Shown here: one piece after another, positions 1-64,000 of the stretch
How the letters are laid out: every line of letters begins with the position of its first letter
Position numbering within the stretch: the stretch's first letter is position 1
DNA from: a bacterium
Lineage (GTDB): Bacteria; Patescibacteriota; Patescibacteriia; SG8-24
NCBI GenBank assembly: GCA_021824285.1
Contig: JAKAKZ010000003.1
Coordinates: 571 to 64,570, forward strand
Length of the DNA stretch: 64,000 bases
Direction: 5' to 3'
Translations under genes and position numbers: made by a program
The notes under the pieces: generated by a model
Told to the model about the DNA's origin: nothing
What the model saw: only the letters and a program-made list of their open reading frames with translations
Databases searched by the model: none

Positions 1-95
1 TCGCGCCTGCGGGCGCGAATTTCGTTTTCGGAGCTTTCAGCCAGGAATCGGACCGCTCAACCAGGCCTTTGCGACGGCGGCTAATCGGCACGCTT

Positions 96-110
96 ATTTT
101 TTGCTATAAT
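96..110 (+). promoter_or_regulatory. extended -10 promoter (TGcTATAAT) upstream of pyk
   Basis: tgctataat at ~102-110. The same TGCTATAnT box recurs upstream of other genes in this window. It lies inside the long ORF track call, so the upstream start at 69 is unlikely. Confidence 0.5.
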
Positions 111-215
111 ATATGTAGTGGCTTTCTCAATGGCCTTTTATGCCGCAGGACGGGTATCCAGCCTGTTTTGCGCCGCGAATCATTCTTGAGCCGATTTCCG
201 GGATTTCCGCCCAGT

Positions 216-1670
216 ATGCGCCCCACTAAGCGAACCAAGATCGTCTGCACCATCGGTCCTGCCTCGAACCAGCCCGATATCCTGGGCCAAATGGTCGCGG
301 CCGGCATGAATGTCGCGCGCCTGAACCTGTCGCACGGCACGCACGAGGAGCACGCGGCCATGATCAAAAGCCTTCGCCAAGTCGGCGAAGAGACCGAAGA
401 GCCGCTGGTCGTGCTGATGGACCTGCAGGGTCCGAAGATCCGTACCGGCCTGCTGCCGAAGGAAGGCGTGGAGCTGAAAGAGAAAGGCGAGGTCGTATTC
501 ACGACCGAACCGAACGCCCAGCTGCCGCGCATCACGCTCACCTACGACGGCCTGCACAACGACGTCAAACCCGGCGACCGCCTCCTGCTGGACGACGGAC
601 TTTTCGACGTGCGCGTGACCAAAGTCCAGGGGCGGGACATTTTCTGCGAGGTGGTGCACGGCGGCGTCCTGTTCTCGCACAAGGGCATCAACCTGCCCAC
701 GGCGACGCTTTCCATCCCGGCCATCACGGACAAGGACAAGGCGGACGTCGCTTTCGGCGTGAAGCAGGGCGTGGATTGGGTGGCCCTGTCTTTCGTCCGG
801 AACGCCAAGGAGATCTTCGACTTGCGCTTCCTCATCCAGGAGCACGAGCGCGAGTTGGGGTCGGAACGGGTGCACGAGCCGCCGATTCGCATCATCGCCA
901 AGATCGAGAAGCACGAGGCCGTGCGGCACATCGACGAGATCATCGATGCGGCCGACGGCATCATGGTGGCCCGCGGCGACTTGGGCATCGAAATGCCGGC
1001 CGAGGAGGTACCGCTGATCCAAAAGCGCATCATCGACAAGTGCCTGGCCGCCGCCAAACCGGTCATCGTGGCCACGCAGATGCTGGATTCCATGACCCGT
1101 AATCCGCGGCCGACGCGCGCCGAAGTCTCCGACGTCGCCAACGCGGTCATCGACCACACGGACGCGGTGATGCTTTCCGGCGAGACGGCCAACGGCAAGT
1201 TCCCGGTCGAGACGGTGGAGACCATGGCCCGCATCATCCGCGAGACCGAGAAATCGCGCTACGACAACGTGGAACCGCCGTCGCACCTCGTCTTCGAGAC
1301 CAAGGGCGACACGGAAAAGGCCGTTTCCCAGGTGGCCAACATCCTGGCCCGGGGCACTGGCGCCAAACTTATCCTCGTCGCCTCGCTCTCCGGCGAAACC
1401 GGCCGTGTCGTCAGCCGGCACCGTCCGGAACTGCCGATTCTCGTGGCGACCGACAGCGCGCGCGTCCGCTTCCAGATGAACCTCTCGTGGGGCATCGTGC
1501 CTTTTATCCTGCCGCGTTGCCGGACCGTGGAAGAATTGGTGGAACGGTCCGTCGGCTACGTCAAAACCAGCAAATTGGCCAGGGTCGGCGACCGCATCAT
1601 CGTGGTAGCCGGCGAGCCCGTCGGCGTGACCGGCGGCGTCAACTTGGTGGAAATCAGGGATATAAAATAG
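216..1670 (+). CDS. pyk: pyruvate kinase
   Basis: MRPTKRTKIVCTIGPAS N-terminus and the MDLQGPKIRTG motif are typical of pyruvate kinase. Start taken at the ATG at 216 rather than the ORF-track start at 69, which overlaps the promoter. Confidence 0.9.
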   Translation: MRPTKRTKIVCTIGPASNQPDILGQMVAAGMNVARLNLSHGTHEEHAAMIKSLRQVGEETEEPLVVLMDLQGPKIRTGLLPKEGVELKEKGEVVFTTEPNAQLPRITLTYDGLHNDVKPGDRLLLDDGLFDVRVTKVQGRDIFCEVVHGGVLFSHKGINLPTATLSIPAITDKDKADVAFGVKQGVDWVALSFVRNAKEIFDLRFLIQEHERELGSERVHEPPIRIIAKIEKHEAVRHIDEIIDAADGIMVARGDLGIEMPAEEVPLIQKRIIDKCLAAAKPVIVATQMLDSMTRNPRPTRAEVSDVANAVIDHTDAVMLSGETANGKFPVETVETMARIIRETEKSRYDNVEPPSHLVFETKGDTEKAVSQVANILARGTGAKLILVASLSGETGRVVSRHRPELPILVATDSARVRFQMNLSWGIVPFILPRCRTVEELVERSVGYVKTSKLARVGDRIIVVAGEPVGVTGGVNLVEIRDIK

Positions 1671-1671
1671 T

Positions 1672-1762
1672 GGCTGGTGGTTAGTGGCCAGTGAATGGTG
1701 ACGACGGGGCCGATAACGGCACCAGTCACCGGACACCAGCCACCAACTACCGCTATACACCG
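1672..1762. repeat. REP-like intergenic inverted repeat (TGGCTGGTGG / TTAGTG family)
   Basis: ggctggtggttagtggcc ... gtcaccggacaccagccacc form an imperfect palindrome. Related copies occur at 9694-9810 and 12219-12291. Confidence 0.5.
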
Positions 1763-1772
1763 CACTCGATTT

Positions 1773-4166
1773 ATGTACGTCAAGAAATTCTCCGAGATTG
1801 ACATGAAGGACGTCGGCGAGACCGGCGGCAAGAACGCTTCGCTCGGCGAGATGGTGCGGAACCTGGTGCCGCGCGGCATTCGCGTGCCTGACGGCTTCGC
1901 GGTCACGGCTACCGCCTACTGGCGGTTCCTGGATGCGTCCGGCCTGCGCGAGAAGATCGCGGCGGAGCTGGCCGGCCTGGACGTGAGCGACGTGGATCAG
2001 CTGGCCGACAAGGGCAGCCGCGTGCGCCGACTCATCCTGGGAGCGGAAACCCCTGATGACCTGCGGGAGGCCGTTGCTGCCGCCTACAAGGAACTCTGCG
2101 CCAAGTACGGTCCGGACGCTGACGTCGCCGTGCGCTCTTCGGCCACGGCCGAGGACCTGCCGGGCGCGTCGTTCGCCGGCCAGCAGGACACCTACCTGAA
2201 CATCCGCGGCGAAGCCATGCTGCTCGACGCCGTGCGCCGCTGCATCGCTTCGCTCTTCACGAACCGCGCCATCGCCTACCGCGTGGAGAAGGGGTTCGAC
2301 CACATGAAAGTCGCGCTCTCCGTCGGCGTGCAGAAGATGGTCCGTTCGGACAAGGCCTGCGCCGGCGTCATGTTCACCATCGACACGGAGACGGGTTTCG
2401 AGAACGCCATCCTGATCAATGGGGCCTACGGACTCGGTGAAAGCGTGGTGCAGGGCAAGGTGACGCCGGACCAGTTTTACGTCTTCAAGCCGTTTTTGGA
2501 TGGTGAACTCCGGCCGATTATCGGCCGTAGCATCGGTTCCAAGGAAACGCGCATCGAATACAGTCTTGAGGGCAGCGATACGGTCAAGACCACGGCGGTA
2601 CCGCCGGAGATGCGCAACCGCGCCTGTCTGACCGATGACGAGGTGCTGCAGTTGGCGCGTTGGGGCAAGCAGATTGAGGAGTACTATTCCAAGCTGGCCG
2701 GCCAGAAGCGCCCCATGGACATCGAATGGGCCAAGGACGGCGTGAGCGGCGAACTCTTCATCGTCCAGGCGCGGCCGGAGACCGTGCAGTCCGAGCGCGA
2801 TCGCGCGGTGCTCGAGGAATACGTGCTCAAGGAGAAGTCCGAGGTCCTGGTCAAGGGACTGTCCGTGGGTTACAAGATCGGCAGCGGCAAGGTGCACGTC
2901 ATCAACGACACGCGCGACATGGCCGCGTTCAAGGAGGGCGAGATTCTGGTCACGGAAATGACCGATCCGGATTGGGTGCCGATCATGAAGAAGGCCGCGG
3001 CCATCGTCACAAACAGCGGTGGACGCACCTGCCACGCGGCCATCGTCTCGCGCGAGCTCGGCACGCCGGCGGTCGTCGGCTGCGGCAACGCGACGGCGGT
3101 CCTCAAGACCGGCATGGAGGTGACCGTCTCCTGTGCCGAAGGCGAGGAGGGTTTCGTGCACAAGGGCCTGCTGCCTTTCGAGATCCGCAAGACCAAGATC
3201 GCCGATTTCGCGCGGCCGAAGACCCAGATCCTCATGAACGTCGCGGAGCCGGACATGGCCTTCGACTATTCCTTCATCCCGAACGACGGCGTCGGCCTGG
3301 CGCGCATTGAGTTCGTCTTCTCCAACTTCGTGAAGGCGCACCCGTTGGCGCTCATCAATTTCGACCAGCTGCCGGAAGGGGAGGCGAAGGCGCAGATCGC
3401 CGAGCTGACCGCGAGCTACGGCGACAAGCAGCGGTATTTCATCGAGCGCCTGGCCGAGGGCGTCAGCCGGCTGGCGGCGGCCTTCTGGCCCCGCGAGGTC
3501 ATCGTGCGCACCTCCGACTTCAAGAGCAACGAGTACGCCAACCTGATCGGCGGGCCGCTCTACGAGCCGACCGAATCCAATCCGATGATCGGCTGGCGCG
3601 GTGCCTCGCGCTACTACGATCCGAAGTACAAGGACGCCTTCGTGCTGGAGTGCGCGGCCTTCCGCAAGGTGCGCGACGAGATGGGCTTCAAGAACGTCAC
3701 CATGATGATCCCGTTCTGCCGCACGCCGGAAGAGGGCAAGAAGGTGCTGGCCGTCATGAAGGAGGCCGGACTGGAGCGCGGCAAGAACGGCCTGAAGGTC
3801 TTCGTCATGGTGGAGATTCCCTCGAACATCATCCTGGCGGAGCGCTTCGCCGAAGTCTTCGACGGTTTCAGCATCGGTTCGAACGACCTGACCCAGCTGA
3901 CCCTCGGCGTGGACCGCGATTCCGCGCTCGTGGCGCGCCTCTATGACGAGCAGAACGAGGCGGTACTCGAGTCGATCCGCCGCGTCATCAAGACGGCCAA
4001 GGCCAAGGGCGTGAAGATCGGCATCTGCGGCCAGGCGCCATCCGACTACCCGGAGTTCGCCGAATTCCTGGTGAAGGAGGGCATCGACAGCATCTCACTC
4101 AATCCGGATACGGTCCTGCGCACCTCGCTCGTCATCGCGGAGATGGAGAAGAAACTGGGGCGGTAG
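1773..4166 (+). CDS. ppsA: phosphoenolpyruvate synthase (pyruvate, water dikinase)
   Basis: ~798 aa with the PEP-utilizer mobile domain GGRTCHAAIVSRELGTPAVVGCG and an ATP-grasp N-terminus. Start at the ATG at 1773 (MYVKKFSEIDM). Confidence 0.9.
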   Translation: MYVKKFSEIDMKDVGETGGKNASLGEMVRNLVPRGIRVPDGFAVTATAYWRFLDASGLREKIAAELAGLDVSDVDQLADKGSRVRRLILGAETPDDLREAVAAAYKELCAKYGPDADVAVRSSATAEDLPGASFAGQQDTYLNIRGEAMLLDAVRRCIASLFTNRAIAYRVEKGFDHMKVALSVGVQKMVRSDKACAGVMFTIDTETGFENAILINGAYGLGESVVQGKVTPDQFYVFKPFLDGELRPIIGRSIGSKETRIEYSLEGSDTVKTTAVPPEMRNRACLTDDEVLQLARWGKQIEEYYSKLAGQKRPMDIEWAKDGVSGELFIVQARPETVQSERDRAVLEEYVLKEKSEVLVKGLSVGYKIGSGKVHVINDTRDMAAFKEGEILVTEMTDPDWVPIMKKAAAIVTNSGGRTCHAAIVSRELGTPAVVGCGNATAVLKTGMEVTVSCAEGEEGFVHKGLLPFEIRKTKIADFARPKTQILMNVAEPDMAFDYSFIPNDGVGLARIEFVFSNFVKAHPLALINFDQLPEGEAKAQIAELTASYGDKQRYFIERLAEGVSRLAAAFWPREVIVRTSDFKSNEYANLIGGPLYEPTESNPMIGWRGASRYYDPKYKDAFVLECAAFRKVRDEMGFKNVTMMIPFCRTPEEGKKVLAVMKEAGLERGKNGLKVFVMVEIPSNIILAERFAEVFDGFSIGSNDLTQLTLGVDRDSALVARLYDEQNEAVLESIRRVIKTAKAKGVKIGICGQAPSDYPEFAEFLVKEGIDSISLNPDTVLRTSLVIAEMEKKLGR

Positions 4167-4203
4167 GATTGTGGAGTCTGGAGTTTGAAGTCAGGAGTTA
4201 AAG

Positions 4204-4234
4204 CAAAAAATCGCGCCTCCGCGCGATTTTTTAT
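4204..4234 (+). terminator. rho-independent terminator after ppsA (bidirectional shape)
   Basis: aaaaaatcgcgc-ctcc-gcgcgatttttt: a GC hairpin flanked by an A-tract and a T-tract. Confidence 0.7.
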
Positions 4235-4323
4235 ATTTCATTAAGGCTGCCCGCCCCCACACTTCCCACTTCACACTCCCTTTGGTAGGTTGAAGCGGTC
4301 CTTTACATCCTGGGAGACCGGCG

Positions 4324-5208
4324 ATGAGCTGGCTCGAAATCCTGCGCCTTCGGGCGGTCCGCCGCAAGTTTCTGATGAACGGCGCCATGATCGCCCTGCA
4401 CTTGGCCCTGGCAATCGGCCTGTACCTGCTCGCCTGGCCGACCAAGGGCTTGGGCACGGCCGCCCTGACGGGGTTCGCCGCCTTCTTTTTGCTCATCACC
4501 ATCCTGCAGGTGGTCGTGCCGCCGATGAGCATCATCCGCAAGGTCCAGCGCTGGCCGGTGACCAGGCGCGAGCTGTCGCCCATCTATTGGGACGCGGCGC
4601 AGCGGGCCGCCGAACGGCTCAACATTGATGTGCCCGGCCTCTTCGAGTTCGACATTCCCGGAGCGGCGGCCCTAAGCTGGGATTTCGCCTTGGCTCGGGG
4701 AATCGGCGTCGAACGCGCCCTCACGTCCGGCTCAATCGGCAGCCAACCGGTGCTCGAAGCCATCGTAGCGCACGAGTGCGCGCATCTGAAGACGTCCGAC
4801 ACCTCTTGGTCCTTGATCGCCCAGAACTGCGCCGGGCTGGCGTTTCTCTTCGCCGACTTCCTGGCTGCATTCGGAGCCGTTCGACTCGTCTTTTTCCACG
4901 GCGGGCTGCTGGAGTTCGTCTGGATCGGCTGCGGTTTTGCCGTCTTCCTGTACCGGCGCCTCCTGTATTGGCGCCTGTGGATGCGGATGCTGCACCTGCA
5001 CGAGTTCTCTTGTGATGCTTTGGCCGCAGAAGTGATCGGCAGCCCCTCGCAAGCCGCCGCCGCCCTACTGCTCCTGGAGCTGCGGGCGGAGAACATCCGC
5101 CTCATGCGGCGGATGGCCGGCCTAGAGGCTCCGGAGCCGGAAGGGAGGGTCTTCCGAACCCATCCACCGGTCGAGGAGCGCGTGGCCGCGCTGCTCGCCA
5201 AACGCTGA
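4324..5208 (+). CDS. membrane zinc metalloprotease-like protein (HExxH; M48/M56-like)
   Basis: N-terminal TM helices and a VAHECAHL (HExxH) motif, with further hydrophobic segments. Family assignment is tentative. Confidence 0.5.
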   Translation: MSWLEILRLRAVRRKFLMNGAMIALHLALAIGLYLLAWPTKGLGTAALTGFAAFFLLITILQVVVPPMSIIRKVQRWPVTRRELSPIYWDAAQRAAERLNIDVPGLFEFDIPGAAALSWDFALARGIGVERALTSGSIGSQPVLEAIVAHECAHLKTSDTSWSLIAQNCAGLAFLFADFLAAFGAVRLVFFHGGLLEFVWIGCGFAVFLYRRLLYWRLWMRMLHLHEFSCDALAAEVIGSPSQAAAALLLLELRAENIRLMRRMAGLEAPEPEGRVFRTHPPVEERVAALLAKR

Positions 5209-5236
5209 CCGGTCCGTTCTGGGCCGGTTTTTTGCT
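5208..5236 (+). terminator. terminator of the 4324-5208 gene
   Basis: gaccggtccgttctgggccggtttttt: a hairpin followed by a T6 run. Confidence 0.6.
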
Positions 5237-5244
5237 TTTGGCGG

Positions 5245-5273
5245 CGGACAAAAAAGACCGCGCGTGGCGGTCT
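5245..5273 (-). terminator. terminator of the minus-strand gene 5284-5607
   Basis: On the minus strand this reads agaccgccacgcgcggtcttttttgtc: a 7-bp GC stem followed by a T-run. Confidence 0.6.
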
Positions 5274-5283
5274 AACTAAGTCT

Positions 5284-5607
5284 TCAGCATTCGTCGATCG
5301 GCTTGAGCGCGAGCACCCGCTCGCAGAGGTCGAGGAACATGACCTGCGTCCGGTTGGTACCGAACCCGTCCTTGACCGTGCCGCGGATGTCCGGGTGCTG
5401 GTAGGCCAAGCAGTCGCGGAAGTGGACTTCCAGCACGCCCAAGACCTCCTCGGACTTGCCTTGGTCCGCGGCGTGCATCAGGACGTTGGTGACGTCGTAG
5501 GACAGCTGCGGGCCGTAGTTGCGGAAGACGGTCAGGCCGCGCTCCCAGTGGGCGAGCAGGCGGTTGCAGACCAGCTCCTCAAAAAGCTGTTCGTTGATTT
5601 CGTGCAT
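5284..5607 (-). CDS. hypothetical small protein (107 aa)
   Basis: Clean ORF with a GGAGG RBS upstream and terminators on both sides. No family recognised. Confidence 0.45.
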   Translation of the reverse strand: MHEINEQLFEELVCNRLLAHWERGLTVFRNYGPQLSYDVTNVLMHAADQGKSEEVLGVLEVHFRDCLAYQHPDIRGTVKDGFGTNRTQVMFLDLCERVLALKPIDEC

Positions 5608-5686
5608 GACCCTACCTCCAAGGTACGGTTAGTTGGTCAGTGGCTCCAACTATCTCGCGTCTTATCAGGATGTAGGCCGGCCGTCA

Positions 5687-5730
5687 ATCGGCAAAAGAAA
5701 TCGCCCCACCCCTATGGGGTGAGGCGATTT
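5687..5730 (-). terminator. long hairpin terminator on minus strand
   Basis: aaatcgcc-ccacccctatggggtg-aggcgattt has a ~14-bp stem. On the minus strand it is followed by ttcttttgcc. Confidence 0.5.
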
Positions 5731-5732
5731 CT

Positions 5733-5790
5733 CTGGCGGGTCCCTCCGTTCGCGAACGGAGGGACGTGTCCGAAGGGATTCCTCCTCACC
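5733..5790 (-). other. rearranged tRNA-Asp-derived fragment
   Basis: ctggcgggtcc + palindromic ctccgttcgcgaacggagggacgtgt + ccgaagggattc. The outer parts match the tRNA-Asp 3' acceptor and T-arm. The insert resembles its anticodon arm (ctccgtgacagggagacgtgt). Confidence 0.4.
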
Positions 5791-5903
5791 CGCGCTCGCT
5801 CGGTGCTGTTGCCCGCGCTCGCGCTCCTTCGGAGCCCGCCGCTCCTCGGACGGCCATACTAGGCAGTCCTCGGAGTCGGCTTCGAATCCCTTCGATACCC
5901 GCG

Positions 5904-5947
5904 CGTCAAAACAAAGACGCCCCGCCACAAGGGCGGAGCGTCTTTGT
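5904..5947 (-). terminator. terminator immediately 3' of tRNA-Asp
   Basis: acaaagacgc-cccgccacaagggcgg-agcgtctttgt has a 10-bp stem. On the minus strand it is followed by a ttgttttg run. Confidence 0.55.
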
Positions 5948-5949
5948 TC

Positions 5950-6027
5950 TGGCGGGTCCGAAGGGATTCGAACCCTCGGTCTTCTCCGTGACAGGGAGAC
6001 GTGTTAACCGGGCTACACCACGGACCC
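5950..6027 (-). tRNA. tRNA-Asp (anticodon GTC), CCA encoded
   Basis: Reverse complement GGGTCCGTGGTGTAGCCCGGTTAACACGTCTCCCTGTCACGGAGAAGACCGAGGGTTCGAATCCCTTCGGACCCGCCA. A full cloverleaf can be drawn: 7-bp acceptor, D-stem GTGT/ACAC, anticodon stem TCTCC/GGAGA with loop CTGTCAC, T-stem GAGGG/CCCTT. Confidence 0.9.
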
Positions 6028-6270
6028 ACGCTTTGCTATAAGCCAGTCGATATAACTTTTCCGTTTCTTTTGTTTGATGTCGTATTCTCGTCTTTTTGCC
6101 TCTTGCGACGAGGGGAAGATCTCCGTGTAGACCAGTTCCCATGGACCCCTTCCTCTAGTGGCAAGACTTCTTTCCGAATTGTGCTCAAGCAATCTTCGGG
6201 TGATATTTTCGGTAACCCCGATATAATATCTGCCCTTACTGTTTTTTATTACGTAGAGGGTGGTAATCAT
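6013..6270 (-). CDS. GIY-YIG nuclease family protein (85 aa, stand-alone)
   Basis: YYIGVTENITRRLLEHN is a GIY-YIG motif. The gene body is strongly AT-rich compared with its surroundings. The last 5 codons overlap the 5' end of tRNA-Asp. Confidence 0.7.
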   Translation of the reverse strand: MITTLYVIKNSKGRYYIGVTENITRRLLEHNSERSLATRGRGPWELVYTEIFPSSQEAKRREYDIKQKKRKSYIDWLIAKRGSVV

Positions 6271-6338
6271 AAGTCCCGAACCCTCGGTCTGGCCGCAGTA
6301 CTGCGGCCCGTGTTAACCGGGCTACACCACGGACCCAC
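6271..6338 (-). other. truncated tRNA-like direct repeat (pseudo-tRNA)
   Basis: Repeats 29 nt of the acceptor-5'/D-arm (gtgttaaccgggctacaccacggacccac) and 13 nt of the T-arm region of tRNA-Asp. The anticodon region differs (palindrome ggccgcagtactgcggcc) and there is no 3' acceptor strand. Confidence 0.6.
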
Positions 6339-6461
6339 ACGTAAACTGCGCTTGGCCATTGTAGAGTAAGGTCAGAAAAATATCAAGCCCCCAGCGGGGC
6401 GGGTCTGGTTTCGGCTTGGCCGGTTGGCGATTGCTCTAATTGGTCCTTTTGGCTGGCGTAA

Positions 6462-6501
6462 GACATCAAAAGAAAATCCCCGACACCAAGCGGTGTCGGG
6501 G
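6462..6501 (-). terminator. terminator of gene 6509-7678
   Basis: ccccgacacc-aagc-ggtgtcgggg is a 10-bp stem. On the minus strand it is followed by attttcttttgatgtctta. Confidence 0.7.
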
Positions 6502-6508
6502 AAGAGGT

Positions 6509-7678
6509 TCATTTTTTCGGGAGGCAGCCGAACGTGACCGTGTTGCGGTCCGCAGAGACCCGGACGATCCGGTCGCAGACCAGCTCGCGCTGGACGGCGG
6601 CCGGCGCGGGTGCGGCAATCGAGGGTTGGCTCTGGAAGGCCAGCCGGGCCAGGCCGTACGCCGATTGGCGCATGCCCGCGCTCATGAGCCAGAACAGTCC
6701 GGCGATCATGACCGTGGCCGCCACGACGATGAGCGGCGCCAACCAGCGCGCCGGCCGCATGGACGGCGGCAGCGGTTCGGGCTTCTCGTCCTTGACCGCC
6801 GCGACCGTCTCGGTCGGTTCGTCCTCCTGAAAGAAGGACTCGGACTCGATGGTGTCGTTGTCCGGCACCGGCTGGCTGACGTCCGATTGCGGCAGGGCGT
6901 CCGGCGAAGGTGCCGCGGCGGGCGGCTCGGGCGGTTGGGGCGCGAGCGCCGTGTCGTCGGTCTTCGACATCTCCGTCGGCACCGGCACGGGATCGGTCTC
7001 GGTCACGGGCTCGGGCTGAACGTCCGGGTCCGTCATCGGAGCGGTCTCCGTTCCGGCCGACTCGGCCGTCGGGGCCTCCGGCTGATCCTGCTGGTCCATG
7101 GAGGACCGCATGATCCGGTCCGGAATCGTCGGCACGGGAGGAGGGAACTCCTCCGTGTCCGACAGATGCGCCGCGAGCACCGCGTCGATCTCATCCGGCA
7201 CGGCGGCCGTGATGACCGGCAGGGCAGGCTCGACCGAAGTGATGATTGGCGGCAGGGGCAGGCCATCGGGCTCGCCCGGCACGTCGATGACATCGGCGGG
7301 ATTGGCCATCGGCACGTCATCGTCGACGTCCGGATCGGCCGTGTCCTCGCTCGCGACCGGAATCACCTCGCCGCGGAACTTCGCGGTCAGGTGCCGGCCG
7401 TTCTTGTCCTTCACCGTGCAGGTGATCTCGTACGGTCCAGGCTGGTCGGCCAGGAGCAGGCAGCTCGACTGGGCCGTCGGCTCGTCGGAGTTCAGCCCGT
7501 GGATCGTCGTCTGGTCCTGGCTCACGTCGATGACGACGCTGCCGGAACGGACGTTCCATACCGTCTTGACGCCGTTGGCCACGTTGCCGTCATCGTCGCT
7601 GACCCGCAGCGCGAGCTCCTCGCTGAACTTGCCCGACATGATCTTCTGGCCGTCGCCGGCCATTTTCTTGATTTTCAT
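6509..7678 (-). CDS. hypothetical single-pass membrane protein with proline/acidic-rich linker
   Basis: Start at MKIKKMAGDG, 50 codons downstream of the ORF-track start. A soluble N-domain is followed by a P/E/D-rich low-complexity region and a C-terminal TM helix (WLAPLIVVAATVMIAGLFWLM). The Arg-rich ORF 6440-7762 on the opposite strand is an artefact. Confidence 0.6.
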   Translation of the reverse strand: MKIKKMAGDGQKIMSGKFSEELALRVSDDDGNVANGVKTVWNVRSGSVVIDVSQDQTTIHGLNSDEPTAQSSCLLLADQPGPYEITCTVKDKNGRHLTAKFRGEVIPVASEDTADPDVDDDVPMANPADVIDVPGEPDGLPLPPIITSVEPALPVITAAVPDEIDAVLAAHLSDTEEFPPPVPTIPDRIMRSSMDQQDQPEAPTAESAGTETAPMTDPDVQPEPVTETDPVPVPTEMSKTDDTALAPQPPEPPAAAPSPDALPQSDVSQPVPDNDTIESESFFQEDEPTETVAAVKDEKPEPLPPSMRPARWLAPLIVVAATVMIAGLFWLMSAGMRQSAYGLARLAFQSQPSIAAPAPAAVQRELVCDRIVRVSADRNTVTFGCLPKK

Positions 7679-7752
7679 CTTCAGCTCTCTTTCTGCAGTT
7701 CGTTGAAGGAAGGGCGTTCCCGCGGAATCGTGCGGGAACGCCGGCGGCCGGT

Positions 7753-8181
7753 CTACTTGTAGTCCACGAGCACCTGGCAGTCCCAGGTGACGCTCGTGCC
7801 CTTGACCCGCGCGTTCTTGAGCGTGCACTTCTGGAAGTCCACGCGCTTCGGGGTCGGAATGTTGACCAGCACCAGATCATGGTCGTCGGCTTCGGTGGGG
7901 GAAGAGGCAGCCGTCGGCTTGTCGGCCTTGGCGTGCTTCTTCGTTCCCTTCGCCGCATGGCTGGACTTCTTCTTGTCGACGTTCGGCGGAGCTGGCAGTT
8001 TGGCGTTGGCCGAACCGTCGGTTCCGTCTTCCGGCACGAGAGGCGCAAGCGCCTCAGAATCCGGGATGGCCACCTTGGTCGCGGTCTTGGTTTGGCCGCG
8101 AAAGCCGATGACGAGCACGACCGCGATGACGGCGAGAACGGCGAGGATGACGAGGAAGTACGGCTGCATCTTCTTGTCCAT
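7753..8181 (-). CDS. hypothetical membrane-anchored small protein
   Basis: N-terminal TM helix (YFLVILAVLAVIAVVLVIGF), a Lys/Ala-rich linker and two Cys residues. Likely co-transcribed with the 6509-7678 gene. Confidence 0.5.
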   Translation of the reverse strand: MDKKMQPYFLVILAVLAVIAVVLVIGFRGQTKTATKVAIPDSEALAPLVPEDGTDGSANAKLPAPPNVDKKKSSHAAKGTKKHAKADKPTAASSPTEADDHDLVLVNIPTPKRVDFQKCTLKNARVKGTSVTWDCQVLVDYK

Positions 8182-8310
8182 TTTTTGCCTCCACTTGTGA
8201 ATGTGCGTCTCCCTTGAGAAGGGCGTCCGAACATGGTTCGGAACCGGATAACTTAGCAGGTTTTTGCGGTTTTGTCAATAATGGCGCAAAGCCCAAGCAA
8301 GCCCATTTCA

Positions 8311-8345
8311 GACGAAAACCAAAACCGCCCCGAATGCGGGGCGGT
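8311..8345 (-). terminator. terminator downstream of rplT
   Basis: ccgccccg-aat-gcggggcgg hairpin. On the minus strand it is followed by ttttggttttcg. Confidence 0.7.
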
Positions 8346-8361
8346 TCAGCTGGTTTCTGGC

Positions 8362-8709
8362 TTATTTCTTCGCCATGCCCACGACCGCTTTGAAGGCGGC
8401 GGGGTACTGGTTGGCGAGCAGCGAGAGCACCTTGCGGTCAATCGTCACATTGGCCTTCTTGAGAGCGCCGATGAGCTTGGAGTAGCTCCAGCCGTTCTCG
8501 CGGGCCGCGGCGTTGATGCGCAGCTGCCAGAGGGCGCGCATATCGCGCTTCTTCAGGCGGCGGTCGCGGTAGGCGTTCTTGCCGGCCTTGAGGATGGCGA
8601 TACGCATGAGCTTCATCTTGCTCTTGCGACCCCACATGTAGCCCTTGGTTTGGGCCTTCAGGTTGCGACGGACTTTGGCATGGATTGTTCCGCGTTTGAC
8701 ACGAGGCAT
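8362..8709 (-). CDS. rplT: 50S ribosomal protein L20
   Basis: MPRVKRGTIHAKVRRNLKAQTKGYMWGRK... is canonical L20. Start at the ATG at 8709, not the ORF-track start at 8805. Confidence 0.9.
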   Translation of the reverse strand: MPRVKRGTIHAKVRRNLKAQTKGYMWGRKSKMKLMRIAILKAGKNAYRDRRLKKRDMRALWQLRINAAARENGWSYSKLIGALKKANVTIDRKVLSLLANQYPAAFKAVVGMAKK

Positions 8710-8826
8710 ACTGGTGGGAGTTTGTAGTGTGAAGTGTGGAGTGTGAAGCGGCGGTGGTGGGGAGTTATTGAGCGTGGAGTTTGGGCTCCAAACTTCACGC
8801 TCCACGCTCCACGCTTCCGATAGGCT
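8710..8826 (-). promoter_or_regulatory. structured 117-nt leader between rpmI and rplT (possible L20 autoregulatory site)
   Basis: Unusually long rpmI-rplT spacer containing a hairpin (gcgtggagtttgg/ccaaacttcacgc) and GTGTGAAG/TGTGGAG tandem motifs. Confidence 0.3.
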
Positions 8827-9012
8827 TTACGCCTGGACCAGCTTCTTAATGGTCTTGGTGAAAGTCTCCGACATCTGGCGGTCGCGGCGCTTATTGCGGG
8901 TGACCTTACCGGATTCGCGGGAATTGAAATGGTCCTGGCCGGCGGCGCGCTTGAGCACCTTGCCCGACTTGGTGATCTTGAAACGCTTAGAAATGGCTTT
9001 GTGGGTCTTCAT
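8827..9012 (-). CDS. rpmI: 50S ribosomal protein L35
   Basis: MKTHKAISKRFKITKSGKVLKRAAGQDHFNS... is typical L35, 61 aa. Confidence 0.85.
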   Translation of the reverse strand: MKTHKAISKRFKITKSGKVLKRAAGQDHFNSRESGKVTRNKRRDRQMSETFTKTIKKLVQA

Positions 9013-9049
9013 ACTTGCTATATAGGCCGGGCAACCCGGTTCGGGGATA

Positions 9050-9598
9050 TTATGCCTTTCCGATGATGCTTGTCAACTGTCCGCCCATCCAGGTGATTGG
9101 CTGTTCGACCTTAACCGGCATGGTCTGGTTGACGTTGGCGATGAATTCGTTGATGACCTGGCGGGCGAGGTCGCCGTGCCGCTTTTCGCGGCCGCGCAGG
9201 ATGATCTCCACCTTGACCTTATCGCCGTCATCAAGGAACTTCATCGCCTGGTTTTTGCGCACCTCGATGTCGTGCGGGCCGATGCGGAGCGAGAGGCGGA
9301 CGCCCTTCACCTCCACGGACTTCTGGGAAGCCTTCTGCTTGCGCGCGGCCTTATCCTGCTCGAACTTCCATTTGCCGAACTCCACCATCTTGGCGAGCAT
9401 CGGTTCGGCCTTGGGTTGGATCACGACGAGGTCGAGGTCCTTCTCCATGGCGCGCTGGAGCGCTTCCTGGGTCGGAATCACACCCACATGCTCGCCGTTC
9501 TCGTCAAGCAGACGGACGGTGGCGGCCCGGATGTTTTCGTTCACCAGGTAGATGACGCGTACCGGCTTTGGTTTGAAGCGGCGGCGGGAGATGCGCAA
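9050..9598 (-). CDS. infC: translation initiation factor IF-3
   Basis: IRAATVRLLDENGEHVGVIPTQEAL...EVKGVRLSLRIGPHDIEVRK is a clear IF3 match. The true start is uncertain because IF3 commonly uses a non-ATG start; the region LRISRRRFKPKP is the likely N-terminus. Confidence 0.8.
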   Translation of the reverse strand: MRISRRRFKPKPVRVIYLVNENIRAATVRLLDENGEHVGVIPTQEALQRAMEKDLDLVVIQPKAEPMLAKMVEFGKWKFEQDKAARKQKASQKSVEVKGVRLSLRIGPHDIEVRKNQAMKFLDDGDKVKVEIILRGREKRHGDLARQVINEFIANVNQTMPVKVEQPITWMGGQLTSIIGKA

Positions 9599-9693
9599 GG
9601 CTGTGGAGATTAAATCGGCCGTCGGCCCTGGCGGGGCGGCCAATGATTAAACTGGGGCTATGTTACGCGATATTGCTTGAGTTGTAAAGAGGG

Positions 9694-9810
9694 GGTTGGC
9701 GGCTGGCGGTTAGAATAGTGATTAGCGGCTGGTGGTTAGTGATTTGTGATAAGTGTCTAGTGCTTTGCGTGATTTCCTAATAATAAGTTACCGGCCCCAC
9801 CAGCCACCAA
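9694..9810. repeat. REP-like intergenic repeats (GGCTGGYGGTTAG / CCACCAGCCACC)
   Basis: ggcggctggcggttag, gcggctggtggttagtgatttgtgat and ccccaccagccacc belong to the same family as 1672-1762 and 12219-12291. Confidence 0.5.
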
Positions 9811-9842
9811 TTATCCGACCCGCCCCTCCACTTTTCATCCGC

Positions 9843-9856
9843 TTTTATCTATAATA
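9843..9856 (+). promoter_or_regulatory. -10 box TATAAT only ~8 nt upstream of the ATG (leaderless mRNA candidate)
   Basis: ttttatctataatatcgccgtATG: TATAAT at 9850-9855 and ATG at 9864. Confidence 0.45.
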
Positions 9857-9863
9857 TCGCCGT

Positions 9864-11690
9864 ATGCCCGTGATTTCGCGGGAAAAATTGCGCGAATGGT
9901 GGCTGCCTGGCGCGGCTTTTTTGCTGACTTTTGCGGCTTATGTGGCCACCTTGCCGCGGACCGTTTCCTTTGAGGATAGCGCGGAATTCGTGACTGCGGC
10001 CGCCACGCTCGGGATTCCGCACGCTTCCGGCTATCCCTTATACGTGATTTTGGCGTGGCCCTTCGCGCATCTGCCGTTCGGGACGGTGCCCTGGCGCGTA
10101 GCGCTCTTCTCGGCCGTGGTCGCGGGTCTGACTGCGGCTTTCCTAACGTTTTTCGGACGACGGCTGGCGCGGCGCACCGTCGGCCACTGCACGCCCATGG
10201 CCGAGCTCGCGATTCTGGGAGCGGCCCTGCTGTTCGCCTATTCCGGATTGTGGTGGTCGCAGGCGATCTACGCCAAAGTGTATGTTCTGCATGTTCTGCT
10301 GTCCCTGGCGCTGGTGTACGTCGTTTGGCGATGGCTCGAAGAGCCGGAGCGCGGCCGTTGGACCGTCATCGCCGGACTTGTTCTGGCACTCTCATGGGCG
10401 AACCACCTGTTCCTCACCGCGGCACAGTTGCCGCTATTGGTGTTGGCCGTCGTTTTCGGGGCGGGGGACTGGCGGCGGGCCGTGCGCGGCGGACTGAAGG
10501 TTCTGGCCGTGTCGCTTATCGGTCTCGTGCCCTACGTCCTGCTTTTGGTGCGCGTGCCCACCTCGCCCTACGTTACGATTCCGCCGACTGATCTGCCGGA
10601 ACTTTTCCGTTACATGCTGCGGATGAATTACGCCGATATGGGAAGCGGCGGCGAACATCGGATGTGGCTTTTGACCGGCCTGCTGGGCCGCTGGGCCGCG
10701 GAACTCGGTCCGTTGGGAGTCGCTCTCTATCTCGGCGGTACGGTTGCCGTTTGGCGCGCACCGCAGCGCCAGAGGTTTATCGGAGTGCTGTTCGCCGGCG
10801 CCCTGCTCACGGATGTCCTTCTGGTCTTCGGCCGGAGTTTGGGCTGGAGTCCGACCGCCGAATACCTTTCTCGCGTGTATGGGCTCCAGGCCATCACACT
10901 CGGCTTTTTGTCGTCGGCCGTGGCCGTCGCCTGGCTGATCCGCCGGGCGGCTGGTCGCCGGCATCTGGAACTGGCTACGGTCGCCGGGCTCCTTACGCTC
11001 GCAGCCGCTTCCTGTTTCGGCAATTACTTCACGGTCGCTCCGTTCCGCGACGGTTTTGCCGAAAGATACGCACGCGCGATTATCGCGGACCTGCCGGATC
11101 GGGCCGTGCTGGTCGTGGCCGAGCGCGGCTACACGCACGATACTTTTCTATTCACCTTTTCGTACCTTCAGGCGGTCGAACGGTTACGGACCGACGTGAC
11201 GGTAATCCAGGATTCGGTCGAGCGGCCTCTGACGCGGCCGGCGCTTCCGGACGGCTACAGGCAGCTCTCCAAGGAGATGCGGCGGAAGTATCTGTTGCGG
11301 TCAGTTTTGGCGGATGCGCGTTGGGACGGCCGGCCCGTGTTCGCGACCTTCGTGCCCGAGGTGTACGACGATGGCGTTCCTGCCGCGGACGGCCTGGTCT
11401 ATGCGGTACGTTGCGGCAAAGACTGCGGCTGGAAGCGCGGGAATGCTGTCCCGCCGGAGCCGCCGGCCGATGATGTGGTGTTCGGTCAGCCGGCCTTGTC
11501 CGAGATCGTCTCCCACCTGCTTTATGCCGAAGCGGCAGCCGCCGTCGAGGCCGGAGATGACCGTCGGGCAGCACGCCTGACTGCGGAAGCGATCGCCGTC
11601 GACATCGAACCGATGAGCCTCGACTATCAGTCCCTGGTCCGCTACCGGTTCCTGGTCAGCGGGGCCGCCCGGAAGTCGGGGGAGCGCTAG
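9864..11690 (+). CDS. DUF2723/TMEM260-like GT-C fold membrane glycosyltransferase (putative protein O-mannosyltransferase-like)
   Basis: N-terminal FEDSAEF...GIPHASGYPLY motifs are typical of DUF2723. ~11 TM helices, with a C-terminal soluble region. Confidence 0.6.
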   Translation: MPVISREKLREWWLPGAAFLLTFAAYVATLPRTVSFEDSAEFVTAAATLGIPHASGYPLYVILAWPFAHLPFGTVPWRVALFSAVVAGLTAAFLTFFGRRLARRTVGHCTPMAELAILGAALLFAYSGLWWSQAIYAKVYVLHVLLSLALVYVVWRWLEEPERGRWTVIAGLVLALSWANHLFLTAAQLPLLVLAVVFGAGDWRRAVRGGLKVLAVSLIGLVPYVLLLVRVPTSPYVTIPPTDLPELFRYMLRMNYADMGSGGEHRMWLLTGLLGRWAAELGPLGVALYLGGTVAVWRAPQRQRFIGVLFAGALLTDVLLVFGRSLGWSPTAEYLSRVYGLQAITLGFLSSAVAVAWLIRRAAGRRHLELATVAGLLTLAAASCFGNYFTVAPFRDGFAERYARAIIADLPDRAVLVVAERGYTHDTFLFTFSYLQAVERLRTDVTVIQDSVERPLTRPALPDGYRQLSKEMRRKYLLRSVLADARWDGRPVFATFVPEVYDDGVPAADGLVYAVRCGKDCGWKRGNAVPPEPPADDVVFGQPALSEIVSHLLYAEAAAAVEAGDDRRAARLTAEAIAVDIEPMSLDYQSLVRYRFLVSGAARKSGER

Positions 11691-11710
11691 GCCGTTATCG
11701 TTCCGCAGAC

Positions 11711-11723
11711 ATCTGCTATATTG
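11711..11723 (+). promoter_or_regulatory. extended -10 (TGCTATATT) for smpB-ssrA
   Basis: catctgctatattg. It overlaps the ORF-track TTG start at 11721, which is therefore unlikely. Confidence 0.45.
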
Positions 11724-11771
11724 TTTCTGTCGGCTTTATTCCGTCGATCTTATCAGTTAGTCAGCACGTCC

Positions 11772-12215
11772 GTGCCAGTCCTCACCGTCAACAAGAAAGC
11801 CCGCCACGATTACGATATCCTGGAGACGCTCGAGGTCGGTATTCAGTTGGAAGGGCAGGAGGTCAAATCTGTGCGCGCCGGGCGTATGGGACTTTTGGGC
11901 TCTTACGTGACGATTCGCCAAGGCCAGGCGTGGTTACTGAACGCCCACGTTCCGAAGTATCCGCAGGCCGGTCCGCTGCCGGGCTATGATCCGTACCGCA
12001 CGCGCCGTCTGCTCCTGCACCGTCGCGAGGTGGCCCGGCTCATGGGCCGGCTGGAGACCAAGGGATTGACCCTGGTACCGCTTTCGGTCTATACTAAGCG
12101 GTCTCTGATCAAGCTGGAGATCGGCTTGGGACGGGGCAAGACTCAATACGAAAAACGCGACAGCATCAAGAAGCGCGATCTGGACCGCGAGGTCAGGAGA
12201 GCGCTGAAGTTGTAG
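11772..12215 (+). CDS. smpB: SsrA-binding protein SmpB
   Basis: VNKKARHDYDILETLEVGIQLEGQEVKSVRAG... is SmpB. The probable GTG start at ~11772 lies downstream of the promoter; the exact start is uncertain. Confidence 0.85.
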   Translation: MPVLTVNKKARHDYDILETLEVGIQLEGQEVKSVRAGRMGLLGSYVTIRQGQAWLLNAHVPKYPQAGPLPGYDPYRTRRLLLHRREVARLMGRLETKGLTLVPLSVYTKRSLIKLEIGLGRGKTQYEKRDSIKKRDLDREVRRALKL

Positions 12216-12218
12216 CGG

Positions 12219-12291
12219 GTGATTAGTGGTTAGTGATTGGTGACTGGTGGAAAGATCCACTAGCCACCAGCCACTAATCACCAGTCACTAT
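12219..12291. repeat. REP-like long inverted repeat between smpB and ssrA
   Basis: gtgattagtggttagtgattggtgactggtgg ... ccaccagccactaatcaccagtcactatc. No T-tract follows, so it is not a typical terminator. Confidence 0.55.
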
Positions 12292-12296
12292 CATAC

Positions 12297-12693
12297 GGGG
12301 ATGCCAGGCATCGACGGGGGATCTTTTCACGCCACGCAAGCCGAGCATGTCCGACGTCTCGTTAAACCGCGGACGAATGATCAAGTGCCAACTTGCTCAA
12401 TCGGGTGAAGAACGCGGTGGCCAACGCCTTCGCGCCTTCATTCGCTCCGGCTTTCGCCTAAGCGCGTAAGCCCATCCGTCCGGCCGATGTCCGATAGGTC
12501 GGGTGCGGGTGTCATTTTTCGGACAGAGCCGCGGCGTTTCTCCTGCGCCGGGGCCGACTCATGGCAGGGGATAGGGAAGCCGGATTTCGGCCGATTACCA
12601 CCGGATTCCCGAAATACCTGAACCGGCCTACGCTTGTACACGTGTCGTGAACCGGCCCACCGGACGGGAGTTCGATTCTCCCCATCTCCACCA
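12297..12693 (+). ncRNA. ssrA: tmRNA (ssrA), standard one-piece
   Basis: 5' GGGGATG pairs with 3' CATCTCC before ACCA, including the G3-U pair. The 3' end GGACGGGAGTTCGATTCTCCCCATCTCCACCA is a tRNA-like T-arm. An in-frame tag reading frame ends ...ANAFAPSFAPAFA-TAA. The gene is adjacent to smpB. Confidence 0.85.
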
Positions 12694-12724
12694 AAAAACA
12701 CCCAGCCGCGCTGGGTGTTTTTTG
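12694..12724 (+). terminator. terminator after tmRNA
   Basis: acacccagc-cgc-gctgggtgt followed by tttttt. Confidence 0.75.
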
Positions 12725-12840
12725 CAGCAGTTGAAAGTCATCGTCGGCAACTCTCAACTTTTCCCGCCGTTGGCGGGACCCCGCCCTCTTTGACTAAATA
12801 TGAGTGGCGGGGAAACTCTAAACTTTTAACCGCCCGATTG
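12724..12840. repeat. MITE-like element copy A (62-nt core 12755-12816 with AGTTGA-type inverted flanks)
   Basis: Core caacttttcccgccgttggcgggaccccgccctctttgactaaatatgagtggcggggaaac is near-identical to 47486-47547. Flanks are agttgaaagt...caactctcaac / tctaaacttttaacc. Confidence 0.6.
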
Positions 12841-12879
12841 ACCCCACCCCCGAGGCGCTGATATCATTGAAATAATCAT

Positions 12880-13341
12880 ATGTTCAGCAAAAAAACCGGT
12901 CATTCGGTCTGGGACAAGTTCTTGATTCTGGGTGTTTTTGTCTCTTTTGTCGGTGCGGGCTTTCTCTATATAGGCATATTGCTGTGGCGGTCTTCGCGTT
13001 CCCCGGCGGCCGCGCCGGCCATCGCTGTCACCTCTGGCCCCTCGAGCGATGAGTATCGGGCCGACTGCCGCGATATAGCGGCGCCCTTCCTGCGGCAGGC
13101 ATCGGCCGTCAACCCGGCGCAGATCGGCGTCGTCGGGCCGGAACTCGCCAAACTTGCCGAGGCTACCCGCCAGCGGCTGATGCGCCTGCGCGTGCCGGCA
13201 CCTGACCGCGACGCGCACCTGCGCCTCATCCTGCTGCTCGATGAGTGGAAAAGGGCCGCCGTCGGCTCCGCGGATGAGGCGGCTTCGGCCACGGCCCACA
13301 CCGCTGACCTGCTGGATTCTTTCCACTGGCTGTCGCGCTAG
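12880..13341 (+). CDS. hypothetical membrane-anchored protein
   Basis: N-terminal TM helix (FLILGVFVSFVGAGFLYIGILLW) followed by a soluble domain. Confidence 0.5.
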   Translation: MFSKKTGHSVWDKFLILGVFVSFVGAGFLYIGILLWRSSRSPAAAPAIAVTSGPSSDEYRADCRDIAAPFLRQASAVNPAQIGVVGPELAKLAEATRQRLMRLRVPAPDRDAHLRLILLLDEWKRAAVGSADEAASATAHTADLLDSFHWLSR

Positions 13342-13350
13342 CTGCTCCAT

Positions 13351-14079
13351 ATGACGGTTGTGGAACGCCATGATCAGGCGGAACGGGAGGCAATCCGTGA
13401 TGAGGTCCGCGCCGAGATGGCGCAGGAGAAGCACTCGCGGCAACTGAAAGGGTGCGGTTGCGCGCTCCTGGCTTTCGCCGTCCTCATCGGCGCGCCGATC
13501 GGCCTGACCATCTGGGTCATCGCCAAGAGCGGCTTCATCGAGATTCCGGTATTGTCTGATTTGGTCTACCGCCCGCCCGCCCCGGTCCGCCAAGTGGTGC
13601 CGCTCGTCGGGACGGATGCCGAGACCATCGCCAAGTCGCTGGCCGCCACGGCCAAACCAGGTTCGGCCTCCGGAACTGCGGAAATCACGGTTTCCGAACA
13701 GGAACTCACCACTTTCTTGGCGGCCGCGGTCCAGTCCGGCGATTTGCCTCAATTGCCGTTGGCGGGCAAGATCACGTCGGCGCAGGCGGCTATCGATCCG
13801 GATTTCATCGAGATTTATCTTTCGGCCGCGATGGCCAACGGTCAGCCGCAGCCGATCATCCTACGCGTCCTGCCGACGGTAGTGTCTGGCCAGCTCAATT
13901 TCCGGGTCAAAGAAGCCGTCCTCGGCTCCTTTCCTCTCCCGGCTGCCATTTTCGAACCGCTGCTCAACAAGGCCGCGGCCTCCGCCATGGCGCGCATGTC
14001 CGGTACTGGCGGCGCGGTCCTGACGGCCATCAGGCTGACTTCAGGACACATGACCCTCGTCTTCGCCGCCGCCCGCTGA
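13351..14079 (+). CDS. hypothetical membrane-anchored protein
   Basis: TM helix ALLAFAVLIGAPIGLTIWVIA followed by an extracytoplasmic domain. Tightly spaced with its neighbours. Confidence 0.5.
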   Translation: MTVVERHDQAEREAIRDEVRAEMAQEKHSRQLKGCGCALLAFAVLIGAPIGLTIWVIAKSGFIEIPVLSDLVYRPPAPVRQVVPLVGTDAETIAKSLAATAKPGSASGTAEITVSEQELTTFLAAAVQSGDLPQLPLAGKITSAQAAIDPDFIEIYLSAAMANGQPQPIILRVLPTVVSGQLNFRVKEAVLGSFPLPAAIFEPLLNKAAASAMARMSGTGGAVLTAIRLTSGHMTLVFAAAR

Positions 14080-14085
14080 TTCCTT

Positions 14086-14877
14086 ATGTATTCCATTGCC
14101 CGCTGGTTCGCCAACGCCTCGTCCGTGCTCGTCGCGGCCGCTTTTTTCGTTGCGCCCCAGGTCGCGGTACGGTTTCCTGACGAAAAGGGTCTGGTGCTTT
14201 CTTGCGTCGCCGCCGGCATCGCGCTTCTGGCCCTTTCCGCCGGTCTGGCTTCGGCCTCGCGTCTGCCTTTTGCCGGTGCCCTGCGCCTGGCCACGGCTCC
14301 GGCCCTGTTCGCCGTCGCCGGCTTCGGCTGTTTCCTGATTGTCGGTTCGGAATTGCCGCGCCTCGCCGTAGCGACCGTCGTGGGCGCGATACTGGTGCTG
14401 TACTTTTCTCAGTTGGAGATGGCGATGCCGTGGGTCGCCAAGGTCAGTATGGGGCAGTTCCTGCACCTGCTGCATGCCGTGCACACCATGACCGTCTTTT
14501 TTGCCTTCGCTTTCGCCTACGGCATCATCCAATATTCCGATATCCCGACTTGGGTGATGGCGCTCGCCATGACCGTGCTCACGGGCACGGTAGCCTGGCA
14601 GACTCTGCCGTTCGCCGAAGCCTCCGATGACCGGCTGGTCCGGCCCGTATTGGCAGCGGCTTTCGCGCTGATCGGCGGCCAGCTCTATCTCGCATTCTCT
14701 TTCTTGCCCACGCTTTGGACGGTGAATGCCGCTTCCGCCGCGGTGCTCTGCGCCGTGTCACTGCATATCTGCCGGCAGATCGCCGACGGTGATGCGGTGC
14801 CGGTCCGGAACCGGCGCGATCTGGCCGTGGCCGTAGCTCTCGTCATGCTGGTCCTCGGGACCGCTCGTTGGAATTGA
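14086..14877 (+). CDS. hypothetical polytopic membrane protein
   Basis: Six or more predicted hydrophobic helices. No family recognised. Confidence 0.5.
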   Translation: MYSIARWFANASSVLVAAAFFVAPQVAVRFPDEKGLVLSCVAAGIALLALSAGLASASRLPFAGALRLATAPALFAVAGFGCFLIVGSELPRLAVATVVGAILVLYFSQLEMAMPWVAKVSMGQFLHLLHAVHTMTVFFAFAFAYGIIQYSDIPTWVMALAMTVLTGTVAWQTLPFAEASDDRLVRPVLAAAFALIGGQLYLAFSFLPTLWTVNAASAAVLCAVSLHICRQIADGDAVPVRNRRDLAVAVALVMLVLGTARWN

Positions 14878-14880
14878 TAT

Positions 14881-16023
14881 ATGAGTTTTTTCAGCAAAAA
14901 ACCGCAGTTCGACATCTCGCCAGTAATCCTGTCCGTGCTCTTGGGCCTGTTATCCGGAGTCGTCGGCATGCTTTACGCTTCGGCGTATCTGGTGCCGGAG
15001 AATCCGACGTCCGGCAGTATCGTGCAGCAGGTCCGGATCGCGCGTACGCCGGCGGCCAACGATGACCGTCCGGAATGGGCTGATATACGGCTGGAATCCG
15101 TGACCCGCTCCACGGCCGTCCTTTATCGCAGCCTGCCGCCGGGCGGCGGCGCGCTCGCCGGGGCTTTCGTGCCAGGTGAGGCCATCGGTGCCGCTTCGGT
15201 GCTGACTTCCGACGGTTGGCTGATCACCCACGAGTCGGCGTTGGGCGGCGCGGACCGCGGCGCGAACGTCTTCGTGAGCGTCAACGGACGGGCTTATCCG
15301 GTGCGTGCTTACCTTGTCGATCCTTACAGCGGCGTCGCGTTTCTCCGGGTCAACGCCACCAACCTGCCCGTGACCTCTTTCGGCGATGATGCCCGGGTCC
15401 GCGCCGGCGACATGCTTTTCGCGGTCGATGCCGCCGCCGGCCTGCACCGTCTGGAGATGACCGGAGCCGGTGAACGGCCGGCGACCAAGACCGATGAATA
15501 CGTGGTTTCCTCGGAGAAGATCGGCACGGTATTAAGGACGGCCGATGTCGGCGCGATCCTGCCCGGGTCTCCGGTCGTAGGTTCGGACGGCGGGACAGTC
15601 GGCATCTACGCCGGCAAGTCCGCCCTTGGAGGCTATCTGATACCTCTGTCTTCTTTTTTCAGCCAGATCGCTTCCGTGCTCCGCGACCAGAGAGTCCTGC
15701 GTCCGGCTCTCGGGGTGCATTATGTCGACCTGTCGCGTGTCGCTGACCTTTCAGCCGACGGCAGCGGCCAGCGTCGCGGTGCCCAGCTCCAGGGAACGGC
15801 AGACGGCAAGTATCCGGCCGTGGCCCGCCGCAGCGCGGCCGAGAACGCCGGCCTGCGGGCAGGCGATATCATCACTTCCGTCGGAGACGAGGAAGTCAGC
15901 GCCAAGCGCGCATTGGCCGATATCCTGGTCGAGTATGATTCCGGGGCGGCCGTAACCCTCAAGGTCCTGCGAGGCGGCACAGAGCGGAGCGTCAACGTGA
16001 TTTTGGGCCAGTCCGCGCCTTAG
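14881..16023 (+). CDS. HtrA/DegP-like protein with C-terminal PDZ domain (catalytic motif uncertain)
   Basis: N-terminal TM anchor, trypsin-like core (ITHESA..., ...GSPVVGSDGGTVGIY) and a PDZ-like C-terminus (AGLRAGDIITSVGDEEV...VTLKVLRGG). The canonical GNSGGP Ser motif is not clearly present. Confidence 0.5.
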   Translation: MSFFSKKPQFDISPVILSVLLGLLSGVVGMLYASAYLVPENPTSGSIVQQVRIARTPAANDDRPEWADIRLESVTRSTAVLYRSLPPGGGALAGAFVPGEAIGAASVLTSDGWLITHESALGGADRGANVFVSVNGRAYPVRAYLVDPYSGVAFLRVNATNLPVTSFGDDARVRAGDMLFAVDAAAGLHRLEMTGAGERPATKTDEYVVSSEKIGTVLRTADVGAILPGSPVVGSDGGTVGIYAGKSALGGYLIPLSSFFSQIASVLRDQRVLRPALGVHYVDLSRVADLSADGSGQRRGAQLQGTADGKYPAVARRSAAENAGLRAGDIITSVGDEEVSAKRALADILVEYDSGAAVTLKVLRGGTERSVNVILGQSAP

Positions 16024-16032
16024 CCATCCATC

Positions 16033-16061
16033 TTGACAGAAGTCGTTTTTTCTGCTATAGT
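16033..16061 (+). promoter_or_regulatory. sigma70-type promoter TTGACA-N17-TGcTATAGT
   Basis: tcTTGACAgaagtcgttttttcTGCTATAGTgagc, upstream of the Wzz-like gene. Confidence 0.65.
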
Positions 16062-16082
16062 GAGCCGTTATCTCGCATAAAT

Positions 16083-16721
16083 ATGCATGAGTTACCGTTG
16101 GGAAATATCATTTGGAAAAACGCGGGCCGCATTCTGCTGGTCGGTTTGGTGTCGGCCGTCGCCGGTGCCGGGTTGAGCCTGCTTTTCCCGCTCCGCTACA
16201 GCTCGACGATGCGGCTCCTGATCATCCAGAAGCAGCTTTCTGAAGCCGATCCCTACACGGCGATGAAGGCCTCGGAGCGCATCTCCGACAATCTCGGTCA
16301 GATCATCTACACCACGTCGTTCTTCGGTAAGGTGATGGACGACAAGTACAACATCGACAAGTCCATCTTCAGCACCGACGAAATCAAGCGGCGCCGCCAG
16401 TGGTCGGACATGATCGCCACCTCGGTTATCCGCGGCACCGGCATGCTGCAGGTCACGGTCTACCACAAGGATCCGGCGCAGGCGAAACTGATCTCGCAGG
16501 CCGTGGCTAACGTGCTGATCAGCGAAGGTTGGACCTACGTCGGCGGCGGCGATCTGCAGATCAAGCTGGTGGATGAGCCGCTCCTGTCGCGCTGGCCGGT
16601 GAAGCCCAATATTCCGATCAACGCCTTCATGGGACTGGTGCTCGGAGTGCTGGCTGGAGCCGGCCGGTCCATCGCCGAGGCTCGGCGCAAGAACGTCTTC
16701 AGCCTTCCCACCTCCCTTTGA
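16083..16721 (+). CDS. Wzz/polysaccharide co-polymerase-like chain-length determinant protein
   Basis: N-terminal TM helix, periplasmic domain and C-terminal TM (PINAFMGLVLGVLAGAG) with a basic tail give PCP-like topology. Confidence 0.5.
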   Translation: MHELPLGNIIWKNAGRILLVGLVSAVAGAGLSLLFPLRYSSTMRLLIIQKQLSEADPYTAMKASERISDNLGQIIYTTSFFGKVMDDKYNIDKSIFSTDEIKRRRQWSDMIATSVIRGTGMLQVTVYHKDPAQAKLISQAVANVLISEGWTYVGGGDLQIKLVDEPLLSRWPVKPNIPINAFMGLVLGVLAGAGRSIAEARRKNVFSLPTSL

Positions 16722-16728
16722 TAGAAAG

Positions 16729-16762
16729 GAAAAATGCCCAAACGGGCATTTTTCTTTTGTTT
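16729..16762 (+). terminator. rho-independent terminator
   Basis: aaaaatgcccaaacgggcatttttcttttgtttt. Confidence 0.8.
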
Positions 16763-16784
16763 TATGTGCCCATGCGCGGCTGGA

Positions 16785-16813
16785 TTGACAGATAGCAATT
16801 TTTCTGCTATATT
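16785..16813 (+). promoter_or_regulatory. sigma70-type promoter TTGACA-N17-TGcTATATT
   Basis: gaTTGACAgatagcaatttttcTGCTATATTtagc. The downstream leader resembles that at 16062-16080 (agcYgttMtctcgcaWa). Confidence 0.65.
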
Positions 16814-16878
16814 TAGCTGTTCTCGCAATAGGGCGGGGACTGGCAGACCATTCAAAACTGAGGTCTATGGAGGCCGAA

Positions 16879-17547
16879 ATGCGGACTGGCGCACACTTGC
16901 TTTCCCTGCTGTTCCTGTCGGCCTGCGGCGCATCCGAGGCCATCATCGTGGACGTGTCCGATACGGGCACGCCAGCCGATGCTGGTGCGGCGTCGCCGGC
17001 CCCGTCCCCGTTGCCTGACGCCGGCACGCTGCCGGCCGAGGACGCCGGCCAGGTCGCGCCGCCCGAGTTGCCCGTCTGCCTCTCGGACCCGCTCATCGCC
17101 CTGCCGTCGGGCGGCGTCGGCTTCGCCACCTGGCTCGTCGGCGGTTCCCCGTGCGCTCGCGTGAGCGGGCTGCCGGACACCGGCGACCTGCTGGACGACG
17201 AGCTCTATGATTCCGACCGCGACGGCTACCTCGAGCTGACCCGCGCGATACCTGCCGGCGCGTACGGCATCGATCTGCTGCCGGAGGATTGCCGGACGCA
17301 TCAGGCCGGCGAGGCGAGGCCGTATACGGAACGGACCGTCGAACGGGTGCGCGGCGGGGACCGAGACGTCTTCCGCTGCTGGGCGATACCGCGCATCAAC
17401 TGCGTCGACCATGGCGGCAACATCTACGACTGCTGGGTCGAGCGGATCAACTGGTTCTGCGGCCTGGAAATCGCGGTTGCCGCGGACGGTGCGGTCACGG
17501 GCGGCGGCGGTACTTCTGCCGGACGCATACCGCTCGCATGCCGTTGA
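16879..17547 (+). CDS. Cys-rich secreted lipoprotein, paralog family member 1
   Basis: MRTGAHLLSLLFLSAC lipobox, with a GGAGG RBS 5 nt upstream. The DRDGYLELTRAIPAGAYGIDLLPEDC region is homologous to the lipoproteins at 17869-18480 and 19891-20553. Confidence 0.6.
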   Translation: MRTGAHLLSLLFLSACGASEAIIVDVSDTGTPADAGAASPAPSPLPDAGTLPAEDAGQVAPPELPVCLSDPLIALPSGGVGFATWLVGGSPCARVSGLPDTGDLLDDELYDSDRDGYLELTRAIPAGAYGIDLLPEDCRTHQAGEARPYTERTVERVRGGDRDVFRCWAIPRINCVDHGGNIYDCWVERINWFCGLEIAVAADGAVTGGGGTSAGRIPLACR

Positions 17548-17712
17548 CTCGGCCAGACAACGCTTTAAACCCCTCTTCGGAGGGGTTTTTCTTTTGGGTC
17601 AGACCCCAATTACGATTATTTGCCTAAAATTAGCCAATTCTTTCGCAGTCAGACCCTCTGGGAGCACTAAATTGTTTTTATCCTGGGCCGTCAGCCAGCC
17701 TCCATCGCATTC

Positions 17713-17741
17713 TTGACAATTCGGCCGAAATATGGTGTAAT
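17713..17741 (+). promoter_or_regulatory. sigma70-type promoter TTGACA-N17-TGTAAT
   Basis: tcTTGACAattcggccgaaatatggTGTAATgcc. Confidence 0.55.
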
Positions 17742-17868
17742 GCCATGTCCATTCGAATTCCGAGATCGCTGCGCGGCCGTGGCAAGCCTCCTCCTCATGC
17801 CATGGCCGCCGGCGATCCCGGCATTCGGCCGGAGACTGTCCTTTCACCCATCACTGGAGGTCAACGCA

Positions 17869-18480
17869 ATGCGTCACTTCACGAAGCTGTTCCTGGTCCT
17901 CGCGACCTTCTCGCTCACCGCCTGCGGTCTCGGCGAGGCCGGCCCGCTTCCGTCCGACGACACCCACCCCTCGACTTCGGTCGACGGTGGCACGCCGCCG
18001 AGCGGCAACCCCGGCACGACGACGGGCACCACCACGGCGCCCTTCCGCTCGTCCGCGAAGCTCCTGCTCGAGGTCTCGCCGGCGTTCACCGACGGTTCGG
18101 CCTGCGTGGAGATTGTCGGCAACCTGCCGGGCATCACCTGGCAGACCGGCATCGTCACCTCATCGACCCTGACCGACGGTTTCCTGAGCGCCTCTTGCAG
18201 CATGTCGGCCGGCACGTACGACTTCTCGTATCGTGCGGTCACCTGCACGGGTCACGTTCAGGGGAAGTGGGCCGACTACGGCGACAAGGCGAAGCTGAAC
18301 GGACTCACGTCTGACGCCCGCCGCTGGATCGCCTGCAACTGGTACGACTCGGCGAACCGCCGTTGCGTCTCCGTCAGCAACCCGGGATGCAACCTGCGGG
18401 CCACGGTCGACGGTCAGGGAAACCTGACCCCGGCTGGCAACATGGGATCGTTCGCTTCGAGCGACACCAACTGCCAGTGA
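17869..18480 (+). CDS. Cys-rich secreted lipoprotein, paralog family member 2
   Basis: MRHFTKLFLVLATFSLTAC lipobox, a G/T/P low-complexity linker, then a Cys-rich domain ending NPGCNLRATVDGQGNLTPAGNMGSFAS. Confidence 0.65.
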   Translation: MRHFTKLFLVLATFSLTACGLGEAGPLPSDDTHPSTSVDGGTPPSGNPGTTTGTTTAPFRSSAKLLLEVSPAFTDGSACVEIVGNLPGITWQTGIVTSSTLTDGFLSASCSMSAGTYDFSYRAVTCTGHVQGKWADYGDKAKLNGLTSDARRWIACNWYDSANRRCVSVSNPGCNLRATVDGQGNLTPAGNMGSFASSDTNCQ

Positions 18481-18499
18481 CAGTCCTCCAGTGAAACTT

Positions 18500-18535
18500 C
18501 GCCCTCCGGCTCCGGCCGGAGGGCGTTTCTTTATA
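18500..18535 (+). terminator. rho-independent terminator
   Basis: cgccctccgg-ctccgg-ccggagggcg followed by tttctttat. Confidence 0.7.
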
Positions 18536-18681
18536 TGGCGGCAGAGACACTTTTGTTTTGCGCCGTGGTGCGGTGAAAGGCCGTGTTCAGCTCAAGTAGA
18601 GAGCTGAAACAAGCTCAAATAGCCATATTTAAGGCTAAAAAAATTTGGCTTGATTCAGCGAATAATCAGCCCATCACACCC

Positions 18682-18710
18682 TTGACAATTTCTTCCACCC
18701 GTGCTATAGT
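18682..18710 (+). promoter_or_regulatory. sigma70-type promoter TTGACA-N17-TGcTATAGT with ~165-nt structured leader
   Basis: ccTTGACAatttcttccacccgTGCTATAGTc. The leader contains cgctggaagcgctgg and ccccgaaagggcaagccccattcgggg hairpins before the AAGGAG RBS. Confidence 0.6.
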
Positions 18711-18879
18711 CATTTGTTCATTGAGCATGCGTCCAATCAAGCCTTGAAGACGTCCGAAGCGGAATTCGGCCGACTTCAGCGCTGGAAGCGCTGGATTCGC
18801 AACTTGAAAACTTGGCACGAAACAAGCAGTCCCACCCGCCCCGAAAGGGCAAGCCCCATTCGGGGAAGGAGTCAAAAAG

Positions 18880-19773
18880 ATGAAGACCATCACGCTGATC
18901 GCGGTTTCCCTGTTCGCCACGTCCGCCTTCGCCGGCGGCGGCGGCGACAAGATGCCGCCCGTCACGCTGAACGGCATCAACCTCGACAACCTCCCGCCCG
19001 AGGTCGTCGCCTGCCTCAAGCAGGTCGACATCGGCAAGAAGCGCGTCGAGACCAAGAAGACCGCGGTGGCCAAGCTCCAGAAGAAGGCCGAGACGGCCAA
19101 GGGCCCCGAGAAGACCAAGGCGCAAGCCGAGGTCGTCAAGGAGTCCAAGGAGCTCGAGCGGCTCGAAGGCCAGCTCCGCGACCTCTCGCGGCGTCTGAAC
19201 GACGCCGAGAAGAAGTTCGCCGAGAAGGACGACAGCCGTTATGGGGAGGTCGTCAAGGACCTGCTCAAGCAGCAGGCCAAGACCGAAGAGCTGATCGACG
19301 AGGTGAAGGGTCTCAAGAACGAGATCGCCAGCCTCGATCGCCAGCTGAGCTTCGTGAAGATCGGCCCCCGCATCGGTGCTCTGGCCTGGCGGTCCAACGA
19401 CCGCACGACCTACATCGGCGGCCTGCTTGGAGCGCGGCTCACGCTGCGCGCCGAAAGCGTCGACGTCTTCGTCGAGCCGTTCTCGGCCTTCGGCTCCCAG
19501 AACTGCCCGGTCTCGCTGGGCATCAAGGGCGGCGTCGGCCACGAGTTCGGCAACGGCCTCTCGCTCGAGGGCGGCGTCTTCGGCAGCGCGCATCGCATCA
19601 ACAACATGTTGAAGGCGAAGTCAGCGCTGCTGGCGCTCGACCTGGGCGTGGGCTTCCGGCCCGGCAAGTCCGGTCTGTCCCTGAATCTCTCGCTCCTTCT
19701 CGGAGCCGAGTTCGACCAGGGCACTCCGGCCTTCGCCTTCGGCGGCCAGGCCACGATCGGCTGGGACTTCTAG
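18880..19773 (+). CDS. secreted coiled-coil protein with C-terminal beta-rich (OMP-like) domain
   Basis: Signal peptide MKTITLIAVSLFATSAFA and a K/E-rich coiled-coil in the N-terminal half. A Gly/aromatic-rich C-terminal half ends ...GQATIGWDF with a terminal Phe, as in outer-membrane beta-barrels. The opposite-strand ORF 18718-19593 is an artefact. Confidence 0.6.
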   Translation: MKTITLIAVSLFATSAFAGGGGDKMPPVTLNGINLDNLPPEVVACLKQVDIGKKRVETKKTAVAKLQKKAETAKGPEKTKAQAEVVKESKELERLEGQLRDLSRRLNDAEKKFAEKDDSRYGEVVKDLLKQQAKTEELIDEVKGLKNEIASLDRQLSFVKIGPRIGALAWRSNDRTTYIGGLLGARLTLRAESVDVFVEPFSAFGSQNCPVSLGIKGGVGHEFGNGLSLEGGVFGSAHRINNMLKAKSALLALDLGVGFRPGKSGLSLNLSLLLGAEFDQGTPAFAFGGQATIGWDF

Positions 19774-19890
19774 TCCCGAACCACATAAAGGCGCTCGGGC
19801 CGCGGCTCCATGGTGGAGTCGCGGTCCGGGGCCTGCATCAACTGAAAAAAACTGCAGCTCATGCGGGTTCGCCCGCGAGGAGAAGAGAAG

Positions 19891-20553
19891 ATGAAGAACC
19901 TGATGATGACGTGGTTCGCGGCGATGTTCCTGGCCTTCACCCTCACCGCCTGCGGTCTGCAGGAGCCCACGGACGACAGTCCGGCGGCCAACCTGCAGCC
20001 CGACGGCACCGGCACGGTCCTCGTGACCGACGCCGGCCTGCCCGACGCTGACGCTGGGACTCCCGATGCCGACGCCGGTCAGCCGGTCGCGGACGCGGGC
20101 ACTCCCGCTCCCGCGCTCGACGACGGCCCCTTCCGGTCTCCGGCCGCCTGCGTCTTCGACTTCTCGTCGAAGTACGTGAGCGGCTCGACCTGCGGCGAGG
20201 TTCGCGGCAACGCCACGAACATGAGCTGGACGTCGGGGCCCAAGATCCTCGACGCCGACAGGGACGGGTACATGGGGATGTCCTTCCACATGGACCCCGG
20301 GACGTACGAGCTCTCGTACCTCGGGTTCCAGGACTGTGCGACGTCCACGCCAAACCAGGCGTGGGCCCAGTACGGTGGGGAAGACCAGCTCCGGGCCATG
20401 ACTTCGGCGGGTCGCGCGTTCATCCAGTGCAACTGGTGGGACGCGACGGCCAAGGCGAAGGTCACGGTGGGCAACCCGTCGTGCTCCCTGCGGATCACGG
20501 TGGACGGCAAGTGCAGCGTGACCGCAGCGGGCAACATGGCGAACTTCCAGTAA
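19891..20553 (+). CDS. Cys-rich secreted lipoprotein, paralog family member 3
   Basis: MKNLMMTWFAAMFLAFTLTAC lipobox and a D/A/G/T/P linker. The C-terminal FIQCNWWDATAKAKVTVGNPSCSLRITVDGKCSVTAAGNMANFQ is paralogous to the lipoprotein at 17869-18480. Confidence 0.65.
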   Translation: MKNLMMTWFAAMFLAFTLTACGLQEPTDDSPAANLQPDGTGTVLVTDAGLPDADAGTPDADAGQPVADAGTPAPALDDGPFRSPAACVFDFSSKYVSGSTCGEVRGNATNMSWTSGPKILDADRDGYMGMSFHMDPGTYELSYLGFQDCATSTPNQAWAQYGGEDQLRAMTSAGRAFIQCNWWDATAKAKVTVGNPSCSLRITVDGKCSVTAAGNMANFQ

Positions 20554-20620
20554 GTCCGCCGAGGAGCCCAGTGCCAAGGGACGTCGGTCTCGACCGACGT
20601 CACAAGCAGTTAACCCCTTC

Positions 20621-20656
20621 CGGGCGTCAGCATTCCGCTGACGCCCGCTTTTATTT
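20621..20656 (+). terminator. rho-independent terminator
   Basis: gggcgtcagc-attcc-gctgacgccc followed by gcttttatttc. Confidence 0.7.
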
Positions 20657-20660
20657 CATC

Positions 20661-20705
20661 CAAGGGGACTGTCCCTTTTTGTTCAAAAGGGGACACTCCC
20701 CTGTG
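20661..20705. repeat. REP elements (GGGGACTGTCCC palindromes) of the RAYT-associated family
   Basis: caaggggactgtccctttttgttcaaaaggggacactcccctgtg. The same units flank the transposase at 35809-35880 and 36496-36575. Confidence 0.6.
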
Positions 20706-20755
20706 AATAAACATCAGGGACAGGTTAAGGCGGAAAAGATAGAATAAGGGTAGGT

Positions 20756-22294
20756 ATGAAGCTTCTTGGCGCAATTTGGCGTAGTTTCGGAGTATCCGAG
20801 GCGGAACGGCGGCACTTTCAGCGCGCCCTGTTCGTCATAGCTCTGGTTGTCGGTGCGCTGGTATCGCTCCTATCCCCCTGGCGCGTATTTGCCGCTGTTT
20901 TCGGCGCGGCGGTCATCGGCCTTACCTTTTCGCGTCCGGGGCTCATCCTGATGTTCCTTGCCGCCTACACGCCGTTCGAGCCATTCCTCCTCAAGTTCGT
21001 GGGCGACGACATCTACGTCTACGCGCGCTATTTTTCCGAGGTCCTGATCTACATCCTGCTCGCGTCCGCGATCCTGCGGCATTGGCTGCTGCGGCGCAAA
21101 TGGCACGGCACGCCCATCGACCTGCCTTTGGCCTTCTTCCTGCTCGTGGCCATCGCTTCGCTCGTCATCAACTTCGTACCGCCGACGATCGGCCTTCTGG
21201 GACTGCGGCAGATCATCCGTTTCATCATCCTCTATTATGCCGTGATTCTCCTGGAGCCGGACCGGCCGTACATCCGCCGCTTTACCGTCATGATGTTCGC
21301 CGTGACGCTGTTCGAGGCCGCGCTCGGGGCGTTGCAGGCCCTGACCGGGGGCGCGCTCGACGAGTTCCTGATTCCGAGCGACCGGAGATTCTTCGAGAGC
21401 GTCCAGCTGACCACGGGCACGGACCAGACCTGGTCACCGGGCACGCGCGTCTTCGCCACGCTCGGGCGCTACGACCAGCTCGGCACGTTCTTGAGCTTTT
21501 TCATGACCATGGCGCTCGGTTTCCTCTACGGTCTCAAGGATAAGATCCTGAAGCACCGCCTGTTCTGGTTCATTCTGGCCTGCACGCCGGCACTCGTGCT
21601 CACCCTGTCGCGCGCCTCCTGGTTCGGCTTCCTTTTGGCACTCGCGGCGCTCGGCGGCTGGCTGATGAAGGACCGGCGCGTGCGCTTCGGCTTCGCGGCC
21701 GTAGCCATCGCGGCCGTCAGCTATCTCGGCATCAGCGGACTCGTGGTGCGCTACATGACCGACTATCCGGAGCAGACTTTGGTGGAAAGGTTCTTTGAGG
21801 CTTTCTCCTACGAGCGCTGGCGCGGCGAGTATATCGGGCTCGGCCGGCTCTTCTGGATCGTGCAGACGCCGACGGTCGTGGTGCGCTCTTCGCCGCTTTT
21901 CGGCGTGGGGCCGGGTCAGTACGGCGGGGGAGCGGCGGCAGCGCTCGGCAACACGCGCGTCTACGAGTCCTTGAACCTGCCTTTCGGCGTTTACGGCACC
22001 GAGGGCTACATCGACAACAACTGGTTTTCGCTCTGGGGCGAGACCGGCACGCTGGGTCTGGTGTTCTATTTCTGGATGTTCTTCGCGCTCGGCCAGCTTG
22101 CCATCAATACCTGGCGCCGCTCGCATGATCAGCTGATCCGCGGTCTGGCGCTCGGTTTCTTCGGCTGTCTGCTCGCCGTTTCCTTCCAGGCTTTTCTGGC
22201 CACCTATCTGGAAGTCCGCACGCTAGCGCTGTATTTCTGGTGTTATGCGGCGTTCCTGGCGGTTTTGTCCAGGCAGGAACGGATTTCGACGTGA
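20756..22294 (+). CDS. O-antigen ligase/polymerase family membrane protein (Wzy_C/WaaL-like)
   Basis: ~12 TM helices. TLSRASWFGFLLALAALGG is typical of O-antigen ligase-like proteins. Confidence 0.6.
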   Translation: MKLLGAIWRSFGVSEAERRHFQRALFVIALVVGALVSLLSPWRVFAAVFGAAVIGLTFSRPGLILMFLAAYTPFEPFLLKFVGDDIYVYARYFSEVLIYILLASAILRHWLLRRKWHGTPIDLPLAFFLLVAIASLVINFVPPTIGLLGLRQIIRFIILYYAVILLEPDRPYIRRFTVMMFAVTLFEAALGALQALTGGALDEFLIPSDRRFFESVQLTTGTDQTWSPGTRVFATLGRYDQLGTFLSFFMTMALGFLYGLKDKILKHRLFWFILACTPALVLTLSRASWFGFLLALAALGGWLMKDRRVRFGFAAVAIAAVSYLGISGLVVRYMTDYPEQTLVERFFEAFSYERWRGEYIGLGRLFWIVQTPTVVVRSSPLFGVGPGQYGGGAAAALGNTRVYESLNLPFGVYGTEGYIDNNWFSLWGETGTLGLVFYFWMFFALGQLAINTWRRSHDQLIRGLALGFFGCLLAVSFQAFLATYLEVRTLALYFWCYAAFLAVLSRQERIST

Positions 22295-22384
22295 GTTGCA
22301 GGGCGGATATCAGACATCAGATATCTGATATCAGCACGTCGGTCAACTCGCATCTGATATCCGTTCTCTGATATCTCGATCACC

Positions 22385-23635
22385 ATGCGGATCATCTTCG
22401 CCAACAAATTCTACTACTTGAAGGGCGGCGCGGAGCGCTACATGTTCGATTTGGCGGGCCAGCTGAACCGCTTCGGCCACGAGATCGTGCCGTTCGCCAT
22501 GCGCGATGACCGCAACGTCAAGACCTCCTGGAGCCGCAATTTCGTGAGCGCGGTGCGGACCGAGCGCGTCTCCTTCGGCTGGCAGGGGCTGCGGACCGCC
22601 GGGCGGCTGCTCTACTCCTTCGAGGCACGGCGCCGTTTCCGCCGCTTGCTGCACGAGGCGCGGCCGGATGTCCTGCACGTGCACAACATCTACCACCAGC
22701 TCTCGCCGTCGTTCCTGCCCATCATCCGTGAGCAGGGTCTGCCGACGGTCATGACGGCGCACGACTATTCGCTCATCGCGCCGAACTACTCGCTTTACCA
22801 CGATGGCGCCATCTGCGAGATAACCAAGCCCGACCGCTTCTGGCGCGCCGTCGGCCATCGCTGCGTGAAAGGCTCACGGGCCGCCTCCGCGCTCGAGGCC
22901 CTGGAGTTCTCGCTCCACCGCGCGCTCGGTCTTTACATGAAAAATCTTGATGTCATCATCGCACCCAGCCGGTTCATGCAGGCGACGCTCGTCGAGTACG
23001 GCGTGCCGGAGGATCTCATCGTACATATCCCGCATCCGGTGACGACCGAAGGGCGCATGGTCAGCAGCGGCGGGAAATACGCCCTGTTCGTCGGCCGCCT
23101 GTCGCCGGAGAAGGGCGCGGACGTGCTGCTGCGGGCCGCGGTCAAAGCGCCGAAGGTGCCGGTGAAGATCGTCGGCACCGGGCCGGAGGAAGGGAAGCTT
23201 AAGGCGCTTGCCAAGAAACTGAAGCTCTCTAACGTGGAGTTTCTCGGCTTCCGCCAGGGCGCGGAACTTGAAGCCGCCTATGCCGGTGCTGCCTTCGTCG
23301 TCGTGCCGTCCGTCTGGTACGAGGTCGCTGGGCTGGTGGCTCTTGAGGCATACGCGCACGGCAAACCGGTCATCGCCTCGCAGATCGGCGGCTTGGCCGA
23401 GGCCGTGGAGGACGGGGAGACCGGACTGTGCGTTTCCGCCGGCGATGCCGACGGACTCGCAGAGCGAATGAGGCAATTATGGGCCGAACCGAAAGCAGCA
23501 CAGGAAATGGGCCGCGCCGCCCGCGCCTACGTGGAGCGCGAACACGACCCCGAAACCCACGCCAGCCGCATCCTCTGGGCGTATGAATTGGCTAAGGAGC
23601 GGTCGAAAGCAGTCCGTCAAATCCAGGAACGATAA
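22385..23635 (+). CDS. GT4 family glycosyltransferase
   Basis: MRIIFANKFYYLKGGAERY N-terminus and a C-terminal EX7E region (EAYAHGKPVIASQIGGLAEAVEDGETG). Confidence 0.8.
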   Translation: MRIIFANKFYYLKGGAERYMFDLAGQLNRFGHEIVPFAMRDDRNVKTSWSRNFVSAVRTERVSFGWQGLRTAGRLLYSFEARRRFRRLLHEARPDVLHVHNIYHQLSPSFLPIIREQGLPTVMTAHDYSLIAPNYSLYHDGAICEITKPDRFWRAVGHRCVKGSRAASALEALEFSLHRALGLYMKNLDVIIAPSRFMQATLVEYGVPEDLIVHIPHPVTTEGRMVSSGGKYALFVGRLSPEKGADVLLRAAVKAPKVPVKIVGTGPEEGKLKALAKKLKLSNVEFLGFRQGAELEAAYAGAAFVVVPSVWYEVAGLVALEAYAHGKPVIASQIGGLAEAVEDGETGLCVSAGDADGLAERMRQLWAEPKAAQEMGRAARAYVEREHDPETHASRILWAYELAKERSKAVRQIQER

Positions 23636-23668
23636 CGAAAACCGCGCCTCAAGGGCGCGGTTTTTGCT
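23636..23668. terminator. bidirectional terminator between convergent GT4 genes
   Basis: aaaaccgcgcc-tcaag-ggcgcggttttt. Confidence 0.75.
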
Positions 23669-23671
23669 TGG

Positions 23672-24820
23672 TTAAGCTATTTTTTTGGCCACTCGGACGG
23701 TCGAGAACAATCCGCCATACACCCAATTCACTCCTTTGGCGATCTCGTCCCAGCGGTAGTGGGCGAGGACATGGCGACGGGATTCCGCGCCTTTGGCGCG
23801 GGCCAGCGTCGGCCGGCGCAGGACGAATTCCAGGGAGCGGGCCAGGTCGCGGGCGTTGCCGTTCTTGAACTTCACGCCGCACTCGCCGAGCGCCTCCAGG
23901 TTCTCCGGGATGTCCGAGGCCACCACGCACTTGCCGAAGCTCATGGCTTCGAGCACGGCAATCGGCAAGCCTTCGGATTCGGACGGGTGGGCGATGCAGT
24001 AGGCGTTGGCGAACATCTGGTGCAGGGCCTTGCCCTTCAGGTAGCCGGTGAAGAGGATGTCGGACTGTCCGGCGGCGGCGCGGCGCAGCTCTTTGACGTA
24101 GCCGTCAGTGAAGGCGGAATCGCCCACGATGACCAGCTTCTTGCCGGCCGTGAGGCCGCGGGCCCGCAGGTGCTTCCAGGCCGCGATCAGGTGATGCGCG
24201 CCCTTATGGCGCACGAGACGGGAGACCATGGCTACGTAGCCGCCCTTCTGAAGGTTGAACTTTTTCGTCAGGTCCTGCTTTTGCATCGGCGGCTCTTCCA
24301 CGCCGTTCGGCAGGTAGAGCGCTTCGCTGCCGTAGGTCTCGCGGATATAGCGGCAGAGGGTCTTTGAGACCGCGATGGTGACGTGCGGGAAGCGGCAGGC
24401 GGCGCGCTCGCCGAGCGTGAGCATCAGGCGCGCGAAGCGGCCCCACTTGGCGTGCGTGGCGTCTACGCAATGGAAGGTCACGACCACGCGGCTCTGGGGC
24501 GCGAGGAGGCGCGGGAGCCAGGCGAGGAGCGCCGGGCCGACCCCATGGAAATGGAAGATATCCGTGCCCGCGAAAACCGCGTGCAGGGTGGAGGTGAAGG
24601 TGTGGATGATGGCGTCCAGGTGCTTGGTGCGGATGGTCGGGGTGGCGACAGCCGTAACGCCTGGGGCGTAGCGGCGGTCGGCCGGAGCGTACCAAGTGCG
24701 GGTGTAGACGCGGACATCGTGCCCAGCGCGGCCCAGGCGGACAGCCAAAGCCTCGACGTGCCGTTCAATGCCGCCGAAAGCCGCTGGGATACCCTTTTGT
24801 CCGATCATGGCGATACGCAT
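23672..24820 (-). CDS. GT4 family glycosyltransferase
   Basis: Start at MRIAMIGQKGIPAAFGGIERH (ATG ~24820), downstream of the ORF-track start. C-terminal VLEAMSFGKCVVASDIPENLEALGECG. Confidence 0.8.
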   Translation of the reverse strand: MRIAMIGQKGIPAAFGGIERHVEALAVRLGRAGHDVRVYTRTWYAPADRRYAPGVTAVATPTIRTKHLDAIIHTFTSTLHAVFAGTDIFHFHGVGPALLAWLPRLLAPQSRVVVTFHCVDATHAKWGRFARLMLTLGERAACRFPHVTIAVSKTLCRYIRETYGSEALYLPNGVEEPPMQKQDLTKKFNLQKGGYVAMVSRLVRHKGAHHLIAAWKHLRARGLTAGKKLVIVGDSAFTDGYVKELRRAAAGQSDILFTGYLKGKALHQMFANAYCIAHPSESEGLPIAVLEAMSFGKCVVASDIPENLEALGECGVKFKNGNARDLARSLEFVLRRPTLARAKGAESRRHVLAHYRWDEIAKGVNWVYGGLFSTVRVAKKIA

Positions 24821-24937
24821 ATTTTTTGGCTCAATCAGGCCAATTTGAAGCCTCATTGGACCTAGAAATTTAGCATATTTTGGCGGAAAAGTCAAGGGTC
24901 GGGAGGTTGATGGATAAGTAGAGAAAGAGTGTTCATT

Positions 24938-25042
24938 ATCTGTCATTGCGAGAAGGCCCGCAGGCCGACGAAGCAATCCCGCGCAAATGAGCACGAGATT
25001 GCTTCGTCGCTCCGCCGTGCTTCGCTCCTCGCAATGACAGAT
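24938..25042. other. nested perfect palindromic element (15-bp outer and 12-bp inner stems)
   Basis: atctgtcattgcgag...ctcgcaatgacagat encloses gacgaagcaatc-N18-gattgcttcgtc. It sits between two tandem minus-strand genes. Confidence 0.5.
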
Positions 25043-25068
25043 GGTTATTATGTCGTGGTTAAGACATC

Positions 25069-25099
25069 AAAAAATCGCGCCTTATCAGCGCGATTTTTT
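25069..25099 (-). terminator. terminator of gene 25143-27062 (bidirectional shape)
   Basis: aaaaaatcgcgc-cttatca-gcgcgatttttt. Confidence 0.75.
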
Positions 25100-25142
25100 C
25101 ATTCACTTATAGACCTTTAAACTCTTAAACTTCTATACCCAC

Positions 25143-27062
25143 TCACCTCACCACCCGCTCCTTCCCCTTCGCCCTCTCATCCCGCGTCAGGTCCGTCGTG
25201 ACGGCCGGGGCGTAATTACGGAGCTGCGTACCGGTCGAGATGTCGCGGCCCGTGACCGTGATGCCGCCCAAGAGCTCCGCCGGCTGTCCCGCCATACCGC
25301 TGTCTGGGGTCAGGTTGAGCTCGATGGAGGCGGCCGGACGCAGTTCCAGGTTATCGGTGAAGGCCTGGACCTCGCCCAGGGTCCACCGTAGACGGCGCAC
25401 CGTGGGCAGGTAATCGATGGACGAACCGGCCGTGACGGCGGTCCGTCCGGTCCAAGTGACGCCCGGCGGCAGTTCGGCCTCCACCACCGTATCGCGTACC
25501 TCAGAGGTGGTGTTGCGTACGCTCAGGATCAGGCGGTAGCTCGTGGTCTGGCTGACGCGCGGGGGGAGCGGGCCGATGCCCAGCTGTTCGCCGTCCGGCG
25601 TCCAATAGAAGGCGGCGGCGGACACGCTAAGGTTCGTAGTGACCGGGATGGCTGTTTCGGCGGTATCTGCGCGGACCGGTCGGCTGTCGCCCTCCAGCAG
25701 GTACTCGGCCGTGGCCCGCAGCGGGATTTCCGGATGTCCTGACTCGCCGACCGCGTCGGCCGGCAGGTCTTGGGGCAGGTGGATGACCGCGGTCAGGCTG
25801 CCGGAGCCGCCCGGCTGGACGCTCGCTAGTTCCGGGGAGGTCCGGTTGTCCCAGGAGAGTTCCGCCGGTTCGAGCGTCGCGCCGAGCGCCGGAGTGGGCA
25901 GTAGGGACAGACGCAGGTCGCGGAGCGCGGTCGTGCCGCCGTTCGTGTAGTGCAGGTTTACGACGATATCGCTGCCGGGCAGGGCGGCGTTGCCCTGGGC
26001 CGGCTGGACGATGTCTTGTTCGAGATGGAAACCGGTAGAGCGGATGTCCGCGTTGGCCCGCACCGATTCCAGCACGAGCTCCCGCCCCTGTTCGGACGTC
26101 GTCGCTGTGGCAGTGAAGGCCGGGGCCGCACCGGCGCTCTCGAACAGCCAACCAGTGGCGGAGACGTTGCCCTTGTCACCGGGCTGGAGATCGCCGAGGC
26201 GCCACTCAAGCGGCCGGCTCGACGGGGGAGTCACGTTCAGCAGGCGATAGCCGGTGGGCGGTTCGACGCGAAGCACGACGTTACGCAGGGTCTCTGCGGA
26301 ACCGTTCTCGTAGCCGAAGGTCATGGTCGTCGGGCGGCCATAGACCGCATCGGCCTCGGAAGAGAAGGAGAGCGCCAGCCGGTTGGCGGCGAAAACCGTC
26401 CAGGTGCGGGCTACGGCCACGGATGGGGCGGTCCGACCGCTTTGCCAGTAGCGCAGTTCAGCGGTCACGGTCGCCTGCGTGCCAGAAGCGGCATAGAAAC
26501 GGCCTGGAACGGACATGTGGCCATCGGTATGCGCCGCAATGTCGCCCAAGGGGACCACGACGGAGTTCGCGTCATGCCCTACGGCGAAGGCGGCGGCCAT
26601 GCAGCCACCAGCGTCGCTCTGCGGCAGGCCGGCGTCTGGCACGAATTGCGCCTCCGGCATGACTATAAGCACGGCGCAGCGCGCGGTTCCGTCCGTGTCG
26701 TTCCGGTAGGTCAGCGATAGGGCCGCGTCCGCTCCGCCGGTCAGCTGGTTCGGGAGCGACATCTCCAGGCTGACAATCGCGGGATTCGCGGCTTTGGGCA
26801 GGTAGAGCCAGCCGAAGACTCCGGCAACGGCCAGGCCGGACAAGATGAAGAGCAGGAGCAGGTCCACGAGCAGCACGCCGAAAGCAAAGCGCGGATGCCG
26901 TTTCACGTATTTCTCCTCCCAATGGTGGCGCAGGGCCGGATGATAAAGCAGGTCCAGGATCTTAAGGAGGGCCTGTTTGGGCTTATGCCGGTGCGGGTGG
27001 ACCTTGCCGTGGATCCAACGCCCGATTTTCTTGAAGGCCACTGGTACGGGTTCGTGCAGCAT
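25143..27062 (-). CDS. hypothetical membrane-anchored surface protein with repeated beta-rich domains
   Basis: His/Lys-rich cytoplasmic N-terminus, one TM helix (FAFGVLLVDLLLLFILSGLAVAGVFGWLYL), then ~550 aa of T/S/A-rich extracytoplasmic sequence with repeated segments. No enzyme motif seen. Confidence 0.55.
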   Translation of the reverse strand: MLHEPVPVAFKKIGRWIHGKVHPHRHKPKQALLKILDLLYHPALRHHWEEKYVKRHPRFAFGVLLVDLLLLFILSGLAVAGVFGWLYLPKAANPAIVSLEMSLPNQLTGGADAALSLTYRNDTDGTARCAVLIVMPEAQFVPDAGLPQSDAGGCMAAAFAVGHDANSVVVPLGDIAAHTDGHMSVPGRFYAASGTQATVTAELRYWQSGRTAPSVAVARTWTVFAANRLALSFSSEADAVYGRPTTMTFGYENGSAETLRNVVLRVEPPTGYRLLNVTPPSSRPLEWRLGDLQPGDKGNVSATGWLFESAGAAPAFTATATTSEQGRELVLESVRANADIRSTGFHLEQDIVQPAQGNAALPGSDIVVNLHYTNGGTTALRDLRLSLLPTPALGATLEPAELSWDNRTSPELASVQPGGSGSLTAVIHLPQDLPADAVGESGHPEIPLRATAEYLLEGDSRPVRADTAETAIPVTTNLSVSAAAFYWTPDGEQLGIGPLPPRVSQTTSYRLILSVRNTTSEVRDTVVEAELPPGVTWTGRTAVTAGSSIDYLPTVRRLRWTLGEVQAFTDNLELRPAASIELNLTPDSGMAGQPAELLGGITVTGRDISTGTQLRNYAPAVTTDLTRDERAKGKERVVR

Positions 27063-27169
27063 ATGACTATATTATATAGGAAGGTTTGGAACGGCGCTTG
27101 TCATGTTCGGAGATGCGGAGCTGGTGGTGCGCCGCTGCTGGCTACTTCGCGTCTCCGCATCTCCGCATC

Positions 27170-29215
27170 TTATTTCAAAACTACCTGAAACACGTCGGCC
27201 GTGAGCGTCAGTATTTCCGCTTTGCCGTCCTTGTCGATGTCCGCGGCTGCCACGTAGACGCCGTTGCGCGCTGCCGGGTCGCCGGCGAAGAAGCCCTTGC
27301 CCCAAGCTTTGCCATAACCGGAAAACACGCGGACGTGCGGTCCGCCGCCTGGCGCCGCCCCGGTAATGACTTCTGCCTTGCCGTCGCCATCCAGGTCAGC
27401 CGCGGCCACGCGGACGCCGCCGGTGAAACCGATGCCGTAAGGCTGGAAAGCGGCAATCTGCTGTCCGTCTTTGGAGTAGATGCGGACCATGGAGGTTGTG
27501 CCTTTGCCGCTGCCGGTCACGATGACCGGCCGGTTCGTGCCGTAGACGTCCGCCACCGCGACTTGTACGCCGCCACGCAGGTTCTTGTCGCCAGCGAAAA
27601 AGCCGGGGTTCCAGGCGTGTCCGTCAACGGTCCAAATGCGGACCTGCGGTCCGCCCCCCGCGCCGGCACCGGTCACGATTTCCGGAATGCGGTCGTTATT
27701 CAGGTCGCCGACCGCGATATGCACGCCGGCTGAATAGGTTTCGCCGTAGGGCGCGAAGGAGGCATGCACCGTACCGTCGGCGTTCCAGATCGTGACGCGG
27801 GTCTTGCCGCCGCTCACCTTGCCCAGCCGGCCGCTGCCGTCCAGGTCCGCAAAGACCATGTCAGCCTGGCCGTCGGCCGCCGCGTCATAGGCGAAGAAAC
27901 CGTTGCGCAGCCGGTCGCCGCTCGCATCATAGATCCGGGCGAACATGCCGTTCGGGAACGTGCTGCCGATGATTTTGGAAATTGGCTTGCGCAGCAGGAT
28001 GCCGTCCTGCGCCGAAAGCGTCACGGAATTGACCACCGTGCCATCGTTGACGTCCGGAGCCTGCGCGCCGCGGATCTTTTCCAGGTCTTGGCCGAAGGTA
28101 ACGGTCTGCGACCGGTTCGTGGAGTTGATGAGCACCACGCCGTCCTCGAAGTCGCGGCGCCAGACGCCGGGCGCCAGACTGCGCGAGCGCAGGTTCAGCA
28201 TGTTGATGGGCTGATTGATGGGGCGCCCCAGGTTCACGTCGTATTCGTCGTAACGCCAGAGCTGACCGTGGTCCTGTTCGCCGAAGTCGTAGGAGAAAAA
28301 GCCGTCGCCCAGGAGCGCGGAGGCGAGGCCGTAGCGCACGCGGCGGTAGTTCGTGCTCTGGTCCGTGTTGCCGCCGTTCATGTTGATGATGAAAGTCGCC
28401 GGATAGCCGACCTCGCGGTGCAGGTTGAGGTAATTCGCCATCACGCCCTGCCAGGTGCCGCCGGCCTCCCAGGGGGTAGGGAAGGACTCGAACATTCGGC
28501 CGTTCACGTACGGCTGCAGTTCGGCGGTCGAGTCGCCGTTCGTCACGATGACCGCGTCCTGACCGAGCAGGTCGCGCGTGGTCTTGAGCAGGTTGACCAT
28601 CGACCGTTTCCAGCCCGTATCGGCGAGCGCCGGGTCGTCTTTCACGCCGTCGCCGTTCAGATCCAGGTCGCCGCCGTTGACCCAGGAGATGTTCGACGAG
28701 AATTCGTCATAGAAAATACCGTCCCAGGCGCCGGAAGCCATGACCGTGTCTTTGGTGAAGTGCGCCAACCAATCACCCCAGCCGCGCAGGGGATTGAGCA
28801 TCCGGGTGCCGGACCAGATGGAAATCTGGTTGCCGCGGCCGTCCTTGAGCCACCAGTCGTCCTTGATGCCGGCACGCAGCTTGGCATGCACCGGATCGGT
28901 CCAGTACTGGTCGTTCCAGGATTTGGTCGGGATGTAGGCGAGGATGATGATCCGCGGGTTCAGCCGCCGCAGCTCGGAGAACATGCCGGCGTTGTAGTAC
29001 TGGGCCTCGAGCGGCAGGACGAGCAGGTCGTAGGCCGCGAGTTTCGGATAGTCCTGCGGTCCGATGTCCGAACCGGCGCGCATGTACATGTCGGCCGTGC
29101 GCACGAAGCGGTCGGCCGGGGTCTTCAAGGAAGCCGCCTCGGCCGGGAGCACGAGCGACAGCAGCGTCAAGGCCGCCACGGCAACCGTCAGTATTTTTTT
29201 CCAGTCAGCGCTCAT
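27170..29215 (-). CDS. secreted putative glycoside hydrolase (GH114/TM1410-like) with C-terminal FG-GAP repeats
   Basis: Signal peptide [27 protein letters not shown]. The N-domain (~400 aa) has a TIM-barrel-like pattern; GH114 assignment is tentative. The C-terminus has four or more FG-GAP-like repeats ([52 protein letters not shown]). Confidence 0.55.
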   Translation of the reverse strand: [681 protein letters not shown]

Positions 29216-29275
29216 AATAGTTCCACAACCGTTTCCATACTCCTAAACTCTAAACCCTAAGACATCAAATCTCCA

Positions 29276-29563
29276 CTACCCGCCGTCTTTATTGTCATCA
29301 GGCAGCGCCTTGGGGTTCGGGCTGTACAGCCGGTTCTTGATTTTCCACTGGTTCACGAATTGTCCGATGCCAAAATTCTTCGCCTTGTTCCTGATCTTGG
29401 GGCGCTCTTGGGACCAGCGGACCAGGCTTTCGAAATTGATCTTGTAGCGGCCGCGCACGACGACATATGTCAGAGCGCCGTCCGCCAGGGCACGGCGGAT
29501 GGTTCGGGTATTCACGCCGAAGAGCCGGGCGGCTTCGGAAACGGATACGCGGACGATGTTCAT
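29276..29563 (-). CDS. HTH_17/excisionase-family DNA-binding protein (95 aa)
   Basis: MNIVRVSVSEAARLFGVNTRTIRRALADGAL is a classic HTH. Start at the ATG at ~29563. It is divergent from the ECF sigma gene. Confidence 0.6.
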   Translation of the reverse strand: MNIVRVSVSEAARLFGVNTRTIRRALADGALTYVVVRGRYKINFESLVRWSQERPKIRNKAKNFGIGQFVNQWKIKNRLYSPNPKALPDDNKDGG

Positions 29564-29915
29564 AGCTGTGGGTGAAGATTGTGGGATAAAGATGCGGGCA
29601 GGAGGTGAGGCCATCAGATTAGATGCCCGTTTCTTTGCCGCCATCTCTATTTATCTCTCGATTTCTATTTATCACAATCCACAATATTAGTCAACATTAC
29701 TGTAGACTTATGTCGGCAATTTAGGCTCTTGAACCCTTTTGCTACAGTGCTTCGTATTAATGATTACGCAATCGCCGCCACCCATATATTCAGTCCGCCG
29801 TTGAGCTTCTTTGGGCTTAAAAGGATTGCCAGAAAGCACCCAGCATGCTATATTCGTCCAGTCATTTTAATCGGCAGGGTGGAGCTTATTTTCAATTCAA
29901 AGCTCCTCCCAGGGT

Positions 29916-29943
29916 GTAACGCTTGGCCGCTTCTTACGTCTAA
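29916..29943 (+). promoter_or_regulatory. candidate ECF-type autoregulatory promoter GTAAC-N16-CGTCTAA, 8 nt upstream of ATG
   Basis: gtGTAACgcttggccgcttcttaCGTCTAAttggATG. An AAC -35 and CGTC -10 resemble ECF sigma promoters. The transcript would be leaderless. Confidence 0.4.
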
Positions 29944-29947
29944 TTGG

Positions 29948-30547
29948 ATGTCGAACATTTTGAAAGAAAAATTCCTCCTGTTCCGCATCCGCGCCAAGAA
30001 GGACCCCGATGCCTTCGGCCAGATCTACGACGCCTACGTGCGCAAGATCTACCGTTTCATCTACTTCAAAGTCGCGAGCGCGGAACTGGCCGAGGATCTC
30101 ACTTCCGAGACCTTCCTGAAGGCCTGGCAGTACCTGATGGAGAAGCGTGAGGTCCCGCATCTGCAGGCCCTCCTATATACAGTCGCGCGCAACGTGGTCA
30201 TCGACCACTACCGCGCGGCGGCCCACCTGCAGGCGGACATCCCGCTCGACGAAGCCGTGGCCAACGAACTGACTTCCGCGGGGAGCGAAAAGCTCCTCAA
30301 GGACGTCGAGGCCGGCATCGACATGATGAAGGTGCTCGAGAAGCTCCGCGGACTCAAAGACGAGTACCGCGAAGTCGTGGTCATGAAGTATCTCGACGAG
30401 CTAACCACGAGTGAGATCGCAACGGCCTTGGGGAAGACTCAAGCCAACGTCCGGGTCATCCTGCACAGGGCGACCAAGGCGCTCGGCGATTCTATCCAAG
30501 ACGCCCGTGAACGAACTCCGCAAAATCCTGACCGCAGTGAAGAATGA
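29948..30547 (+). CDS. ECF-type sigma-70 family RNA polymerase sigma factor
   Basis: Region 2 (YRFIYFKV...AEDLTSETFLKAW) and region 4 (VVVMKYLDELTTSEIATALGKTQANVRVILHRATKAL). Start at MSNILKE, ATG 29948. Confidence 0.85.
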   Translation: MSNILKEKFLLFRIRAKKDPDAFGQIYDAYVRKIYRFIYFKVASAELAEDLTSETFLKAWQYLMEKREVPHLQALLYTVARNVVIDHYRAAAHLQADIPLDEAVANELTSAGSEKLLKDVEAGIDMMKVLEKLRGLKDEYREVVVMKYLDELTTSEIATALGKTQANVRVILHRATKALGDSIQDARERTPQNPDRSEE

Positions 30548-30602
30548 ACGGCGAGGTGGCGCCCCGCACGATTCTTGGGTTTCCCGCGAACGCGACATCC
30601 TG

Positions 30603-31568
30603 ATGATGCAGGTCCGCAACACGATGGACCTCAACGCGAAACCCGGACTCGGCGACTCGATGCGCCACCTTTTCGGTATCTTCCTGCCGCTCCAGACCCT
30701 GGCCCTCGCCGGCCGGGCCGTCGCGCTGTTCGCCCTGGTGTTCGCCACCGTCATCGGCGGCGGCGCCGCGACCGCCAACCTCTACCGGGCCGCCATGCCG
30801 GGCTCCGTGGGCTATTCCTTCAAGCTGGCCGTCGAGAAGCTGCAGCTGGCCGTCGCGCCGACCGCAGAATACCGTGCCAACCTGTTCGCCGAGTTCGCCG
30901 ACCGCCGCATGGATGAGGTGGCCAAGCTCGCGGAAGCCGGCAAGAGCCGCACGAGCGACCACCTGCCCTCCGTCCTGGCTTCCTTATCTAAAGACATCAC
31001 CGGTTTGGGCGGTGCGCTCGCCGATCTCGAGAAGTCCCGCGACGCCGCCTCGCTCGAATCCGCCAAGCTGATGGAGCGCAAGATGGCCAGCTACCAGGCC
31101 GCGCTTTCCAGGTCCGCGGCGCTCATCGCGCCGTCTTACCACGGCGACTTCCTGGCGGTGCGCGACCGTGTGGATGACCTCTCGGTCAAGGCCATGGCCG
31201 TCATCGTGGAGAAGCATCTGGAAGGGGACAGCGCGGCGCCGCGCGGCGTGCTCGTGGCCAAGTTCGAGGATCACCTGAACGAGGCCGAAGCGAAAGCCGA
31301 ACAGGCGGCGGCGACGGCATCGCCGGAGAAGACCCAGCAGACCAAGGCCGCCATCGCCGAAGCGAAACAGCTGGTGAAGGAAGAGAAGTACGAAGCGGCG
31401 CTCTCCAAGATGGCGGAAGTCGTCGAACTGACCAAGGATGTGGAGGCGACGAACCAGGATGAAGCCAAGACGAATGACGCCACAACCGACCATGTCGCGG
31501 CCCCGGACAAGAACGCCACGAACGATCTGACCGCCACGACCGACAAGACTGAAACGCCGAAACCATAA
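30603..31568 (+). CDS. DUF5667-like membrane protein (sigma-associated, anti-sigma candidate)
   Basis: Short N-terminus, TM helix (LFGIFLPLQTLALAGRAVALFALVFATVIGG), then PGSVGYSFKLAVEKLQLAV...FAEFADRRMDEVAKLAE matching DUF5667, then a coiled-coil with a K/E/A/T-rich tail. The start may lie earlier (a GTG at ~30537 overlaps the sigma gene stop). Confidence 0.6.
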   Translation: MMQVRNTMDLNAKPGLGDSMRHLFGIFLPLQTLALAGRAVALFALVFATVIGGGAATANLYRAAMPGSVGYSFKLAVEKLQLAVAPTAEYRANLFAEFADRRMDEVAKLAEAGKSRTSDHLPSVLASLSKDITGLGGALADLEKSRDAASLESAKLMERKMASYQAALSRSAALIAPSYHGDFLAVRDRVDDLSVKAMAVIVEKHLEGDSAAPRGVLVAKFEDHLNEAEAKAEQAAATASPEKTQQTKAAIAEAKQLVKEEKYEAALSKMAEVVELTKDVEATNQDEAKTNDATTDHVAAPDKNATNDLTATTDKTETPKP

Positions 31569-31699
31569 AAACGTCACATATATATAGGAGCGGAGCGCAA
31601 GGCCCCTCCGGAAAAACAAAAACACCTAAACAAACACCTTCGCCGTCGCATAACATCGCTCACTACAATCCGACACGGTTCAAGGCTCAATGGCACTGG

Positions 31700-31776
31700 T
31701 TGTTGGGTTGAGAGTTGAAAGTTGACAGTTGAGTTCCGGCCGGGACTTTCAACTTTAAACTCTAAACTTTCAACCG
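31700..31776. repeat. AGTTGA/AACTTT-type inverted repeat
   Basis: gttgagagttgaaagttgacagttgag ... gactttcaactttaaactctaaactttcaacc. Confidence 0.5.
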
Positions 31777-32021
31777 CACGAACAATGCCATTGGGTCTGG
31801 CAACCGAACGCCTGACCGTGCGCCCGATCCGCGCGCCCGCTTCCCTTCGAAAAGGAACGGCCGCTGCAGATCGGCCGCACTGTCCGGTAACCGGTCGTTC
31901 AGACCCGTATATGTCGGAAACACGACGCATCAGCCCACAAGGTCGAGTCCCACAAGGACGCTGGCGCGTACGCCGCCGCAGGATTACCTGCGGGGCTACT
32001 CCAAAAGGATTACTTCAACTT

Positions 32022-35000
32022 ATGAACAACGTGTTACGTATGAGCCGGAAGGCCATGACGGGCGCTGTCGTCGCTACGACGATCGCCTGGTCCATCGGTC
32101 TCTCCGCCCTCGTCGCCCCGCTGGCCGTCAAGGCCGCGCCGGCTGCGGGCACGCTCGTCAAGGCTTCCCTCCCGGCCGTCTACTACGTCGGCTCGGACGG
32201 CAAGCGCTATGTCTTCCCGAACGAGAAGACCTACAAGACCTGGTACGCTGATTTCTCCAGCGTCCAGACCATCACTGATGCGGAACTCGCCGCGCTCCCG
32301 ATTGGTGGCAACGTCACCTACAAGCCGGGCGTCCGCATGATCAAGATCACCTCGCTCCCGAAGGTGTACGCCGTCTCCAAGGGCGGTGCGCTCCACTGGG
32401 TCACCAGCGAGGCGGTCGCCACCGCGCTCTACGGCGCGAACTGGAACAAGATGATCGATGACGTACCGGATTGGGCGTGGGTCAACTACGTCGAGTCCTC
32501 GGACATCAACTCGGCCAGCGATTTCAACGCTTCCTCCGAGTCGTCCATCGCCTCGATCAACCTCGACAAGAACCTCGGCAGCTCCGCTGTCGTTACGGGT
32601 GCCTTGTCCGCCTCTCTCAGCTCGAGCAGCCCGGCTGCCACGACGCTGCCGAAGGGCGCCACTGGCGTCGTTCTCGTCAAGCTTGATGTCCGCAACGGCG
32701 GTTCGTCCGCCGCGGTCGTCGACTCCCTGACGGTGCGCCGCTCCGGTCCGGGCGCGGCCTCGGATTTCTCCGCGGTCTACGTCTACAACGACAACAACCG
32801 CCTGACCACCGGTCGGACGATCAACTCGTCCACCAACGAGGCCTCGTTCAGCGGTCTCGGCCTGTCGCTCGCCGCTGGTGAGAGCAAGTCTCTCTCCATC
32901 GTCGCCGACATCGCCTCGTCCGTTGGCGCCGGCAACGTCAGCGCGTTCTCCGTCGTCTCTCTGAGCGCCGGTACGACCGCCGCTTCCGGCCTGCCGCTCG
33001 CTGGCCCGAACTTCACCATGTCTTCCGCCACGGCCGGTTCCCTGACTGTCACCAAGTCCGGCGCCAGCCCGCTGTCCAACGTCAAGTTGGGCGGTATGGC
33101 CCAGAAGATCGGTGAGTTCCAGCTCGCCGTCGGCTCCGCCGAGGATGTCCGCCTCGCCAAGATTGCCTTGTACGAGGCTGGCGCGGTCAGCAAGTCCTCT
33201 CTCTCCAACTTTGCCCTCAAGCAGGCCGGTCTGACGATCGCCACTGCCGCGGGTATCGACAGCAAGGATCGCGTCACCTTCGTGCTCGCGGCTCCGATGC
33301 TCCTGGAGAAGGGCACTTCCCGCACCTTCGAGGTGTTCGCTGATGTCGCGGCCAACGCCCGCGTCGGCTCCACCGAGACCATCCTCTCCTACGTCGATCA
33401 GGCCTCTGACGTTCTCGCGATCGGTCAGACCTACGGCGTCGGCGTGAGCGTGGATATCGGCTCCTCCGGCAACTACAACGGCACTTCCTGTGCCCTGGGC
33501 GCCGGCAACTGCTCCTCGACTCGCATTGAGGGCGGCCAGCTGACGGTTACCTTCAACGGCCCGGCCGTTAAGGACATCGCCGTCAACGGCAAGGATGTCG
33601 AGCTCTACAACTTCACCATGGCTGCGGCCAGCAACCTCGAAGTGCGCTACCTGCGCATGCAGATCAATGCTGCCAACGTCGCTGGTACCAACGACGGTCT
33701 CATCGACACGTCCGGCACCGCGGTCGCCAACTACTCGGACATCAAGGTCACCGACGTCGCCACTGGCGCCATCGTGGCCGGTCCGCTGTCGTTGAGCACC
33801 TCGGGTTCCGACTCCACCCAGGCTCTGACCTTCACCGAGGTGTTCAACCTCGCTCCGGGCCAGGCCCGCACCTTCAAGGTGACGGCTGATGTCGCGAACA
33901 ACGCCGACGCCACCTTCGCCAACGACACGGTCAGCATCGACCGCCTCGCTTGGAGCTCTGGTGACATCCGCAACCTGGACAACAGCACCAACATTGCCCT
34001 CTCCGACATCGTGCCGAACACGACTGCCGCGGGTAATGCCCACAACATCAAGTCCCCGAGCCTGACGGCCTCCGCCGGTTCCACGCCGGTCGCGCAGACC
34101 TTCATCATGGGTTCGCAGGGCGTCGCGTTCCTCGGTCTCAACCTGAAGGCGGGCGATGCGTCTGACATCAACGTCAGCTCGCTCACCCTCAAGGGCATGA
34201 TCGACGCTACGCAGGACGGCACCTTCGCCCAGGGTCAGGAATCCACTGGCAACACTGTCGCCGCGGTCGTCGCGACGGCTAAGCTGATGAACGGTGCGAC
34301 CCAGCTCGGTCAGACCAAGTCCCCGGCCACGTCTTCGGGCGTCGGCACTGGCGGCGACATGACCTTCGACAACCTGAACCTCACGGTTCCGAAGGGCCAG
34401 TCGCTCGCTCTGACGCTCGTCGTCAACCTGAACGGCGGTCTCGGCTCGATCTCGAGCGACCTCCGCTTCGACGTGACCGCCGGCTCCGCTACGGATGCTG
34501 ACGGCAACAACGTCTCGGTCAGCGGCCTGACGGTCACTGGCACGAAGATGACGGTCAAGTCCGCCGGTACGCTCACGCTGGCTCTCGCTCCGGATGATAC
34601 GGAGTCCGAGGCCGGTCTGGTCGTCGGTGGTTCTTCGAACGCCGTCCTCGGCAAGTTCAAGTTCACCGCCCAGAACGAGGAGCTGAAGCTCACCAAGCTT
34701 AACGCCACGGTCGATACGGCCGCCGGCGTCAGCAGCTTGAGCCTCTTCGACGGTTCCACCCTCGTCGCCGGTCCGATCGGCGTCGACGGCACGGGCCTCG
34801 CCTCCTTCACTGGCGTCAACTTCGTCATCCCGAAGGATGCTTCTAAGGTCCTGACCGTTAAGGGCAACCTGAACGCGGTGGGCGCCTCCGGCGCTACGAC
34901 CGGTTCCTCGGTCCGCCTCGGTCTGTCCACCACCAACTTCGAGGTCCGCGGCACGTCGGCCGGCTCCAGCACTCTGCTGACCGCCCCGTCCTCCGGCGCC

Positions 35001-35561
35001 TTCCCGTTGGCGGCCAACCCGAAGGTCGCCCGCAAGTCCAAGCCGACGGTGTCCGTTGTCGCTCTGCCGACCACGACGCTGTCCGGCGGCGACCAGGTCG
35101 TCCTGCGCTTCACGGTTGCGGCTGACGCTGCCAGCGACATCTCGCTCGGCCAGCTCCACGCCACGATCACGAAGAGCGGTTCCGTCGTCGTTGCCCTCCC
35201 GGCTTCGCCGACCACCAAGACCCTGCGCCGCACTGGTGGTGACTTCATCACCCTCGGCACTGTGACCTTCTCGACCAACGACCTGCTCATGGTCCTCTCC
35301 ACGGAGGAGACCGTCGCGGCTGGCACGTCCAAGACCTTCGAGGTCTACATGAACATGACCAGCGCCGCGAACGGCGACAGCGTTACGTCCACCATCCCGA
35401 CGGATGCGGCTAGCGCCACGGGCACTCTGTCCGGCCTCTCGGCCAACAACTTTGTCTGGTCCGACATGTCCATTGTCGGCCACGGCACGGGTACGGCTGA
35501 CTGGGCTTCTGGCTACAAGGTCAAGAGCCTGCCGACGGACTCCCAGTCGCTGGTCAAGTAA
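32022..35561 (+). CDS. giant secreted surface protein (1179 aa): conserved ~105-aa N-terminal module + long low-complexity beta-rich region
   Basis: Signal peptide MNNVLRMSRKAMTGAVVATTIAWSIGLSALVAPLAVKAAPAAG. The module AVYYVGSDGKRYVFPNEKTYKTWY...VTYKPGVRMIKI...KVYAV...LYGANWNKMIDDVPDWAWVNY is followed by ~1000 aa of A/S/T/G/V-rich repeats. The opposite-strand 1149-aa ORF is an artefact. Confidence 0.75.
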   Translation: MNNVLRMSRKAMTGAVVATTIAWSIGLSALVAPLAVKAAPAAGTLVKASLPAVYYVGSDGKRYVFPNEKTYKTWYADFSSVQTITDAELAALPIGGNVTYKPGVRMIKITSLPKVYAVSKGGALHWVTSEAVATALYGANWNKMIDDVPDWAWVNYVESSDINSASDFNASSESSIASINLDKNLGSSAVVTGALSASLSSSSPAATTLPKGATGVVLVKLDVRNGGSSAAVVDSLTVRRSGPGAASDFSAVYVYNDNNRLTTGRTINSSTNEASFSGLGLSLAAGESKSLSIVADIASSVGAGNVSAFSVVSLSAGTTAASGLPLAGPNFTMSSATAGSLTVTKSGASPLSNVKLGGMAQKIGEFQLAVGSAEDVRLAKIALYEAGAVSKSSLSNFALKQAGLTIATAAGIDSKDRVTFVLAAPMLLEKGTSRTFEVFADVAANARVGSTETILSYVDQASDVLAIGQTYGVGVSVDIGSSGNYNGTSCALGAGNCSSTRIEGGQLTVTFNGPAVKDIAVNGKDVELYNFTMAAASNLEVRYLRMQINAANVAGTNDGLIDTSGTAVANYSDIKVTDVATGAIVAGPLSLSTSGSDSTQALTFTEVFNLAPGQARTFKVTADVANNADATFANDTVSIDRLAWSSGDIRNLDNSTNIALSDIVPNTTAAGNAHNIKSPSLTASAGSTPVAQTFIMGSQGVAFLGLNLKAGDASDINVSSLTLKGMIDATQDGTFAQGQESTGNTVAAVVATAKLMNGATQLGQTKSPATSSGVGTGGDMTFDNLNLTVPKGQSLALTLVVNLNGGLGSISSDLRFDVTAGSATDADGNNVSVSGLTVTGTKMTVKSAGTLTLALAPDDTESEAGLVVGGSSNAVLGKFKFTAQNEELKLTKLNATVDTAAGVSSLSLFDGSTLVAGPIGVDGTGLASFTGVNFVIPKDASKVLTVKGNLNAVGASGATTGSSVRLGLSTTNFEVRGTSAGSSTLLTAPSSGAFPLAANPKVARKSKPTVSVVALPTTTLSGGDQVVLRFTVAADAASDISLGQLHATITKSGSVVVALPASPTTKTLRRTGGDFITLGTVTFSTNDLLMVLSTEETVAAGTSKTFEVYMNMTSAANGDSVTSTIPTDAASATGTLSGLSANNFVWSDMSIVGHGTGTADWASGYKVKSLPTDSQSLVK

Positions 35562-35769
35562 TGACCGCGTAAGGGTTCTCGTGACTCCTTTGGTCTAAAA
35601 GTCACGGTGCGCGGTACGTGAGTCGGGTGCGGTCGGGGAGTCGGACGCCAAAATAGCGTCCGGCCACCCGCCCACCCGCTCGCGCCGCCGCCTCGGGTCT
35701 CGGTCCGCAATAAAAGCGTTCCGACTAGCCCAACTCGCGCTGCCTGCTCATTCAGGCCGCGCGCCGCAA

Positions 35770-35795
35770 GACACCGGCTTCCGCCGGTGTTTTGC
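35770..35795 (+). terminator. rho-independent terminator
   Basis: caccggc-ttcc-gccggtg followed by ttttgc. Confidence 0.55.
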
Positions 35796-35808
35796 TTATC
35801 CACAAGGG

Positions 35809-35880
35809 GACAGTCCCTTTTTCACCCAAAAGGGACAGTCCCTTTTTGGGTCAAAAGGGACTGTCCCCTAAAAGTCCTTC
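35809..35880. repeat. REP cluster (3 units of AAAGGGACWGTCCCTTTT) flanking RAYT
   Basis: aaggggacagtccctttt, aaaagggacagtcccttttt and aaaagggactgtccccta. The last unit overlaps the transposase stop. Confidence 0.7.
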
Positions 35881-36449
35881 CGTTTCTTGATCGGGTTTTG
35901 CTGCCACGCTCTCGTCATTGCCCGATATTCCGCTTGGCGTTCCATTGGATTAACTGCAAGTGAAAGATACAGCGGATTTTGATCTATCAACGAATCAGGT
36001 TGGCCATATGCGTAAGTCACATAACTAGACCAAGGGTAGCCTTCTGGATTTTTCGTAATGCCGGCTCTAACAGGATTCAACTCAATATAGATTCCGCAGA
36101 TTGATTGGTAGGCCTCATCAGTAACGATGCGGCTATGGAAACGGCCTTGCCATAAATGTCCGACAAAACCGTATTTTTTCTTATAATAAAGCGAATAAGT
36201 TTGATTGATTGTCTTCATTATAATTGCCAGATTTTGACCGCCGGACACCAATAATTGCATGTGCAGGTGATTGTTCATGACGCAATAATGATAGAGAAGA
36301 AAGGGTGTTTCTTTTTTGGCCTTCTGCACGATGGCCAACATGGCATAAAAGTCCTCATCATCTAGAAAAATGATGTTTTTGTTGTTGCCGCGGCTGACAA
36401 CGTGATAGATCGCCGTACCTGATTCGATTGGTCTGGCAGTTCTTGGCAT
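35868..36449 (-). CDS. IS200/IS605-family Y1 HUH transposase (REP-associated tyrosine transposase, RAYT-like)
   Basis: IYHVVSRGNNKNIIF...HLHMQLLV (HuH) ...TYSLYYKKKYGFVGHLWQGRFHSRIV matches the Y1 transposase fold. The gene is markedly AT-rich compared with the surrounding genome. Start at MPRTARP (ATG ~36449). Confidence 0.7.
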   Translation of the reverse strand: MPRTARPIESGTAIYHVVSRGNNKNIIFLDDEDFYAMLAIVQKAKKETPFLLYHYCVMNNHLHMQLLVSGGQNLAIIMKTINQTYSLYYKKKYGFVGHLWQGRFHSRIVTDEAYQSICGIYIELNPVRAGITKNPEGYPWSSYVTYAYGQPDSLIDQNPLYLSLAVNPMERQAEYRAMTRAWQQNPIKKRKDF

Positions 36450-36495
36450 AGCGCGCTTTCTTTTACACCGTAGCGGCGTCCTTTCAAGGCAGTTA

Positions 36496-36575
36496 TCCAC
36501 AAGGGGACTGTCCCTTTTTTGGTCAAAAGGGACTGTCCCTTTTTGGCCCAAAAGGGACTGTCCCCTTTGTGCTAT
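36496..36575. repeat. REP cluster (3 units) on the other flank of RAYT
   Basis: ccacaaggggactgtcccttttttggtcaaaagggactgtccctttttggcccaaaagggactgtcccctttgtgc. Confidence 0.7.
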
Positions 36576-36586
36576 ACTTGGCGCAT

Positions 36587-37789
36587 ATGCGCCCACGACT
36601 CCTTTCTCATCTCGCGCTGGCATCATTGCTGGCCGTCTCTCTAATTCCTTCCATGCCCGCCGCTGCCACCGGGCAGACTTACGTTGCGGATACCGAAATC
36701 CAGGTCGGCAGCTCGACGCTCAAGATCATGGCCGGCTCCGAGGCGGACAGTCTGTCAGTCGCCGGCAACAGCCTGACCGTGACCGTGGCGCCGGATGAGG
36801 TCTTTGACCTGCGCTATCCGGGCGGCAATCCGCTGGGTCTCGAGAACGATTCCGGCTTGGCCGCCTGCAACGTCCTGCCGAACCGCGATAACCAGCTGCT
36901 GATCACCGGGCCGCACACCGTGACTGTCTCGGTCAGCACCTTCGCCTGCAGCACGGCCAATTACAGCACCAACAGCACGCCCCTTCTCACCGTCTCCCAG
37001 CCGGCTGGCGGAGCGTCGTTCAAGCCCGGCGATAGCGCGCAGATCTTCTGGCAGCTGACCGGCCATTCCGTGGCCAGCATCCGGATCCGCCTGTCCGTCG
37101 ACGGGGGATTGAGCTATCCGACCACCTTGGTCGACAACCTGCTGAACAGCGGCTTCTATTCCTGGACCGTGCCGGAGATGACCACGACGACGCACGCCCG
37201 GCTGAAGATCGAGGGGCGCACCCAGGGGGCAACGTCCGCCTGGGCCTTGAGCCAGGAATTCTCCATCCAGGGCGCAGCGCCCGCCGCGCCGGCTGAAACG
37301 GCGGCGCCGGCACCTGGCGGTTATTCGCCAGAGGCGGTCACGGCCGAGGCCGATTCCATCGGGCATGATCGGGGCTTTGTCAGTACGCCGGAAGCCGCAT
37401 CCTCCGAGTGCCCGGCCGGATTGCGTATCAAGGGTCGCGGTCTGCCAGCGGTCTATTACTGCGGCCCGGACGGCAAGCGGCATCCTTTCCCGAACCAGAA
37501 GATCCATGATTCGTGGTATGCCGGCGATTTCGCCGGAGTCTACGAGGTCGCCGACTCGACCCTGGCGCGGATTGCGCTCGGCCAGAACGTGACCTACCGG
37601 CCTGGAGTGCGCATGGTCAAGGTGACTACGGACCCCAAGGTCTATGCCGTGGACGCCGACGGCACGCTGCGGTGGATCAAGACCGAAGCGGCGGCGGCGC
37701 GGCTTTACGGCGCGGACTGGAACAAGAAGATCGATGACCTGCCGGACGCCTTCTTCTTCGATTACCATACAGGCGATCCCATCGAATGA
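36587..37789 (+). CDS. secreted protein with C-terminal copy of the conserved ~105-aa module
   Basis: Signal peptide MRPRLLSHLALASLLAVSLIPSMPAAA. The mid-region resembles Ser/Thr-rich surface domains. The C-terminus AVYYCGPDGKRHPFPNQKIHDSWY...VTYRPGVRMVKV...KVYAV...LYGADWNKKIDDLPDAFFFDY is the shared module. Confidence 0.65.
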   Translation: MRPRLLSHLALASLLAVSLIPSMPAAATGQTYVADTEIQVGSSTLKIMAGSEADSLSVAGNSLTVTVAPDEVFDLRYPGGNPLGLENDSGLAACNVLPNRDNQLLITGPHTVTVSVSTFACSTANYSTNSTPLLTVSQPAGGASFKPGDSAQIFWQLTGHSVASIRIRLSVDGGLSYPTTLVDNLLNSGFYSWTVPEMTTTTHARLKIEGRTQGATSAWALSQEFSIQGAAPAAPAETAAPAPGGYSPEAVTAEADSIGHDRGFVSTPEAASSECPAGLRIKGRGLPAVYYCGPDGKRHPFPNQKIHDSWYAGDFAGVYEVADSTLARIALGQNVTYRPGVRMVKVTTDPKVYAVDADGTLRWIKTEAAAARLYGADWNKKIDDLPDAFFFDYHTGDPIE

Positions 37790-37906
37790 ACGCGACGGCG
37801 GACCGCCGGCCCCAGCGGCCGGCGGTTTTGGCTCACGGCCCGGCGGTTGCCAAGCCCCGACTTTTCGGCTAGGGTCAGTGATGTATTACAGCTAATTTTC
37901 AACCGT

Positions 37907-39106
37907 ATGCGCCGCAATATCCAGCATTTCCCGCTCGCCGTCCTGATGTCCCTGGCTCTCGCCCTGCCGCTCCTGCCGGCGCGACCGGCCGCCGCGACCG
38001 TTCTGGGTGTCTTTCCGGGCGACCTCATCAAGCTGCAGGACGACCATAATTCCCAGACGCATGAGGACGAGGCCGTCTATTATTTCGACAAGGATTGGTT
38101 CCGCCATCCCTTCCCGAACCAGCGCGTGTTCATGAGCTGGTACCGGGACTTTTCCGGCGTGAAGTCGCTGTCCACGACGGACATGGCCGATATCCGCATG
38201 GGGGCGCCCGTGACCTACCGGCCCGGCACGCGGCTCGTGAAAATCCCTTCAATCCCGAAAGTCTACGCAGTGGAACCGGGCGGCATTCTGCGCTGGATCA
38301 CGGACGAGTCGGTCGCCAAGGACCTCTATGGCGCCAACTGGTCCAAGCGGGTGGACGACGTGAGCGAGGCCTTCTTCGTCAACTACAAGGAAGGCGAACC
38401 GCTGCGCACGGCAATGTGGCCGACCGGCACGCTGGTCCGCAATCCGGCGGACAAGACGCTTTATGTCATCGACGGCTACTCGCGCCGCCATGTCACCGCG
38501 ACGGAAGCCGCGTCGCTGCGGCTTAACGAGTCCGACGCGCTGGACGGCGGCACGGCTATTGAGGAGCTGCCCATGGGACCGTCGGCCACAGCCGGCGGCG
38601 ACCGCCTGTCCGATACCGCCGAGCTTTCCCGGATCGAGACCTTGCCGGCCCTGCAGATAGATTTCCCGGCGCCGGTCACGGCCGCGGCACGCGGCGCGGA
38701 GCAGGTGCTCCTGTCCATGCGGCTCACTGCCGGCGCGCCGGTAACCTTACGGCGTCTCACGGCCAAGCTCTCCGGACCGGTCCGGCTGAACGGCCAGCCG
38801 CTGCTCACTGATCTGCGGTTTGAGGATTCGGCGGGCGAGAACATCTTCGGCACGGTCCAGCTGCCGGCCGACAGCGGAGACGAACTCGCGACGCTCGTCT
38901 GGAACGGTGCCTTCACTCTGCAGGCCGGCACGGAAGACATGGTGAAACTGCTGGCATCGGTCTCGGCGGACATGCCGGCCGGAGCGCAACTGACCATCGA
39001 GCTGCCGCGGTCCGGATCCTACGTCTCCGATGGCTTCGACGCTGAGGAACGCGCGCAATTCGCGCCGCCCGGCGAACTCCCGGACGCCAAAGTGACCTTC
39101 CGCTAA
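37907..39106 (+). CDS. secreted protein with N-terminal copy of the conserved ~105-aa module
   Basis: Signal peptide MRRNIQHFPLAVLMSLALALPLLPARPAAA. AVYYFDKDWFRHPFPNQRVFMSWY...VTYRPGTRLVKI...KVYAV...LYGANWSKRVDDVSEAFFVNY. Confidence 0.65.
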   Translation: MRRNIQHFPLAVLMSLALALPLLPARPAAATVLGVFPGDLIKLQDDHNSQTHEDEAVYYFDKDWFRHPFPNQRVFMSWYRDFSGVKSLSTTDMADIRMGAPVTYRPGTRLVKIPSIPKVYAVEPGGILRWITDESVAKDLYGANWSKRVDDVSEAFFVNYKEGEPLRTAMWPTGTLVRNPADKTLYVIDGYSRRHVTATEAASLRLNESDALDGGTAIEELPMGPSATAGGDRLSDTAELSRIETLPALQIDFPAPVTAAARGAEQVLLSMRLTAGAPVTLRRLTAKLSGPVRLNGQPLLTDLRFEDSAGENIFGTVQLPADSGDELATLVWNGAFTLQAGTEDMVKLLASVSADMPAGAQLTIELPRSGSYVSDGFDAEERAQFAPPGELPDAKVTFR

Positions 39107-39112
39107 GAGAAG

Positions 39113-39140
39113 GAACGCGCCTCCCCAGGCGCGTTTTTTC
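39113..39140 (+). terminator. rho-independent terminator
   Basis: aacgcgcc-tcccca-ggcgcgtt followed by ttttc. Confidence 0.7.
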
Positions 39141-39162
39141 GCCGCCGAACTCCTGGGCCGAA

Positions 39163-39175
39163 CGGTGGTATAATG
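39163..39175 (+). promoter_or_regulatory. extended -10 TGGTATAAT ~8 nt upstream of ATG (leaderless candidate)
   Basis: cggTGGTATAATggccgcatATGg. Confidence 0.45.
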
Positions 39176-39182
39176 GCCGCAT

Positions 39183-41498
39183 ATGGTTACGGCATCCCGT
39201 ATGGGCAAGATTCTGGCTGCCGCCGCCTGCCTGGCGGCGGTATTGGCGGTCCGTCCGCCGGCGGAAGCCGCTGCTTCGTACCAGGCCGGCGACCTGGTCA
39301 AGGCACCGGACAGCCGAGCCGTGTATTACGTCGGCTCCGACGGCCGGCGCTATGTCTTTCCGAACCAGCTGACCTACCTGACCTGGTACGGAGATTTCGC
39401 GTCGGTCAGGACCATCGCGGACGCGGAATTGGCCGCTCTTTCGATCGGCGGCAACGTCACTTACCGCCCCGGAACCAGGCTCGTGAAGATCGTCTCCGAT
39501 CCGCGGGTCTATGCCGTCGAACCGGGCGGCGTCCTGCGGCCAATTCCGGACGAGAGCGCGGCCGTCGCGCTCTACGGCGCGGACTGGTCGAAGCGGGTGG
39601 ACGATGTCCCTGATGCATTTTTTTTCAGCTACCGGATCGGCGCGCCGCTCGCGGCCGCGGCCTACCCGGAAGGCTCTTGGGTGCGGCGGGTCTCCGACGG
39701 CCGGATCTTCCTGATCCAAGACGGCCAGAAACGTGAGGTCTCCGGCTCATTGCTCACCGCGCTTCGCGTCACCGCGGCGCAGATCATGCCGGAGACGGCC
39801 GACCTGAACGGCTATGCCCTCGGCGCGCCGCTTGAGCAGACCGAGAGCCTGAACGACACCGCCCAGCTGGGCATCGAGCGGACTACCGCCGCTCCCGTGG
39901 CGTCGCTCTACCTGCAGCCGGCGACCGACCCCGGCATGCCAATCTACGTACGTGGAACCAAGGACGCGGCCATCGCTGGCCTGCTCCTCATGGACGGTTC
40001 CGCGGATCCGGTCACGGTCTCGGCCATCACCTTCCAGGGTTACGTGGACAGCGAAGGCACTGCGGGCTTCCTGCCGGCGGTGGATTCCGATGGGGGATCG
40101 GCCAAGCACGTGAATGCGATCCTGCCGGCCGCGTCTCTCTACGACGACACCGGCCGACTGCTGGCCGGTCCGGTGCCGATCGGACTTGACGGCCGGGCGT
40201 TCTTCAGCGGTTTCCGCCTGGCGGTTCCGGCCGGCGGCAGCCGTACGGTCGTGATCAGAGGGGACATCCCGGCGTACCTGGATACCGGTCTCGAGCCGGA
40301 TTATCTAGCGTTCGACGTGGAGGACGCGGTCCGCGACGTCACGGTCACGGATGCGGCCGGCGGCAGCGTCAAAGCGACCGGCAACCGGCCGAATCGCGGG
40401 ACCGAGGCCTTCAACTACGCGAAGATTCTGCGCAGCGGAACGGTCAATTTCACCTGGCGCGGCACGACGACCGTGATGATCGGTGGGCGCGACGCCAAAC
40501 TCGGCACTCTGACGGTGGATACGAAATACGATACCTACGCCTTGCGCACGATTGCCTTCCGGCGGACCAGCCAGACTTCTTATGGCGACGCGCGGCTGGA
40601 ATATCCCGGTGCGGACGGCAAGACCGTTTCGAAGACGGTCCAATGGCGCGGCGGCGCGGCCGTGTTCACCGATTTGGGAGCGTACTTGCCGCGGGACTCG
40701 TCCGTGGGCCTCGCGCTCTACGCGCAGGTCCTGTCCCGCGATACCGGGGGAGTCTACGGCGATGCGCTTGGCGCGCAGCTCGACACCGCCGGACCGCTGC
40801 AGTTCGTATCCCAGGCCGAGGGCGCGACCTATTCGGAGAAGGATTTGGGCAACGGTTCGTTTGGTCTCGTGGCCAATACGGCCGGTCGGGTAACGGTTCG
40901 CTATTCCGGCTTGAGCGTCACGCCGTTGCCGACCGCCGTCGCATTCCGCGACAGCAATACGCCGCTGCTGGCCTTCTCCGCCAAAGCGGAACCCGAGGGT
41001 CCCATCCGGATCAGGAAGATGACGTTTCGCATCAGCCCGGATGACGCGGGACGTTCCGGGGCCGCGAATGATGCGCTCGAACTCTGGGCGGGACGTCCGG
41101 CGACTTCGATTGCAGCCGTGCGCCGCGTCTATTCGACCACGACCGAACTCCTCGGTACTCCCGGCAACGGCCGGCTGCGTTTCCGGGAGTGGCGCGGCAA
41201 CGGCACGGAGATCGACCAGGCGCAGCCGTTCCAGTCGAACATCGGCGACTACGCCACGCTGGAGCTGGACTTCGGCGAGAACGGCGAGTATCTGATACCG
41301 GCTGGCCTGACGGCCGATTTCCGGTTCGAATTGGACACGACCGTTTTCCCGACTGATCGCGATCACCGCTGCGCCGTCGAGCTGCGCGGCGACGCGGATT
41401 TCCTTTGGACCGACATCCCGTATGGCGCCTACACCGCGCTCGGCGGCACGGACGCGGGCGGTGTGCCCTTCTCGGCCACGGTTACGGTGAATAAATAA
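39183..41498 (+). CDS. secreted protein (771 aa) with N-terminal copy of the conserved ~105-aa module
   Basis: Signal peptide MVTASRMGKILAAAACLAAVLAVRPPAEA. AVYYVGSDGRRYVFPNQLTYLTWY...VTYRPGTRLVKI...RVYAV...LYGADWSKRVDDVPDAFFFSY, then ~600 aa without a recognised domain. The start could alternatively be MGKIL at 39201. Confidence 0.65.
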   Translation: MVTASRMGKILAAAACLAAVLAVRPPAEAAASYQAGDLVKAPDSRAVYYVGSDGRRYVFPNQLTYLTWYGDFASVRTIADAELAALSIGGNVTYRPGTRLVKIVSDPRVYAVEPGGVLRPIPDESAAVALYGADWSKRVDDVPDAFFFSYRIGAPLAAAAYPEGSWVRRVSDGRIFLIQDGQKREVSGSLLTALRVTAAQIMPETADLNGYALGAPLEQTESLNDTAQLGIERTTAAPVASLYLQPATDPGMPIYVRGTKDAAIAGLLLMDGSADPVTVSAITFQGYVDSEGTAGFLPAVDSDGGSAKHVNAILPAASLYDDTGRLLAGPVPIGLDGRAFFSGFRLAVPAGGSRTVVIRGDIPAYLDTGLEPDYLAFDVEDAVRDVTVTDAAGGSVKATGNRPNRGTEAFNYAKILRSGTVNFTWRGTTTVMIGGRDAKLGTLTVDTKYDTYALRTIAFRRTSQTSYGDARLEYPGADGKTVSKTVQWRGGAAVFTDLGAYLPRDSSVGLALYAQVLSRDTGGVYGDALGAQLDTAGPLQFVSQAEGATYSEKDLGNGSFGLVANTAGRVTVRYSGLSVTPLPTAVAFRDSNTPLLAFSAKAEPEGPIRIRKMTFRISPDDAGRSGAANDALELWAGRPATSIAAVRRVYSTTTELLGTPGNGRLRFREWRGNGTEIDQAQPFQSNIGDYATLELDFGENGEYLIPAGLTADFRFELDTTVFPTDRDHRCAVELRGDADFLWTDIPYGAYTALGGTDAGGVPFSATVTVNK

Positions 41499-41525
41499 TC
41501 AGTTTACAGAAGTAAGCGCCATCGG

Positions 41526-41560
41526 CCGCAGGCCGCCCGGATTTGCCGGGCGGTTTTTTC
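41526..41560 (+). terminator. rho-independent terminator
   Basis: ccgcccgg-atttg-ccgggcgg followed by tttttt. Confidence 0.75.
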
Positions 41561-41585
41561 GGACGGCCGACCACCCTCCCGGATG

Positions 41586-41597
41586 TGGTATAATTAA
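41586..41597 (+). promoter_or_regulatory. extended -10 TGGTATAAT
   Basis: ggatgTGGTATAATtaatacagg. Drives the small ORF at 41625. Confidence 0.45.
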
Positions 41598-41624
41598 TAC
41601 AGGTAAAATCAACACCAAACGATC

Positions 41625-41852
41625 ATGTTCCCTCCATTCGGCAAATCAGATGACCCGCCGGACTCCGGCATAGAAGGACCCTTCGGTCCGCCTGGCGGCG
41701 GTCCGCCCCCTTCGGACGGCCGCTTCGCCGATTTCGCGGGCGAAGACATGGACGGTTTCCTTGAACCCGTGGATTTCAGCCGGCGACAGCGCCGGATCGA
41801 CGACTGCCTGCAGGTCGGTCTGCACTTCTTCGGGGCCCTGCGTCGGTCATGA
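41625..41852 (+). CDS. small acidic Pro/Gly-rich protein (75 aa), hypothetical
   Basis: Has its own promoter-like -10 and a downstream hairpin with a T-tract (41868-41892). It is compositionally unusual, so coding status is uncertain; it could be a leader peptide or sRNA. Confidence 0.3.
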   Translation: MFPPFGKSDDPPDSGIEGPFGPPGGGPPPSDGRFADFAGEDMDGFLEPVDFSRRQRRIDDCLQVGLHFFGALRRS

Positions 41853-41867
41853 ACAAAATAACTGTAC

Positions 41868-41892
41868 AACCCCGCCTAGCGCGGGTTTTTCC
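41868..41892 (+). terminator. terminator after small ORF
   Basis: aaccccgc-ctagc-gcgggtttttcc. Confidence 0.55.
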
Positions 41893-42030
41893 GTTTCCGT
41901 GCCTTGCGTTGTCGCTACGGCCACGCTCTGTTACAATTCGCGCATTATGCGGTTGTCTGTATCGCCTGTCCATGAGCGCCGTTGCGGCGGAATCGACCGT
42001 ACAGCTAAGCGGTTAAGGACCGTCGGCGCC

Positions 42031-44037
42031 ATGCTGCTGCTCATGGCCATTTTGCCGTCCGCGGCATGGGCGCAGGAGCGTCAGCCGAACGATCCGCTTT
42101 ACGGCGAGCAATGGTATCTGCACAAGATCGCCGCGGCGCAGGCTTGGGGCAGCACACTCGGTTTCGAAGGCGTGACGGTGGCGGTCATCGATTCCGGCGT
42201 CGACATCGACCATCCGGACCTTAAGGAGAATATCTGGACGAACCGCAACGAGATTCCCGGCAACGGCATCGATGATGACCTGAACGGCTACGTGGATGAC
42301 GTCCACGGCTGGGATTTCGTGGATAACGACAACGATCCGCGGCCGTCGCTCGTGAAGCCCTACAGCGTCATCGGCGCGAGTCACGGCACCGTTACGGCGA
42401 GCCTCATCGCGGCGCGCGGCGACAACGGCCGGGGACTCACGGGCGTGACTTGGCAGACTACGGTCATGCCGCTGCGGGTGCTGGATTCGAGCGGCGAGGG
42501 CAACTCGATGAGCGTGGTCCGCGCCGTCGAGTATGCGGTGAAGAACGGCGCCAAAGTGATTAACCTGGGCTTCGTCGGCGACGTCGGCGGCGATCTGCTG
42601 CGGATTGCCCTGCGCCGCGCCTATGACGCCGGCGTGACGGTCGTGGCCGCGGCCGGCAATGCCCCGGAGGGCGGGGTGGCCACCGACCTGGATGCGACAC
42701 CGCTTTATCCGGTCTGCTTCGACGCCAACGCAACCGACGATTTCGTGATCGGCGTCGCCGCCACGGACGAGTTCGACACCCTGACCGATTTCTCCAACTA
42801 CGGCGCCAAATGCGTGGACGTCTCCGCGCCCGGCAGCCGCATCTTGGCCGCCAAGCCCTACCGGCCGGAGAATCCGGACTTCAACAAGCTGTACGGCGGC
42901 TACTACAGCGGCACATCGGTGGCAACGCCCCTGGTTTCCGGCGCGGCCGCGTTGCTCCTCTCCATGAATCCGCGCCTGACCCCCGCGCAGATCCTGGCGC
43001 TCTTGGGTTCGACGGCGGCCAAGGTCACGGCCCCACGGACCGGCGCGGCCGGACGGGGACGCCTGGATGTCGGGGCGGCCGTGAGAGCACTCGAGGAACA
43101 GTTGGCCTCCAGGGCCCCGATGCAGTCCGCCGCTCCGGCAGCTGTACCCGGAGGCAAGATGATCGCGGTGGCGGCCGGTCCAGGCCGCGCGCCGGACATT
43201 CGGCTGTTTACCGCTGAAGGCCTGTTCATCCGCGAGTTCGCCGCTTTCCCGAAAGAGTTCCGGGGTGGCATTTCCCTGTCGGCCGGTGACTTGGACGGCA
43301 GCGGTTCTTATCAGTTGGCTGCCGGCGCCGGACCGGGCGGCCTGCCGCAAGTGCGGATTTTCGACCGAAACGGCAGCGAGTCCGGCACCTTTTTGGCCTT
43401 CGATTCCGGTTTCCGCGGCGGCGTCTCCGTGGCGGTGGGCGACGTCCAGGGCAAGGGACGTGCGGCAATCGTGGCCGCGGCCGGGCCGGGCGGCGGACCG
43501 CACGTGCGTATTTTCGACGCGCGCGGCGTGCCAATCGGCGGAGGATTCTTCGCCTTCGACAAGGGGTTCCGCGGCGGCCTGTCAGTGGGTGTGGGCGATC
43601 TGAACGGCGACGGCAAGGCGGAGATAGCCGCCGTCTCCGGAGCCGGTATGCCGGTCACGGTCCGGACTTTCGACCTGCGCGGCAATCTGCTCGGTTCGTT
43701 CCAGCCTTTCGGCAGCCGTGAACGGCGCGGCGCCAGGATTTCGGTTCAGGATATAGACGGCGACGGGACCGCCGAACTGCTCGTGACGCTCGGCGTCAAG
43801 AACGCCAAGCCGGTCGCATTCACGTCCGCCGGCCGCCGCCTCGGGGAATTCGACGGCGCCAAAGCGCTGTTTGCGGACAGCCGAAAATGGTCCTCCGGCA
43901 CGCCTGACGCCCTGACTTGGACCGCGGCCGGCAGCCCGCCAGCCGTGACCGTCTTTTCCTCGTCCGCGGCGCCGCTTCAGTTCCAGGCTTTCGAGAAGAA
44001 GTTCGCCGGCGGCGTGACGGCCGCGGTGCTGAAATGA
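42031..44037 (+). CDS. secreted subtilisin-like S8 serine peptidase with C-terminal FG-GAP repeats
   Basis: Signal peptide [16 protein letters not shown]. Catalytic triad motifs [13 protein letters not shown] (Asp), [12 protein letters not shown] (His) and [16 protein letters not shown] (Ser). The C-terminus has 5-6 repeats such as [27 protein letters not shown]. An alternative ATG lies at ~41947. Confidence 0.8.
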   Translation: [668 protein letters not shown]

Positions 44038-44044
44038 ATTCCAT

Positions 44045-44500
44045 ATGGGAGCCTGGTTTGGGCGACGGCGGAGCGACGGCACGCGGCTGTTCGGCCGCAG
44101 CGGTCGTCAGTTTCTGAAATTTTCCATAGTCGGAGCGGGCAATACGGTGCTGGATTTCGGCATCTACGTCGGCCTGACGCGCCTGACCGGCTTCTGGCGC
44201 GGGCATTACGTCTTGGCGGCCTGCGTCTCCTTCGCCTGCGCGGTGCTGTCGAGCTACCTCGTCAATACCTATTGGACGTTCCGTCAGCAGGGGACGGACC
44301 TGCGCCGCGCCGCCAAATTCTTCGCGGTCGCCACGGCCGGCCTCGGCTGGAACGCACTGATTATCTGGGGGGCCGTCCGGCTCGGGGCGTATGACCTCGC
44401 GGCCAAGGTCCTGGCGACGGGCGCGGTCCTGATCTGGAATTTTCTCCTGCAGAAACATTGGACGTTCCGGCCCGCCGCGCAGCCGGCGGAAATGGTATAA
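44045..44500 (+). CDS. GtrA-family membrane protein (polyprenyl-P-sugar translocase-like)
   Basis: FLKFSIVGAGNTVLDFGIYVGL...LIWNFLLQKHWTF. Four TM helices, typical GtrA-like. Confidence 0.7.
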   Translation: MGAWFGRRRSDGTRLFGRSGRQFLKFSIVGAGNTVLDFGIYVGLTRLTGFWRGHYVLAACVSFACAVLSSYLVNTYWTFRQQGTDLRRAAKFFAVATAGLGWNALIIWGAVRLGAYDLAAKVLATGAVLIWNFLLQKHWTFRPAAQPAEMV

Positions 44501-44502
44501 TA
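44493..44502 (+). promoter_or_regulatory. extended -10 TGGTATAAT
   Basis: aaaTGGTATAATatatagg, 29 nt upstream of the ATG at 44531. Confidence 0.4.
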
Positions 44503-44530
44503 TATAGGTAGACGAGAGCTTCTTATCCCT

Positions 44531-45565
44531 ATGGCCGCAGATCCCATTTTCGAGAAGAAAAACGTGCTGGTGACCGGCGGGGCCGGCTTCATCGGCTCAT
44601 TCCTGTGCGAGCGGCTGCTCAAGGACGCCCGCGTCATTTGCGTGGACAATTTCTCGACCTCCGCCCCGGCCAACATCGAGCTGCTGCTCAAGAACCCGGA
44701 TTTCGAGCTGCTGAAGATGGACATCGCCCAGCCGTTGGACCTCGAGAATTACGCCGAGCTGGAACGCTTCAAGATCAAGTTCCAGGGCATTCAGGAGATC
44801 TATCATCTCGCCTGTCCGACCTCGGCCAAGGATTTCGACAAGTTCCGCTATGCGACGCTCCTGGCCAATTCCGTCGGCCTGCGTAACGTGCTCGACCTGA
44901 CGGTCAAGTACAAGGCGCGGTTCTTCCATGCCTCCACATCGGTCATCTACGGACCGCGTCCGACCGACGGCCACCTGTTCAAGGAGGCGGAGTTCGGCGT
45001 CATGGACCACCTCTCGCCGCGCGCCTGCTACGACGAGGGCAAGCGCTGGGCCGAGACCATGGTCCAGACGTTCAAGAACATCTTCGGCATCGATGCCCGC
45101 ATCGCCCGCATTTTCCGAACTTTCGGGCCGCGCATGCCGCTCAATGACGGTCAGATGATTCCGGATTTCATCCTGGACGCGCTCGACGGCAAGGACCTGA
45201 CGATTTTCGGCGGTCAGGAATTCCGCACCTCGCTGGTCTATGTCACGGACGTGGTGGACGGCATCCTGCGGCTCATGGCGCTCGGCCGTGATCCCGGACC
45301 GGTGAATATCGGCAGCGACTATGATGTCCGACTTTCCGACGTGGCCAAACGCATCATTGAACTGACGGGATCGAAATCGCAGATCAAGTACGAGCAGCCC
45401 CTCCTGTTCATGAGTCAGCTCGGGTTGCCGGACCTGACCAAGGCCAAGGATGAGCTGGGCTGGTTCCCGCTGGTCTCGCTGGAGCAGGGACTCAAGAAGT
45501 CAATCGAGTACACGGTGGCGCATCGCGGTCTGCTGCAGCCGAGCTTTCGGCCGAACGGGTCCTGA
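44531..45565 (+). CDS. UDP-glucuronate decarboxylase (UDP-xylose synthase)-like SDR
   Basis: GGAGFIGSFLCERLL Rossmann motif, STSVIYG and an intact YDEGKRWAETM (YxxxK). Strong overall similarity to the UXS family. Confidence 0.75.
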   Translation: MAADPIFEKKNVLVTGGAGFIGSFLCERLLKDARVICVDNFSTSAPANIELLLKNPDFELLKMDIAQPLDLENYAELERFKIKFQGIQEIYHLACPTSAKDFDKFRYATLLANSVGLRNVLDLTVKYKARFFHASTSVIYGPRPTDGHLFKEAEFGVMDHLSPRACYDEGKRWAETMVQTFKNIFGIDARIARIFRTFGPRMPLNDGQMIPDFILDALDGKDLTIFGGQEFRTSLVYVTDVVDGILRLMALGRDPGPVNIGSDYDVRLSDVAKRIIELTGSKSQIKYEQPLLFMSQLGLPDLTKAKDELGWFPLVSLEQGLKKSIEYTVAHRGLLQPSFRPNGS

Positions 45566-45603
45566 CGGCCATTGGCCAGTTCATTTTATACTGACGTTAA
45601 GGA

Positions 45604-45631
45604 GAAAACCGCGCCGTCAGGCGCGGTTTTA
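45604..45631 (+). terminator. terminator between UXS paralogs
   Basis: aaccgcgcc-gtcag-gcgcggtt followed by tttt. Confidence 0.55.
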
Positions 45632-45749
45632 GCGTCCGCAGTCCGGTCCGCGAGCGCGTTCTTCGCTTAAGCTTGAAGTTAAGCGCTGTCCAGCCTATAA
45701 TAAGCGAAGGTTTACCGACGCGAATCAACGCGTATTTTCCGCATGTCTT

Positions 45750-46775
45750 ATGGCTGACCGGCCGCAAATCGGCAAGAAAAACATCATCGTCACCGGCGGG
45801 GCCGGATTCATCGGCTCCTTCCTCTGTGAGAAGCTGCTCAAGGAGGCGCGCGTCATCTGCATCGACGACTTCAGCACCTCGTCCGTGGCCAATATCGAGC
45901 ATCTGCTCAAGAACCCTGATTTCGAGCTGCTGCGGCACGATCTCGCCGAACCGCTGGACCTGCTGGCCCAGCCCGAGCTGGAGCGGTTCAAGATCGCCGC
46001 CTTGGGCGTCCAGGAAATCTACCATCTGGCCTGCCCGATGGTGGTGAAAAGCTTCATGGAAGAGCGCGAGCGCATCCTCGACGCCAATTCGGTGGTGATG
46101 CGCAACGTGCTCAAGCTGGCCGCCAAGTACCGCGCCAAATTCCTGCTGTCCTCCTCGTCCGTGGTCTATGGCGCGCGCCCTTCCGACCGCCACCAGTGCC
46201 GGGAAGAGGACGCGCACGCGGTCAGCCATCTGACTTCGCGCGCCTGCTATGACGAGGGCCGGCGCTGGTCCGAGACCATGGCCTTCACCTATAAGGAACT
46301 GCACGGCCTCGACATCCGCATCGCCCGCGTCTTCCGCACCTTCGGGCCGCGCATGCCGCTCGATGACGGGCACATGATTCCGGATTTCGTCAGAGCCGCG
46401 CTCGACGGCCGCGACGTGGTGGTGCATGGGGACGCAAAATTCCGTTCCTCCTTCTGTTACGTCACCGACGTGGTGGACGGGCTCGTCCGGCTGATGGGCC
46501 TGAACGCGGACCCCGGGCCGGTCAACCTCGGCAGCGACGAGGATTTCACGGTCAGCGACGTGGCCAAGCACATCGTCCGCCTGCTGGGCTCGGAATCGAA
46601 GATCGTCAGCGGTCCGCCGCTCGTCTTCCTGAGCGAGCTGGGCATTCCGGACCTGACCAGGGCGAAAGAGGCCCTGGGCTGGTTTCCGATCGTGCCGTTT
46701 TTGCAGGGGCTCAAGAAGACCATCGAATACTCATTGAGCGCGCGCGGGGAGGTGCGGCCGCTCAACGATGTCTGA
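45750..46775 (+). CDS. UXS-like SDR paralog with YxxxK Lys replaced by Arg (YDEGRRWSETM)
   Basis: ~55% identical to the 44531 gene. GGAGFIGSFLCEKLL and SSSVVYG are conserved, but the catalytic-dyad Lys position is Arg. It may be a variant or inactive enzyme. Confidence 0.65.
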   Translation: MADRPQIGKKNIIVTGGAGFIGSFLCEKLLKEARVICIDDFSTSSVANIEHLLKNPDFELLRHDLAEPLDLLAQPELERFKIAALGVQEIYHLACPMVVKSFMEERERILDANSVVMRNVLKLAAKYRAKFLLSSSSVVYGARPSDRHQCREEDAHAVSHLTSRACYDEGRRWSETMAFTYKELHGLDIRIARVFRTFGPRMPLDDGHMIPDFVRAALDGRDVVVHGDAKFRSSFCYVTDVVDGLVRLMGLNADPGPVNLGSDEDFTVSDVAKHIVRLLGSESKIVSGPPLVFLSELGIPDLTRAKEALGWFPIVPFLQGLKKTIEYSLSARGEVRPLNDV

Positions 46776-47445
46776 TATGAAGACGACGGTCGTCGTACCG
46801 GCGTTCAACGAGGCCCGGACAGTCGGCGGCGTGGTCCGCGGGCTGCGGCCGGTCTGCGGTCAGGTCATCGTCGTGGATGACGGGTCTTCAGACGGGACGG
46901 CTGCCGCGGCCGCTGCGGCGGGCGCGACGGTCCTGCGCCACGGGCTGAATCGCGGCCTGGGCGCGGCGCTCGGCACTGGCATTACGGCCGCGGTCCGGAG
47001 CGGTGCCGATATCGTGGTGACCTTCGACGCCGACGGCCAGCATAAGCCGGAAGACGTGTCCCGCATGGTGGAGCCCATTGCCGCCGGACGCGCCGACGCG
47101 GTGATCGGCAGCCGCCTGCTCGACCGGCGCAAGATGCCGCTGACGCGGCGGCTCGCCAACTGGATCGGCAACGCCCTGACTTGGTCGCTGTTCGGCCTGT
47201 GGGTCTCGGACAGTCAGTCCGGACTGCGCGCCTTCTCCCGCCAAGCCGCGACGGAGCTGGAGATCCGCACTGACCGCATGGAGGTCTCGTCAGAGATCGT
47301 CAAGGAAGTGCGGCGGCACGGCTGGCGGCTGGCGGAAACGCCCATCGAGCCGGTCTACACCGAGTATTCGCTGTCCAAGGGCCAGGGTTTTCTCGTCGGC
47401 CTGAAGACCGCCGGCAGGCTGGTCCTGCGGCGGCTCATGGGCTAG
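46768..47445 (+). CDS. GT2 family polyprenyl-phosphate glycosyltransferase (ArnC/GtrB/DPM1-like)
   Basis: TTVVVPAFNEARTV...VIVVDDGSSDGT...FDADGQHKP are DxD-type GT2 motifs, ~225 aa. Overlaps the upstream stop by 8 nt. Confidence 0.75.
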   Translation: MSDMKTTVVVPAFNEARTVGGVVRGLRPVCGQVIVVDDGSSDGTAAAAAAAGATVLRHGLNRGLGAALGTGITAAVRSGADIVVTFDADGQHKPEDVSRMVEPIAAGRADAVIGSRLLDRRKMPLTRRLANWIGNALTWSLFGLWVSDSQSGLRAFSRQAATELEIRTDRMEVSSEIVKEVRRHGWRLAETPIEPVYTEYSLSKGQGFLVGLKTAGRLVLRRLMG

Positions 47446-47451
47446 CGGACC

Positions 47452-47568
47452 GAGTTGAGAGTTAAAAGTTATTGTCCAAAACTTTCAACTTTTCCCGCCG
47501 TTGGCGGGACCCCGCCCCCTTTGACTAAAAATGAGTGGCGGGGAAACTTTCAACTTTCAACCATCGGA
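47452..47568. repeat. MITE-like element copy B (62-nt core 47486-47547 with inverted AGTTGA-type flanks)
   Basis: The core differs from copy A (12755-12816) at 2-3 positions. Flanks are gagttgagagttaaaagtt...aaactttcaac / tttcaactttcaacc. Confidence 0.6.
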
Positions 47569-47573
47569 TAGAT

Positions 47574-47918
47574 ATGACGGTTATCCAACTCCTAATCATC
47601 GCCTTCGCCCTGTTCGCGATCTCACGGACCGTCTTGCGGCTGCGCGACGGTTCCGTGGCCCTGGGCTGGGGAGTCTTTTGGCTGGTATTTTGGGGGGCGG
47701 TCACGGTGGTGACGGTCCTGCCGCAGACGGCTTCGGCCTTCGCCGCGCTTCTGGGCGTCGGCCGCGGCGCGGACGCGGTCATGTACCTGGCGCTTGTCGT
47801 CCTATACTATGTGGTGTTCCGCATCTTCGTGCGGTTGGAGAAGATCGAGCACGACATCACGCGTCTGGTACGCGACCGCGCCCTCAGCGACCTGCCGGAA
47901 AAGGAGGACCACCGCTGA
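47574..47918 (+). CDS. DUF2304-family small membrane protein
   Basis: MTVIQLLIIAFALFAISRTVLRLRDG, three TM helices. This family is often encoded next to GT2 genes. Confidence 0.55.
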   Translation: MTVIQLLIIAFALFAISRTVLRLRDGSVALGWGVFWLVFWGAVTVVTVLPQTASAFAALLGVGRGADAVMYLALVVLYYVVFRIFVRLEKIEHDITRLVRDRALSDLPEKEDHR

Positions 47919-47919
47919 T

Positions 47920-48231
47920 ATGTCCGCCATTCCGGAAAAGCCCACGCTGGCCGATTGGCAGCGTGTGATCAAGGAGACGGTCGCGGAAAAGCATTGGGCG
48001 GTCGATCCGAACGAGGTGTTCGTGCTGTTCGCCGAGGAGGTGGGGGAGCTGGCCAAGGAGCTGCGCAAAAAATGGAAGTTCGGCACGGCCGGAACGCAGG
48101 AGTCGGCGGCCGGCGAGCTTGCCGACGTCTTCATGTACCTGGCCGATCTGGCCAACCACTTTGAGGTCGACCTGGAGTCCGCGATCAGGCGGAAGATGGA
48201 GAAGAACGAGGGACGGACATGGGAGTTCTAA
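47920..48231 (+). CDS. MazG-like nucleotide pyrophosphohydrolase
   Basis: VFVLFAEEVGELAKELRK...ELADVFMYLADLANHF is the MazG EExxE/ExxD helical fold. The start overlaps the upstream stop (tgATATG). Confidence 0.6.
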   Translation: MSAIPEKPTLADWQRVIKETVAEKHWAVDPNEVFVLFAEEVGELAKELRKKWKFGTAGTQESAAGELADVFMYLADLANHFEVDLESAIRRKMEKNEGRTWEF

Positions 48232-48270
48232 TGGCGGCATGCGGCTAAGCGCACAGTTCAGATTTTCAGC

Positions 48271-49416
48271 ATGAACAAAAGAATCGCCATCGTCACACCG
48301 ACTTTCCCGCCCTATCGCGGCGGTATCGGTCGGGTTGCGGAAATGGACGCGGTCCAGCTCGCGGAGCTCGGCTATGTTGTTAACGTCTACGCGCCGAACC
48401 GCTCCGCTGTCGCGGCTCCTGGCGCACCCTTCGTGCTGCGCCGCCTGCCGGCCTGGTTCCGCATCGGCAATGCCGCCTTCACGCCGGCGGTCGGTCGGCT
48501 GCTCCACGAGAATGACGCGGTCATCCTGCATTACCCTTTCTACGGCGGCGCCGAGTTCTGCCTGCGCCGCGGCGCGGGACAGGGGAAGCTGCTTGTCACA
48601 TATCACATGGACACGGTCGGACGGGGGCTCAAGAGCGCCTTCTTCCGTTTCCATCGCGCCCTGGTGCTGCCGCGGCTCATCGCGGCGGCCGATAAGGTCA
48701 TCGTCACCTCCACGGACTATGCGCGCACCGGTTACCTCAAGCCGTTCATCGACAAGGTGCCGGAAAAATTCACGGAATTGCCGCCGTCCGTGGATATTCG
48801 GCGGTTCCGTCCCGGACCAAAGTCGGCTGGCCTGCTGACGCATCACGGTATCGCCAACGGCCGGCGCGTGATTGTGTTCTTAGGTGGCCTCGATAAGGCC
48901 CACTACTTCAAAGGCGTGAGCCGGCTGATCCTCGCCATGACCTCGCGCGCTTTGAGCGATGCCTGCCTGGTCATCGTCGGCGAAGGTTCGGAGCGCCGCG
49001 AGTTCCGCGCTTACGCCGACCGGCTGGGTCTCGGCAGCCGGGTCATCTTTGCTGGCGGCGTGGGCGACGAGGAGCTGCCAGCCTACCTGCGCTTGGGTGA
49101 TGTCTTCGCCTTCCCGTCGATTGACCGGTCCGAAGCTTTCGGCATCGCGGCTCTGGAGGCGCTCGCGAGCGGCATACCAGTCGTGGCGTCTGACCTGCCA
49201 GGCGTGCGCACCATCGTGCGCGACGAGGTGACCGGCTACCTGTCCGTGCCCGGCAGCGCCGCCTCCGTGTCCATGAGATTGGCCGCCCTGCTCGGCGATG
49301 AGGCGATACGGCGGCGCATGGGACAGGCCGGCCGCGAGCTGGCGACGAAAGGCTATTCCGACGAGGCGCGCCGCGAACGCTGGCGCGCCATCATGGGGGA
49401 AACCATCGGCACATGA
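48271..49416 (+). CDS. GT4 family glycosyltransferase
   Basis: MNKRIAIVTPTFPPYRGGIGRV... and C-terminal EAFGIAALEALASGIPVVASDLPGVRTIVRDEVTG. Confidence 0.8.
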   Translation: MNKRIAIVTPTFPPYRGGIGRVAEMDAVQLAELGYVVNVYAPNRSAVAAPGAPFVLRRLPAWFRIGNAAFTPAVGRLLHENDAVILHYPFYGGAEFCLRRGAGQGKLLVTYHMDTVGRGLKSAFFRFHRALVLPRLIAAADKVIVTSTDYARTGYLKPFIDKVPEKFTELPPSVDIRRFRPGPKSAGLLTHHGIANGRRVIVFLGGLDKAHYFKGVSRLILAMTSRALSDACLVIVGEGSERREFRAYADRLGLGSRVIFAGGVGDEELPAYLRLGDVFAFPSIDRSEAFGIAALEALASGIPVVASDLPGVRTIVRDEVTGYLSVPGSAASVSMRLAALLGDEAIRRRMGQAGRELATKGYSDEARRERWRAIMGETIGT

Positions 49417-50630
49417 GAATCTGCCTGATCAACAACCTGTACGGCGCGGCTGCGCGCGGCGGAGCCGAAAGGATCGTCGAGCTGGAAGCCGAGGCACTGG
49501 CTGCCCGCGGTCACGCCGTTTCGGTCGTGAGCGCCGTGCGTCCGGTCGACCTGCCGGGGGCAGTCTGCTCGCCGGACGGCTGCGGCCCGGCGGCGACCGA
49601 CCCGCGGGCCGGACGCGTGACGCACCGGCCTTTCGTGGCGCCCAACCTCTTCCCGTACTCGGAGCTCGGGCGGCACGGTCTGATGGCGCGTTTTATCTGG
49701 CATCTGCGGGACATGTTCAATTTTGCCGCAGCCCGACGGCTCGGCCGCCTGCTCGACGAGCTGCGGCCGGACGTCGTGCACACCCATAACCTGATGGGCG
49801 TCGGTTTCCTGACGCCGGCGCTGCTGCGACGCCGCAAGATCCGGCATGTGCATACGGTCCATGACGTGCAGCTGCTGCACCCATCGGGCCTCATGAGTCC
49901 GGCGGCGGCCGCGCATCCTTCGCCGGCAGCCCGCATCTATGAGCGGCTCATGGCCGCGCTCATGGGTTCGCCGGCGGTCGTGTTCTATCCCTCCGACTTC
50001 CTTTGTTCTCTGCATCAGACGGCGTGTTTTTTTCCGGATTCGCGGAAAACGGTCTTGCGCAATCCGGCTGCCCCGGCCAGCGATATTTCGCGACCGGTCC
50101 CTGCGGCCCGGAAATTGCTTTTTGTCGGCCAGTTGGAGCCGCACAAGGGGATTGGAACGGTCCTTGCGGCCTGGCGTCAAGCCGCACCGCCGGATGCCTT
50201 TTTGTCGGTCATTGGAAACGGTTCGCTTGCTGCGACGCTGCGGGCCGCGGCCGCCGATCTGCCGGCCGTCCGGTTCCTCGGACGATTGTCGTCGGCTGAA
50301 GTAGCACGGGAAATGGCCGATGCCTATGGCCTGCTGTTCGCGTCCGAAATCGTGGAAAATTCCCCGACCGTGATCCTGGAGGCCTTCAGTTCCGGATTGC
50401 CGACCATCGCCACGGCCGTCGGCGGCGTGCCAGAATTGGTGCGGGACGGACGGAACGGGTTATTGTTCCCGCCAGGAGATGCCGTCGTTTTGGCCATGAA
50501 AATAAGAGAACTGACGGACTTGCCGGCCAGCGCCTGGGAAGGGATGTCTGCGGCTGCCCGGGAGTCGTCGCGGCTCCATGACCCTGCTCGCCACATCGAG
50601 GTTTTGGAGGAGGCCTACCGCAGCGCCTGA
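49413..50630 (+). CDS. GT4 family glycosyltransferase
   Basis: MRICLINNLYGAAARGGAERIV... and C-terminal ENSPTVILEAFSSGLPTIATAVGGVPELVRDGRNG. A 4-nt start/stop overlap with the upstream gene. Confidence 0.8.
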   Translation: MRICLINNLYGAAARGGAERIVELEAEALAARGHAVSVVSAVRPVDLPGAVCSPDGCGPAATDPRAGRVTHRPFVAPNLFPYSELGRHGLMARFIWHLRDMFNFAAARRLGRLLDELRPDVVHTHNLMGVGFLTPALLRRRKIRHVHTVHDVQLLHPSGLMSPAAAAHPSPAARIYERLMAALMGSPAVVFYPSDFLCSLHQTACFFPDSRKTVLRNPAAPASDISRPVPAARKLLFVGQLEPHKGIGTVLAAWRQAAPPDAFLSVIGNGSLAATLRAAAADLPAVRFLGRLSSAEVAREMADAYGLLFASEIVENSPTVILEAFSSGLPTIATAVGGVPELVRDGRNGLLFPPGDAVVLAMKIRELTDLPASAWEGMSAAARESSRLHDPARHIEVLEEAYRSA

Positions 50631-50637
50631 AGTAAAG

Positions 50638-50672
50638 GGAAAAGACCGCCTTCAGGAGGCGGTCTTCTGTAT
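50638..50672. terminator. bidirectional terminator; the stop of convergent gene 50652-51335 lies in the loop
   Basis: aaagaccgcc-ttcaggag-gcggtctt, flanked by A-rich sequence on the left and T-rich on the right. Confidence 0.7.
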
Positions 50673-51335
50673 TTCTGTTGGCGCTTCGCCCAGTTGGGCG
50701 ACGATCCAGGTGCCGCGGTCAGCGGTCAGACGGGCGATGGGCACGGCGCTCGTCAGCAGTCCGACCAGCGGTTCCAGTTCGGCCACAGCGGCCAGATCCC
50801 CGATGCCGGCGTAAGCGATGCACCAGTAGAGCGCGCTGCACACCGATTCGCCGGCCGGGTTCGTCGGAATGCAGCTGAAGCCGTCATGGAACCTGAAACC
50901 GCAGGGTTCGCCGATGGCGCGACGCAGGAACAGGCCGATCGAGTCCGCGTACGGACCGCGGCCGAACCAGCCGTACCGTTCTTCGGTCTGGCGGCCCAGC
51001 CGTTGCCGATGCGCCAGCCAGAGCCTGACGGCCAGACTGTCATTAAAATTCAACTCTGGACCGTAGACGAACGGAGCATCCGGCTCGGTGAAATCCGCAA
51101 AGGGCTTAGGTGCCAGCTGGAGCCGCACTGCCTTGACCGTGCAGCCGGTCGCCGCGGCGATGGCGGCGGCGATGGCCTGCGTGTCGGGCGGCGGCGTGGC
51201 GTCCGCCGCGTTGAGCGATCCCGTCGCGGCCCGCTGCAGGACGGGCTCGACCAGGCGCAGGAGGCGCTCGATCAGATCACCAGGCACATCGTGGCGGCGG
51301 AGCGTTTCCGCGAGCTCATACCCAGATCTCGTCAT
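50652..51335 (-). CDS. hypothetical protein (227 aa)
   Basis: Clean ORF convergent with the GT4 gene. No recognisable motif. Confidence 0.45.
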   Translation of the reverse strand: MTRSGYELAETLRRHDVPGDLIERLLRLVEPVLQRAATGSLNAADATPPPDTQAIAAAIAAATGCTVKAVRLQLAPKPFADFTEPDAPFVYGPELNFNDSLAVRLWLAHRQRLGRQTEERYGWFGRGPYADSIGLFLRRAIGEPCGFRFHDGFSCIPTNPAGESVCSALYWCIAYAGIGDLAAVAELEPLVGLLTSAVPIARLTADRGTWIVAQLGEAPTEIQKTAS

Positions 51336-51471
51336 CCGTTTTCTCCAGGAAAAGGTCTAATTTGGCTAAGCCTGGCAGTTTTTGACGTATCAGTCAAGGG
51401 ATGGGTGATGATGGGCAAAACGAAAGGCGCGTCCGGATGACGCGCCGTTTTATGGATTATTCCGCCGCCGT

Positions 51472-53661
51472 TCATTTTCGCAGATATTTGAACACGTAGT
51501 CGCGGCCATCGGAGGTGACCCATTTGGCGTCTGCTTCCCGGCCGGCGCCGATGATGATTTTCTGGGCCTGGGACCAGTAGTGGTTCACGACGAAATAGAC
51601 CACGTCCGTGCCGAGGAAATCCATGGCCGCGAGCGCGCTGGCGCGGGAACCGTAAGAGGCGTTCATTTTTTCGAAGGCAGCATAGAGCGGACCGCCGGTC
51701 GGAACCGGATAATAGAAGACCGCTCCCGGACGTTCGGGATCGCGCGACATGAAGTAATGCCGGAAACCGAATTCGCGGATGGCGGCGGCGGACACGGCCT
51801 GGTCGGCCAGTACGGCATAAGTCCGTCCGCCGGCATCTGCGGTGATGCTCTGGACTGCCTCGACGTCTGCGGCGCTCGTGGACCAGCCGCGGCTGCTTTC
51901 GTACTTGTCGCGGCGCGGATAGGCGAGATAGCAGGAAGCGGTGATGACGGCGGCGCAGAGGAAAACCAGACCGGTCCGGAGGATGGCCGCCCGCCGTTCA
52001 AGGCGTTCCGCAAGCAGACCGGCGACATAGGCCACGGTCGGCGCCACGGACAGGAGAGCGAGATCGCGCATGCGGTCCGCGTAGAAAGCGCGTTCGTTGT
52101 CGACCAGGAAGTCGAACCGGACCACGGTCCGCAGCAGGACGAAATCAAGCGCGAAGACGAATAGGGCGACGGCATAGGCGACCGCATCCCGCGAGCGGCG
52201 GCGCAGGAGGAAGATGCCGAGCAGACCGACAGCGGTAAGGGCGGTGCCGCGCACCGCCTGCCAGGCGTAGGTGAAATCCAGGAGCGGCAGGAATCGGCGC
52301 GTGATGACGGCTTGGCTGCGGAGCGCGTCAAACAGCGTTCCGGCATCGCTGAGCGCGTTGCGGTCGAGCGTGACCGCGGCATCGGCCGAGAGCCGCGAAT
52401 TAATGATGAAGAGCGCCGGCACGGCCAGGGCGCCGGAAAGCGCCAGCAGGAACATGGCCAGACGGCGCGGTGTCGGGCTCCAATCGCGTACGGTCCGCGA
52501 GAGCAGGAGGGCGGCGGCGAAGAAGGCCAGGGGCACGCCGGCCAGCGGATGAACGGCGGCCGCGGCCGCGGTCAGGAGGAGGGCCGGCAACGGGGAAGCG
52601 CCGTCTTGGCCGACGGCAACCGGCAGGGCCAGGAAAAAACCGGCCAGCGCGAAGACGTCGGCCAGCCCCTGCGGCGTCGTCACGATGAACGGGGCCAGGG
52701 GAAAAACCAGCAGCGTCGAAACGGCGAAGGCGGCGCGACGCGGCGGCCAGCGGAAGCTCTGGCGCAGGGAACGGAAAGCGAGCGGCAAGACCGCGCCGAA
52801 GGCTACGGGCACGAGATAGCGGTCGATTTCCAGGACATGCCCGCCCAAGAGTTTGGCAATCGCCGTGACCACGGCATATTGGCCGATATAATAGACGGTT
52901 TTCGGCGTCATGACGCCAACGGCGAAAATCGCGCGCTCGGCGGATTGGTGGATGAACTGGTCGAACCCGAAGCCGACCGCGTAGACGGCTGCGGCAGCCA
53001 AGGTGATGACCGAACCGACGGCGACAAGCGGCACGATGGCGAATTCGCCCGCGTAGCCGGATACCGCCAGCCCGACGGCGAGCGCCGCAGCCATGAAGAC
53101 CACGGCGAAGAAGGCGCCCGGCACGGCATCCCATGGCGTGCGGATGGTGTCCGCGGTCGCGGCGCCGGAAAGCAGGGCGGCCGCGTAGACGCAGAGCGCG
53201 ACGGCGACGGCCGCGAGCGCCAGTCCGGTGAGGAAATGCCGCCGCCCGAGCCGCGATGGCTTGGTCTGATTGTCGCGGAAGAGCCCGACCGGGCGCGGCG
53301 GTGGCGGCAGCAATTCCGCGAACGGCAGCAGAGCCAGCAGGATGGCGACGCGGGCCGTATCCAGCCGGTCCGCCCAATAGATGAGAGCGCCAAGCACCGC
53401 GACGCCGGCAAAAGCCATCCAGGTGCCGAAGTAGGTCTGCCAAGCCACGGAAAGGTCGGGGAAGAGGCGGCGGCCCAAGATGGCACCCAGACCGAAAAGA
53501 TAAGCCAGGGCAAGAAGCGCGCGGACCGGAAGCGGTAACGGCAAAAGTACGGTCAGCGGACCGAGGATTGTTAAAATAAGCCCAAAACGGCTATAATTTC
53601 GGAGTAATCTGATGCTTCCCATGGGCCAAATTGTAGCACAAAAACGCGCCCTTTCGGCCAT
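51472..53661 (-). CDS. large polytopic membrane protein with C-terminal soluble domain (putative GT-C-type glycosyltransferase/polymerase)
   Basis: ~14 hydrophobic helices and a C-terminal ~150-aa soluble domain (…VFYYPVPTGGPLYAAFEK…). The start may be MGSIRLL at ~53622. Functional call is by architecture only. Confidence 0.45.
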   Translation of the reverse strand: MAERARFCATIWPMGSIRLLRNYSRFGLILTILGPLTVLLPLPLPVRALLALAYLFGLGAILGRRLFPDLSVAWQTYFGTWMAFAGVAVLGALIYWADRLDTARVAILLALLPFAELLPPPPRPVGLFRDNQTKPSRLGRRHFLTGLALAAVAVALCVYAAALLSGAATADTIRTPWDAVPGAFFAVVFMAAALAVGLAVSGYAGEFAIVPLVAVGSVITLAAAAVYAVGFGFDQFIHQSAERAIFAVGVMTPKTVYYIGQYAVVTAIAKLLGGHVLEIDRYLVPVAFGAVLPLAFRSLRQSFRWPPRRAAFAVSTLLVFPLAPFIVTTPQGLADVFALAGFFLALPVAVGQDGASPLPALLLTAAAAAVHPLAGVPLAFFAAALLLSRTVRDWSPTPRRLAMFLLALSGALAVPALFIINSRLSADAAVTLDRNALSDAGTLFDALRSQAVITRRFLPLLDFTYAWQAVRGTALTAVGLLGIFLLRRRSRDAVAYAVALFVFALDFVLLRTVVRFDFLVDNERAFYADRMRDLALLSVAPTVAYVAGLLAERLERRAAILRTGLVFLCAAVITASCYLAYPRRDKYESSRGWSTSAADVEAVQSITADAGGRTYAVLADQAVSAAAIREFGFRHYFMSRDPERPGAVFYYPVPTGGPLYAAFEKMNASYGSRASALAAMDFLGTDVVYFVVNHYWSQAQKIIIGAGREADAKWVTSDGRDYVFKYLRK

Positions 53662-54247
53662 TCCGGAGCCGATCTGGAATGATCACATCCGCGTGACTCG
53701 CGTGGACCGGTTTTTTGCGGCCACTTTCGGGCGCCTGATTCCGGCTTCCGTCAAGCCTAATCACCTGACGGTCCTCCGCATTTTCCTCGTACCGTTCGTG
53801 ATTCTGGCCCTGGCTCTCGAGTCCTACCGTTGGGCCGTGCCCCTGTTCTTCTTCGCGGCGCTGACGGATTGGTTCGACGGCGCTCTGGCCAGGACGCGCC
53901 GCTCCGTGACCGAATGGGGCATCGTCTATGATCCGGTCGCCGATAAGCTGCTCATCGGCGCGACTCTTTTCGTAATCGTGCTGCAGCACATGAACTACGC
54001 GCTTGGCCTGCTGCTTTTGGCGGTGGAAGCAGTGATTATCGCGGTCGGTTGGTGGCGCGTGCGCCGCGGTAAGGTGGAGCCGGCAAATCTCTGGGGCAAA
54101 TTCAAGATGGTGAGCGAAGTCGTCGGCATCACCGTGCTGCTCCTCGCCCTCTGGTTAGGCGTGGATATGCTGGTGCGCGTTTCGGCCGGCACGTTGGCCT
54201 TGGCCGTGGTGTTCGCGATCGTCAGCGTCCTTACGCGAATCAAATGA
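53612..54247 (+). CDS. CDP-alcohol phosphatidyltransferase family protein
   Basis: ALTDWFDGALARTRRSVTEWGIVYDPVADK matches D-x2-DG-x2-AR...G-x3-D-x3-D. Six TM helices. Confidence 0.75.
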   Translation: MLPMGQIVAQKRALSAIPEPIWNDHIRVTRVDRFFAATFGRLIPASVKPNHLTVLRIFLVPFVILALALESYRWAVPLFFFAALTDWFDGALARTRRSVTEWGIVYDPVADKLLIGATLFVIVLQHMNYALGLLLLAVEAVIIAVGWWRVRRGKVEPANLWGKFKMVSEVVGITVLLLALWLGVDMLVRVSAGTLALAVVFAIVSVLTRIK

Positions 54248-55917
54248 CCTCCGGTGTCCGCAAAATATGGTTGGGCGCGGCGGCGGTCGTGGTACTGGCC
54301 GCCGGTTATTCTTTTTTGGCCTGGGCCGCGCCGGCGCGGCCCATTTCGCCTGACGAGTCGGCGAACATGTTTTTCGCGCGTGAGGTCGCGGAGCGTTCGC
54401 GTCTGGCGGTACCGGAACCGCTGAACGCGCTGGTCGGCGGCATCATCCATCCGCGGAGCGTCCGTGCCGTCGGCGACCGGCTGCTGCCCGGCGGTTTCAT
54501 CGGCTGGCCCGTGGCTCTGGGAGCGCTGGGCAAGGCCATCGGCCTGGACGCCGTGCCGTATGCCGCAGCTCTCCTGGCGGCGCTCGCGGTCTTGGCTTGG
54601 GGGGCGCTCGTGAGCCGGTTTTTCGGCCGTGCCGTGGGTTTTGCCGCGGCCGCGCTCCTGGCGATCCAGCCGGTCTGGTGGTATTGGGCCTCCCGTCCTT
54701 ACATGCCGAATGCCGGCTTTCTCGTATTGCTGATCGGCAGTCTCTGGTTTGCCGTCGCCGCGGCCTTCCCGCGTCCGGGACGGTGGGCGCGCGTGCCTTT
54801 CTGGGCGGAAGCCGCCGTCGGCGGACTGCTTTTTGCCGTCACGTTCGCGGTCCGGCCGGCGGAGGCGCATTGGCTGGCCCTCGGCGGATTGCTGACAGTC
54901 GTCCTGTTCCGGCGCGCCTTGGATTGGCGGCGCCTTGCGGCTTTCCTCGCGGCGGCGGCTCTTGGCGCCTTGCCGTGGCTGGCGGAAAATTTCCATCTTT
55001 ACGGCAGTCTTCTCGCCACGGGCTACGGCCAAGACGCGCTCGGGATTCCGGTGGATGAGGCTCCGCAAGGCGGGGGAGCGCGTCTGCTCGGCGCCCTGCG
55101 GCCTTATCTTTTTCCGCTTGGCTTCGCGCCGCGTACGGCGTTGCAGCGTTTTTGGGAATATGCCGTTGCCGGCCAGCCGCTCTGGGCCGGGTTGGTGTTT
55201 GCCGCCTTCTTATTAGCATTTTGGCGCCTGCTTAATGCGGACCGCCGGTCGTCGCCTGATAGGAGAAATGCGTTGGGCGCAGAGCCCTATCGGGTAGCCG
55301 CCATCCTCGCCGCCGTTTCGTTCTGGCTGGTCCTATATTATGGCAGCTATGCGGTCCAGGATTTGCCGGCGGACGGCAGCGTGACGTTGGGGGTTTCGTA
55401 TTATCGGTACTGGTTGCCGATTTTCGTCGTCGGCACCGTTCCGGCGGCTTGGGCCGCGACCGTGCTGGGCGAACGGCTGGGCCGTTGGCGTCCGGCGGTC
55501 ATGTCCGTCTGTTACGGTCTGCTGGCCTTCGCTTCGTTCTGGCAGGTGTTCCATCAGCCGGGGAGCGGGCTCTTGGCCCTGCGCGCGACGCTTTCGCGCC
55601 AGGACGGCGAAGTGCAGGCCGTGCTGGCCGCTACGGAACCGGATGCGGTCATCGTCTGCGATCAGGCCGACAAGCTGCTCTTCCCGGAACGTCGCGTCAT
55701 CACGCCGCTGCGCAGCGAAGCGACCTACGAAGCGCTTGGCCGTCTGGCCGGTCGCGTGCCGCTCTATTACTACGGCATCAGCCTTCCGCCCCAGGACATC
55801 AGTTTTCTGCGTGATGTCCGCCTGGAACCGTTCGGCCTTGGAGTTGAGACGGTGCGGCCATTCCGGTTGGAGACGCTTTATCGCCTGCCGGTCGTAGGCC
55901 GGCCTGACGCTCTATGA
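54244..55917 (+). CDS. GT-C fold membrane glycosyltransferase-like protein (ArnT/PMT_2-like)
   Basis: N-terminal TM helix, a first-loop PDESANMFFAREVAER (DE motif) and ~11 TM helices with a C-terminal periplasmic domain. Confidence 0.5.
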   Translation: MTSGVRKIWLGAAAVVVLAAGYSFLAWAAPARPISPDESANMFFAREVAERSRLAVPEPLNALVGGIIHPRSVRAVGDRLLPGGFIGWPVALGALGKAIGLDAVPYAAALLAALAVLAWGALVSRFFGRAVGFAAAALLAIQPVWWYWASRPYMPNAGFLVLLIGSLWFAVAAAFPRPGRWARVPFWAEAAVGGLLFAVTFAVRPAEAHWLALGGLLTVVLFRRALDWRRLAAFLAAAALGALPWLAENFHLYGSLLATGYGQDALGIPVDEAPQGGGARLLGALRPYLFPLGFAPRTALQRFWEYAVAGQPLWAGLVFAAFLLAFWRLLNADRRSSPDRRNALGAEPYRVAAILAAVSFWLVLYYGSYAVQDLPADGSVTLGVSYYRYWLPIFVVGTVPAAWAATVLGERLGRWRPAVMSVCYGLLAFASFWQVFHQPGSGLLALRATLSRQDGEVQAVLAATEPDAVIVCDQADKLLFPERRVITPLRSEATYEALGRLAGRVPLYYYGISLPPQDISFLRDVRLEPFGLGVETVRPFRLETLYRLPVVGRPDAL

Positions 55918-57476
55918 ACGCCGATCTGCGCCTTTTTCGCCTTGTCGTCCGTTCGCTCGCCGCGCTCTCTGCCGCCGTGGTGCTCATCTGGCTGGCCGTC
56001 AAGGCGCTTGCGCCAGGCGGCGTCCTGTCGGTGACCGCCGACTTCATTCAACCGACGCCGTTTGTCAGCGAACCGATGCCTTCCGCCCGTCTTCTCTTTC
56101 CGGGCAATGGCGCGGCCGGCAACCGCGCGGAGATCATCGGCGAGCCGGTCTACGTAGACTTCACTCCGCCCCCCGGGTTCGATTCCGTGGACGTGGCCTT
56201 CCGCTATCGTGACGGCATTCAGCCTGACATCCGTATCGGTGCGCTCGTTTCCGGTCTCGACCAGTCCTTCGACGTGCGGCCGGCCGGCAATGCTCTTCTG
56301 GACGGCCTGCCTTGGAGCCGGATCGCGAGCGGCCGTTACTCGCTCTGGTCCAAGAATCGGAAATACGCGTCGTTCGATGCTTACCTGAATGACCCGCCGC
56401 CCCGCTCCCAGACTGCGGCGGTCGGTCGCGTGCCGCTGCCGCCCTTCCGGCTCCCCGGCTACGCGCCCTCCGCCGTCGCCCGGACCGTCACCCGATCGCT
56501 GCGCGGGCCGCAGCGGTTCTTGGCCTATATCAAGGGCGAGAAGTTGAATTTTTCATTCAGTATCCAGGATATGAACCGCGAGAGCGGCGCCGATCCGGTC
56601 GTCGTGGCGGTGTATCCGGCGGATGCTGCCGCGGTATCGGGACCGGTGCCGCCGCTGGCGAGCGCCGTCTTGCCGGACGATGGCGACGTCGCCGACGACC
56701 AAAAGCAGTCCGGACTGCGGACCGTGACAGTCAGCGCGTCGGGCTTGGCGGAAGGCGTCTACGCCGTAGAGTTCGGAGCGGACCAGGATATTTTCATCCG
56801 ATCATTCACTACGACCCAGCGCAAGGCGGTACTGGAAGGGCGGGCCTATTTGGGCGACCATGTCGGCTACAGCGACCAGTCGGCCGGGACGACCGTTTGG
56901 GTCGGCGGCCGGCGGATCACGGTCCGCACTGACCATCCGGAAGGGCTGCAGAACCTGACTGTCGCCGGTGCGCCGCTTGTCATTACGGAACTTCATCTCA
57001 AGGCAGCGGTTTCCCTGCCGAGTGCCGCTCCCGCCGCGGTCCGGACGCCGGCCGGCGATGTCCTGCTGGAGACCGACGGCGTCATCGCCCTGACCAAGGA
57101 CGATTATTTCGACCCGCTGCCCTTCGTGCCGGATTGGACCACCACCGCGGACGATTTGGAGCGGCGCGGCATCGTCGCCGCGGTCGCGGACTACGAGGCG
57201 CCGGAGACTGCAGGCGACGACCGTATCGCTCGGACTTCTTTCGACCTGCATTCGTTGGCGCGGACCGAGGACGGCGCCTATCGTTTTGTCCTGTCCGCCC
57301 CCGGTATCGACCTGTCTGGCCGCAGTCTTCCCGTAACCTCCGTGAGCTTCACCCTGCGCCGGCGTCCCGTCTCCTGGAGCAAGGCCTGGAGTCGCCTTCT
57401 TTCCGGCGGCAACGTCGGACCGGCGGCCGGCACAAGGGCGCCGGGCGCGGTTTCTTTCGGCGAGAACCCCAGATGA
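55914..57476 (+). CDS. hypothetical membrane-anchored extracytoplasmic protein (520 aa)
   Basis: N-terminal TM helix (LAALSAAVVLIWLAV). Translationally coupled to the upstream GT-C-like gene. Confidence 0.5.
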   Translation: MNADLRLFRLVVRSLAALSAAVVLIWLAVKALAPGGVLSVTADFIQPTPFVSEPMPSARLLFPGNGAAGNRAEIIGEPVYVDFTPPPGFDSVDVAFRYRDGIQPDIRIGALVSGLDQSFDVRPAGNALLDGLPWSRIASGRYSLWSKNRKYASFDAYLNDPPPRSQTAAVGRVPLPPFRLPGYAPSAVARTVTRSLRGPQRFLAYIKGEKLNFSFSIQDMNRESGADPVVVAVYPADAAAVSGPVPPLASAVLPDDGDVADDQKQSGLRTVTVSASGLAEGVYAVEFGADQDIFIRSFTTTQRKAVLEGRAYLGDHVGYSDQSAGTTVWVGGRRITVRTDHPEGLQNLTVAGAPLVITELHLKAAVSLPSAAPAAVRTPAGDVLLETDGVIALTKDDYFDPLPFVPDWTTTADDLERRGIVAAVADYEAPETAGDDRIARTSFDLHSLARTEDGAYRFVLSAPGIDLSGRSLPVTSVSFTLRRRPVSWSKAWSRLLSGGNVGPAAGTRAPGAVSFGENPR

Positions 57477-57477
57477 T

Positions 57478-57951
57478 ATGATGTCCGACCAGGAATATTT
57501 TGAACTGTTCAGGCGCGCTGTCCGCGCATCGCAGCGCCGGGCGACCGAATTCCGACGGCGGGCCGCGGCCGCGGCGCCGCGTCTTGCCGAGAGAGCGCGG
57601 CTGGCCGCCCCCTATGTGGCGGAGACCGGCCTGGCCGTTTTCGGGGCCGCGGCGTTCCTGATTGCGGTCTTGGCGCTGCTGGAATTCGATTTTCCTGGTC
57701 TGGTCGCGCCCTACATCGCGCCGCAGGTCATCGTCTCGGTACTGGTTCTGGGAGGCTTGGCGGCGCTCGTCGGACCGGCACGCGAAGAGCGGGGACGACT
57801 CGTACGGCTGCTGCCGTTCGCCTACGGGATCCCGCTCGCGGTGGCCGCCGGTGCCGCGGCATGGTATTATTTTTCACCGATGCCGGCCGCGCCATGGCTC
57901 GCTTTCGCGGCCGCGCTTGCCGCCGGCGTACCCTGCTGGATATTACTGTGA
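57478..57951 (+). CDS. hypothetical small membrane protein
   Basis: Three or four hydrophobic helices. Adjacent to the gene at 55914-57476. Confidence 0.45.
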   Translation: MMSDQEYFELFRRAVRASQRRATEFRRRAAAAAPRLAERARLAAPYVAETGLAVFGAAAFLIAVLALLEFDFPGLVAPYIAPQVIVSVLVLGGLAALVGPAREERGRLVRLLPFAYGIPLAVAAGAAAWYYFSPMPAAPWLAFAAALAAGVPCWILL

Positions 57952-57971
57952 AACTTTAAGGACGGATCCAT

Positions 57972-58385
57972 ATGACTGACTGCGTCTTCTGCAAGATCAT
58001 CGCCGGAGAAATACCATCGGACAAGGTCTATGAGGACGATTTCGCCGTAGCCTTCATGGATATCGCGCCGGCCAATCCCGGCCACACGCTCATCGTGCCG
58101 CGCGAGCATTCCGACGACTTTTCCGTGATGCCCGACGGCCAGTCCATGGAGCGGCTCTTCTCCGCGACGCGCCGCGTGGCGCTGGCCGCGCTCAAGGCGA
58201 CCGGCGCCGGCGGCTTCAATACCATCATCAATACCGGCAAGGACGCCAACCAGATCGTCATGCATACGCATGTGCACGTCATCCCGCGCTTTCCCGAGGA
58301 CGGGCTGAAGCCGTGGACCAAGAAGGACATCCCGAAGGAGGAGATCGCCCGCATCGCCGCGGAAATGAAGAAGCATCTGGGGTAG
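57972..58385 (+). CDS. HIT family (histidine triad) protein
   Basis: CVFCKI...GHTLIVPREH...HTHVHVIPR is the HIT motif. Confidence 0.8.
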   Translation: MTDCVFCKIIAGEIPSDKVYEDDFAVAFMDIAPANPGHTLIVPREHSDDFSVMPDGQSMERLFSATRRVALAALKATGAGGFNTIINTGKDANQIVMHTHVHVIPRFPEDGLKPWTKKDIPKEEIARIAAEMKKHLG

Positions 58386-58509
58386 CGCGCCAAGAACGGC
58401 AAGTCGGTCGTCATGGCGGATGCCGGGCCGCGCTCAAGCGGTACGTTTTTCGTCGGGGCTTTTTCCGGCATCTTGCCTCAAGCCCAGCCAGAAGATAGAT
58501 TTACCTCAT

Positions 58510-59526
58510 ATGAAAAGGATTCTCGTTACGGGCGGCGCCGGATTCATCGGTTCAGCCTTCGTCCGGTACATGCTCAACACCTACCCGGAGCTCGAGGTCG
58601 TCAATTACGACTGCCTGACCTATGCCGGGAACCTCGATAACCTGGCTGCGGTGGAAAACGATCCGCGCTACTCCTTCGTGAAAGGGGACATTGGCGATGC
58701 GGAGGCGGTTTCGGCCGCGCTCGCCGGCGTGGACACGGTCGTGAACTTCGCGGCGGAGACGCATAACGACCGGAGCGTGTCCGATCCCGGCGTTTTTGTG
58801 CGCACCAACGTCCTCGGAACGCATGTCCTGCTTGAGGCCGCGCGGCACGCGGGCGTTAGCCGGTTCCATCACATCTCCACGGACGAGGTTTATGGTGACC
58901 TGGCGCTCGACGAACAGCGCGCCTTCAAGGAGGAGGACGTCTACCGGCCGCGTTCGCCCTACAGCGCTTCGAAGGCCGCGTCCGACCACCTCGTTCGCGC
59001 ATACCACCACACTTTCGGCTTGCCTGTGACTTTGAGCCACTGCTGCAACAACTACGGGCCGCACCAGTTTCCGGAGAAGCTCGTGCCGCTTTTTGCGGTG
59101 AACGCCCTGCAGGACAAGCCGCTGCCGCTCTTCAAGAGCAGCCGTAACACGCGCGAGTTCATCCACGCGGACGATCACAGCGCGGCCGTGGATGCCATCC
59201 TGCGGCGCGGTCGCATCGGCGAGGCCTATAATATCGGCACGGGCACGGAGAAATCCGTGGAGGAAATCACAGACGCCATCCTGACGGCGCTCGGCAAGCC
59301 GGAGACGCTCAAGACCTACGTGCCGGACCGCCCCGGCCTCGACCGCCGTTACCTCATCGACAGCACGAAGATCCGCACCGAGCTCGGCTGGGCCCCCAAG
59401 GTCAATTTCGAGCAGGGGATGAGGGAAACCATCCTCTGGTACCGCGACAATCCGACTTGGTGGAAGCGGGTGCAGAGCGGCGCCTACCGCGAGGGCCGGA
59501 CGGAGAAGGCCCGCGTTCGGGCCTGA
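58510..59526 (+). CDS. rmlB: dTDP-glucose 4,6-dehydratase
   Basis: MKRILVTGGAGFIGSAFVRY...YSASKAASDHLVRAYHHTFGLPVTLSHCCNNYGPHQFPEKL is canonical RmlB. Start at the ATG at ~58510. Confidence 0.85.
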   Translation: MKRILVTGGAGFIGSAFVRYMLNTYPELEVVNYDCLTYAGNLDNLAAVENDPRYSFVKGDIGDAEAVSAALAGVDTVVNFAAETHNDRSVSDPGVFVRTNVLGTHVLLEAARHAGVSRFHHISTDEVYGDLALDEQRAFKEEDVYRPRSPYSASKAASDHLVRAYHHTFGLPVTLSHCCNNYGPHQFPEKLVPLFAVNALQDKPLPLFKSSRNTREFIHADDHSAAVDAILRRGRIGEAYNIGTGTEKSVEEITDAILTALGKPETLKTYVPDRPGLDRRYLIDSTKIRTELGWAPKVNFEQGMRETILWYRDNPTWWKRVQSGAYREGRTEKARVRA

Positions 59527-59535
59527 AGAATCCGC

Positions 59536-59566
59536 TTGAAAACCGCGCCAGACGCGCGGTTTTTTC
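59536..59566 (+). terminator. rho-independent terminator
   Basis: aaaaccgcgc-cagac-gcgcggtttttt. Confidence 0.8.
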
Positions 59567-59602
59567 GCATCGCGCCGCGGCATCGGTCGCGGCCGTCGGG
59601 GC

Positions 59603-59631
59603 TTGAAAAATTCCTTAAAATATGCTATAAA
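59603..59631 (+). promoter_or_regulatory. sigma70-type promoter TTGAAA-N17-TGcTATAAA
   Basis: gcTTGAAAaattccttaaaatatgCTATAAAag. It is followed by an AAGGAG RBS before the ATG at 59668. Confidence 0.55.
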
Positions 59632-59667
59632 AGCAGCGGTTCTTTTCCTGTTCCGTAAGACAAGGAG

Positions 59668-61176
59668 ATGCAGATGCAAACCGATAAGGCCCTGGATGCC
59701 CTTCGTACGGCTCTCAAGGAGATCGCCTACTGCAATGCCGCCAAGGCGGCGCTCGAGTGGGACATGGAGACCGGCATGCCGGTCGCCGGTTCAGAGGCAC
59801 GAGCCGAGACGGTCGCGTTCCTGGCCGGGTTGGCCCACGAGAAGTCCGTGGCGCCGGATTACGGCGAGGCCCTCACGTTCCTGCGGGAACAGGCCGAGGC
59901 CGGCAAGCTGTCGGCCGACGATTCGGCCCTGGTGGCGCTGGCCTGGCGGCAGTACGACCGCGAACGGCGCCTTTCCGGCGAATTCGTCCGCGAGCTGTCG
60001 AACCTCACTGCCGCTTCGCACCACGTGTGGGCCGAGGCGCGGCGGCAGTCCGCTTTCGGGCTGTTCCGTCCGAACCTCGAGCGCATCGTGGCGCTGAAGC
60101 GCGAACAGGCGCAGGCGCTCGGCGGCGGTTCGGCTCCGTATGACGCTCTGCTCGACGAGTTCGAGCCCGGAGCCCGCACGGATGCGCTCTCGGAGGTCTT
60201 CGGCCGGCTGCGCCGCGACCTGTCGGCCCTAGTCCGGAAGATCCAGACGGGAGACCAGCCACCGGTCCTTCCGGGGATTTCGCTGCCGCTCGACCGTCAG
60301 GTCCAGTGGAACCGCGATTTTGCCGCCCTGCTGGGCTTCGACTTCCAGGCTGGCCGTCTCGATGTCAGCGCCCATCCGTTCACCATGAGGCTGCATGTCG
60401 GCGACGTGCGCATCACCACGCGCTACGATTCCGCCGACCTGCTCTACTCGCTCATGAGCACGGCGCACGAGACCGGTCACGCCCTCTACGAGCAGGGACT
60501 GCCGGCCGCGAGCTACGGCACGCCGGTCGGCGAGGCGGCCTCGCTCGGCCTGCATGAGTCGCAGTCGCGGCTCTGGGAGAACCTCGTGGCGCGCAGCCGG
60601 CCTTTCTGCGACGCGCTGCTCGAGCGCCTGCAGGGTGACGGCCACCTGTCCGGCCTGGACGCGGCGGAGTTCTACCGCTCGTTCAACCGCGTGACGCCGT
60701 CGCTCATCAGGACGGAGGCCGACGAGGTGACCTACAACCTCCACATCTGCCTGCGCTTCGAGATCGAGCGCGACCTCATCGAAGGACGGCTCGCGGTCGC
60801 GGACCTGCCCGAGGTCTGGAACGCCAAGATGAACGAGTATCTCGGCGTCGCCGTGCCGTCCGACGCGGATGGCGTGCTGCAGGACGTGCACTGGTCGTCT
60901 GGCCTCTTCGGCTACTTCCCGACCTACGCGCTCGGCAACATCTACTCGGCCCAGCTGTTCGAGGCCGCGCGCCGCGATCTGCCGGACCTGGACGGTCTCG
61001 TCCGCCGCGGCGACTTCGCCGGGCTGCGGCGCTGGCTCCACGACAAGATCCATCGGCACGGCAGCCGGTATGGCGTGGAGGAGATGATGCGCCAAGCCGT
61101 GGGCGATGGGTTTCAGGATCCAGCCGCTCTGCTCGACTACCTCGAGCGCAAGTACGGCGAGATCTATCGATTCTGA
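59668..61176 (+). CDS. M32 family carboxypeptidase (carboxypeptidase Taq-like)
   Basis: HETGHALYEQG (HExxH) and overall M32 organisation, ~500 aa. Confidence 0.8.
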   Translation: MQMQTDKALDALRTALKEIAYCNAAKAALEWDMETGMPVAGSEARAETVAFLAGLAHEKSVAPDYGEALTFLREQAEAGKLSADDSALVALAWRQYDRERRLSGEFVRELSNLTAASHHVWAEARRQSAFGLFRPNLERIVALKREQAQALGGGSAPYDALLDEFEPGARTDALSEVFGRLRRDLSALVRKIQTGDQPPVLPGISLPLDRQVQWNRDFAALLGFDFQAGRLDVSAHPFTMRLHVGDVRITTRYDSADLLYSLMSTAHETGHALYEQGLPAASYGTPVGEAASLGLHESQSRLWENLVARSRPFCDALLERLQGDGHLSGLDAAEFYRSFNRVTPSLIRTEADEVTYNLHICLRFEIERDLIEGRLAVADLPEVWNAKMNEYLGVAVPSDADGVLQDVHWSSGLFGYFPTYALGNIYSAQLFEAARRDLPDLDGLVRRGDFAGLRRWLHDKIHRHGSRYGVEEMMRQAVGDGFQDPAALLDYLERKYGEIYRF

Positions 61177-61179
61177 CTT

Positions 61180-61206
61180 TTAAGGGGCTTCGGCCCCTTT
61201 TTTCAT
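61180..61206 (+). terminator. rho-independent terminator
   Basis: aaggggc-ttcg-gcccctt followed by ttttttc. Confidence 0.8.
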
Positions 61207-61298
61207 TTTCGGCCGTTGTCTTGCCTTTTCGGGCCTTCATTGACTAAGGCCGTTTTTGTTGCTAGGTTCAGACCTGGTCCATTTCACTCGGAGAACCT

Positions 61299-61895
61299 AT
61301 GAACGTCACGGAAACGCCGCTCTCCGGCCTCAAGATCGTGGAGCCGACCGTGTTCGAAGACGAGCGCGGCTGGTTCATGGAGGCCCACAACGCCGCCAAG
61401 TTCGCGGCGCTGGGCATCGAGCCCGGCATCGTGCAGATCAACCACAGCCACTCCAAGCAGGGCGTCCTGCGGGGGCTGCATTTTCAGGCTCCGCCGGCGG
61501 ACCAGACCAAGCTCGTGCGCTGCGTCGCCGGCCGCCTGTTCGACGTCGCCGTGGACATCCGCCGCGGCTCGCCGACCTACGGCCAGTGGTATGGGGTCGA
61601 GCTCTCGGCGCAGAACCGTCGCATGCTCTACGTCCCGAGCGGGTTCGCGCACGGCTTCTACGCCATCACGGACTGCGACCTGCTCTACCTCTGCGGCCGG
61701 AACGGCTACAGCAAGGCGGCTGAAGGCGGCCTGAAGTACGACTGTCCGCAGCTGGATATCGTCTGGCCGTACGCCGTGGAGGCCTGGCTGCCGTCGAACC
61801 CGATCGTCATCGCCCGCGATGCGGCCTTCCCCGGTCTCGACGAGTTCGAGTCGCCGTTCGTCTATGCGGCCGCAATGCCGCCGGAGGCGCCATGA
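61299..61895 (+). CDS. rmlC: dTDP-4-dehydrorhamnose 3,5-epimerase
   Basis: GLKIVEPTVFEDERGWFME...LRGLHFQ...MLYVPSGFAHGF is canonical RmlC. A GGAGA RBS lies upstream. Confidence 0.85.
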   Translation: MNVTETPLSGLKIVEPTVFEDERGWFMEAHNAAKFAALGIEPGIVQINHSHSKQGVLRGLHFQAPPADQTKLVRCVAGRLFDVAVDIRRGSPTYGQWYGVELSAQNRRMLYVPSGFAHGFYAITDCDLLYLCGRNGYSKAAEGGLKYDCPQLDIVWPYAVEAWLPSNPIVIARDAAFPGLDEFESPFVYAAAMPPEAP

Positions 61896-62761
61896 AAGTC
61901 ATCGTGCTCGGCTCGCTGGGCAACCTCGGGCAGGAACTGACGCGCGTGCTGCGGGAGCGGCGACACGAGGTCATTGCGCTTGACCGCGCTGATCTCGACG
62001 TCACCGATGCCGCGGCGCTCACGAACCGCCTGCTCGCGGAAGCGCCGCAGCTGATCGTGAACGCCTCGGCCTGGAACGACGTGGACGGGGCGGAGGACCC
62101 GGCCAAACGCCCTTTCGCCTTCCGGCTGAACGCGGACGCGCCGACCACGATGGCCCTCGCGGCCAAGGAGATCGGCGCCGGCTTCGTCCATTTTTCCACG
62201 GACTACGTCTTCGACGGTTCGTCCGCCGCGGGCTACGCGGAAAATGACGAGCCGAAGCCGCTGTCGGCCTACGGGCAGAGCAAGTACCTGGGTGAGCGCT
62301 CCATTGCCGGAGTCGGCGGCCGGTACTTCATCTGCCGGACTTCGAAGCTTTTCGGGCCGCCAGGACAGTCGCCCGCGTCGAAGCCCAGCTTCCTCGCGAC
62401 GATGCTGCGGCTCGCCAAGACGAAGCCGGAGCTCGCCATCGTGGACGAGGAGGTCGGCTGTCCGACCTACACCGCCGATCTGGCGGAAGCCGTGGTCGCG
62501 CTGGCGGAGGATTCCGCGAGCGCACCGGGCATCTACCATCTGGTGAACGACGGTCCGGGTGTGACCTGGTACGGCTTTGCCGAGGAGATCTTCGGCCTGC
62601 TGGGGATCAAAACGCCGCGCCGTCCGGTGTCGGCCGCCGCGTTCCCGCGCGCCGCCCAGGTGCCGAAATCAGCGGTTCTCCGGAACACCAAGACGCTGCC
62701 GCTCCGGCCGCGGCCCGAGGCCCTGCGCTCGTTCTTCGCAGAGCATCCGGAATTGCTTTAG
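61892..62761 (+). CDS. rmlD: dTDP-4-dehydrorhamnose reductase
   Basis: MKVIVLGSLGNLGQEL..., STDYVFDG and YGQSKYLGE (YxxxK) are canonical RmlD. A 4-nt overlap with rmlC. Confidence 0.85.
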   Translation: MKVIVLGSLGNLGQELTRVLRERRHEVIALDRADLDVTDAAALTNRLLAEAPQLIVNASAWNDVDGAEDPAKRPFAFRLNADAPTTMALAAKEIGAGFVHFSTDYVFDGSSAAGYAENDEPKPLSAYGQSKYLGERSIAGVGGRYFICRTSKLFGPPGQSPASKPSFLATMLRLAKTKPELAIVDEEVGCPTYTADLAEAVVALAEDSASAPGIYHLVNDGPGVTWYGFAEEIFGLLGIKTPRRPVSAAAFPRAAQVPKSAVLRNTKTLPLRPRPEALRSFFAEHPELL

Positions 62762-62837
62762 ACCGTCCCTCTATGGGGGGCGGTTTTTTGTCCGCGCGCA
62801 TCTGGACGTCTGATCCCGATTGTGTAATATTGACACC

Positions 62838-63506
62838 ATGCATCATCCCTCGGAGCAGAACATCAAGGTTTCCGCGGACGTGGCCGTCTTCGCCATCAAG
62901 GACGGGGCGCTTTGCGTCCTGCTCATTCAGATGAAGAAGAAGCCGTACGAAGCGCAATGGGCCATGCCCGGCGGTCTCATCGGGGACGCAGAAACTGCGG
63001 CCGATGCCGCGGCGCGGATCCTGAAGGACCAGACCGGATTGGACGGCATCTATTTGGAGCAGCTGCAGACTTTCGACGCGCCGGAGCGCGACGCGCTGGG
63101 GCGCGTGGTGAGCGTGGCCTATATGGCTCTTCTGCCGCGGGCGGCGGAGGATCTGCGCACCACGGATAAGTACGCGGACGTGCGCTGGTGGCCGGTGGCG
63201 AAACTTCCGGCGCTCGCCTACGACCATGCGCATATGGCCGCGACCGCGCTCGCCCGCCTGCGGGCCAAGCTCGGTTACACGAACATTATCGCCAACCTCC
63301 TGCCGGCCAGCTTCACTCTCGGCCAACTGCAGGACGCCTACGAGCGCGTCCTGGGGCAGGAATTGGACAAACGGAATTTCCGCAAAAAGATCCTCGCCCT
63401 GGGTCTCATCGAGGAGACCGGACGGACGACCGCCGGCGCGGCGCATCGGCCTGCGGCGCTGTATCGTTTTCGGAAACGCGGACTGACTTATATCGAGATA
63501 TTGTAA
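62838..63506 (+). CDS. NUDIX-domain protein with C-terminal winged-helix (NrtR-like regulator candidate)
   Basis: NUDIX fold (AVFAIKDGALCVLLIQMKKKPYEAQWAMPGGLIGDAETAADAAARILKDQTG) with a degenerate Nudix box. The C-terminus resembles the NrtR wHTH. Start at the ATG at 62838, preceded ~9 nt upstream by a TGTGTAAT -10. Confidence 0.55.
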   Translation: MHHPSEQNIKVSADVAVFAIKDGALCVLLIQMKKKPYEAQWAMPGGLIGDAETAADAAARILKDQTGLDGIYLEQLQTFDAPERDALGRVVSVAYMALLPRAAEDLRTTDKYADVRWWPVAKLPALAYDHAHMAATALARLRAKLGYTNIIANLLPASFTLGQLQDAYERVLGQELDKRNFRKKILALGLIEETGRTTAGAAHRPAALYRFRKRGLTYIEIL

Positions 63507-63587
63507 GAGGCTGAAGATCAGCTGCCATGCGGAATCAGTCTAGAACGCAAAACGCCGCGGTCGACCGCGGCGTTTCGGTTCTGCCGA

Positions 63588-64000
63588 TCAATTAAGTATT
63601 TTTTCCTTCTGTCTGGCGACCGCCGGGTTTTCGCTGAAAAGCCGGTCAATCAGCGCGGTCGCCTCGGCAATCCGCTTCTCGTGCGGGCCGCGGAGGACGG
63701 CATGGGGTACGCCGGCGGACCGCAGCTCTTCCTCGAAACGCCCATGCATCCAATGGCGCAAGTGCTCGCCGTCACGCAGCGGATCGGTCTCGAACGGAAT
63801 TTCGTCGCCCGTGAGCAAGTAGAGATGCGGCCGGTGCGCGGCGGCGAGCGCTTGGACCGTCGGTGATGGAGTCCCCAGATAGCGCTCGTGCCAAATTGCC
63901 GTGGCGAATGGGTCGGTATCGGTGAACAGCACGCGGCTGGCCACACGGGCCAGGCTGTCCATGAGCCGCAACTGCTGCTCGGCGATATGCGTGAACTCGT
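63588..64000 (-). CDS. partial gene (5' end beyond window); NadR/nucleoside-kinase-like ATPase C-terminal region (tentative)
   Basis: The ORF is open to the window edge. The C-terminal sequence ...YLLTGDEIPFETDPLRDGEH...LRGPHEKRIAEATALIDRLF resembles NadR-type C-termini. It is adjacent to the NrtR-like gene. Confidence 0.35.
   Translation of the reverse strand, partial: EFTHIAEQQLRLMDSLARVASRVLFTDTDPFATAIWHERYLGTPSPTVQALAAAHRPHLYLLTGDEIPFETDPLRDGEHLRHWMHGRFEEELRSAGVPHAVLRGPHEKRIAEATALIDRLFSENPAVARQKEKILN

Follow-up and report, generated by a model that had tools for sequence, protein, structure and literature searches.

In phage T4, the GIY-YIG endonuclease SegB recognises a T-arm motif and cuts tRNA 3′ ends; its gene shares transcripts with tRNAs, and RNase P, in maturing the tRNA that follows, cuts ahead of the segB stop codon, a loss of the end of the ORF that was proposed to keep expression low (PMC2330249). 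More recently, the breaks made by SegB, together with homologous recombination, were shown to result in tandem amplification of tRNA-segB units (PMC13096335). Free-standing GIY-YIG homing endonucleases of the Seg/I-TevI type have the GIY-YIG domain at the N terminus, followed by a C-terminal NUMOD, HTH or Zn-finger domain that binds DNA; they cleave the empty allele at a specific site, convert genes in one direction and display presence/absence polymorphism at a fixed site. SegB itself, a protein of 221 aa, has a NUMOD module for DNA binding and is a member of the I-TevI/UvrC branch. The stand-alone UPF0213 proteins form part of another branch, related to SLX1, and were described in a 2006 survey as putative repair enzymes, inherited vertically and with no known function; the survey mentions neither linkage to tRNA genes nor mobility (PMC1564403). 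Stable-RNA genes (tRNA, tmRNA) are also the landing sites of integrase-type islands and prophages, which duplicate part of the gene and leave a working copy behind, making use of a tyrosine or serine recombinase and duplicating the 3′ part as an att site. In the Candidate Phyla Radiation, homing-endonuclease ORFs were reportedly found in rRNA genes by Brown and colleagues (in Nature, 2015), and are said to be mostly of the LAGLIDADG type and to reside in rRNA introns or insertions.

The locus described here is located in a Patescibacteria contig, within a stretch of 64,000 nucleotides that was analysed at its full length (the window). The sole tRNA called by ARAGORN within these 64 kb is an intact tRNA-Asp(GTC) on the minus strand (5950-6027), which scored 67 bits with the Rfam tRNA model, in agreement with the initial annotation. 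A sigma70-like promoter of the tRNA-Asp transcription unit (TTGATA-17-TACAAT; 6358..6386, minus strand), overlooked in that annotation, lies directly upstream of a partial copy of the tRNA, and a terminator hairpin is present downstream of tRNA-Asp (5904..5954, minus strand), its 5′ arm starting in the final bases of the tRNA (5950-5954). Between the partial copy and the tRNA, an 85-aa GIY-YIG ORF (6013..6270, minus strand) runs into the tRNA gene. Its TAG stop codon (6015-6013) falls inside the D arm, giving the 15-nt overlap with the start of tRNA-Asp that had been noticed at the outset; the final four codons (GSVV) and the stop come from the tRNA's 5′ end, and the RNase P site (6028/6027) is placed between codons 80 and 81. 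Because positions 5590-9088 are identical to an independent ENA assembly contig (L001) except for base 5744, in the region of a 26-nt palindrome discussed below, an assembly error is ruled out. A group I intron in the tRNA, whose ribozyme core would usually interrupt the anticodon loop, was considered and rejected, the tRNA being uninterrupted and Rfam reporting no intron family at E up to 10.

The product of the ORF belongs to the GIY-YIG nuclease superfamily (PF01541), an alpha/beta domain marked by two Tyr motifs, a conserved Arg and a metal-binding Glu, as established by Pfam (E 1.8e-16; 60.6 bits against a cutoff of 22.6), conserved residues and fold. Residues 5-71 are covered by PF01541 and the overlapping T5orf172 only; in an alignment of 36 sequences, Y6, Y16, R26 and H30 are invariant and E62 is nearly so (at least 90%). 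The AlphaFold2 model (pLDDT 90.9) comprises a single domain with the order beta-beta-alpha-beta-alpha-alpha. Comparison of a profile with PDB sequences retrieved 1zg2 (E 2.9e-19), 1ywl (E 9e-11) and then SLX1, while the best Foldseek matches, among them Slx1 nuclease domains, were 1zg2 (UPF0213 BH0048), 6seh, 1ywl, 4xm5 and 7cq3 (TM 0.65, rmsd 1.8 Å). I-TevI (1ln0) and UvrC (1yd6) were matched at E of about 1 only. The profile and Foldseek comparisons place the protein in the bacterial SLX1-like/UPF0213 branch of catalytic domains of about 80-100 aa, where the stand-alone proteins BH0048 (1zg2) and EF2693 (1ywl), alike in fold and size, are the closest by both sequence and structure. In contrast to SegB and the other Seg/I-TevI endonucleases, the protein consists of the catalytic domain only, and no DNA-binding domain was detected in its 85 aa by Pfam or in the predicted structure. 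No second GIY-YIG gene was found in the window, a weak tblastn match near 55 kb being spurious, and searches with PADLOC (no convincing defence matches), PHROGs and NCBIfam returned no informative family.

The ORF is, as first observed, far more AT-rich than its surroundings, with a GC content of 0.45 and local minima of 0.37, against 0.64 in the flanks. Its dN/dS is about 0.12-0.15 and its pN is below that of L20 and PEP synthase: this SLX1/UPF0213-type minimal nuclease is under strong purifying selection. Recent horizontal transfer, tested through synonymous divergence, received no support, because the pS of the ORF (0.59-0.82) is not lower than that of the neighbouring housekeeping genes (0.45-0.53).

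Comparison with related loci made it possible to delimit what had been inserted. The tRNA-Asp of the window is identical, base by base, to those of L002, L003 (the same locus as L048) and L044-L049. The window, L002 and L003 are occupied, whereas the other five loci (L044, L045, L046, L047 and L049) are empty and contain promoter, leader and tRNA with neither the ORF nor the hairpin copy. The lack of both elements from five loci with a base-identical tRNA-Asp indicates a real insertion of 309 bp between the promoter and the tRNA, which supports the original suspicion that the nuclease gene and the 5′ tRNA-like repeat had been inserted beside tRNA-Asp. The inserted block consists of a copy of tRNA-Asp from position −2 to about 57, with a hairpin in place of the anticodon arm, followed by the 85-codon ORF. 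Three of the empty loci (L045, L046 and L049) are syntenic with the window, sharing the upstream gene, a terminator and the equivalent promoter at equal spacing to the genuine tRNA 5′ end, and L045 also has the PEP synthase (74% identity). Hairpin copies are present in 5/5 occupied and 0/5 empty loci of this clade. Such presence/absence polymorphism at one fixed site (three loci occupied and five empty, all with the identical tRNA-Asp) is a property shared with free-standing homing endonucleases. The reported absence of an integrase was confirmed over about 4 kb; the ORFs between 1.7 and 8.8 kb encode PEP synthase, an M48 peptidase, three unknown proteins and L20, with no recombinase among them. 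The tmRNA of the window (12297-12693) has no cassette behind it.

The partial copy, or 5′ pseudo-tRNA (6271..6338, minus strand), was defined by repeat comparison, and its architecture is shared with four related Patescibacteria loci (L002, L003, L004 and L007), in which the hairpin copy is conserved. It begins with GT, the acceptor 5′ strand, the D arm and G26 (6338-6309), identical to 6000-6029 (30 nt, 100%). Where the tRNA has its 17-nt anticodon arm, the copy has a perfect 18-nt palindrome, GGCCGCAGTACTGCGGCC (6291..6308, without strand), forming the hallmark hairpin with a 7-bp stem (predicted −12.8 kcal/mol) and a loop of 4-6 nt. The variable region, the T-stem 5′ strand and TTCG follow (6290-6277, identical to 5969-5982; 14 nt, 100%), and a 6-nt linker (6276-6271) leads to the ORF. 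The 3′ acceptor strand, whose absence had been pointed out in the initial annotation along with the altered anticodon region, is indeed missing, as is the 3′ T strand. A functional second tRNA at 6271-6338 was rejected: the cloverleaf is incomplete, the hairpin loop of 4-6 nt is not the 7-nt loop of an anticodon arm, no tRNA was called by ARAGORN or by the Rfam tRNA model (E up to 10), and the independent assembly has the same sequence. Rfam searches of 5200-6900 at E up to 10 identified no family for this copy or for the module downstream of the tRNA. Within the T-stem 5′ strand, GAGGG (6281..6285, minus strand) lies 10 nt before the ATG and is a candidate Shine-Dalgarno sequence of the ORF; GAGGG is likewise found 5-11 nt ahead of the ATG in L007, L004, L003 and L002. 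In the window, GAGGG is predicted to pair with the beginning of the ORF, a pairing that is not conserved; folded as RNA, the 5′ leader had z-scores that were unremarkable (−1.1 to −1.3), with the hairpin alone forming consistently.

That this segment is a decaying scar (the initial annotation had suspected the scar of an insertion) is contradicted by the persistence of the hairpin in relatives. The window and L003 have identical hairpins even though the dS of the ORF exceeds 1, and the stem shows compensatory changes. Across the family, 99.2% of the stem cells are paired and double changes occur in 3/6 pairs; the observed value was reached by 0/500 shuffles for four of the five measures and by 58/500 for the fifth, which counts the pairs that show a double change. 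The hairpin is clearly under selection, and the copy is a conserved part of the cassette. Since none of the 132 cells holds a G-U pair and the hairpin is sometimes a perfect palindrome, it appears better suited to DNA than to RNA. One possibility is that it puts the duplicated anticodon arm out of action and interrupts the homology, which would slow loss of the cassette; alternatively, it may be a DNA structure recognised by a nuclease of the structure-specific type. A dispersed REP- or MITE-like repeat was dismissed, the hairpin and the 26-nt palindrome each occurring once in the window.

Downstream of tRNA-Asp lies a separate conserved structured module (5791..5903, minus strand), composed of an inverted T-arm piece (5878-5894, plus strand; overlooked at first), a hairpin whose loop, CCUAGUAUGG, is conserved, and a GC-rich domain. 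Compensatory changes affect 17/39 of its predicted pairs in a comparison of three sequences. The module is closed by a copy of the tRNA 3′ end (AATCCCTTCGGAC..CCGCCA; 5733..5790, minus strand), in which the T-arm 3′ part and the acceptor 3′ strand with CCA are split by a perfect 26-nt palindrome (5740-5765), and a second terminator hairpin is found at 5691..5737 (minus strand). The tRNA pieces and the palindrome that had been described for this third fragment are thus present; they are not part of the GIY-YIG insertion, because the same module exists in the empty loci L045 and L049, which have the 3′ tRNA-end copy without the 26-nt palindrome.

The combination of nuclease ORF, anticodon-less tRNA copy and intact tRNA was found again in several phyla, the tRNA being tRNA-Asp, -Val, -Ala or -Met; it exists in two orientations that mirror each other, and tandem arrays of it are frequent. 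Counted over 39 non-redundant loci, a tRNA on the same strand lies within 150 nt in 30, so that homologues are recurrently encoded beside tRNA genes; the hairpin copy is present in 27 and the stop codon is TAG in 27, and where a tRNA-like copy follows, the stop is the D-loop TAG. About 30 other species have the mirror version (tRNA, ORF, hairpin copy), located at tRNA-Val, -Ala or -Met and again with covarying stems and tandem arrays. No partial copy retaining the true anticodon arm was found in the family. In L027, the T stem and acceptor of the pseudo-tRNA are unlike those of the adjacent tRNA-Val, which implies that pseudo-tRNA and ORF travel together. Tandem arrays are seen in L016, L024, L025, L032 and L052, the last of which has seven hairpin-copy units without ORFs, followed by the tRNA, a terminator and the nuclease gene. 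Targets other than tRNA genes also exist: the ORF of L040 is located within the P3 loop of an RNase P RNA, and in L041 the 5′ end of a protein gene is duplicated and followed by a hairpin, with the ORF stop overlapping the gene start as ATGA. Like the nuclease ORFs reported from rRNA genes, these cassettes occupy stable-RNA genes in the same bacterial group (compare L040); unlike them, the window locus has no intron and its RNA gene is duplicated instead of interrupted. Homologues in phages and viral contigs are distant and have no tRNA linkage. A literature search found no description of this arrangement, its coverage leaving out most subscription papers, so that an earlier description is possible.

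On balance, we slightly favour the explanation that a small selfish nuclease cassette colonised the tRNA-Asp gene while keeping one working copy, an interpretation drawn from comparison of sequences. The recurrence beside tRNA genes in several phyla suggests that selfish nuclease cassettes aimed at tRNA genes form a family not described before. The ORF probably lacks a promoter of its own and would be expressed from the tRNA promoter within the tRNA precursor, with the unpaired T-stem strand GAGGG as its probable ribosome-binding site, and maturation of tRNA-Asp by RNase P would strip the final four codons and the stop, resulting in low expression. The nuclease would occasionally cut at or beside tRNA genes, and the break would be repaired by homologous recombination with a cassette-bearing copy, pseudo-tRNA and true tRNA serving as homology arms. 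Such repair would copy the cassette in and leave one working tRNA, and unequal recombination among the tRNA-derived repeats could generate the tandem arrays.

The precedent of SegB speaks for this selfish behaviour, as do the insertion polymorphism, the intact and constrained nuclease, the linkage to tRNA genes, the covarying stems, the joint travel of pseudo-tRNA and ORF, the tandem arrays and the other targets (L040, L041). As in T4 and T6, a GIY-YIG nuclease gene is found among tRNA genes, presumably co-transcribed with them in the window locus; the end of the ORF overlaps the next tRNA, the RNase P cut preceding the stop; tandem amplification would involve tRNA-derived microhomology, as it does, in dependence on the nuclease, for SegB; and, by analogy, the T arm and 3′ end of the tRNA may be the target. 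There is no obvious self-immunity, because the intact tRNA of occupied loci keeps every tRNA sequence of the empty allele; SegB has none either, low expression having been proposed in its place. Contrary to SegB, which is a phage gene, the cassette resides in cellular chromosomes, and a hairpin-substituted partial tRNA copy is not described in the SegB studies (PMC2330249; PMC13096335). Other observations weigh against a selfish cassette. Sequence-specific homing is hard to picture for an 85-aa protein without a DNA-binding domain, the protein is more constrained than L20, and a purely selfish homing gene would not usually be retained for long by vertical descent under strong selection. Moreover, the pS of the ORF carries no signal of recent transfer, phage homologues are not linked to tRNAs, and the homing model leaves the role of the hairpin unexplained.

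It is possible, though rather unlikely, that nuclease and anticodon-less tRNA copy act as a functional pair, either in the service of the host or as a two-part system. In that case the substrate of the protein would be tRNA or the genes encoding it, with quality control, defence or the control of recombination at such genes as possible tasks, and the hairpin copy, as RNA or as DNA, might serve as a decoy, a regulator, an antitoxin-like inhibitor or a recognition structure. Such a role would fit the very strong selection on the protein, the identity of the window and L003 hairpins at an ORF dS above 1, the covariation of the stems and the fusion of this GIY-YIG branch to a TrmH-like tRNA methyltransferase recorded in the 2006 survey (PMC1564403). 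It would fit, too, the layout of L052, where tandem structured repeats, a terminator and a nuclease gene succeed one another as in type III toxin-antitoxin loci (ToxIN). The resemblance is confined to L052: toxins of the ToxN type are unrelated endoribonucleases, and a type III toxin-antitoxin identity was rejected for the window locus, which has a single copy, no terminator ahead of the ORF and no convincing PADLOC match. A host function is further opposed by the absence of the module from equally close relatives with an identical tRNA, by the lack of any full-length tRNA-like copy (5′ copies are without 3′ strands and 3′ copies without a 5′ strand), by the absence of convincing defence matches in PADLOC, and by the G-U-free, sometimes perfectly palindromic hairpin, a better fit to DNA than to RNA.

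A more doubtful proposal makes the hairpin pseudo-tRNA the working partner of the nuclease in its own spread. The enzyme would recognise an extruded hairpin or cruciform, or a folded RNA, flanked by tRNA-homologous arms, and this would drive insertion, amplification and maintenance of the cassette, by a route not known before and with no recombinase, at stable-RNA genes that would include those for tRNA, RNase P RNA and possibly tmRNA.

The alternative raised in the initial annotation, a decayed tandem tRNA-Asp array into which a homing-endonuclease-like gene had been captured by chance, has been largely refuted and is now very improbable. Tandem tRNA genes are common in bacteria, and partial copies do lie on either side of the tRNA; however, in the empty relatives the same promoter is followed by just one tRNA-Asp, the partial copy matches the tRNA at 100% everywhere but in the exchanged arm and has a hairpin that is conserved and not decayed, and loci with other tRNAs, an RNase P RNA or a protein gene as the target repeat the design. 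There is hardly any likelihood that the locus is the remnant (attL/attR) of an integrase-mediated island that lost integrase and cargo at tRNA-Asp, as might be argued from the att-like direct repeat of the tRNA 3′ end (T loop to CCA) that ends the downstream module and from several Acidobacteriota tRNA-Val loci that break off precisely at the anticodon loop, the kind of end left by integrase-type islands, because that 3′ repeat belongs to a module found also in ORF-less loci, the GIY-YIG insertion duplicates the 5′ part of the tRNA (−2 to about 57) and not the 3′ part, the nuclease ORF is the sole content of just 309 bp, and no integrase is nearby. Compared with integrase-type islands at large, the cassettes have no recombinase, a 309-bp payload, a duplication that may be 5′ or 3′, and a hairpin in place of the anticodon arm.

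The existence of these cassettes has practical consequences, as hairpin copies can be miscalled as tRNAs (that of L029 received a false tRNA-Pro call) and short-read assemblies seem to break at tandem arrays. The cassette question is made testable by cultured carriers, Algoriphagus marincola (GCA_000429405.1) and Draconibacterium mangrovi GM2-18. Stand-alone SLX1-like GIY-YIG proteins (UPF0213) occur widely among bacteria and have remained without an assigned function for about 20 years. One UPF0213 clade is now tied to a precise genomic behaviour, insertion beside or inside stable-RNA genes, by cassettes that carry an anticodon-less copy of their target and borrow its stop codon and, probably, its promoter and ribosome-binding site. 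If mobile, the cassette would be smaller than any other self-contained nuclease element known to have the tRNA genes of cellular genomes as its target, and it would be the cellular counterpart of phage SegB, recently shown to drive adaptive gene amplification. If the nuclease does recognise the hairpin structure, this would provide the first function for the large UPF0213 family and define a new class of mobile elements, targeted by nucleic-acid structure and homology and not by a protein DNA-binding domain.

Between 6386 and 5691 on the minus strand, the tRNA-Asp locus opens with a sigma70-like promoter (TTGATA-17-TACAAT, 6386..6358), followed by a partial tRNA copy (6338..6271), an 85-codon ORF (6270..6013), the intact tRNA-Asp(GTC) (6027..5950) and a terminator. 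After this terminator, an inverted T-arm piece (5894..5878) opens ~110 nt of GC-rich sequence, and a copy of the tRNA 3′ end (5790..5733) broken by a 26-nt perfect palindrome precedes a second terminator. The ORF encodes a GIY-YIG domain (Pfam E 1.8e-16), has a GC content of 0.45 against 0.64 in its surroundings, and takes its final four codons and TAG stop from the tRNA sequence. The partial copy reproduces tRNA-Asp exactly for 30 nt (GT, acceptor 5′ strand, D arm and G26) and again for 14 nt (variable region, T-stem 5′ strand and TTCG), with an 18-nt perfect palindrome, GGCCGCAGTACTGCGGCC, standing for the 17-nt anticodon arm; neither ARAGORN nor the Rfam tRNA model calls a tRNA in it. The initial annotation had described this combination of tRNA-Asp, GIY-YIG ORF, repeat and fragment, and since the feature calls recover these pieces and an independent assembly of this organism agrees throughout the region except at one base, the observation stands.

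The proposal that the ORF was inserted next to tRNA-Asp was confirmed by comparison with alleles lacking it. The closest protein homologues (60-80% identity) are found in genome bins of Patescibacteria. In two of these loci, L002 and L003, the ORF adjoins tRNA-Asp in a window-like neighbourhood (L20/L35/IF3, and in L002 also PEP synthase); in L004 PEP synthase is kept on one side, and in L007 the ORF lies at tRNA-Asp as well, but the neighbouring genes differ. When metagenomes were scanned for the exact tRNA-Asp sequence of the window, six loci came up, one being the L003 contig and the other five consisting of promoter, short leader and tRNA, with neither ORF nor hairpin copy. The upstream gene end, the terminator and the promoter of the window are common to three empty loci (L045, L046 and L049), and L045 is as near to the window as the occupied L002, because its PEP synthase is 74% identical to that of the window, against 71% in L002. 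In the empty alleles the tRNA 5′ end occupies the exact position of the partial copy in the window. The cassette at this tRNA is thus an inserted block of 309 bp, whose end points are ambiguous within the 30-nt repeat because of the repeat itself; no recombinase genes were found within ~4 kb of the insertion.

The reading of the partial copy (6271-6338) as a scar of insertion did not survive the comparison of its hairpin among the four related loci. The hairpin is identical in L003 and the window, and in L002 the stem is kept and the loop changed. L004 and L007, whose tRNA-Asp acceptor stems differ and whose partial copies each match their own tRNA, carry the hairpin CCCCGCAGTACTGCGGGG, with the loop kept and a compensatory GG/CC swap at the stem base. 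As the dS of the ORF between the window and L003 is ~1.1, an unconstrained 18-mer would not have remained identical, which argues for constraint on the hairpin. The partial copy is therefore, as judged from the sequences compared, a conserved component of the cassette and not a scar. In 21 of 26 hairpins the length is 17 or 18 nt, as in a genuine anticodon arm; in stability the hairpins surpass that arm about twofold (median -11.6 versus -5.5 kcal/mol). Covariation was analysed on 23 distinct hairpin copies, where paired cells reached 99.2%, double changes affected three of six pairs and no G-U pairs occurred; for four of five measures the observed value was reached by none of 500 shuffles, and for the fifth, which counts doubly changed pairs, by 58 of 500. 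The stem base GGCCG/CGGCC is common to the window (Asp) and Acidobacteriota (Val), which suggests that the hairpin was inherited along with the ORF; its flanks match the local tRNA. An exception in flank matching supports this co-inheritance: the copy of locus L027 came with its ORF, because its T stem and acceptor are unlike those of the neighbouring tRNA-Val. The layout of L002 and L003 is richer (copy, ORF, second copy, spacer, tRNA), with further copies downstream in L003, and the window form can be obtained from it if the second copy recombines with the tRNA. At another locus (L029, 1721-1797), ARAGORN calls the hairpin copy tRNA-Pro(CGG), so that hairpin copies can be mis-annotated as tRNA genes.

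The third tRNA fragment (5733-5790), which the initial annotation had counted with the insertion scar, lies in an entity separate from the GIY-YIG cassette. This conserved module of ~150 nt (5733-5903, minus strand), placed between the tRNA-Asp terminator and the second terminator, is also present after the tRNA-Asp terminator of the empty loci L045 (3172-3312, minus strand) and L049 (1098-1242, plus strand). Among the three sequences, compensatory changes are seen at 17 of 39 predicted pairs, including pairs of the closing stem, in which the inverted T-arm piece is joined to the direct copy of the tRNA 3′ end, and of the enclosed inner hairpin, whose loop CCUAGUAUGG is invariant. No Rfam family matches the module, a candidate for a small RNA or a miniature tRNA-targeting element. 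The 26-nt perfect palindrome GTCCCTCCGTTCGCGAACGGAGGGAC (5740-5765) sits in the acceptor 3′ strand of the tRNA-end copy, is unique in the window and absent from L045 and L049, and contains the base (5744) that differs in the independent assembly. Comparable extra hairpins break pseudo-tRNA copies at L039 (T loop) and L060 (variable loop and T stem). At L048 (181-1233, minus strand), on the same contig as L003, a module built in the same way comes after the tmRNA gene; in it the tmRNA's own T arm and 3′ end are present once inverted and once direct, and beyond it lies a 93-aa GIY-YIG paralogue that shares 37% identity with the window protein. The window has its own tmRNA gene (12297-12693, plus strand; Rfam 126.7 bits; absent from ARAGORN's window scan output), with neither cassette nor tRNA-end repeat downstream.

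A scan of one genome per species yielded 36 further loci, mostly from Acidobacteriota, the remainder from Verrucomicrobiia, Eremiobacterota-type bins, Nitrospirota, Bacteroidota and other Patescibacteria. Their layout is the mirror image of the window: an intact tRNA (mostly Val-GAC, elsewhere Ala-GGC or Met), a leader of 7-70 nt and an ORF of ~83 aa, which stops at the D-loop TAG of a partial tRNA copy extending from D loop to CCA, again with a GC hairpin in place of the anticodon arm. Among 39 non-redundant loci, a same-strand tRNA lies within 150 nt in 30, a hairpin copy adjoins the ORF in 27 and the ORF stop is TAG in 27; no partial copy examined keeps a true anticodon arm. Tandem arrays are frequent (L016, L024, L025, L032). 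On a 5.2-Mb Bacteroidota contig (L052, 290-1830), the true tRNA-Ala has upstream of it a tandem run of seven 117-nt units, all made of a leader and the 5′ part of tRNA-Ala with the hairpin and without the ORF, and downstream of it two identical units of ORF and 3′ hairpin copy, a layout resembling type III toxin-antitoxin loci. Many Bacteroidota homologues sit on contigs of 500-800 bp, as would be expected of repeats that break assemblies. The array in a Kerfeldbacteria bin (L032, 1018-1870) has a period of 346 nt, each unit being a leader with the hairpin CCGCCCCGCATGATGCGGGGCGG (compare that of L004) followed by the GIY-YIG ORF, with no recognisable tRNA homology. At L015, L020, L024 and L043, a truncated tRNA-Val beginning exactly at the anticodon loop (TTGACAC...) adjoins the cassette upstream of the ORF, the signature of integrase-type islands at the same tRNA. 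Distant members handle other targets likewise. In Parcubacteria GW2011_GWA1_56_13 (L040, 1461-2340), a homologous 81-aa GIY-YIG ORF occupies the P3 hairpin loop of the RNase P RNA gene (CCCCGTGAGATAA-ORF-TTATCTCACGGGG-AGGAAAGTCCG), and the P3 3′ strand is copied again 300 nt downstream. In a Planctomycetales bin (L041, 1420-1810), an NAD-dependent epimerase-like gene has received the ORF at its 5′ end. The first 34 nt of this gene are present in duplicate, with their inverted complement next, giving a 15-bp hairpin; the ORF lies in the reading frame of the duplicated start codon, and its TGA shares bases with the intact gene's ATG (ATGA).

The window protein belongs to the SLX1-like branch of GIY-YIG enzymes and not to the homing-endonuclease branch, since its AlphaFold2 model, a confident one (pLDDT 90.9), is closest to the UPF0213 proteins BH0048 and EF2693 and the Slx1 nuclease domain; I-TevI and UvrC gave marginal matches only. 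In a 2006 survey this branch was taken to consist of repair enzymes that are inherited vertically and whose function is unknown (PMC1564403). Among the catalytic residues, Tyr, Arg and His do not vary and Glu (E62) is nearly invariant; the protein has no DNA-binding domain. With a dN/dS of ~0.12-0.15, and a pN below that of L20 and PEP synthase in the same genome pairs, substitution patterns demonstrate strong purifying selection on the ORF.

The closest documented system is SegB of phage T4, a GIY-YIG enzyme whose gene lies among tRNA genes. Its recognition sequence is the T-arm motif GGTTCRANTCC, and its cuts fall at tRNA 3′ ends. The tRNA precursor transcript serves as its message, which is deprived of the stop codon as RNase P processes the following tRNA; apart from low expression, SegB has no self-immunity (PMC2330249). 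SegB breaks and homologous recombination through tRNA-related microhomology give rise to tandem tRNA-segB arrays (PMC13096335). By analogy, transcription of the window ORF would be driven by the tRNA-Asp promoter, its translation would be served by the unpaired T-stem GAGGG, found 5-11 nt upstream of the ATG in all five Patescibacteria loci, and its expression would be curtailed by the RNase P cut at 6028/6027. The enzyme may now and then break tRNA genes, and repair against a cassette-bearing copy, with pseudo-tRNA and true tRNA as homology arms, would transfer the cassette and preserve one functional tRNA, unequal recombination afterwards generating the tandem arrays. Several points fit poorly with this homing model: synonymous divergence gave no hint of recent transfer, the protein is constrained more than a ribosomal protein, and the intact tRNA gives no immunity. 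Nor does homing account for the stable, length-preserved hairpin in the duplicated anticodon arm. From these misfits, it is conceivable, although rather improbable, that nuclease and hairpin copy form a two-part system retained by the host. Since the hairpins contain no G-U pairs and no RNA-type tetraloops and include perfect palindromes, we conjecture that they act at the DNA level, which would fit a structure-specific SLX1-type enzyme. No earlier description of the arrangement was found in the literature searched, the coverage of which was incomplete. The cassette is best described as a free-standing nuclease gene that parasitises tRNA genes, a kind already known, from whose other members it differs in enzyme branch, minimal size and cellular hosts, the anticodon-less tRNA copy being the hallmark that sets it apart.

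Follow-up and report, generated by a model that had tools for sequence, protein, structure and literature searches.

In the 64-kb window (the whole stretch of DNA analysed), two nearly identical short blocks lie in unrelated surroundings. Copy A follows the tmRNA gene, 66 nt past its end and beyond its terminator hairpin, and precedes a sigma-70-type promoter-like site and an open reading frame starting at 12880. Copy B lies in a glycosylation cluster, between a GT2 gene and a DUF2304 gene. Both positions agree with the original prediction, in which the 62-nt segment containing copy B (47486-47547) ended 26 nt 5' of the DUF2304 ATG (47574). That segment had been described as about 95% identical to the one at 12755-12816, and 60 of the 62 positions do match. 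The similarity had further been judged too strong to be random, and each half of the motif occurs exactly twice in the window, against zero expected from 100 shuffles.

A 51-nucleotide unit of two hairpins

Ungapped similarity between the two loci extends over 113 nt (12729-12841 and 47460-47572; 86%), but it is unevenly distributed: the core is identical at 49 of 51 positions (96%), as opposed to about 76% in the flanks (26 of 33 positions on the left, 22 of 29 on the right). The repeated unit in the window is exactly 51 nt long, the boundaries of copy A having been set from the uninterrupted site C and from nested copies, both described below. It consists of two abutting hairpins, P1 and P2, whose 7-bp GC stems are nearly identical in sequence and which fold as had been predicted; the P2 loop is 20 nt long in both copies and holds both of the differences between them. 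The RNA folds of the two 62-nt segments have z-scores of -5.5 and -4.2, and the DNA folds of the two 51-nt units have z-scores of -6.7 and -4.4, with none of 200 shuffles folding as well.

Table 1. Coordinates of the repeated unit, its host hairpins and adjoining features in the window.
Feature	Position	Strand	Evidence or sequence
tmRNA gene	12297..12693	+	Rfam RF00023, 126.7 bits
tmRNA terminator hairpin	~12694-12723	+	sequence
Site A host hairpin, left	12729..12761	+	AGTTGAAAGT, spacer, AACTCTCAACTTT (7-nt units); element after last TTT
Element copy A, 51 nt	12762..12812	+	model R1, 68.6 bits, E 1.7e-14
Copy A, P1	12762-12778	+	TCCCGCC-GTT-GGCGGGA (also in copy B)
Copy A, P2	12779-12812	+	CCCCGCC-CTCTTTGACTAAATATGAGT-GGCGGGG (same stem in copy B)
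Site A host hairpin, right	12813..12837	+	AAACTCTAAACTTTTAACCGCCCGA; 23/25 identical to 31757-31781
Sigma-70-type promoter-like site	12838..12867	+	TTGACC-18-TATCAT; between copy A and ORF at 12880
Site C, uninterrupted ("empty") 7-nt-repeat hairpin	31703..31782	+	sequence comparison, fold
Site B host hairpin, left	47452..47492	+	GAGTTGAGAGTTAAAAGTT, loop ATTGTCC, AAAACTTTCAACTTT
Element copy B, 51 nt	47493..47543	+	model R1, 65.1 bits
Copy B, P1	47493-47509	+	fold
Copy B, P2	47510-47543	+	fold
Site B host hairpin, right	47544..47569	+	AAACTTTCAACTTTCAACCATCGGAT; ends 4 nt 5' of DUF2304 ATG

The inverted AGTTGA/TCAACT arms that had been noted on either side of each copy are present, but they do not form the inverted termini of the element. 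They are arrays of 7-nt units, and a third set occurs at site C without any core, ending 3 nt 5' of the ATG (31785) of a gene for a 1258-aa surface-type protein. When the 51 nt are removed from either copy, the remaining sequence is collinear with site C across the junction between 31756 and 31757 (CAACTTT^AAACTCT), with nothing duplicated. Two of the three paralogous hairpins in the window thus carry the element, at the same position, and repeat hairpins of the same kinds are found elsewhere without the core. Judged by these comparisons, the arms are part of a separate, older host hairpin and not terminal repeats of the element. The left part of the site B hairpin begins 6 nt past the stop codon of the GT2 gene.

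Copies in related genomes

A covariance model of the element, R1, was used to scan 177 kb made up of the window and of related loci, and it recovered 23 strong same-strand copies, a density that is biased upward by the selection of the loci for containing the element; the window alone has 2 copies in 64 kb. The original prediction was to be refuted by a repeat confined to two copies with no conservation of structure. This is not the case: 21 further copies exist in related genomes, on 11 contigs of metagenome Ga0265297. One of these contigs (L005) is syntenic with the window at 51.5-59.5 kb. Its proteins are only 42-69% identical to those of the window, yet its element is about 90% identical; it separates two genes whose counterparts in the window overlap. 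Conservation across such distant genomes could also be taken to mean a cellular function rather than mobility.

As judged from sequence searches, the element is so far known from one subgroup of Candidatus Uhrbacteria (Patescibacteria) alone. Other Uhrbacteria lack it at their smpB-tmRNA loci (L022-L032); one of these, L029, has the gene order of the window and neither the element nor the hairpin of 7-nt repeats. A search of 185,579 species genomes, the source species not among them, with a degenerate form of the core yielded just two matches, both due to chance and one of them in a Gemmatimonadaceae coding region. An IMG/VR scan yielded one chance match, in a GC-rich coding region, and BLAST against plasmid and phage collections returned no match. 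In an Rfam 15 scan at gathering and permissive thresholds, which had likewise been proposed at the outset, no known family covered either region (best scores 11-18 bits, far below threshold); only the tmRNA and one tRNA passed in the window.

All copies are intergenic and occur in both orientations among housekeeping genes, and Pfam analysis of ten adjoining genes returned housekeeping or unknown proteins only. Next to protein genes, about eight copies are antisense and about four sense, counts that rest on crude gene calls, while the six copies linked to tRNA or tmRNA genes all lie on the sense strand, 30-66 nt downstream. The element ranges from 49 to 70 nt, with a P1 unit of 17 nt (loop 3-6 nt across copies) and a P2 unit of 34-53 nt. 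The P2 loop has the conserved motifs YYCYTTGA(C/T) and RATAYNNGT, and has room for a further hairpin (P3) or for another complete element. In the alignment the stems are almost invariant in sequence and the loops vary, as would be expected if a protein recognised sequence together with structure.

Insertion sites

Five copies interrupt a partial tRNA copy precisely in its T-loop. In all five, the break falls between T55 and C56 or one base further on, and the partial copy lies directly downstream of the intact cognate tRNA. Deletion of the element restores a contiguous tRNA 3' part across the T-loop: alignment with the intact gene gives 41/41 matches for tRNA-Pro, 46/53 for tRNA-Phe and 28/30 for tRNA-Leu, and a manual count from the flanks gives 29/30 for tRNA-Ile, for which local alignment found only a trivial overlap with the tRNA end. 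The tRNA-like sequence runs on both sides of the element, with up to 16/16 nt matching upstream. That partial tRNA copies are so often available as targets is not accounted for by an insertion model, which is a point against it.

Nested copies lie in the P2 loop of another copy, which is broken at CTCTTTG^ATGAAA. The three kinds of target, namely short-tandem-repeat hairpins 3' of genes, T-loops of tRNA fragments and the P2 loop, can all fold, and the host hairpins begin immediately downstream of stop codons. Most insertions fall at T^CG or TTT^A. On the 5' side the flanks are variable (GGTT, CTTT, CGTT, AGCA, GGCT, TTTG and others), T^CG being the feature they share; the target is only loosely conserved on its 5' side and better conserved on its 3' side (^CG). 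A search for target-site duplications had been suggested as a check, and none appears at A, B or the tRNA T-loops once the element is removed. Landing in hairpin loops without a footprint points to a structure-directed mechanism acting on single strands.

A probable non-autonomous, REP-like insertion element

Together, these observations suggest that the two blocks belong to a non-autonomous insertion element of REP-like type, which an HUH-type enzyme may mobilise, a reading to which we assign a probability of roughly 60%. By comparison of sites, the element enters DNA that can itself fold, without duplicating the target. It would move in single-stranded form, its two identical hairpin stems being recognised by an enzyme provided in trans, in the manner of HUH/Y1 transposases (RAYT or IS200/IS605). 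Movement of this type would account for the lack of terminal inverted repeats and target-site duplications, for boundaries at hairpin feet and for breakpoints in hairpin loops. If neighbouring genes are affected, for example by added structure at a 3' end or by a change immediately 5' of the following gene, this would be a secondary consequence.

No mobilising enzyme was found in the window or the related loci. The sole Y1/RAYT-like gene of the window (35868-36341) has another palindrome, GGGACAGTCCC, on its flanks, and tblastn of the related loci detected no RAYT homologue there. Nor did a search for a cargo-bearing, autonomous copy find one: every 5' half has a 3' half within about 110 nt. 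TnpA and TnpB are absent from the vicinity of the copies.

REP sequences are short GC-rich extragenic palindromes associated with RAYT transposases (in part after Nunvar 2010, Bertels & Rainey 2011, Ton-Hoang 2012). The element resembles them, and the REPINs mobilised by RAYT, in being a short, GC-rich, palindromic and multi-copy unit that is lineage-specific, intergenic and mostly downstream of genes, in occurring in both orientations with neither terminal inverted repeats nor target-site duplications, in its conserved stem sequence, in the pairing of some units into larger structures, and in the presence of a RAYT-like gene in the genome. The size, copy number and extragenic location of a 20-40-bp imperfect palindrome are matched by P1 and P2, with the reservation that the copy density is biased. 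However, the REP palindrome carries an unpaired GTAG (or CGTC) tag at one end (PMC3733652). No such tag occurs in the 20-23 aligned copies, in which the hairpins abut each other and the flanks, and the only conserved GT precedes the 3' arm of P2. The two hairpins are also in direct rather than inverted order, the second with a conserved loop of 20-40 nt. A single-copy RAYT gene would be expected to have the same REPs on its flanks; the RAYT-like gene of the window has the different palindrome, and no cognate RAYT was found in the loci searched.

Miniatures derived from IS200/IS605 (PATE-type) likewise have hairpins with the same stem at both ends, no terminal inverted repeats and no target-site duplication, and share precise insertion, nesting and a short non-autonomous form. 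IS608 and ISDra2 transpose as single strands by "peel and paste", with hairpin ends and neither kind of repeat; IS608 is cleaved 10-19 nt outside its hairpins, and its 5' target is a fixed tetra- or pentanucleotide. In contrast, the present element ends at the hairpin feet, its 5' flanks vary and the 3' side of its target is the better conserved. Its orientations run +, -, +, - along L005 and alternate along L015 also, whereas elements of the IS200/IS605 type are usually strand-biased. The element resembles IS1397 and ISKpn1, which enter REP loops, and IS1111-type elements, which enter REP or attC sequences, in that it inserts into loops or unpaired segments of palindromic host sequences, among them members of repeat families. 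Those are autonomous elements of 1.2-1.5 kb with transposase genes, and IS1397 makes a target-site duplication, whereas the element described here, at 51-70 nt, carries no gene. It appears to be a small mobile repeat of the REP or palindromic kind, new but not revolutionary.

Genomes of CPR/Patescibacteria are small and streamlined, and a limited literature search brought up no account of repeats of REP or MITE type from these bacteria. The element explains why two unrelated loci share a 51-nt block, which should not be annotated as a regulatory RNA or an island boundary. The family is easily modelled with R1 and, having exact boundaries and clear empty and filled sites, could be followed as it moves in metagenomic time series.

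Alternative explanations

The original prediction had listed a MITE first. A dispersed, hairpin-forming miniature repeat of mobile type is indeed what was found, but it is not a classical MITE: such elements (Correia, RUP, Nezha) are also small, non-coding, dispersed, intergenic and foldable, yet they end in terminal inverted repeats, and a DDE transposase leaves a target duplication of 2-9 bp beside them, whereas the ends of the element, TCCCGCC... and ...GGCGGGG, are the feet of two separate hairpins. In line with the original prediction, the whole 113-118-nt unit could still be one MITE with the AGTTGA/TCAACT arrays as termini, A and B having arisen by transposition or duplication. The extended similarity with the core at the same position in both, the recurrence elsewhere of composites with similar flanks (L005a, L012, L019, L015:4240) and the absence of the outer hairpin from the orthologous L029 locus, which makes it lineage-specific too, are consistent with this. 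We nevertheless regard it as unlikely, since the flanks are far more diverged than the core, site C has the arms without the core, the same core occurs in at least three unrelated flank types and in tRNA T-loops, and the outer ends show no target-site duplication.

It is quite unlikely that the element is a structured RNA, whether a small RNA or a 3' or 5' UTR element acting in cis, for instance as a terminator, a stabiliser or a signal for processing downstream of tRNA and tmRNA genes. The strong fold, the uniform sense placement of the tRNA- and tmRNA-linked copies, host hairpins directly after stop codons, three stem variants that are G.U-compatible on this strand only, one compensatory pair change and the single replacement of P3 by a different hairpin all argue for it. 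Against it stand the excess of antisense copies beside protein genes, the lack of a U-tract after either hairpin on either strand and of any promoter-like signal, the invariance of stem sequence and not just of pairing, the lack of an Rfam match, and nesting and absence from close relatives, which would be unexpected for an essential RNA. An intrinsic terminator is rejected by the missing T-run, and a sigma-70 promoter in the TTGAC of the P2 loop by the lack of a usable -10 at 16-19 nt in the short form and by a spacing that differs between forms; a small self-cleaving ribozyme (hammerhead, twister-like) is neither backed by Rfam nor in keeping with the core motifs.

It is comparably improbable that the element belongs to an undescribed system aimed at hairpin loops, T-loops in particular. 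In one variant it may travel with an adjoining segment that serves for homing or replacement, for instance a tRNA 3' half that repairs the gene in which it lands; in another, core and flank may serve as scaffold and guide for an enzyme directed by nucleic acid. Either would go beyond passive insertion into tRNA fragments already present. The observations behind both are the exact T-loop position of the five tRNA-linked copies and, in the window, a 3' flank of 25 nt that copies another locus, site C.

A site for a cellular regulator or nucleoid protein, kept by selection and serving in the window an ECF-sigma envelope regulon, is very unlikely. There are four CCCGCC/GGCGGG half-sites, and the flank motif (G/T)AAAC-N17-18-CGA is similar to ECF promoters. 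All three sites are followed by envelope genes: an HtrA-like operon after A, DUF2304 after B and the giant surface protein after C. An ECF sigma gene and its DUF5667 partner occur shortly before site C, and relatives have the same pair shortly before the HtrA-like operon. However, the promoter-like motif is in the flank and not the core, which site C lacks; elsewhere the core adjoins unrelated housekeeping genes, tRNAs and different flanks, and nested copies are hard to explain. The ECF-promoter reading of the flanks is a weak side idea, because a separate sigma-70-type promoter, conserved in position among relatives devoid of the element, belongs to the operon behind copy A, and because L029 lacks the hairpin. 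Mixed orientation relative to genes, nesting and patchy occurrence weigh against both the small RNA and the shared protein-binding site that had been put forward beside the MITE.

Finally, that the direct repeats are attL and attR of a 34.7-kb island, or scars of integrative elements, is highly improbable and was rejected, even though copy A adjoins a tmRNA gene, a classic integration site, and tRNA-linked copies lie in duplicated tRNA 3' ends: the interval from A to B contains no integrase or mobility gene other than the unrelated RAYT-like gene, its GC content shows no shift, the tRNA-like sequence on both sides of the element places insertion within the tRNA copy and not at an arm boundary, and the genes after copy A, like the Pfam-assigned envelope and glycosylation genes between the copies, are syntenic in relatives without the element.

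Insertion of a 51-nt element in a host hairpin

The original prediction described two near-identical 62-nt, hairpin-forming elements, one following the tmRNA terminator and the other lying between a GT2 gene and a DUF2304 gene. This observation is confirmed, while its interpretation is supported in part. The two 62-mers match at 60/62 positions, and the window contains each motif half exactly two times, against an expectation of zero from 100 dinucleotide-preserving shuffles. An Rfam tmRNA and then a terminator hairpin precede copy A, which lies 66 nt downstream of the tmRNA, and copy B is flanked by the two genes named. Both predicted hairpins fold, with z-scores of -5.5 and -4.2 for the 62-mers as RNA and of -6.7 and -4.4 for the 51-mers as DNA, in which no shuffle was equally stable.

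According to the repeat finder the similarity extends over 113 nt at 86%, and identity between the copies is unequal along this length: 49/51 in the central 51 nt, 26/33 in the left flank and 22/29 in the right. DNA folding resolves the repeated unit into a pair of hairpins, P1 (TCCCGCC-GTT-GGCGGGA) and P2 (CCCCGCC-(20 nt)-GGCGGGG), which adjoin directly, have 7-bp stems and leave no spare bases at the ends; the limits of the unit take in an invariant T before CCCGCC and an invariant A after GGCGGG. The surrounding heptamer arms (GTTGARA ... TYTCAAC) pair imperfectly into a long hairpin, a third copy of which, site C, lies without the core directly upstream of the gene for a 1258-aa surface-type protein. 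Upon removal of both cores in silico, sites A and B are collinear with site C through the junction, ...CTYTCAACTTT|AAACTYTMAACTTTYAACC, the restored empty-site sequence being CAACTTTAAACTCT; alignment of these element-deleted sites to site C revealed no target-site duplication. The 51 nt are therefore a precise insertion, and the host hairpin around them is older and more diverged. The AGTTGA-type arms, noted as inverted flanks, belong to this host hairpin and are not the termini of the element, as they are present without the core at site C. A single composite MITE with heptamer termini is weakened by that same site, by flanks that have diverged more than the core, and by the unrelated flanks of copies elsewhere.

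A partial heptamer array (CTAAACTCTAAACCCTAAG) just upstream of a GHL15/FG-GAP gene could represent one arm of the host hairpin in a fourth, degenerate copy.

Coordinates of the element copies and of other features
Feature	Contig	Positions	Remarks
Copy A, 51-nt core	window	12762-12812	62-mer 12755-12816; 113-nt repeat 12729-12841
Copy B, 51-nt core	window	47493-47543	62-mer 47486-47547; 113-nt repeat 47460-47572
tmRNA	window	12297-12693	
DUF2304 gene	window	47574	ATG
Site C, hairpin of 7-nt units	window	31703-31782	
Partial heptamer array	window	29240-29262	
GHL15/FG-GAP gene	window	27170-29215	minus strand
ECF sigma and DUF5667 genes	window	29729-31568	
ECF sigma and DUF5667 genes	L026/L027	11780-13403	related Uhrbacterium
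RAYT-like Y1 transposase gene	window	35868-36341	minus strand; region 35793-36569
Two further RAYT-type palindromes	window	20651-20705	
tRNA-Asp	window	5950-6027	intact gene
Partial tRNA-Asp 3' end	window	~5733-5780	minus strand
tmRNA T-arm copies	L026	10940-11060	partial or inverted
tmRNA T-arm copies	L029	3290-3310	partial or inverted
Nested copies	L015	7210-7330; 8640-8800	
Hairpin of 7-9-nt units	L005	7102-7154	
Hairpin of 7-9-nt units	L006	2423-2494	
Hairpin of 7-9-nt units	L007	13560-13624	
Hairpin of 7-9-nt units	L010	8435-8488	
Promoter-like 40-nt repeats	window	16033-16072; 16785-16824; 61240-61279	TTGACA-N17-TATAGT
Surface-protein repeats and NAD-epimerase pair	window	32169-39613; 44531-46775	

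Distribution of the element

The window is of the same strain as the NCBI MAG GCA_027346945.1 (99.99% over 21 kb), and by its SmpB homologues it belongs to Candidatus Uhrbacteria of the Patescibacteria. A scan of 185,579 species genomes with a degenerate core pattern gave no genuine match; in JGI metagenomes the pattern matched eleven contigs, all from one sample, Ga0265297. With a covariance model (R1, from alignment A1) built on 20 copies, 23 strong same-strand copies were detected in 177 kb, which establishes a dispersed repeat beyond the two copies first noticed. The proposed Rfam check returned no known family, and IMG/VR, plasmids and phages likewise gave 0 matches.

The distribution is patchy, and conservation far exceeds the genomic background. 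In the related contig L005, syntenic with window 51.5-59.5 kb, the element is ~90% identical to that of the window genome despite protein identities of only 42-69%, and one copy in L005 separates a pair of genes that in the window overlap each other. Other Uhrbacteria lack the element at their smpB-tmRNA loci (L022-L032). One of these, L029, has the gene order of the window (TMEM260-smpB-tmRNA-152 aa-...-HtrA-like); there, unrelated sequence fills the interval from the tmRNA terminator to a conserved TTGACC-N17-TATAGT promoter, and core and heptamer hairpin are both missing.

Anatomy of the family and nested copies

Across copies, P1 keeps its stem and varies in its loop (GTT, TCT, TTT, GAC, GGTAGA). 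The P2 interior consists of YYCYTTGA(C/T/G), followed by nothing, a third hairpin (P3) or a whole second element, and then RATAYNNGT. The short form (49-51 nt) has no middle insert; the long form (68-70 nt) contains P3, GCCAAGC-TTC-GCTTGGC, which in one copy is swapped for TGTCGAGC-GAA-GCTCGACA. In L015, one unit encloses a second, complete one in its P2 loop, which is broken at CTCTTTG^ATGAAA, again with 0 duplication, and the outer P2 is closed by a compensatory T-A pair. Extra 3' halves are retained in L009 and L010, and no long-cargo copy was found among the 5' and 3' halves of the copies examined.

Over the family alignment 99.4% of cells are paired, and the stem sequence is almost invariant. 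Its variants are three G.U-type changes, pairing-compatible on the element strand only, one compensatory CG to UA change and two mismatches; P3 shows three compensatory pairs, all in one sequence. Such near-invariant stems say that both sequence and shape are recognised, or that the spread was recent, and they do not indicate RNA under structural selection. A structured RNA is a weakened alternative, given the invariant stems, the mixed orientation of the copies and the lack of terminator and promoter features.

Insertion into tRNA fragments

Five copies follow a tRNA gene of the same strand at a distance of 30-60 nt, the tRNAs being Ile, Phe and Pro in L015, and Leu twice in L016. In all cases, excision of the element in silico joins the flanks as a contiguous partial copy of the 3' part of the neighbouring tRNA, interrupted exactly at the T-loop, with the break at GGTT^CGAAT or a single base further on. 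Across the junction the fragments match at 41/41 positions for Pro, 46/53 for Phe, 28/30 for Leu (~40/48 for the Leu copy with trailer) and 29/30 for Ile, the last by manual count on the flank sequences, as local alignment gave only trivial overlap with the tRNA end. Since tRNA-like sequence runs on both sides, the element is an insertion inside a tRNA fragment rather than an attachment-site arm. Element-free partial 3' copies exist beside the window tRNA-Asp and beside the tmRNA genes of relatives, and fragments were therefore available as neutral targets. It is quite improbable that the adjoining flank, tRNA-like or promoter-like, works as a segment for homing, replacement or guiding.

The partial tRNA-Asp 3' end (AATCCCTTCGGAC...ACCCGCCA) is split by a 26-nt hairpin, is followed by its own terminator and lies ~200 nt past the intact gene. 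In relatives, the tmRNA T-arm copies lie past the tmRNA terminator.

Genomic setting

Every copy is intergenic. By our rough gene calls, ~4 copies are sense and 8 antisense between tandem protein genes, 4 lie between convergent genes and 1 between divergent genes; orientation alternates among copies within one contig. Adjoining genes are housekeeping or of unknown function (guanylate kinase, YebC, Fur, L,D-transpeptidase by Pfam). The flanks vary by contig and are usually hairpins of short tandem units, such as the 7-nt GTTGARA of the window, the 8-nt GAnAGCnn and the 9-nt AGCGGGAAG, which begin at or just after stop codons and also occur without the core. Hairpins of 7-9-nt units have a purine-rich arm, a loop and a pyrimidine-rich arm, and differing unit sequences coexist within a single genome; they may be 3'-end structures of this lineage.

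As a regulatory DNA site, the element would be linked to the adjoining ECF sigma/DUF5667 pair; yet the promoter-like motif belongs to the flank, and for the HtrA-like operon there is a separate, conserved promoter of sigma-70 type. In the window, the ECF sigma and DUF5667 (anti-sigma-like) genes are followed closely by site C and the giant surface protein. A related Uhrbacterium has this pair after the tmRNA and before the 152-aa/HtrA-like operon, which in the window is the operon 3' of copy A, so that either the pair or its target has changed position. The two copies as attL and attR of a 34.7-kb island were rejected, there being no integrase, a uniform GC content, and synteny of the genes in relatives without the element.

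Mechanism and relation to known families

The two-hairpin unit is inserted precisely and without a footprint into foldable sites, at a loosely conserved junction (T^CG in 15-17/23 copies; TTT^A in the window). Recognition of both hairpins, with their like stems, would fall to an enzyme acting in trans on single-stranded DNA; the best-known model is provided by Y1/HUH transposases, whose substrates are REPs and IS200/IS605 ends. The P2-loop break TTTG^AT also resembles the nick sites of rolling-circle Rep proteins (CTTG^ATA). Counting against such an enzyme, no cognate was found in the window or related loci, the RAYT-like gene of the window is bordered by other palindromes, and the copies show no strand bias.

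The element behaves like a REP or an IS200/IS605-derived miniature element, yet fails the defining tests of each. IS200/IS605 derivatives are marked by a fixed 5' target and by strand bias, and its copies show neither. REPs are defined by a GTAG or CGTC tag (PMC3733652), whereas the element has neither, nor was a cognate RAYT found in the window or related loci. The MITE-like label holds for a small, hairpin-forming dispersed repeat but not for a classical MITE, as terminal inverted repeats and target-site duplications are both absent. Because all three assignments fail, we class the element as a new variant of small palindromic non-autonomous repeats, unusual in the economy of a body of just two hairpins and in preferring the loops of hairpins, T-loops among them.

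The window does contain a RAYT-like gene (Pfam Y1_Tnp), whose GC content at third positions is low (0.47) and which is flanked by palindromes other than the element: three on each side, AAAAGGGAC(A/T)GTCCCTTTTT, at 25-nt spacing and unrelated to the 51-nt sequence. Gene and palindromes together resemble a REP/RAYT system, here within a CPR genome.

Other features of the window

The tmRNA scores 126.7 bits in Rfam, yet is unreported by ARAGORN. Because TATAAT stands 7-8 nt before the ATG of many genes without a Shine-Dalgarno sequence, leaderless mRNAs may be frequent. Three promoter-like repeats are also present. The large surface proteins have in common four paralogous 160-210-nt domain repeats (61-80% identical), and two tandem paralogous NAD-epimerase genes are ~78% identical.

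What the first reader, a model, noticed from the sequence alone, without database searches (positions are those of the whole stretch)
27170..44037. Two different secreted enzymes (putative GH114-like hydrolase and S8 peptidase) carry homologous C-terminal FG-GAP repeat blocks
The gene at 27170-29215 (minus) and the gene at 42031-44037 (plus) both end with 4-6 repeats of the form [26 protein letters not shown]. These are integrin-alpha FG-GAP-like beta-propeller blades. The repeats are more similar to each other than to anything else in the window. The two enzymes bracket the ECF sigma and surface-protein region. A shared propeller may target both enzymes to the same surface structure or substrate, consistent with a co-functioning envelope-remodelling set.
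Basis: seen in the sequence. Interest (0 to 1): 0.5.

Follow-up and report, generated by a model that had tools for sequence, protein, structure and literature searches.

The report
Two secreted enzymes sharing propeller tails
A secreted sugar-cutting enzyme and a secreted protease from an uncultivated, small-genome bacterium (Patescibacteria, probably Uhrbacteria) both end in the same common kind of calcium-loop beta-propeller, and they flank a conserved cell-surface gene cluster; the architecture is real but ordinary, and it already exists in hundreds of database genomes.

Summary
Gene A (27170-29215, minus) encodes a signal peptide, a GHL15/GH168-like TIM-barrel hydrolase, a beta-sandwich and five FG-GAP blades. 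Gene B (41947 or 42031 to 44037, plus) encodes a signal peptide, a thermitase-like S8 protease and a six-bladed FG-GAP propeller. The two tails are homologous (36-37% identity, E 1e-32).

The tails are not specially related to each other. Blades differ as much within one protein as between the two. The A-type and B-type propellers are old, separate lineages. The same module occurs in more than 15,000 protein clusters with many different partner domains.

Both full architectures are conserved in Patescibacteria, mainly Candidatus Uhrbacteria. In 192 species-level genomes gene A has a relative, and it sits in a strongly conserved locus: glycan genes, a DUF11-like protein, gene A, HTH_17, an ECF sigma factor, DUF5667, big surface proteins, an S8 protease, then more glycan genes.

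The syntenic S8 carries FG-GAP in 21 cases. In 8 cases it instead carries an uncharacterised ~120-aa domain that it shares with the neighbouring surface proteins.

My best reading, which is inferred, is that the tails are calcium-dependent modules that retain or target the enzymes at the cell envelope. Their function is untested. I rate this as a new member of a known kind, of low to moderate interest.

The parts
27170..29215 (-). Gene A, 681 aa: secreted GHL15/GH168-like glycoside hydrolase with a C-terminal FG-GAP propeller
   Evidence: The AF2 model has pLDDT 91.7 and pTM 0.83.
29135..29215 (-). Gene A signal peptide (aa 1-27, [28 protein letters not shown])
   Evidence: Read directly from the sequence. 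The model shows a helix at residues 3-21. No signal-peptide predictor was run.
28211..29104 (-). Gene A (beta/alpha)8 catalytic domain (aa ~38-335). The candidate catalytic residues D170 and E243, and N226, are invariant in the family.
27986..28168 (-). Gene A beta-sandwich domain (aa ~350-410) between the barrel and the propeller
   Evidence: DSSP strands 351-409 in the model.
27191..27955 (-). Gene A FG-GAP propeller, five 4-stranded blades (aa 421-675). DxDxDGxxE loops at residues 607 and 659.
41947..44037 (+). Gene B, 696 aa (668 aa if it starts at 42031): secreted thermitase-like S8 peptidase with a C-terminal FG-GAP propeller
   Evidence: The AF2 model has pLDDT 90.8.
42079..43116 (+). 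Gene B subtilase domain (aa 45-390). The triad D82/H146/S324 and oxyanion N238 are invariant. No I9 propeptide was detected.
43144..44034 (+). Gene B FG-GAP propeller (aa 400-696). The model has six blades, with the first strand (405-410) completing the last blade. DxDxDGxxE loops at residues 551 and 602.
25143..27062 (-). 639-aa membrane-anchored DUF11/NEW3-like protein directly downstream of gene A, probably in the same operon
   Evidence: Weak Pfam hits. Present about 2 kb downstream of gene A in nearly all related loci.
29276..29563 (-). Small HTH_17 protein directly upstream of gene A on the same strand
   Evidence: Pfam. Gene calls in L001, L002, L004 and L006. Conserved in essentially all loci that have enough flank.
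29948..30547 (+). ECF-type sigma factor, divergent from the HTH_17/gene A unit
30507..31568 (+). DUF5667 protein with a transmembrane segment, in the position of an anti-sigma factor
   Evidence: The anti-sigma role is inferred.
31722..35561 (+). Large secreted surface protein (ORF 1279 aa, likely start near 32022) with the uncharacterised ~120-aa 'YYxGxDGKRYVFPN' domain near its N-terminus
36569..41498 (+). Three further secreted proteins (36569-37789, 37847-39106, 39183-41498), each carrying one copy of the same ~120-aa domain
20729..25066 (.). Left glycan-synthesis flank: Wzy_C (20729-22294 +), GT4 (22358-23635 +), GT4 (23672-25066 -)
   Evidence: Syntenic in related loci.
44045..50630 (+). 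Right glycan-synthesis flank: GtrA, two epimerase/dehydratases, GT2, DUF2304, two GT4
   Evidence: Same gene order in L003 and L005.

Best explanation
What it is (shown). These are two conserved, Sec-exported enzymes of a Patescibacteria (Uhrbacteria-type) cell-envelope locus. Gene A is a GHL15/GH168-like hydrolase with the family's catalytic Asp/Glu pair (the characterised GH168 enzymes use a retaining mechanism), followed by a beta-sandwich and a five-blade FG-GAP propeller. Gene B is a thermitase-like S8 protease with an intact catalytic triad, joined by a flexible linker to a six-blade FG-GAP propeller. The propellers are homologous copies of a very widespread, promiscuous extracellular module. 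They are two anciently separate lineages, not a recently shared block.

How it most likely works (inferred). After export and signal-peptide cleavage, neither protein has a membrane anchor or a sortase signal. The propeller, with its integrin-like DxDxDGxxE calcium loops, then serves as the binding module that keeps each enzyme at the cell envelope, on a wall or surface glycopolymer or on the surface-protein layer. There the hydrolase would trim or process the surface polysaccharide made by the flanking GT/Wzy/GtrA genes. The protease would mature or turn over the large surface proteins encoded between the two genes. The whole set may be under the local ECF sigma/DUF5667 pair.
For: - Domain identities.
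- Active sites are conserved. D170, E243 and N226 of gene A are invariant in 60 homologues and align with GH168 D172, E243 and N218 (PMC12534559). D82, H146, S324 and N238 of gene B are invariant.
- Both full-length architectures are conserved in more than 120 protein clusters each (90%-identity clusters), at 37-82% identity, named Uhrbacteria or Patescibacteria by their sources.
- Gene A relatives occur in 192 species-representative genomes.
- Locus conservation: HTH_17, ECF sigma, DUF5667, a surface-domain protein, the DUF11-like protein and Wzy_C sit at nearly fixed offsets in the related loci that have enough flank. An S8 gene lies within 10 kb in 26 of 41 loci with full flank. Full gene-by-gene synteny is seen in three relatives.
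- The S8 C-terminal module is either FG-GAP (21 cases) or the ~120-aa domain shared with the adjacent surface proteins (8 cases). This is what one expects of interchangeable localisation modules that place the protease beside those proteins.
- Elsewhere the same propeller type is fused to wall-acting domains: YceG/MltG, YkuD and polysaccharide deacetylase.
- The structural relatives of domain A include enzymes that cut secreted exopolysaccharides, such as PelA and Ega3. From my own knowledge, not checked here, these are encoded within the biosynthetic loci of those polymers.
- Calcium-loop motifs are present and conserved in the family.
Against: - No ligand or localisation data exist, and the organism is uncultivated.
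- The propeller module is generic, so sharing it does not imply a shared target.
- The A and B propellers show no co-evolution within genomes.
- A crude search for a shared promoter found no common motif upstream of the S8 genes, so co-regulation by the ECF sigma factor is unsupported.
- GH168 enzymes characterised so far degrade exogenous sulfated fucans, which would fit a nutritional role instead.
- 15 of 41 loci have no S8 within 10 kb. This is partly a limit of the flank: the gap is 12.7 kb in the window and about 21 kb in L002/L003.
- Ring closure of the five-blade model could not be inspected.
Confidence: 0.55

Rival explanations
1. The propellers are substrate-targeting, lectin- or CBM-like modules aimed at external polymers. 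These could be host-cell surface or environmental polysaccharide and glycoprotein. The two enzymes would then be nutrient-scavenging or host-attacking exoenzymes of an auxotrophic episymbiont, not tools for remodelling the cell's own envelope.
For: The nearest characterised relatives of domain A are GH168 endo-fucanases that degrade exogenous sulfated fucan. The closest structural relative of the S8 domain is deseasin MCP-01; from my own knowledge, not checked here, it is a secreted degradative protease with a C-terminal substrate-binding domain. Also from my own knowledge, FG-GAP propellers can act as lectins (Psathyrella velutina lectin). The module is fused to many unrelated extracellular domains.
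Against: Gene A is placed with high conservation inside a glycan-biosynthesis, sigma-factor and surface-protein locus. The S8 paralogue shares a domain with the cell's own surface proteins. Identity to GH168 enzymes is only 15-19%, so specificity cannot be transferred.
Confidence: 0.25
2. The propellers are mainly structural or regulatory appendages with no independent targeting role. They could act as a folding or stabilising domain, like the P-domain of kexin-type S8 enzymes, or as a spacer that holds the catalytic domain away from the membrane.
For: In gene A the barrel, sandwich and propeller are predicted as one rigid unit (pTM 0.83). Gene A never lacks the propeller in 80 loci.
Against: In gene B the propeller is attached by a low-confidence linker (residues 392-397, pTM 0.62). 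In orthologous loci it is replaced by an unrelated domain, so the S8 fold does not need it. The conserved calcium-loop motifs point to ligand or ion binding.
Confidence: 0.12
3. The shared block results from recent domain shuffling or gene conversion between the two genes of this genome.
For: Only the visual similarity of the repeats.
Against: Propeller A of the window scores 231-257 bits against A-type propellers of eight other genomes, but only 108 bits against its own genome's propeller B. No within-genome excess appears in any of the 9 genomes. Several alignment registers score equally. Between-protein blade identity is about the same as within-protein identity.
Confidence: 0.02

Closest known systems
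GH168 / GHL15 glycoside hydrolases (endo-alpha-1,3-L-fucanases such as Fun168A, PbFucA and the Muricauda eckloniae enzyme, PDB 9jom, 8rg3, 9nhf)
   Different: Identity is only 15-19%. Gene A adds a beta-sandwich and an FG-GAP propeller. It lies in a Patescibacteria envelope locus rather than a marine fucoidan-utilisation locus. Its substrate is unknown.
Clostridioides difficile S-layer enzymes Cwp19 (GHL10 hydrolase + CWB2) and Cwp84 (protease + CWB2)
   Same: This is a comparison of how the system works, not of membership. In both cases a GHL-type TIM-barrel hydrolase carries repeated cell-wall-binding domains and is encoded in a surface-polymer locus (PMC5765458). From my own knowledge, Cwp84 is a protease with the same CWB2 module that processes the S-layer precursor. 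Cwp19 is also a distant structural hit of domain A (E 1e-7).
   Different: The shared module here is an FG-GAP propeller (or the ~120-aa domain), not CWB2. The protease is a serine S8 enzyme, not a cysteine protease. No binding or processing has been shown.
Integrin alpha-type FG-GAP propellers and bacterial FG-GAP/VCBS repeat proteins
   Same: Pfam FG-GAP and FG-GAP_3 hits. The family profile hits integrin alpha-V at E 2.4e-6. DxDxDGxxE calcium-loop motifs are present.
   Different: Five and six blades are predicted instead of seven. The blades are short (~50 aa) and highly regular. The propeller is fused to catalytic domains.
Hydrolases acting on secreted exopolysaccharides: PelA hydrolase domain, Ega3 (GH135), GH114/GH191
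   Different: These are lower-ranking matches than GH168. There is no Pfam GH114 hit. Their substrates are cationic GalN-rich polymers, and that is unknown here.
Thermitase and deseasin MCP-01 (S8A subtilases)
   Different: No propeptide was detected. The C-terminal domain is an FG-GAP propeller rather than none (thermitase); from my own knowledge, deseasin MCP-01 carries a PKD domain there.

Membership tests
FG-GAP repeat propeller (Pfam PF01839 / PF13517) | Repeat profile matches above the gathering score in both proteins | tested here: met
   Gene A scores 50.0 and 37.2 bits; gene B scores 34.7 and 30.6 bits. The cut-offs are 26.9 and 22.1.
FG-GAP repeat propeller (Pfam PF01839 / PF13517) | Sequence homology to integrin alpha propeller blades | tested here: met
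FG-GAP repeat propeller (Pfam PF01839 / PF13517) | Calcium-binding DxDxDGxxD/E hairpin loops | tested here: met
   Motif at A607, A659, B551 and B602. The family consensus has it in nearly every blade. Metal binding itself cannot be tested with these tools.
GHL15 / CAZy GH168 | Pfam PF14885 match above the cut-off | tested here: met
   E 3e-32, 113 bits against a cut-off of 27, covering profile positions 2-271 of 271.
GHL15 / CAZy GH168 | (beta/alpha)8 fold closest to solved GH168 structures | tested here: met
GHL15 / CAZy GH168 | Catalytic Asp and Glu (D172/E243 of WfGH168_II) and conserved Asn | tested here: met
   The alignment pairs FYD170E with FMD, and RMFE243 with MIE, of GH168 chains. 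N226 pairs with N of the 'YNG' motif. All three are invariant in 60 homologues. Residue identities are taken from PMC12534559.
GHL15 / CAZy GH168 | Endo-alpha-1,3-fucanase activity on sulfated fucan | not testable with these tools
   Identity is 15-19%, so the substrate cannot be inferred.
GH114 (endo-alpha-1,4-polygalactosaminidase) | Family-level sequence match (Pfam Glyco_hydro_114) | tested here: not met
   There is no PF03537 hit at E<=0.01. Only weaker structural similarity was found (9ep6 E 1e-6). The relationship is at superfamily level only.
Peptidase S8 (subtilase) | Pfam match plus the Asp-His-Ser triad and oxyanion Asn | tested here: met
Type VII secretion mycosin (TIGR03921) | Equivalog score above the curated cut-off | tested here: not met
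   155.5 bits against a cut-off of 278.75.
Known wall-anchoring modules (CWB2, SLH, LysM, LPXTG sortase signal) | Presence of such a module or motif in gene A or gene B | tested here: not met
   No such Pfam hit. Neither C-terminus has an LPXTG motif or a transmembrane segment. An anchoring role for the propeller is therefore inferred by analogy only.

The most novel reading that the evidence does not exclude
The locus may be a Patescibacteria-specific surface-layer system. In this reading the FG-GAP propeller and the uncharacterised ~120-aa 'YYxGxDGKRYVFPN' domain are two interchangeable envelope-anchoring modules. The large proteins carrying the new domain would form the surface layer. The S8 protease, which carries either module, would mature them. 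The GHL15 hydrolase would tailor the glycopolymer they bind. The local ECF sigma/DUF5667 pair would control the set. That would be a functional analogue of the Clostridioides CWB2/S-layer system in an episymbiotic lineage whose surface biology is almost unknown.
Probability: 0.25. Interest if true: 0.6.

Novelty: new member of a known kind. Interest (0 to 1): 0.3.

Why it matters
The finding as stated is routine domain architecture. Both protein families are already in public databases under generic names ('putative glycoside hydrolase', 'VCBS repeat-containing protein', 'S8 family serine peptidase').

The context has modest value. Patescibacteria live attached to host cells, and their cell-surface machinery is largely uncharacterised. 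This work delineates a strongly conserved Uhrbacteria envelope locus. It assigns the hydrolase to the recently defined GH168/GHL15 group with intact catalytic residues. It also shows that the protease swaps its C-terminal module between an FG-GAP propeller and a new domain shared with the neighbouring surface proteins. That gives concrete, testable candidates for how these cells retain enzymes on their surface.

Tried and rejected
- **Recent shuffling or concerted evolution of the two propellers:** rejected by the 9-genome propeller BLAST matrix and the blade-by-blade identity matrix.
- **Shared C-terminal '...VLK' ending as a sorting signal:** not conserved in either family consensus, so it is treated as coincidence.
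- **Other FG-GAP genes in the window:** none found by regex.
- **GH114 membership:** no Pfam hit, and GH168 is closer.
- **Mycosin or dentilisin identity for the S8:** all NCBIfam equivalog scores are far below their cut-offs.
- **Shared promoter for genes A and B:** a dyad k-mer search on the 250 nt upstream of sigma, S8, HTH_17 and gene A across loci found a conserved TTGAC-N17-CTAC element only in the HTH_17/sigma divergent region (40 of 71 loci). Nothing was conserved upstream of the S8 genes (at most 5 of 30). The exact motif is absent from the window. The window does have a TTGACT-N17-TAAATA sigma-70-like site upstream of HTH_17, near 29665-29693 on the minus strand.
- **Identity of the ~120-aa surface-protein domain:** no Pfam family above threshold, no PDB sequence match, and only 48 unnamed Patescibacteria hits.
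- **Literature:** no paper combines FG-GAP with Patescibacteria and none mentions DUF5667. One CPR paper mentions FG-GAP only in passing.
- **Per-genome census of the block:** could not be done, because only 22-kb loci are held and not whole genomes.

Full report
**1. Observation**

The two ORFs are present as described.

Gene A (27170-29215, minus strand, 681 aa) starts with a classical Sec signal peptide (…LPAEA|AS). Gene B ends at 44037. A public gene call uses the ATG at 42031 (P0121, 668 aa). The in-frame ATG at 41947 adds a positively charged n-region and gives 696 aa, which is the numbering used here.

Pfam places GHL15 (E 3e-32) plus FG-GAP_3 and FG-GAP in A, and Peptidase_S8 (E 1.5e-46) plus FG-GAP_3 and FG-GAP in B. 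All hits are above the gathering thresholds.

The two C-termini align at 36-37% identity with E 1e-32. A six-frame motif scan finds no other such block in the 64-kb window.

**2. Anatomy of gene A**

AlphaFold2 with a 60-sequence alignment gives a confident model (pLDDT 91.7, pTM 0.83). It contains:
- a signal helix;
- a (beta/alpha)8 barrel (about residues 38-335);
- a beta-sandwich (about 350-410);
- twenty strands forming five 4-stranded blades (421-675).

A profile of the N-terminal domain hits GH168 chains by sequence (E 5e-8). It aligns FYD170E, TN226G and RMFE243SF with the GH168 motifs that contain the published catalytic Asp and Glu and a conserved Asn (PMC12534559). These residues are invariant in 60 homologues.

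The specific family is GHL15/GH168. At 15-19% identity the substrate cannot be transferred.

**3. Anatomy of gene B**

No I9 propeptide is detected, and the mycosin and other NCBIfam equivalog scores fall below their cut-offs.

I could not inspect the coordinates to check that the five-blade ring closes.

**4. How the two propellers are related**

Both belong to the integrin-alpha FG-GAP lineage. The family profile hits integrin alpha-V at E 2.4e-6. Both carry DxDxDGxxE calcium-loop motifs, two canonical copies each in the window proteins and nearly every blade in the family consensus.

They are not each other's special relatives:
- In a propeller-only comparison across nine genomes that encode both genes, A-type propellers score 200-330 bits with each other and B-type 170-260. 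A-to-B scores are only 105-160 bits, with no within-genome excess.
- Blade-to-blade identity is 36% within A, 42% within B and 34% between them.
- Several alignment registers score equally.

An exhaustive HMMER search with propeller B finds 15,282 cluster representatives (3,191 at E<=1e-30). These proteins range from 283 to 4,954 aa, and the module sits at any position in them. A Pfam census of 67 of the best hits shows fusions to S8, DUF11, He_PIG, P-domain, PKD, YceG/MltG, YkuD, polysaccharide deacetylase, cyclophilin and others.

The block is a generic, promiscuous extracellular module. Each enzyme has inherited its own copy vertically for a long time.

**5. Distribution and context**

Both full-length architectures are conserved in more than 120 protein clusters each (90%-identity clusters), at 37-82% identity. 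Where a source names them, it is Candidatus Uhrbacteria, Parcubacteria or Patescibacteria, with the descriptions 'putative glycoside hydrolase', 'VCBS repeat-containing protein' or 'S8 family serine peptidase'. A scan of one genome per species finds gene A relatives in 192 genomes.

Gene-by-gene neighbourhoods in three relatives reproduce the window's order. The order is:
- GT4 and Wzy_C;
- a ~640-aa DUF11-like membrane protein;
- gene A;
- HTH_17;
- the ECF sigma factor and everything after it, transcribed divergently from gene A;
- DUF5667;
- a ~1,200-aa protein and further large proteins;
- the S8 gene;
- GtrA, epimerase, GT2, DUF2304 and GTs.

I ran tblastn with the window's proteins against the 80 fetched loci. 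Wherever enough flank is available, HTH_17, sigma, DUF5667, a surface-domain protein, the DUF11-like protein and Wzy_C sit at nearly fixed offsets. An S8 domain lies 6.4-9.7 kb upstream in 26 of 41 loci that have the full 10-kb flank. This is a lower bound, because the gap is 12.7 kb in the window and about 21 kb in L002/L003.

In a more distant Parcubacteria genome the S8-FG-GAP gene again sits among glycan genes, but without gene A nearby.

**6. An unexpected detail**

The four large secreted proteins between A and B have no Pfam domains. They share a ~110-120-aa domain (…AVYYVGSDGKRYVFPN…VTYRPG…KVYAV…LYGA.W…DD.PDAFF…). It has no PDB sequence relative, and its only database hits are unnamed Patescibacteria proteins, many of them stand-alone.

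In 8 of the 31 S8 genes found in the fetched loci and the window, the protease is about 545 aa long and ends in this same domain instead of an FG-GAP propeller (for example L062:2169-3806). Of the rest, 21 carry FG-GAP, one carries neither and one is cut by the locus end. Some loci have both S8 types side by side (L006, L060). Gene A always keeps its propeller.

So the protease shares a C-terminal module either with the hydrolase or with the surface proteins. This is the behaviour expected of interchangeable localisation modules.

**7. Mechanism**

*Shown:* the domain identities, the conserved active sites, the secretion signals, the absence of any other anchor, the conserved locus and the modular swap.

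*Inferred:* the propeller is a calcium-dependent binding module that retains or targets each enzyme at the envelope. The hydrolase would process the polysaccharide made by the flanking GT, Wzy and GtrA genes. From my own knowledge, the hydrolases PelA and Ega3 are likewise encoded within the biosynthetic loci of the exopolysaccharides they cut. The protease would mature or turn over the adjacent surface proteins.

The closest working analogy is C. difficile. There Cwp19 (a GHL10 hydrolase) carries CWB2 wall-binding repeats and is encoded in a surface-polymer locus (PMC5765458). From my own knowledge, the protease Cwp84 carries the same CWB2 module. This is an analogy of function, not family membership.

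I put 0.55 on this reading. The rivals are:
- substrate targeting of foreign or host polymers (0.25). The nearest characterised enzymes are degradative, and FG-GAP lectins exist;
- a purely structural or folding role (0.12). For gene B this is contradicted by the flexible linker and the replaceable module;
- recent shuffling (0.02), refuted.

**8. Co-regulation**

A crude dyad search found a conserved promoter-like element only in the HTH_17/sigma divergent region. Nothing was conserved upstream of the S8 genes. Control of both enzymes by the ECF sigma factor remains unsupported.

**9. Novelty and score**

The finding as written is a new member of a known kind. FG-GAP tails on secreted enzymes are common, and both families are already deposited under generic names.

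In the searchable library I found no paper that describes this Uhrbacteria locus, and none that mentions DUF5667. The ~120-aa domain has no Pfam family, no PDB sequence relative and no named homologues. The context is therefore mildly interesting for the cell-surface biology of this candidate-phyla-radiation lineage.

Interest is 0.3. The most novel reading that the evidence does not exclude is a Patescibacteria surface-layer system with two interchangeable anchoring modules. I give it a probability of about 0.25 and an interest of about 0.6 if true.

Noticed in passing
window 31722-35561, 36569-37789, 37847-39106, 39183-41498 (all +); also L062:2169-3806(-), L081:1384-3012(-): An uncharacterised ~110-120-aa domain ('AVYYVGSDGKRYVFPN…VTYRPG…KVYAV…LYGAxW…DDxPDAFF') occurs once in each of four large secreted proteins. 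In relatives it also forms the C-terminus of a ~545-aa S8 protease paralogue. It has no Pfam family, no PDB sequence match, and only unnamed Patescibacteria homologues, many of them stand-alone proteins of 130-210 aa.
   Followed up: partly
window 35868-36626 (-): An IS200-like Y1 transposase/RAYT-type gene (PF01797, E 1.8e-10) is inserted between the surface-protein genes. A relative (L004/L005) has a 23S_rRNA_IVP-family gene at a comparable position, so this intergenic spot appears to tolerate insertions.
   Followed up: no
window 29276-29563 (-), and intergenic 29564-29947: A small HTH_17 protein sits immediately upstream of gene A in essentially every related locus. The divergent HTH_17/sigma intergenic region carries a conserved TTGAC-N17-CTAC element in 40 of 71 relatives, plus an inverted TTGTC…GACAA-like repeat. 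The window has a TTGACT-N17-TAAATA site instead.
   Followed up: partly
window 25143-27062 (-): A 639-aa protein with an N-terminal transmembrane segment and weak DUF11/NEW3-like Ig repeats always follows gene A (about 2 kb downstream in nearly all loci). It is probably co-transcribed and is a candidate partner of the hydrolase.
   Followed up: partly
loci L008, L011, L013, L022, L023 and many others: Many public MAG records that carry this clearly Patescibacteria-type locus are titled 'uncultured Gammaproteobacteria bacterium' (TPA assemblies). Others are titled Binatia, Acutalibacteraceae or Vicinamibacterales. These look like mislabelled or mis-binned contigs.
   Followed up: no
window 27170-27178 and 44026-44034: Both proteins end in the tripeptide V-L-K. 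The ending is not conserved in either family consensus, so it is probably coincidence.
   Followed up: yes
window 44531-45565 and 45633-46775 (+): Two tandem NAD-dependent epimerase/dehydratase paralogues lie directly after GtrA, with a third GDP-mannose-dehydratase-like gene at 58369-59526. Relatives show only one epimerase at the first position.
   Followed up: no
window 13342-20553 (+): A run of about seven ORFs of 235-320 aa has no Pfam match. It is interrupted by an HtrA-like Trypsin_2+PDZ protease (14878-16023) and lies upstream of the Wzy_C gene.
   Followed up: no
P0212, P0228: Some Patescibacteria proteins combine S8, an FG-GAP propeller and a YceG/MltG endolytic transglycosylase in one ~1,050-aa polypeptide. 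This links the propeller-bearing protease directly to peptidoglycan metabolism.
   Followed up: no
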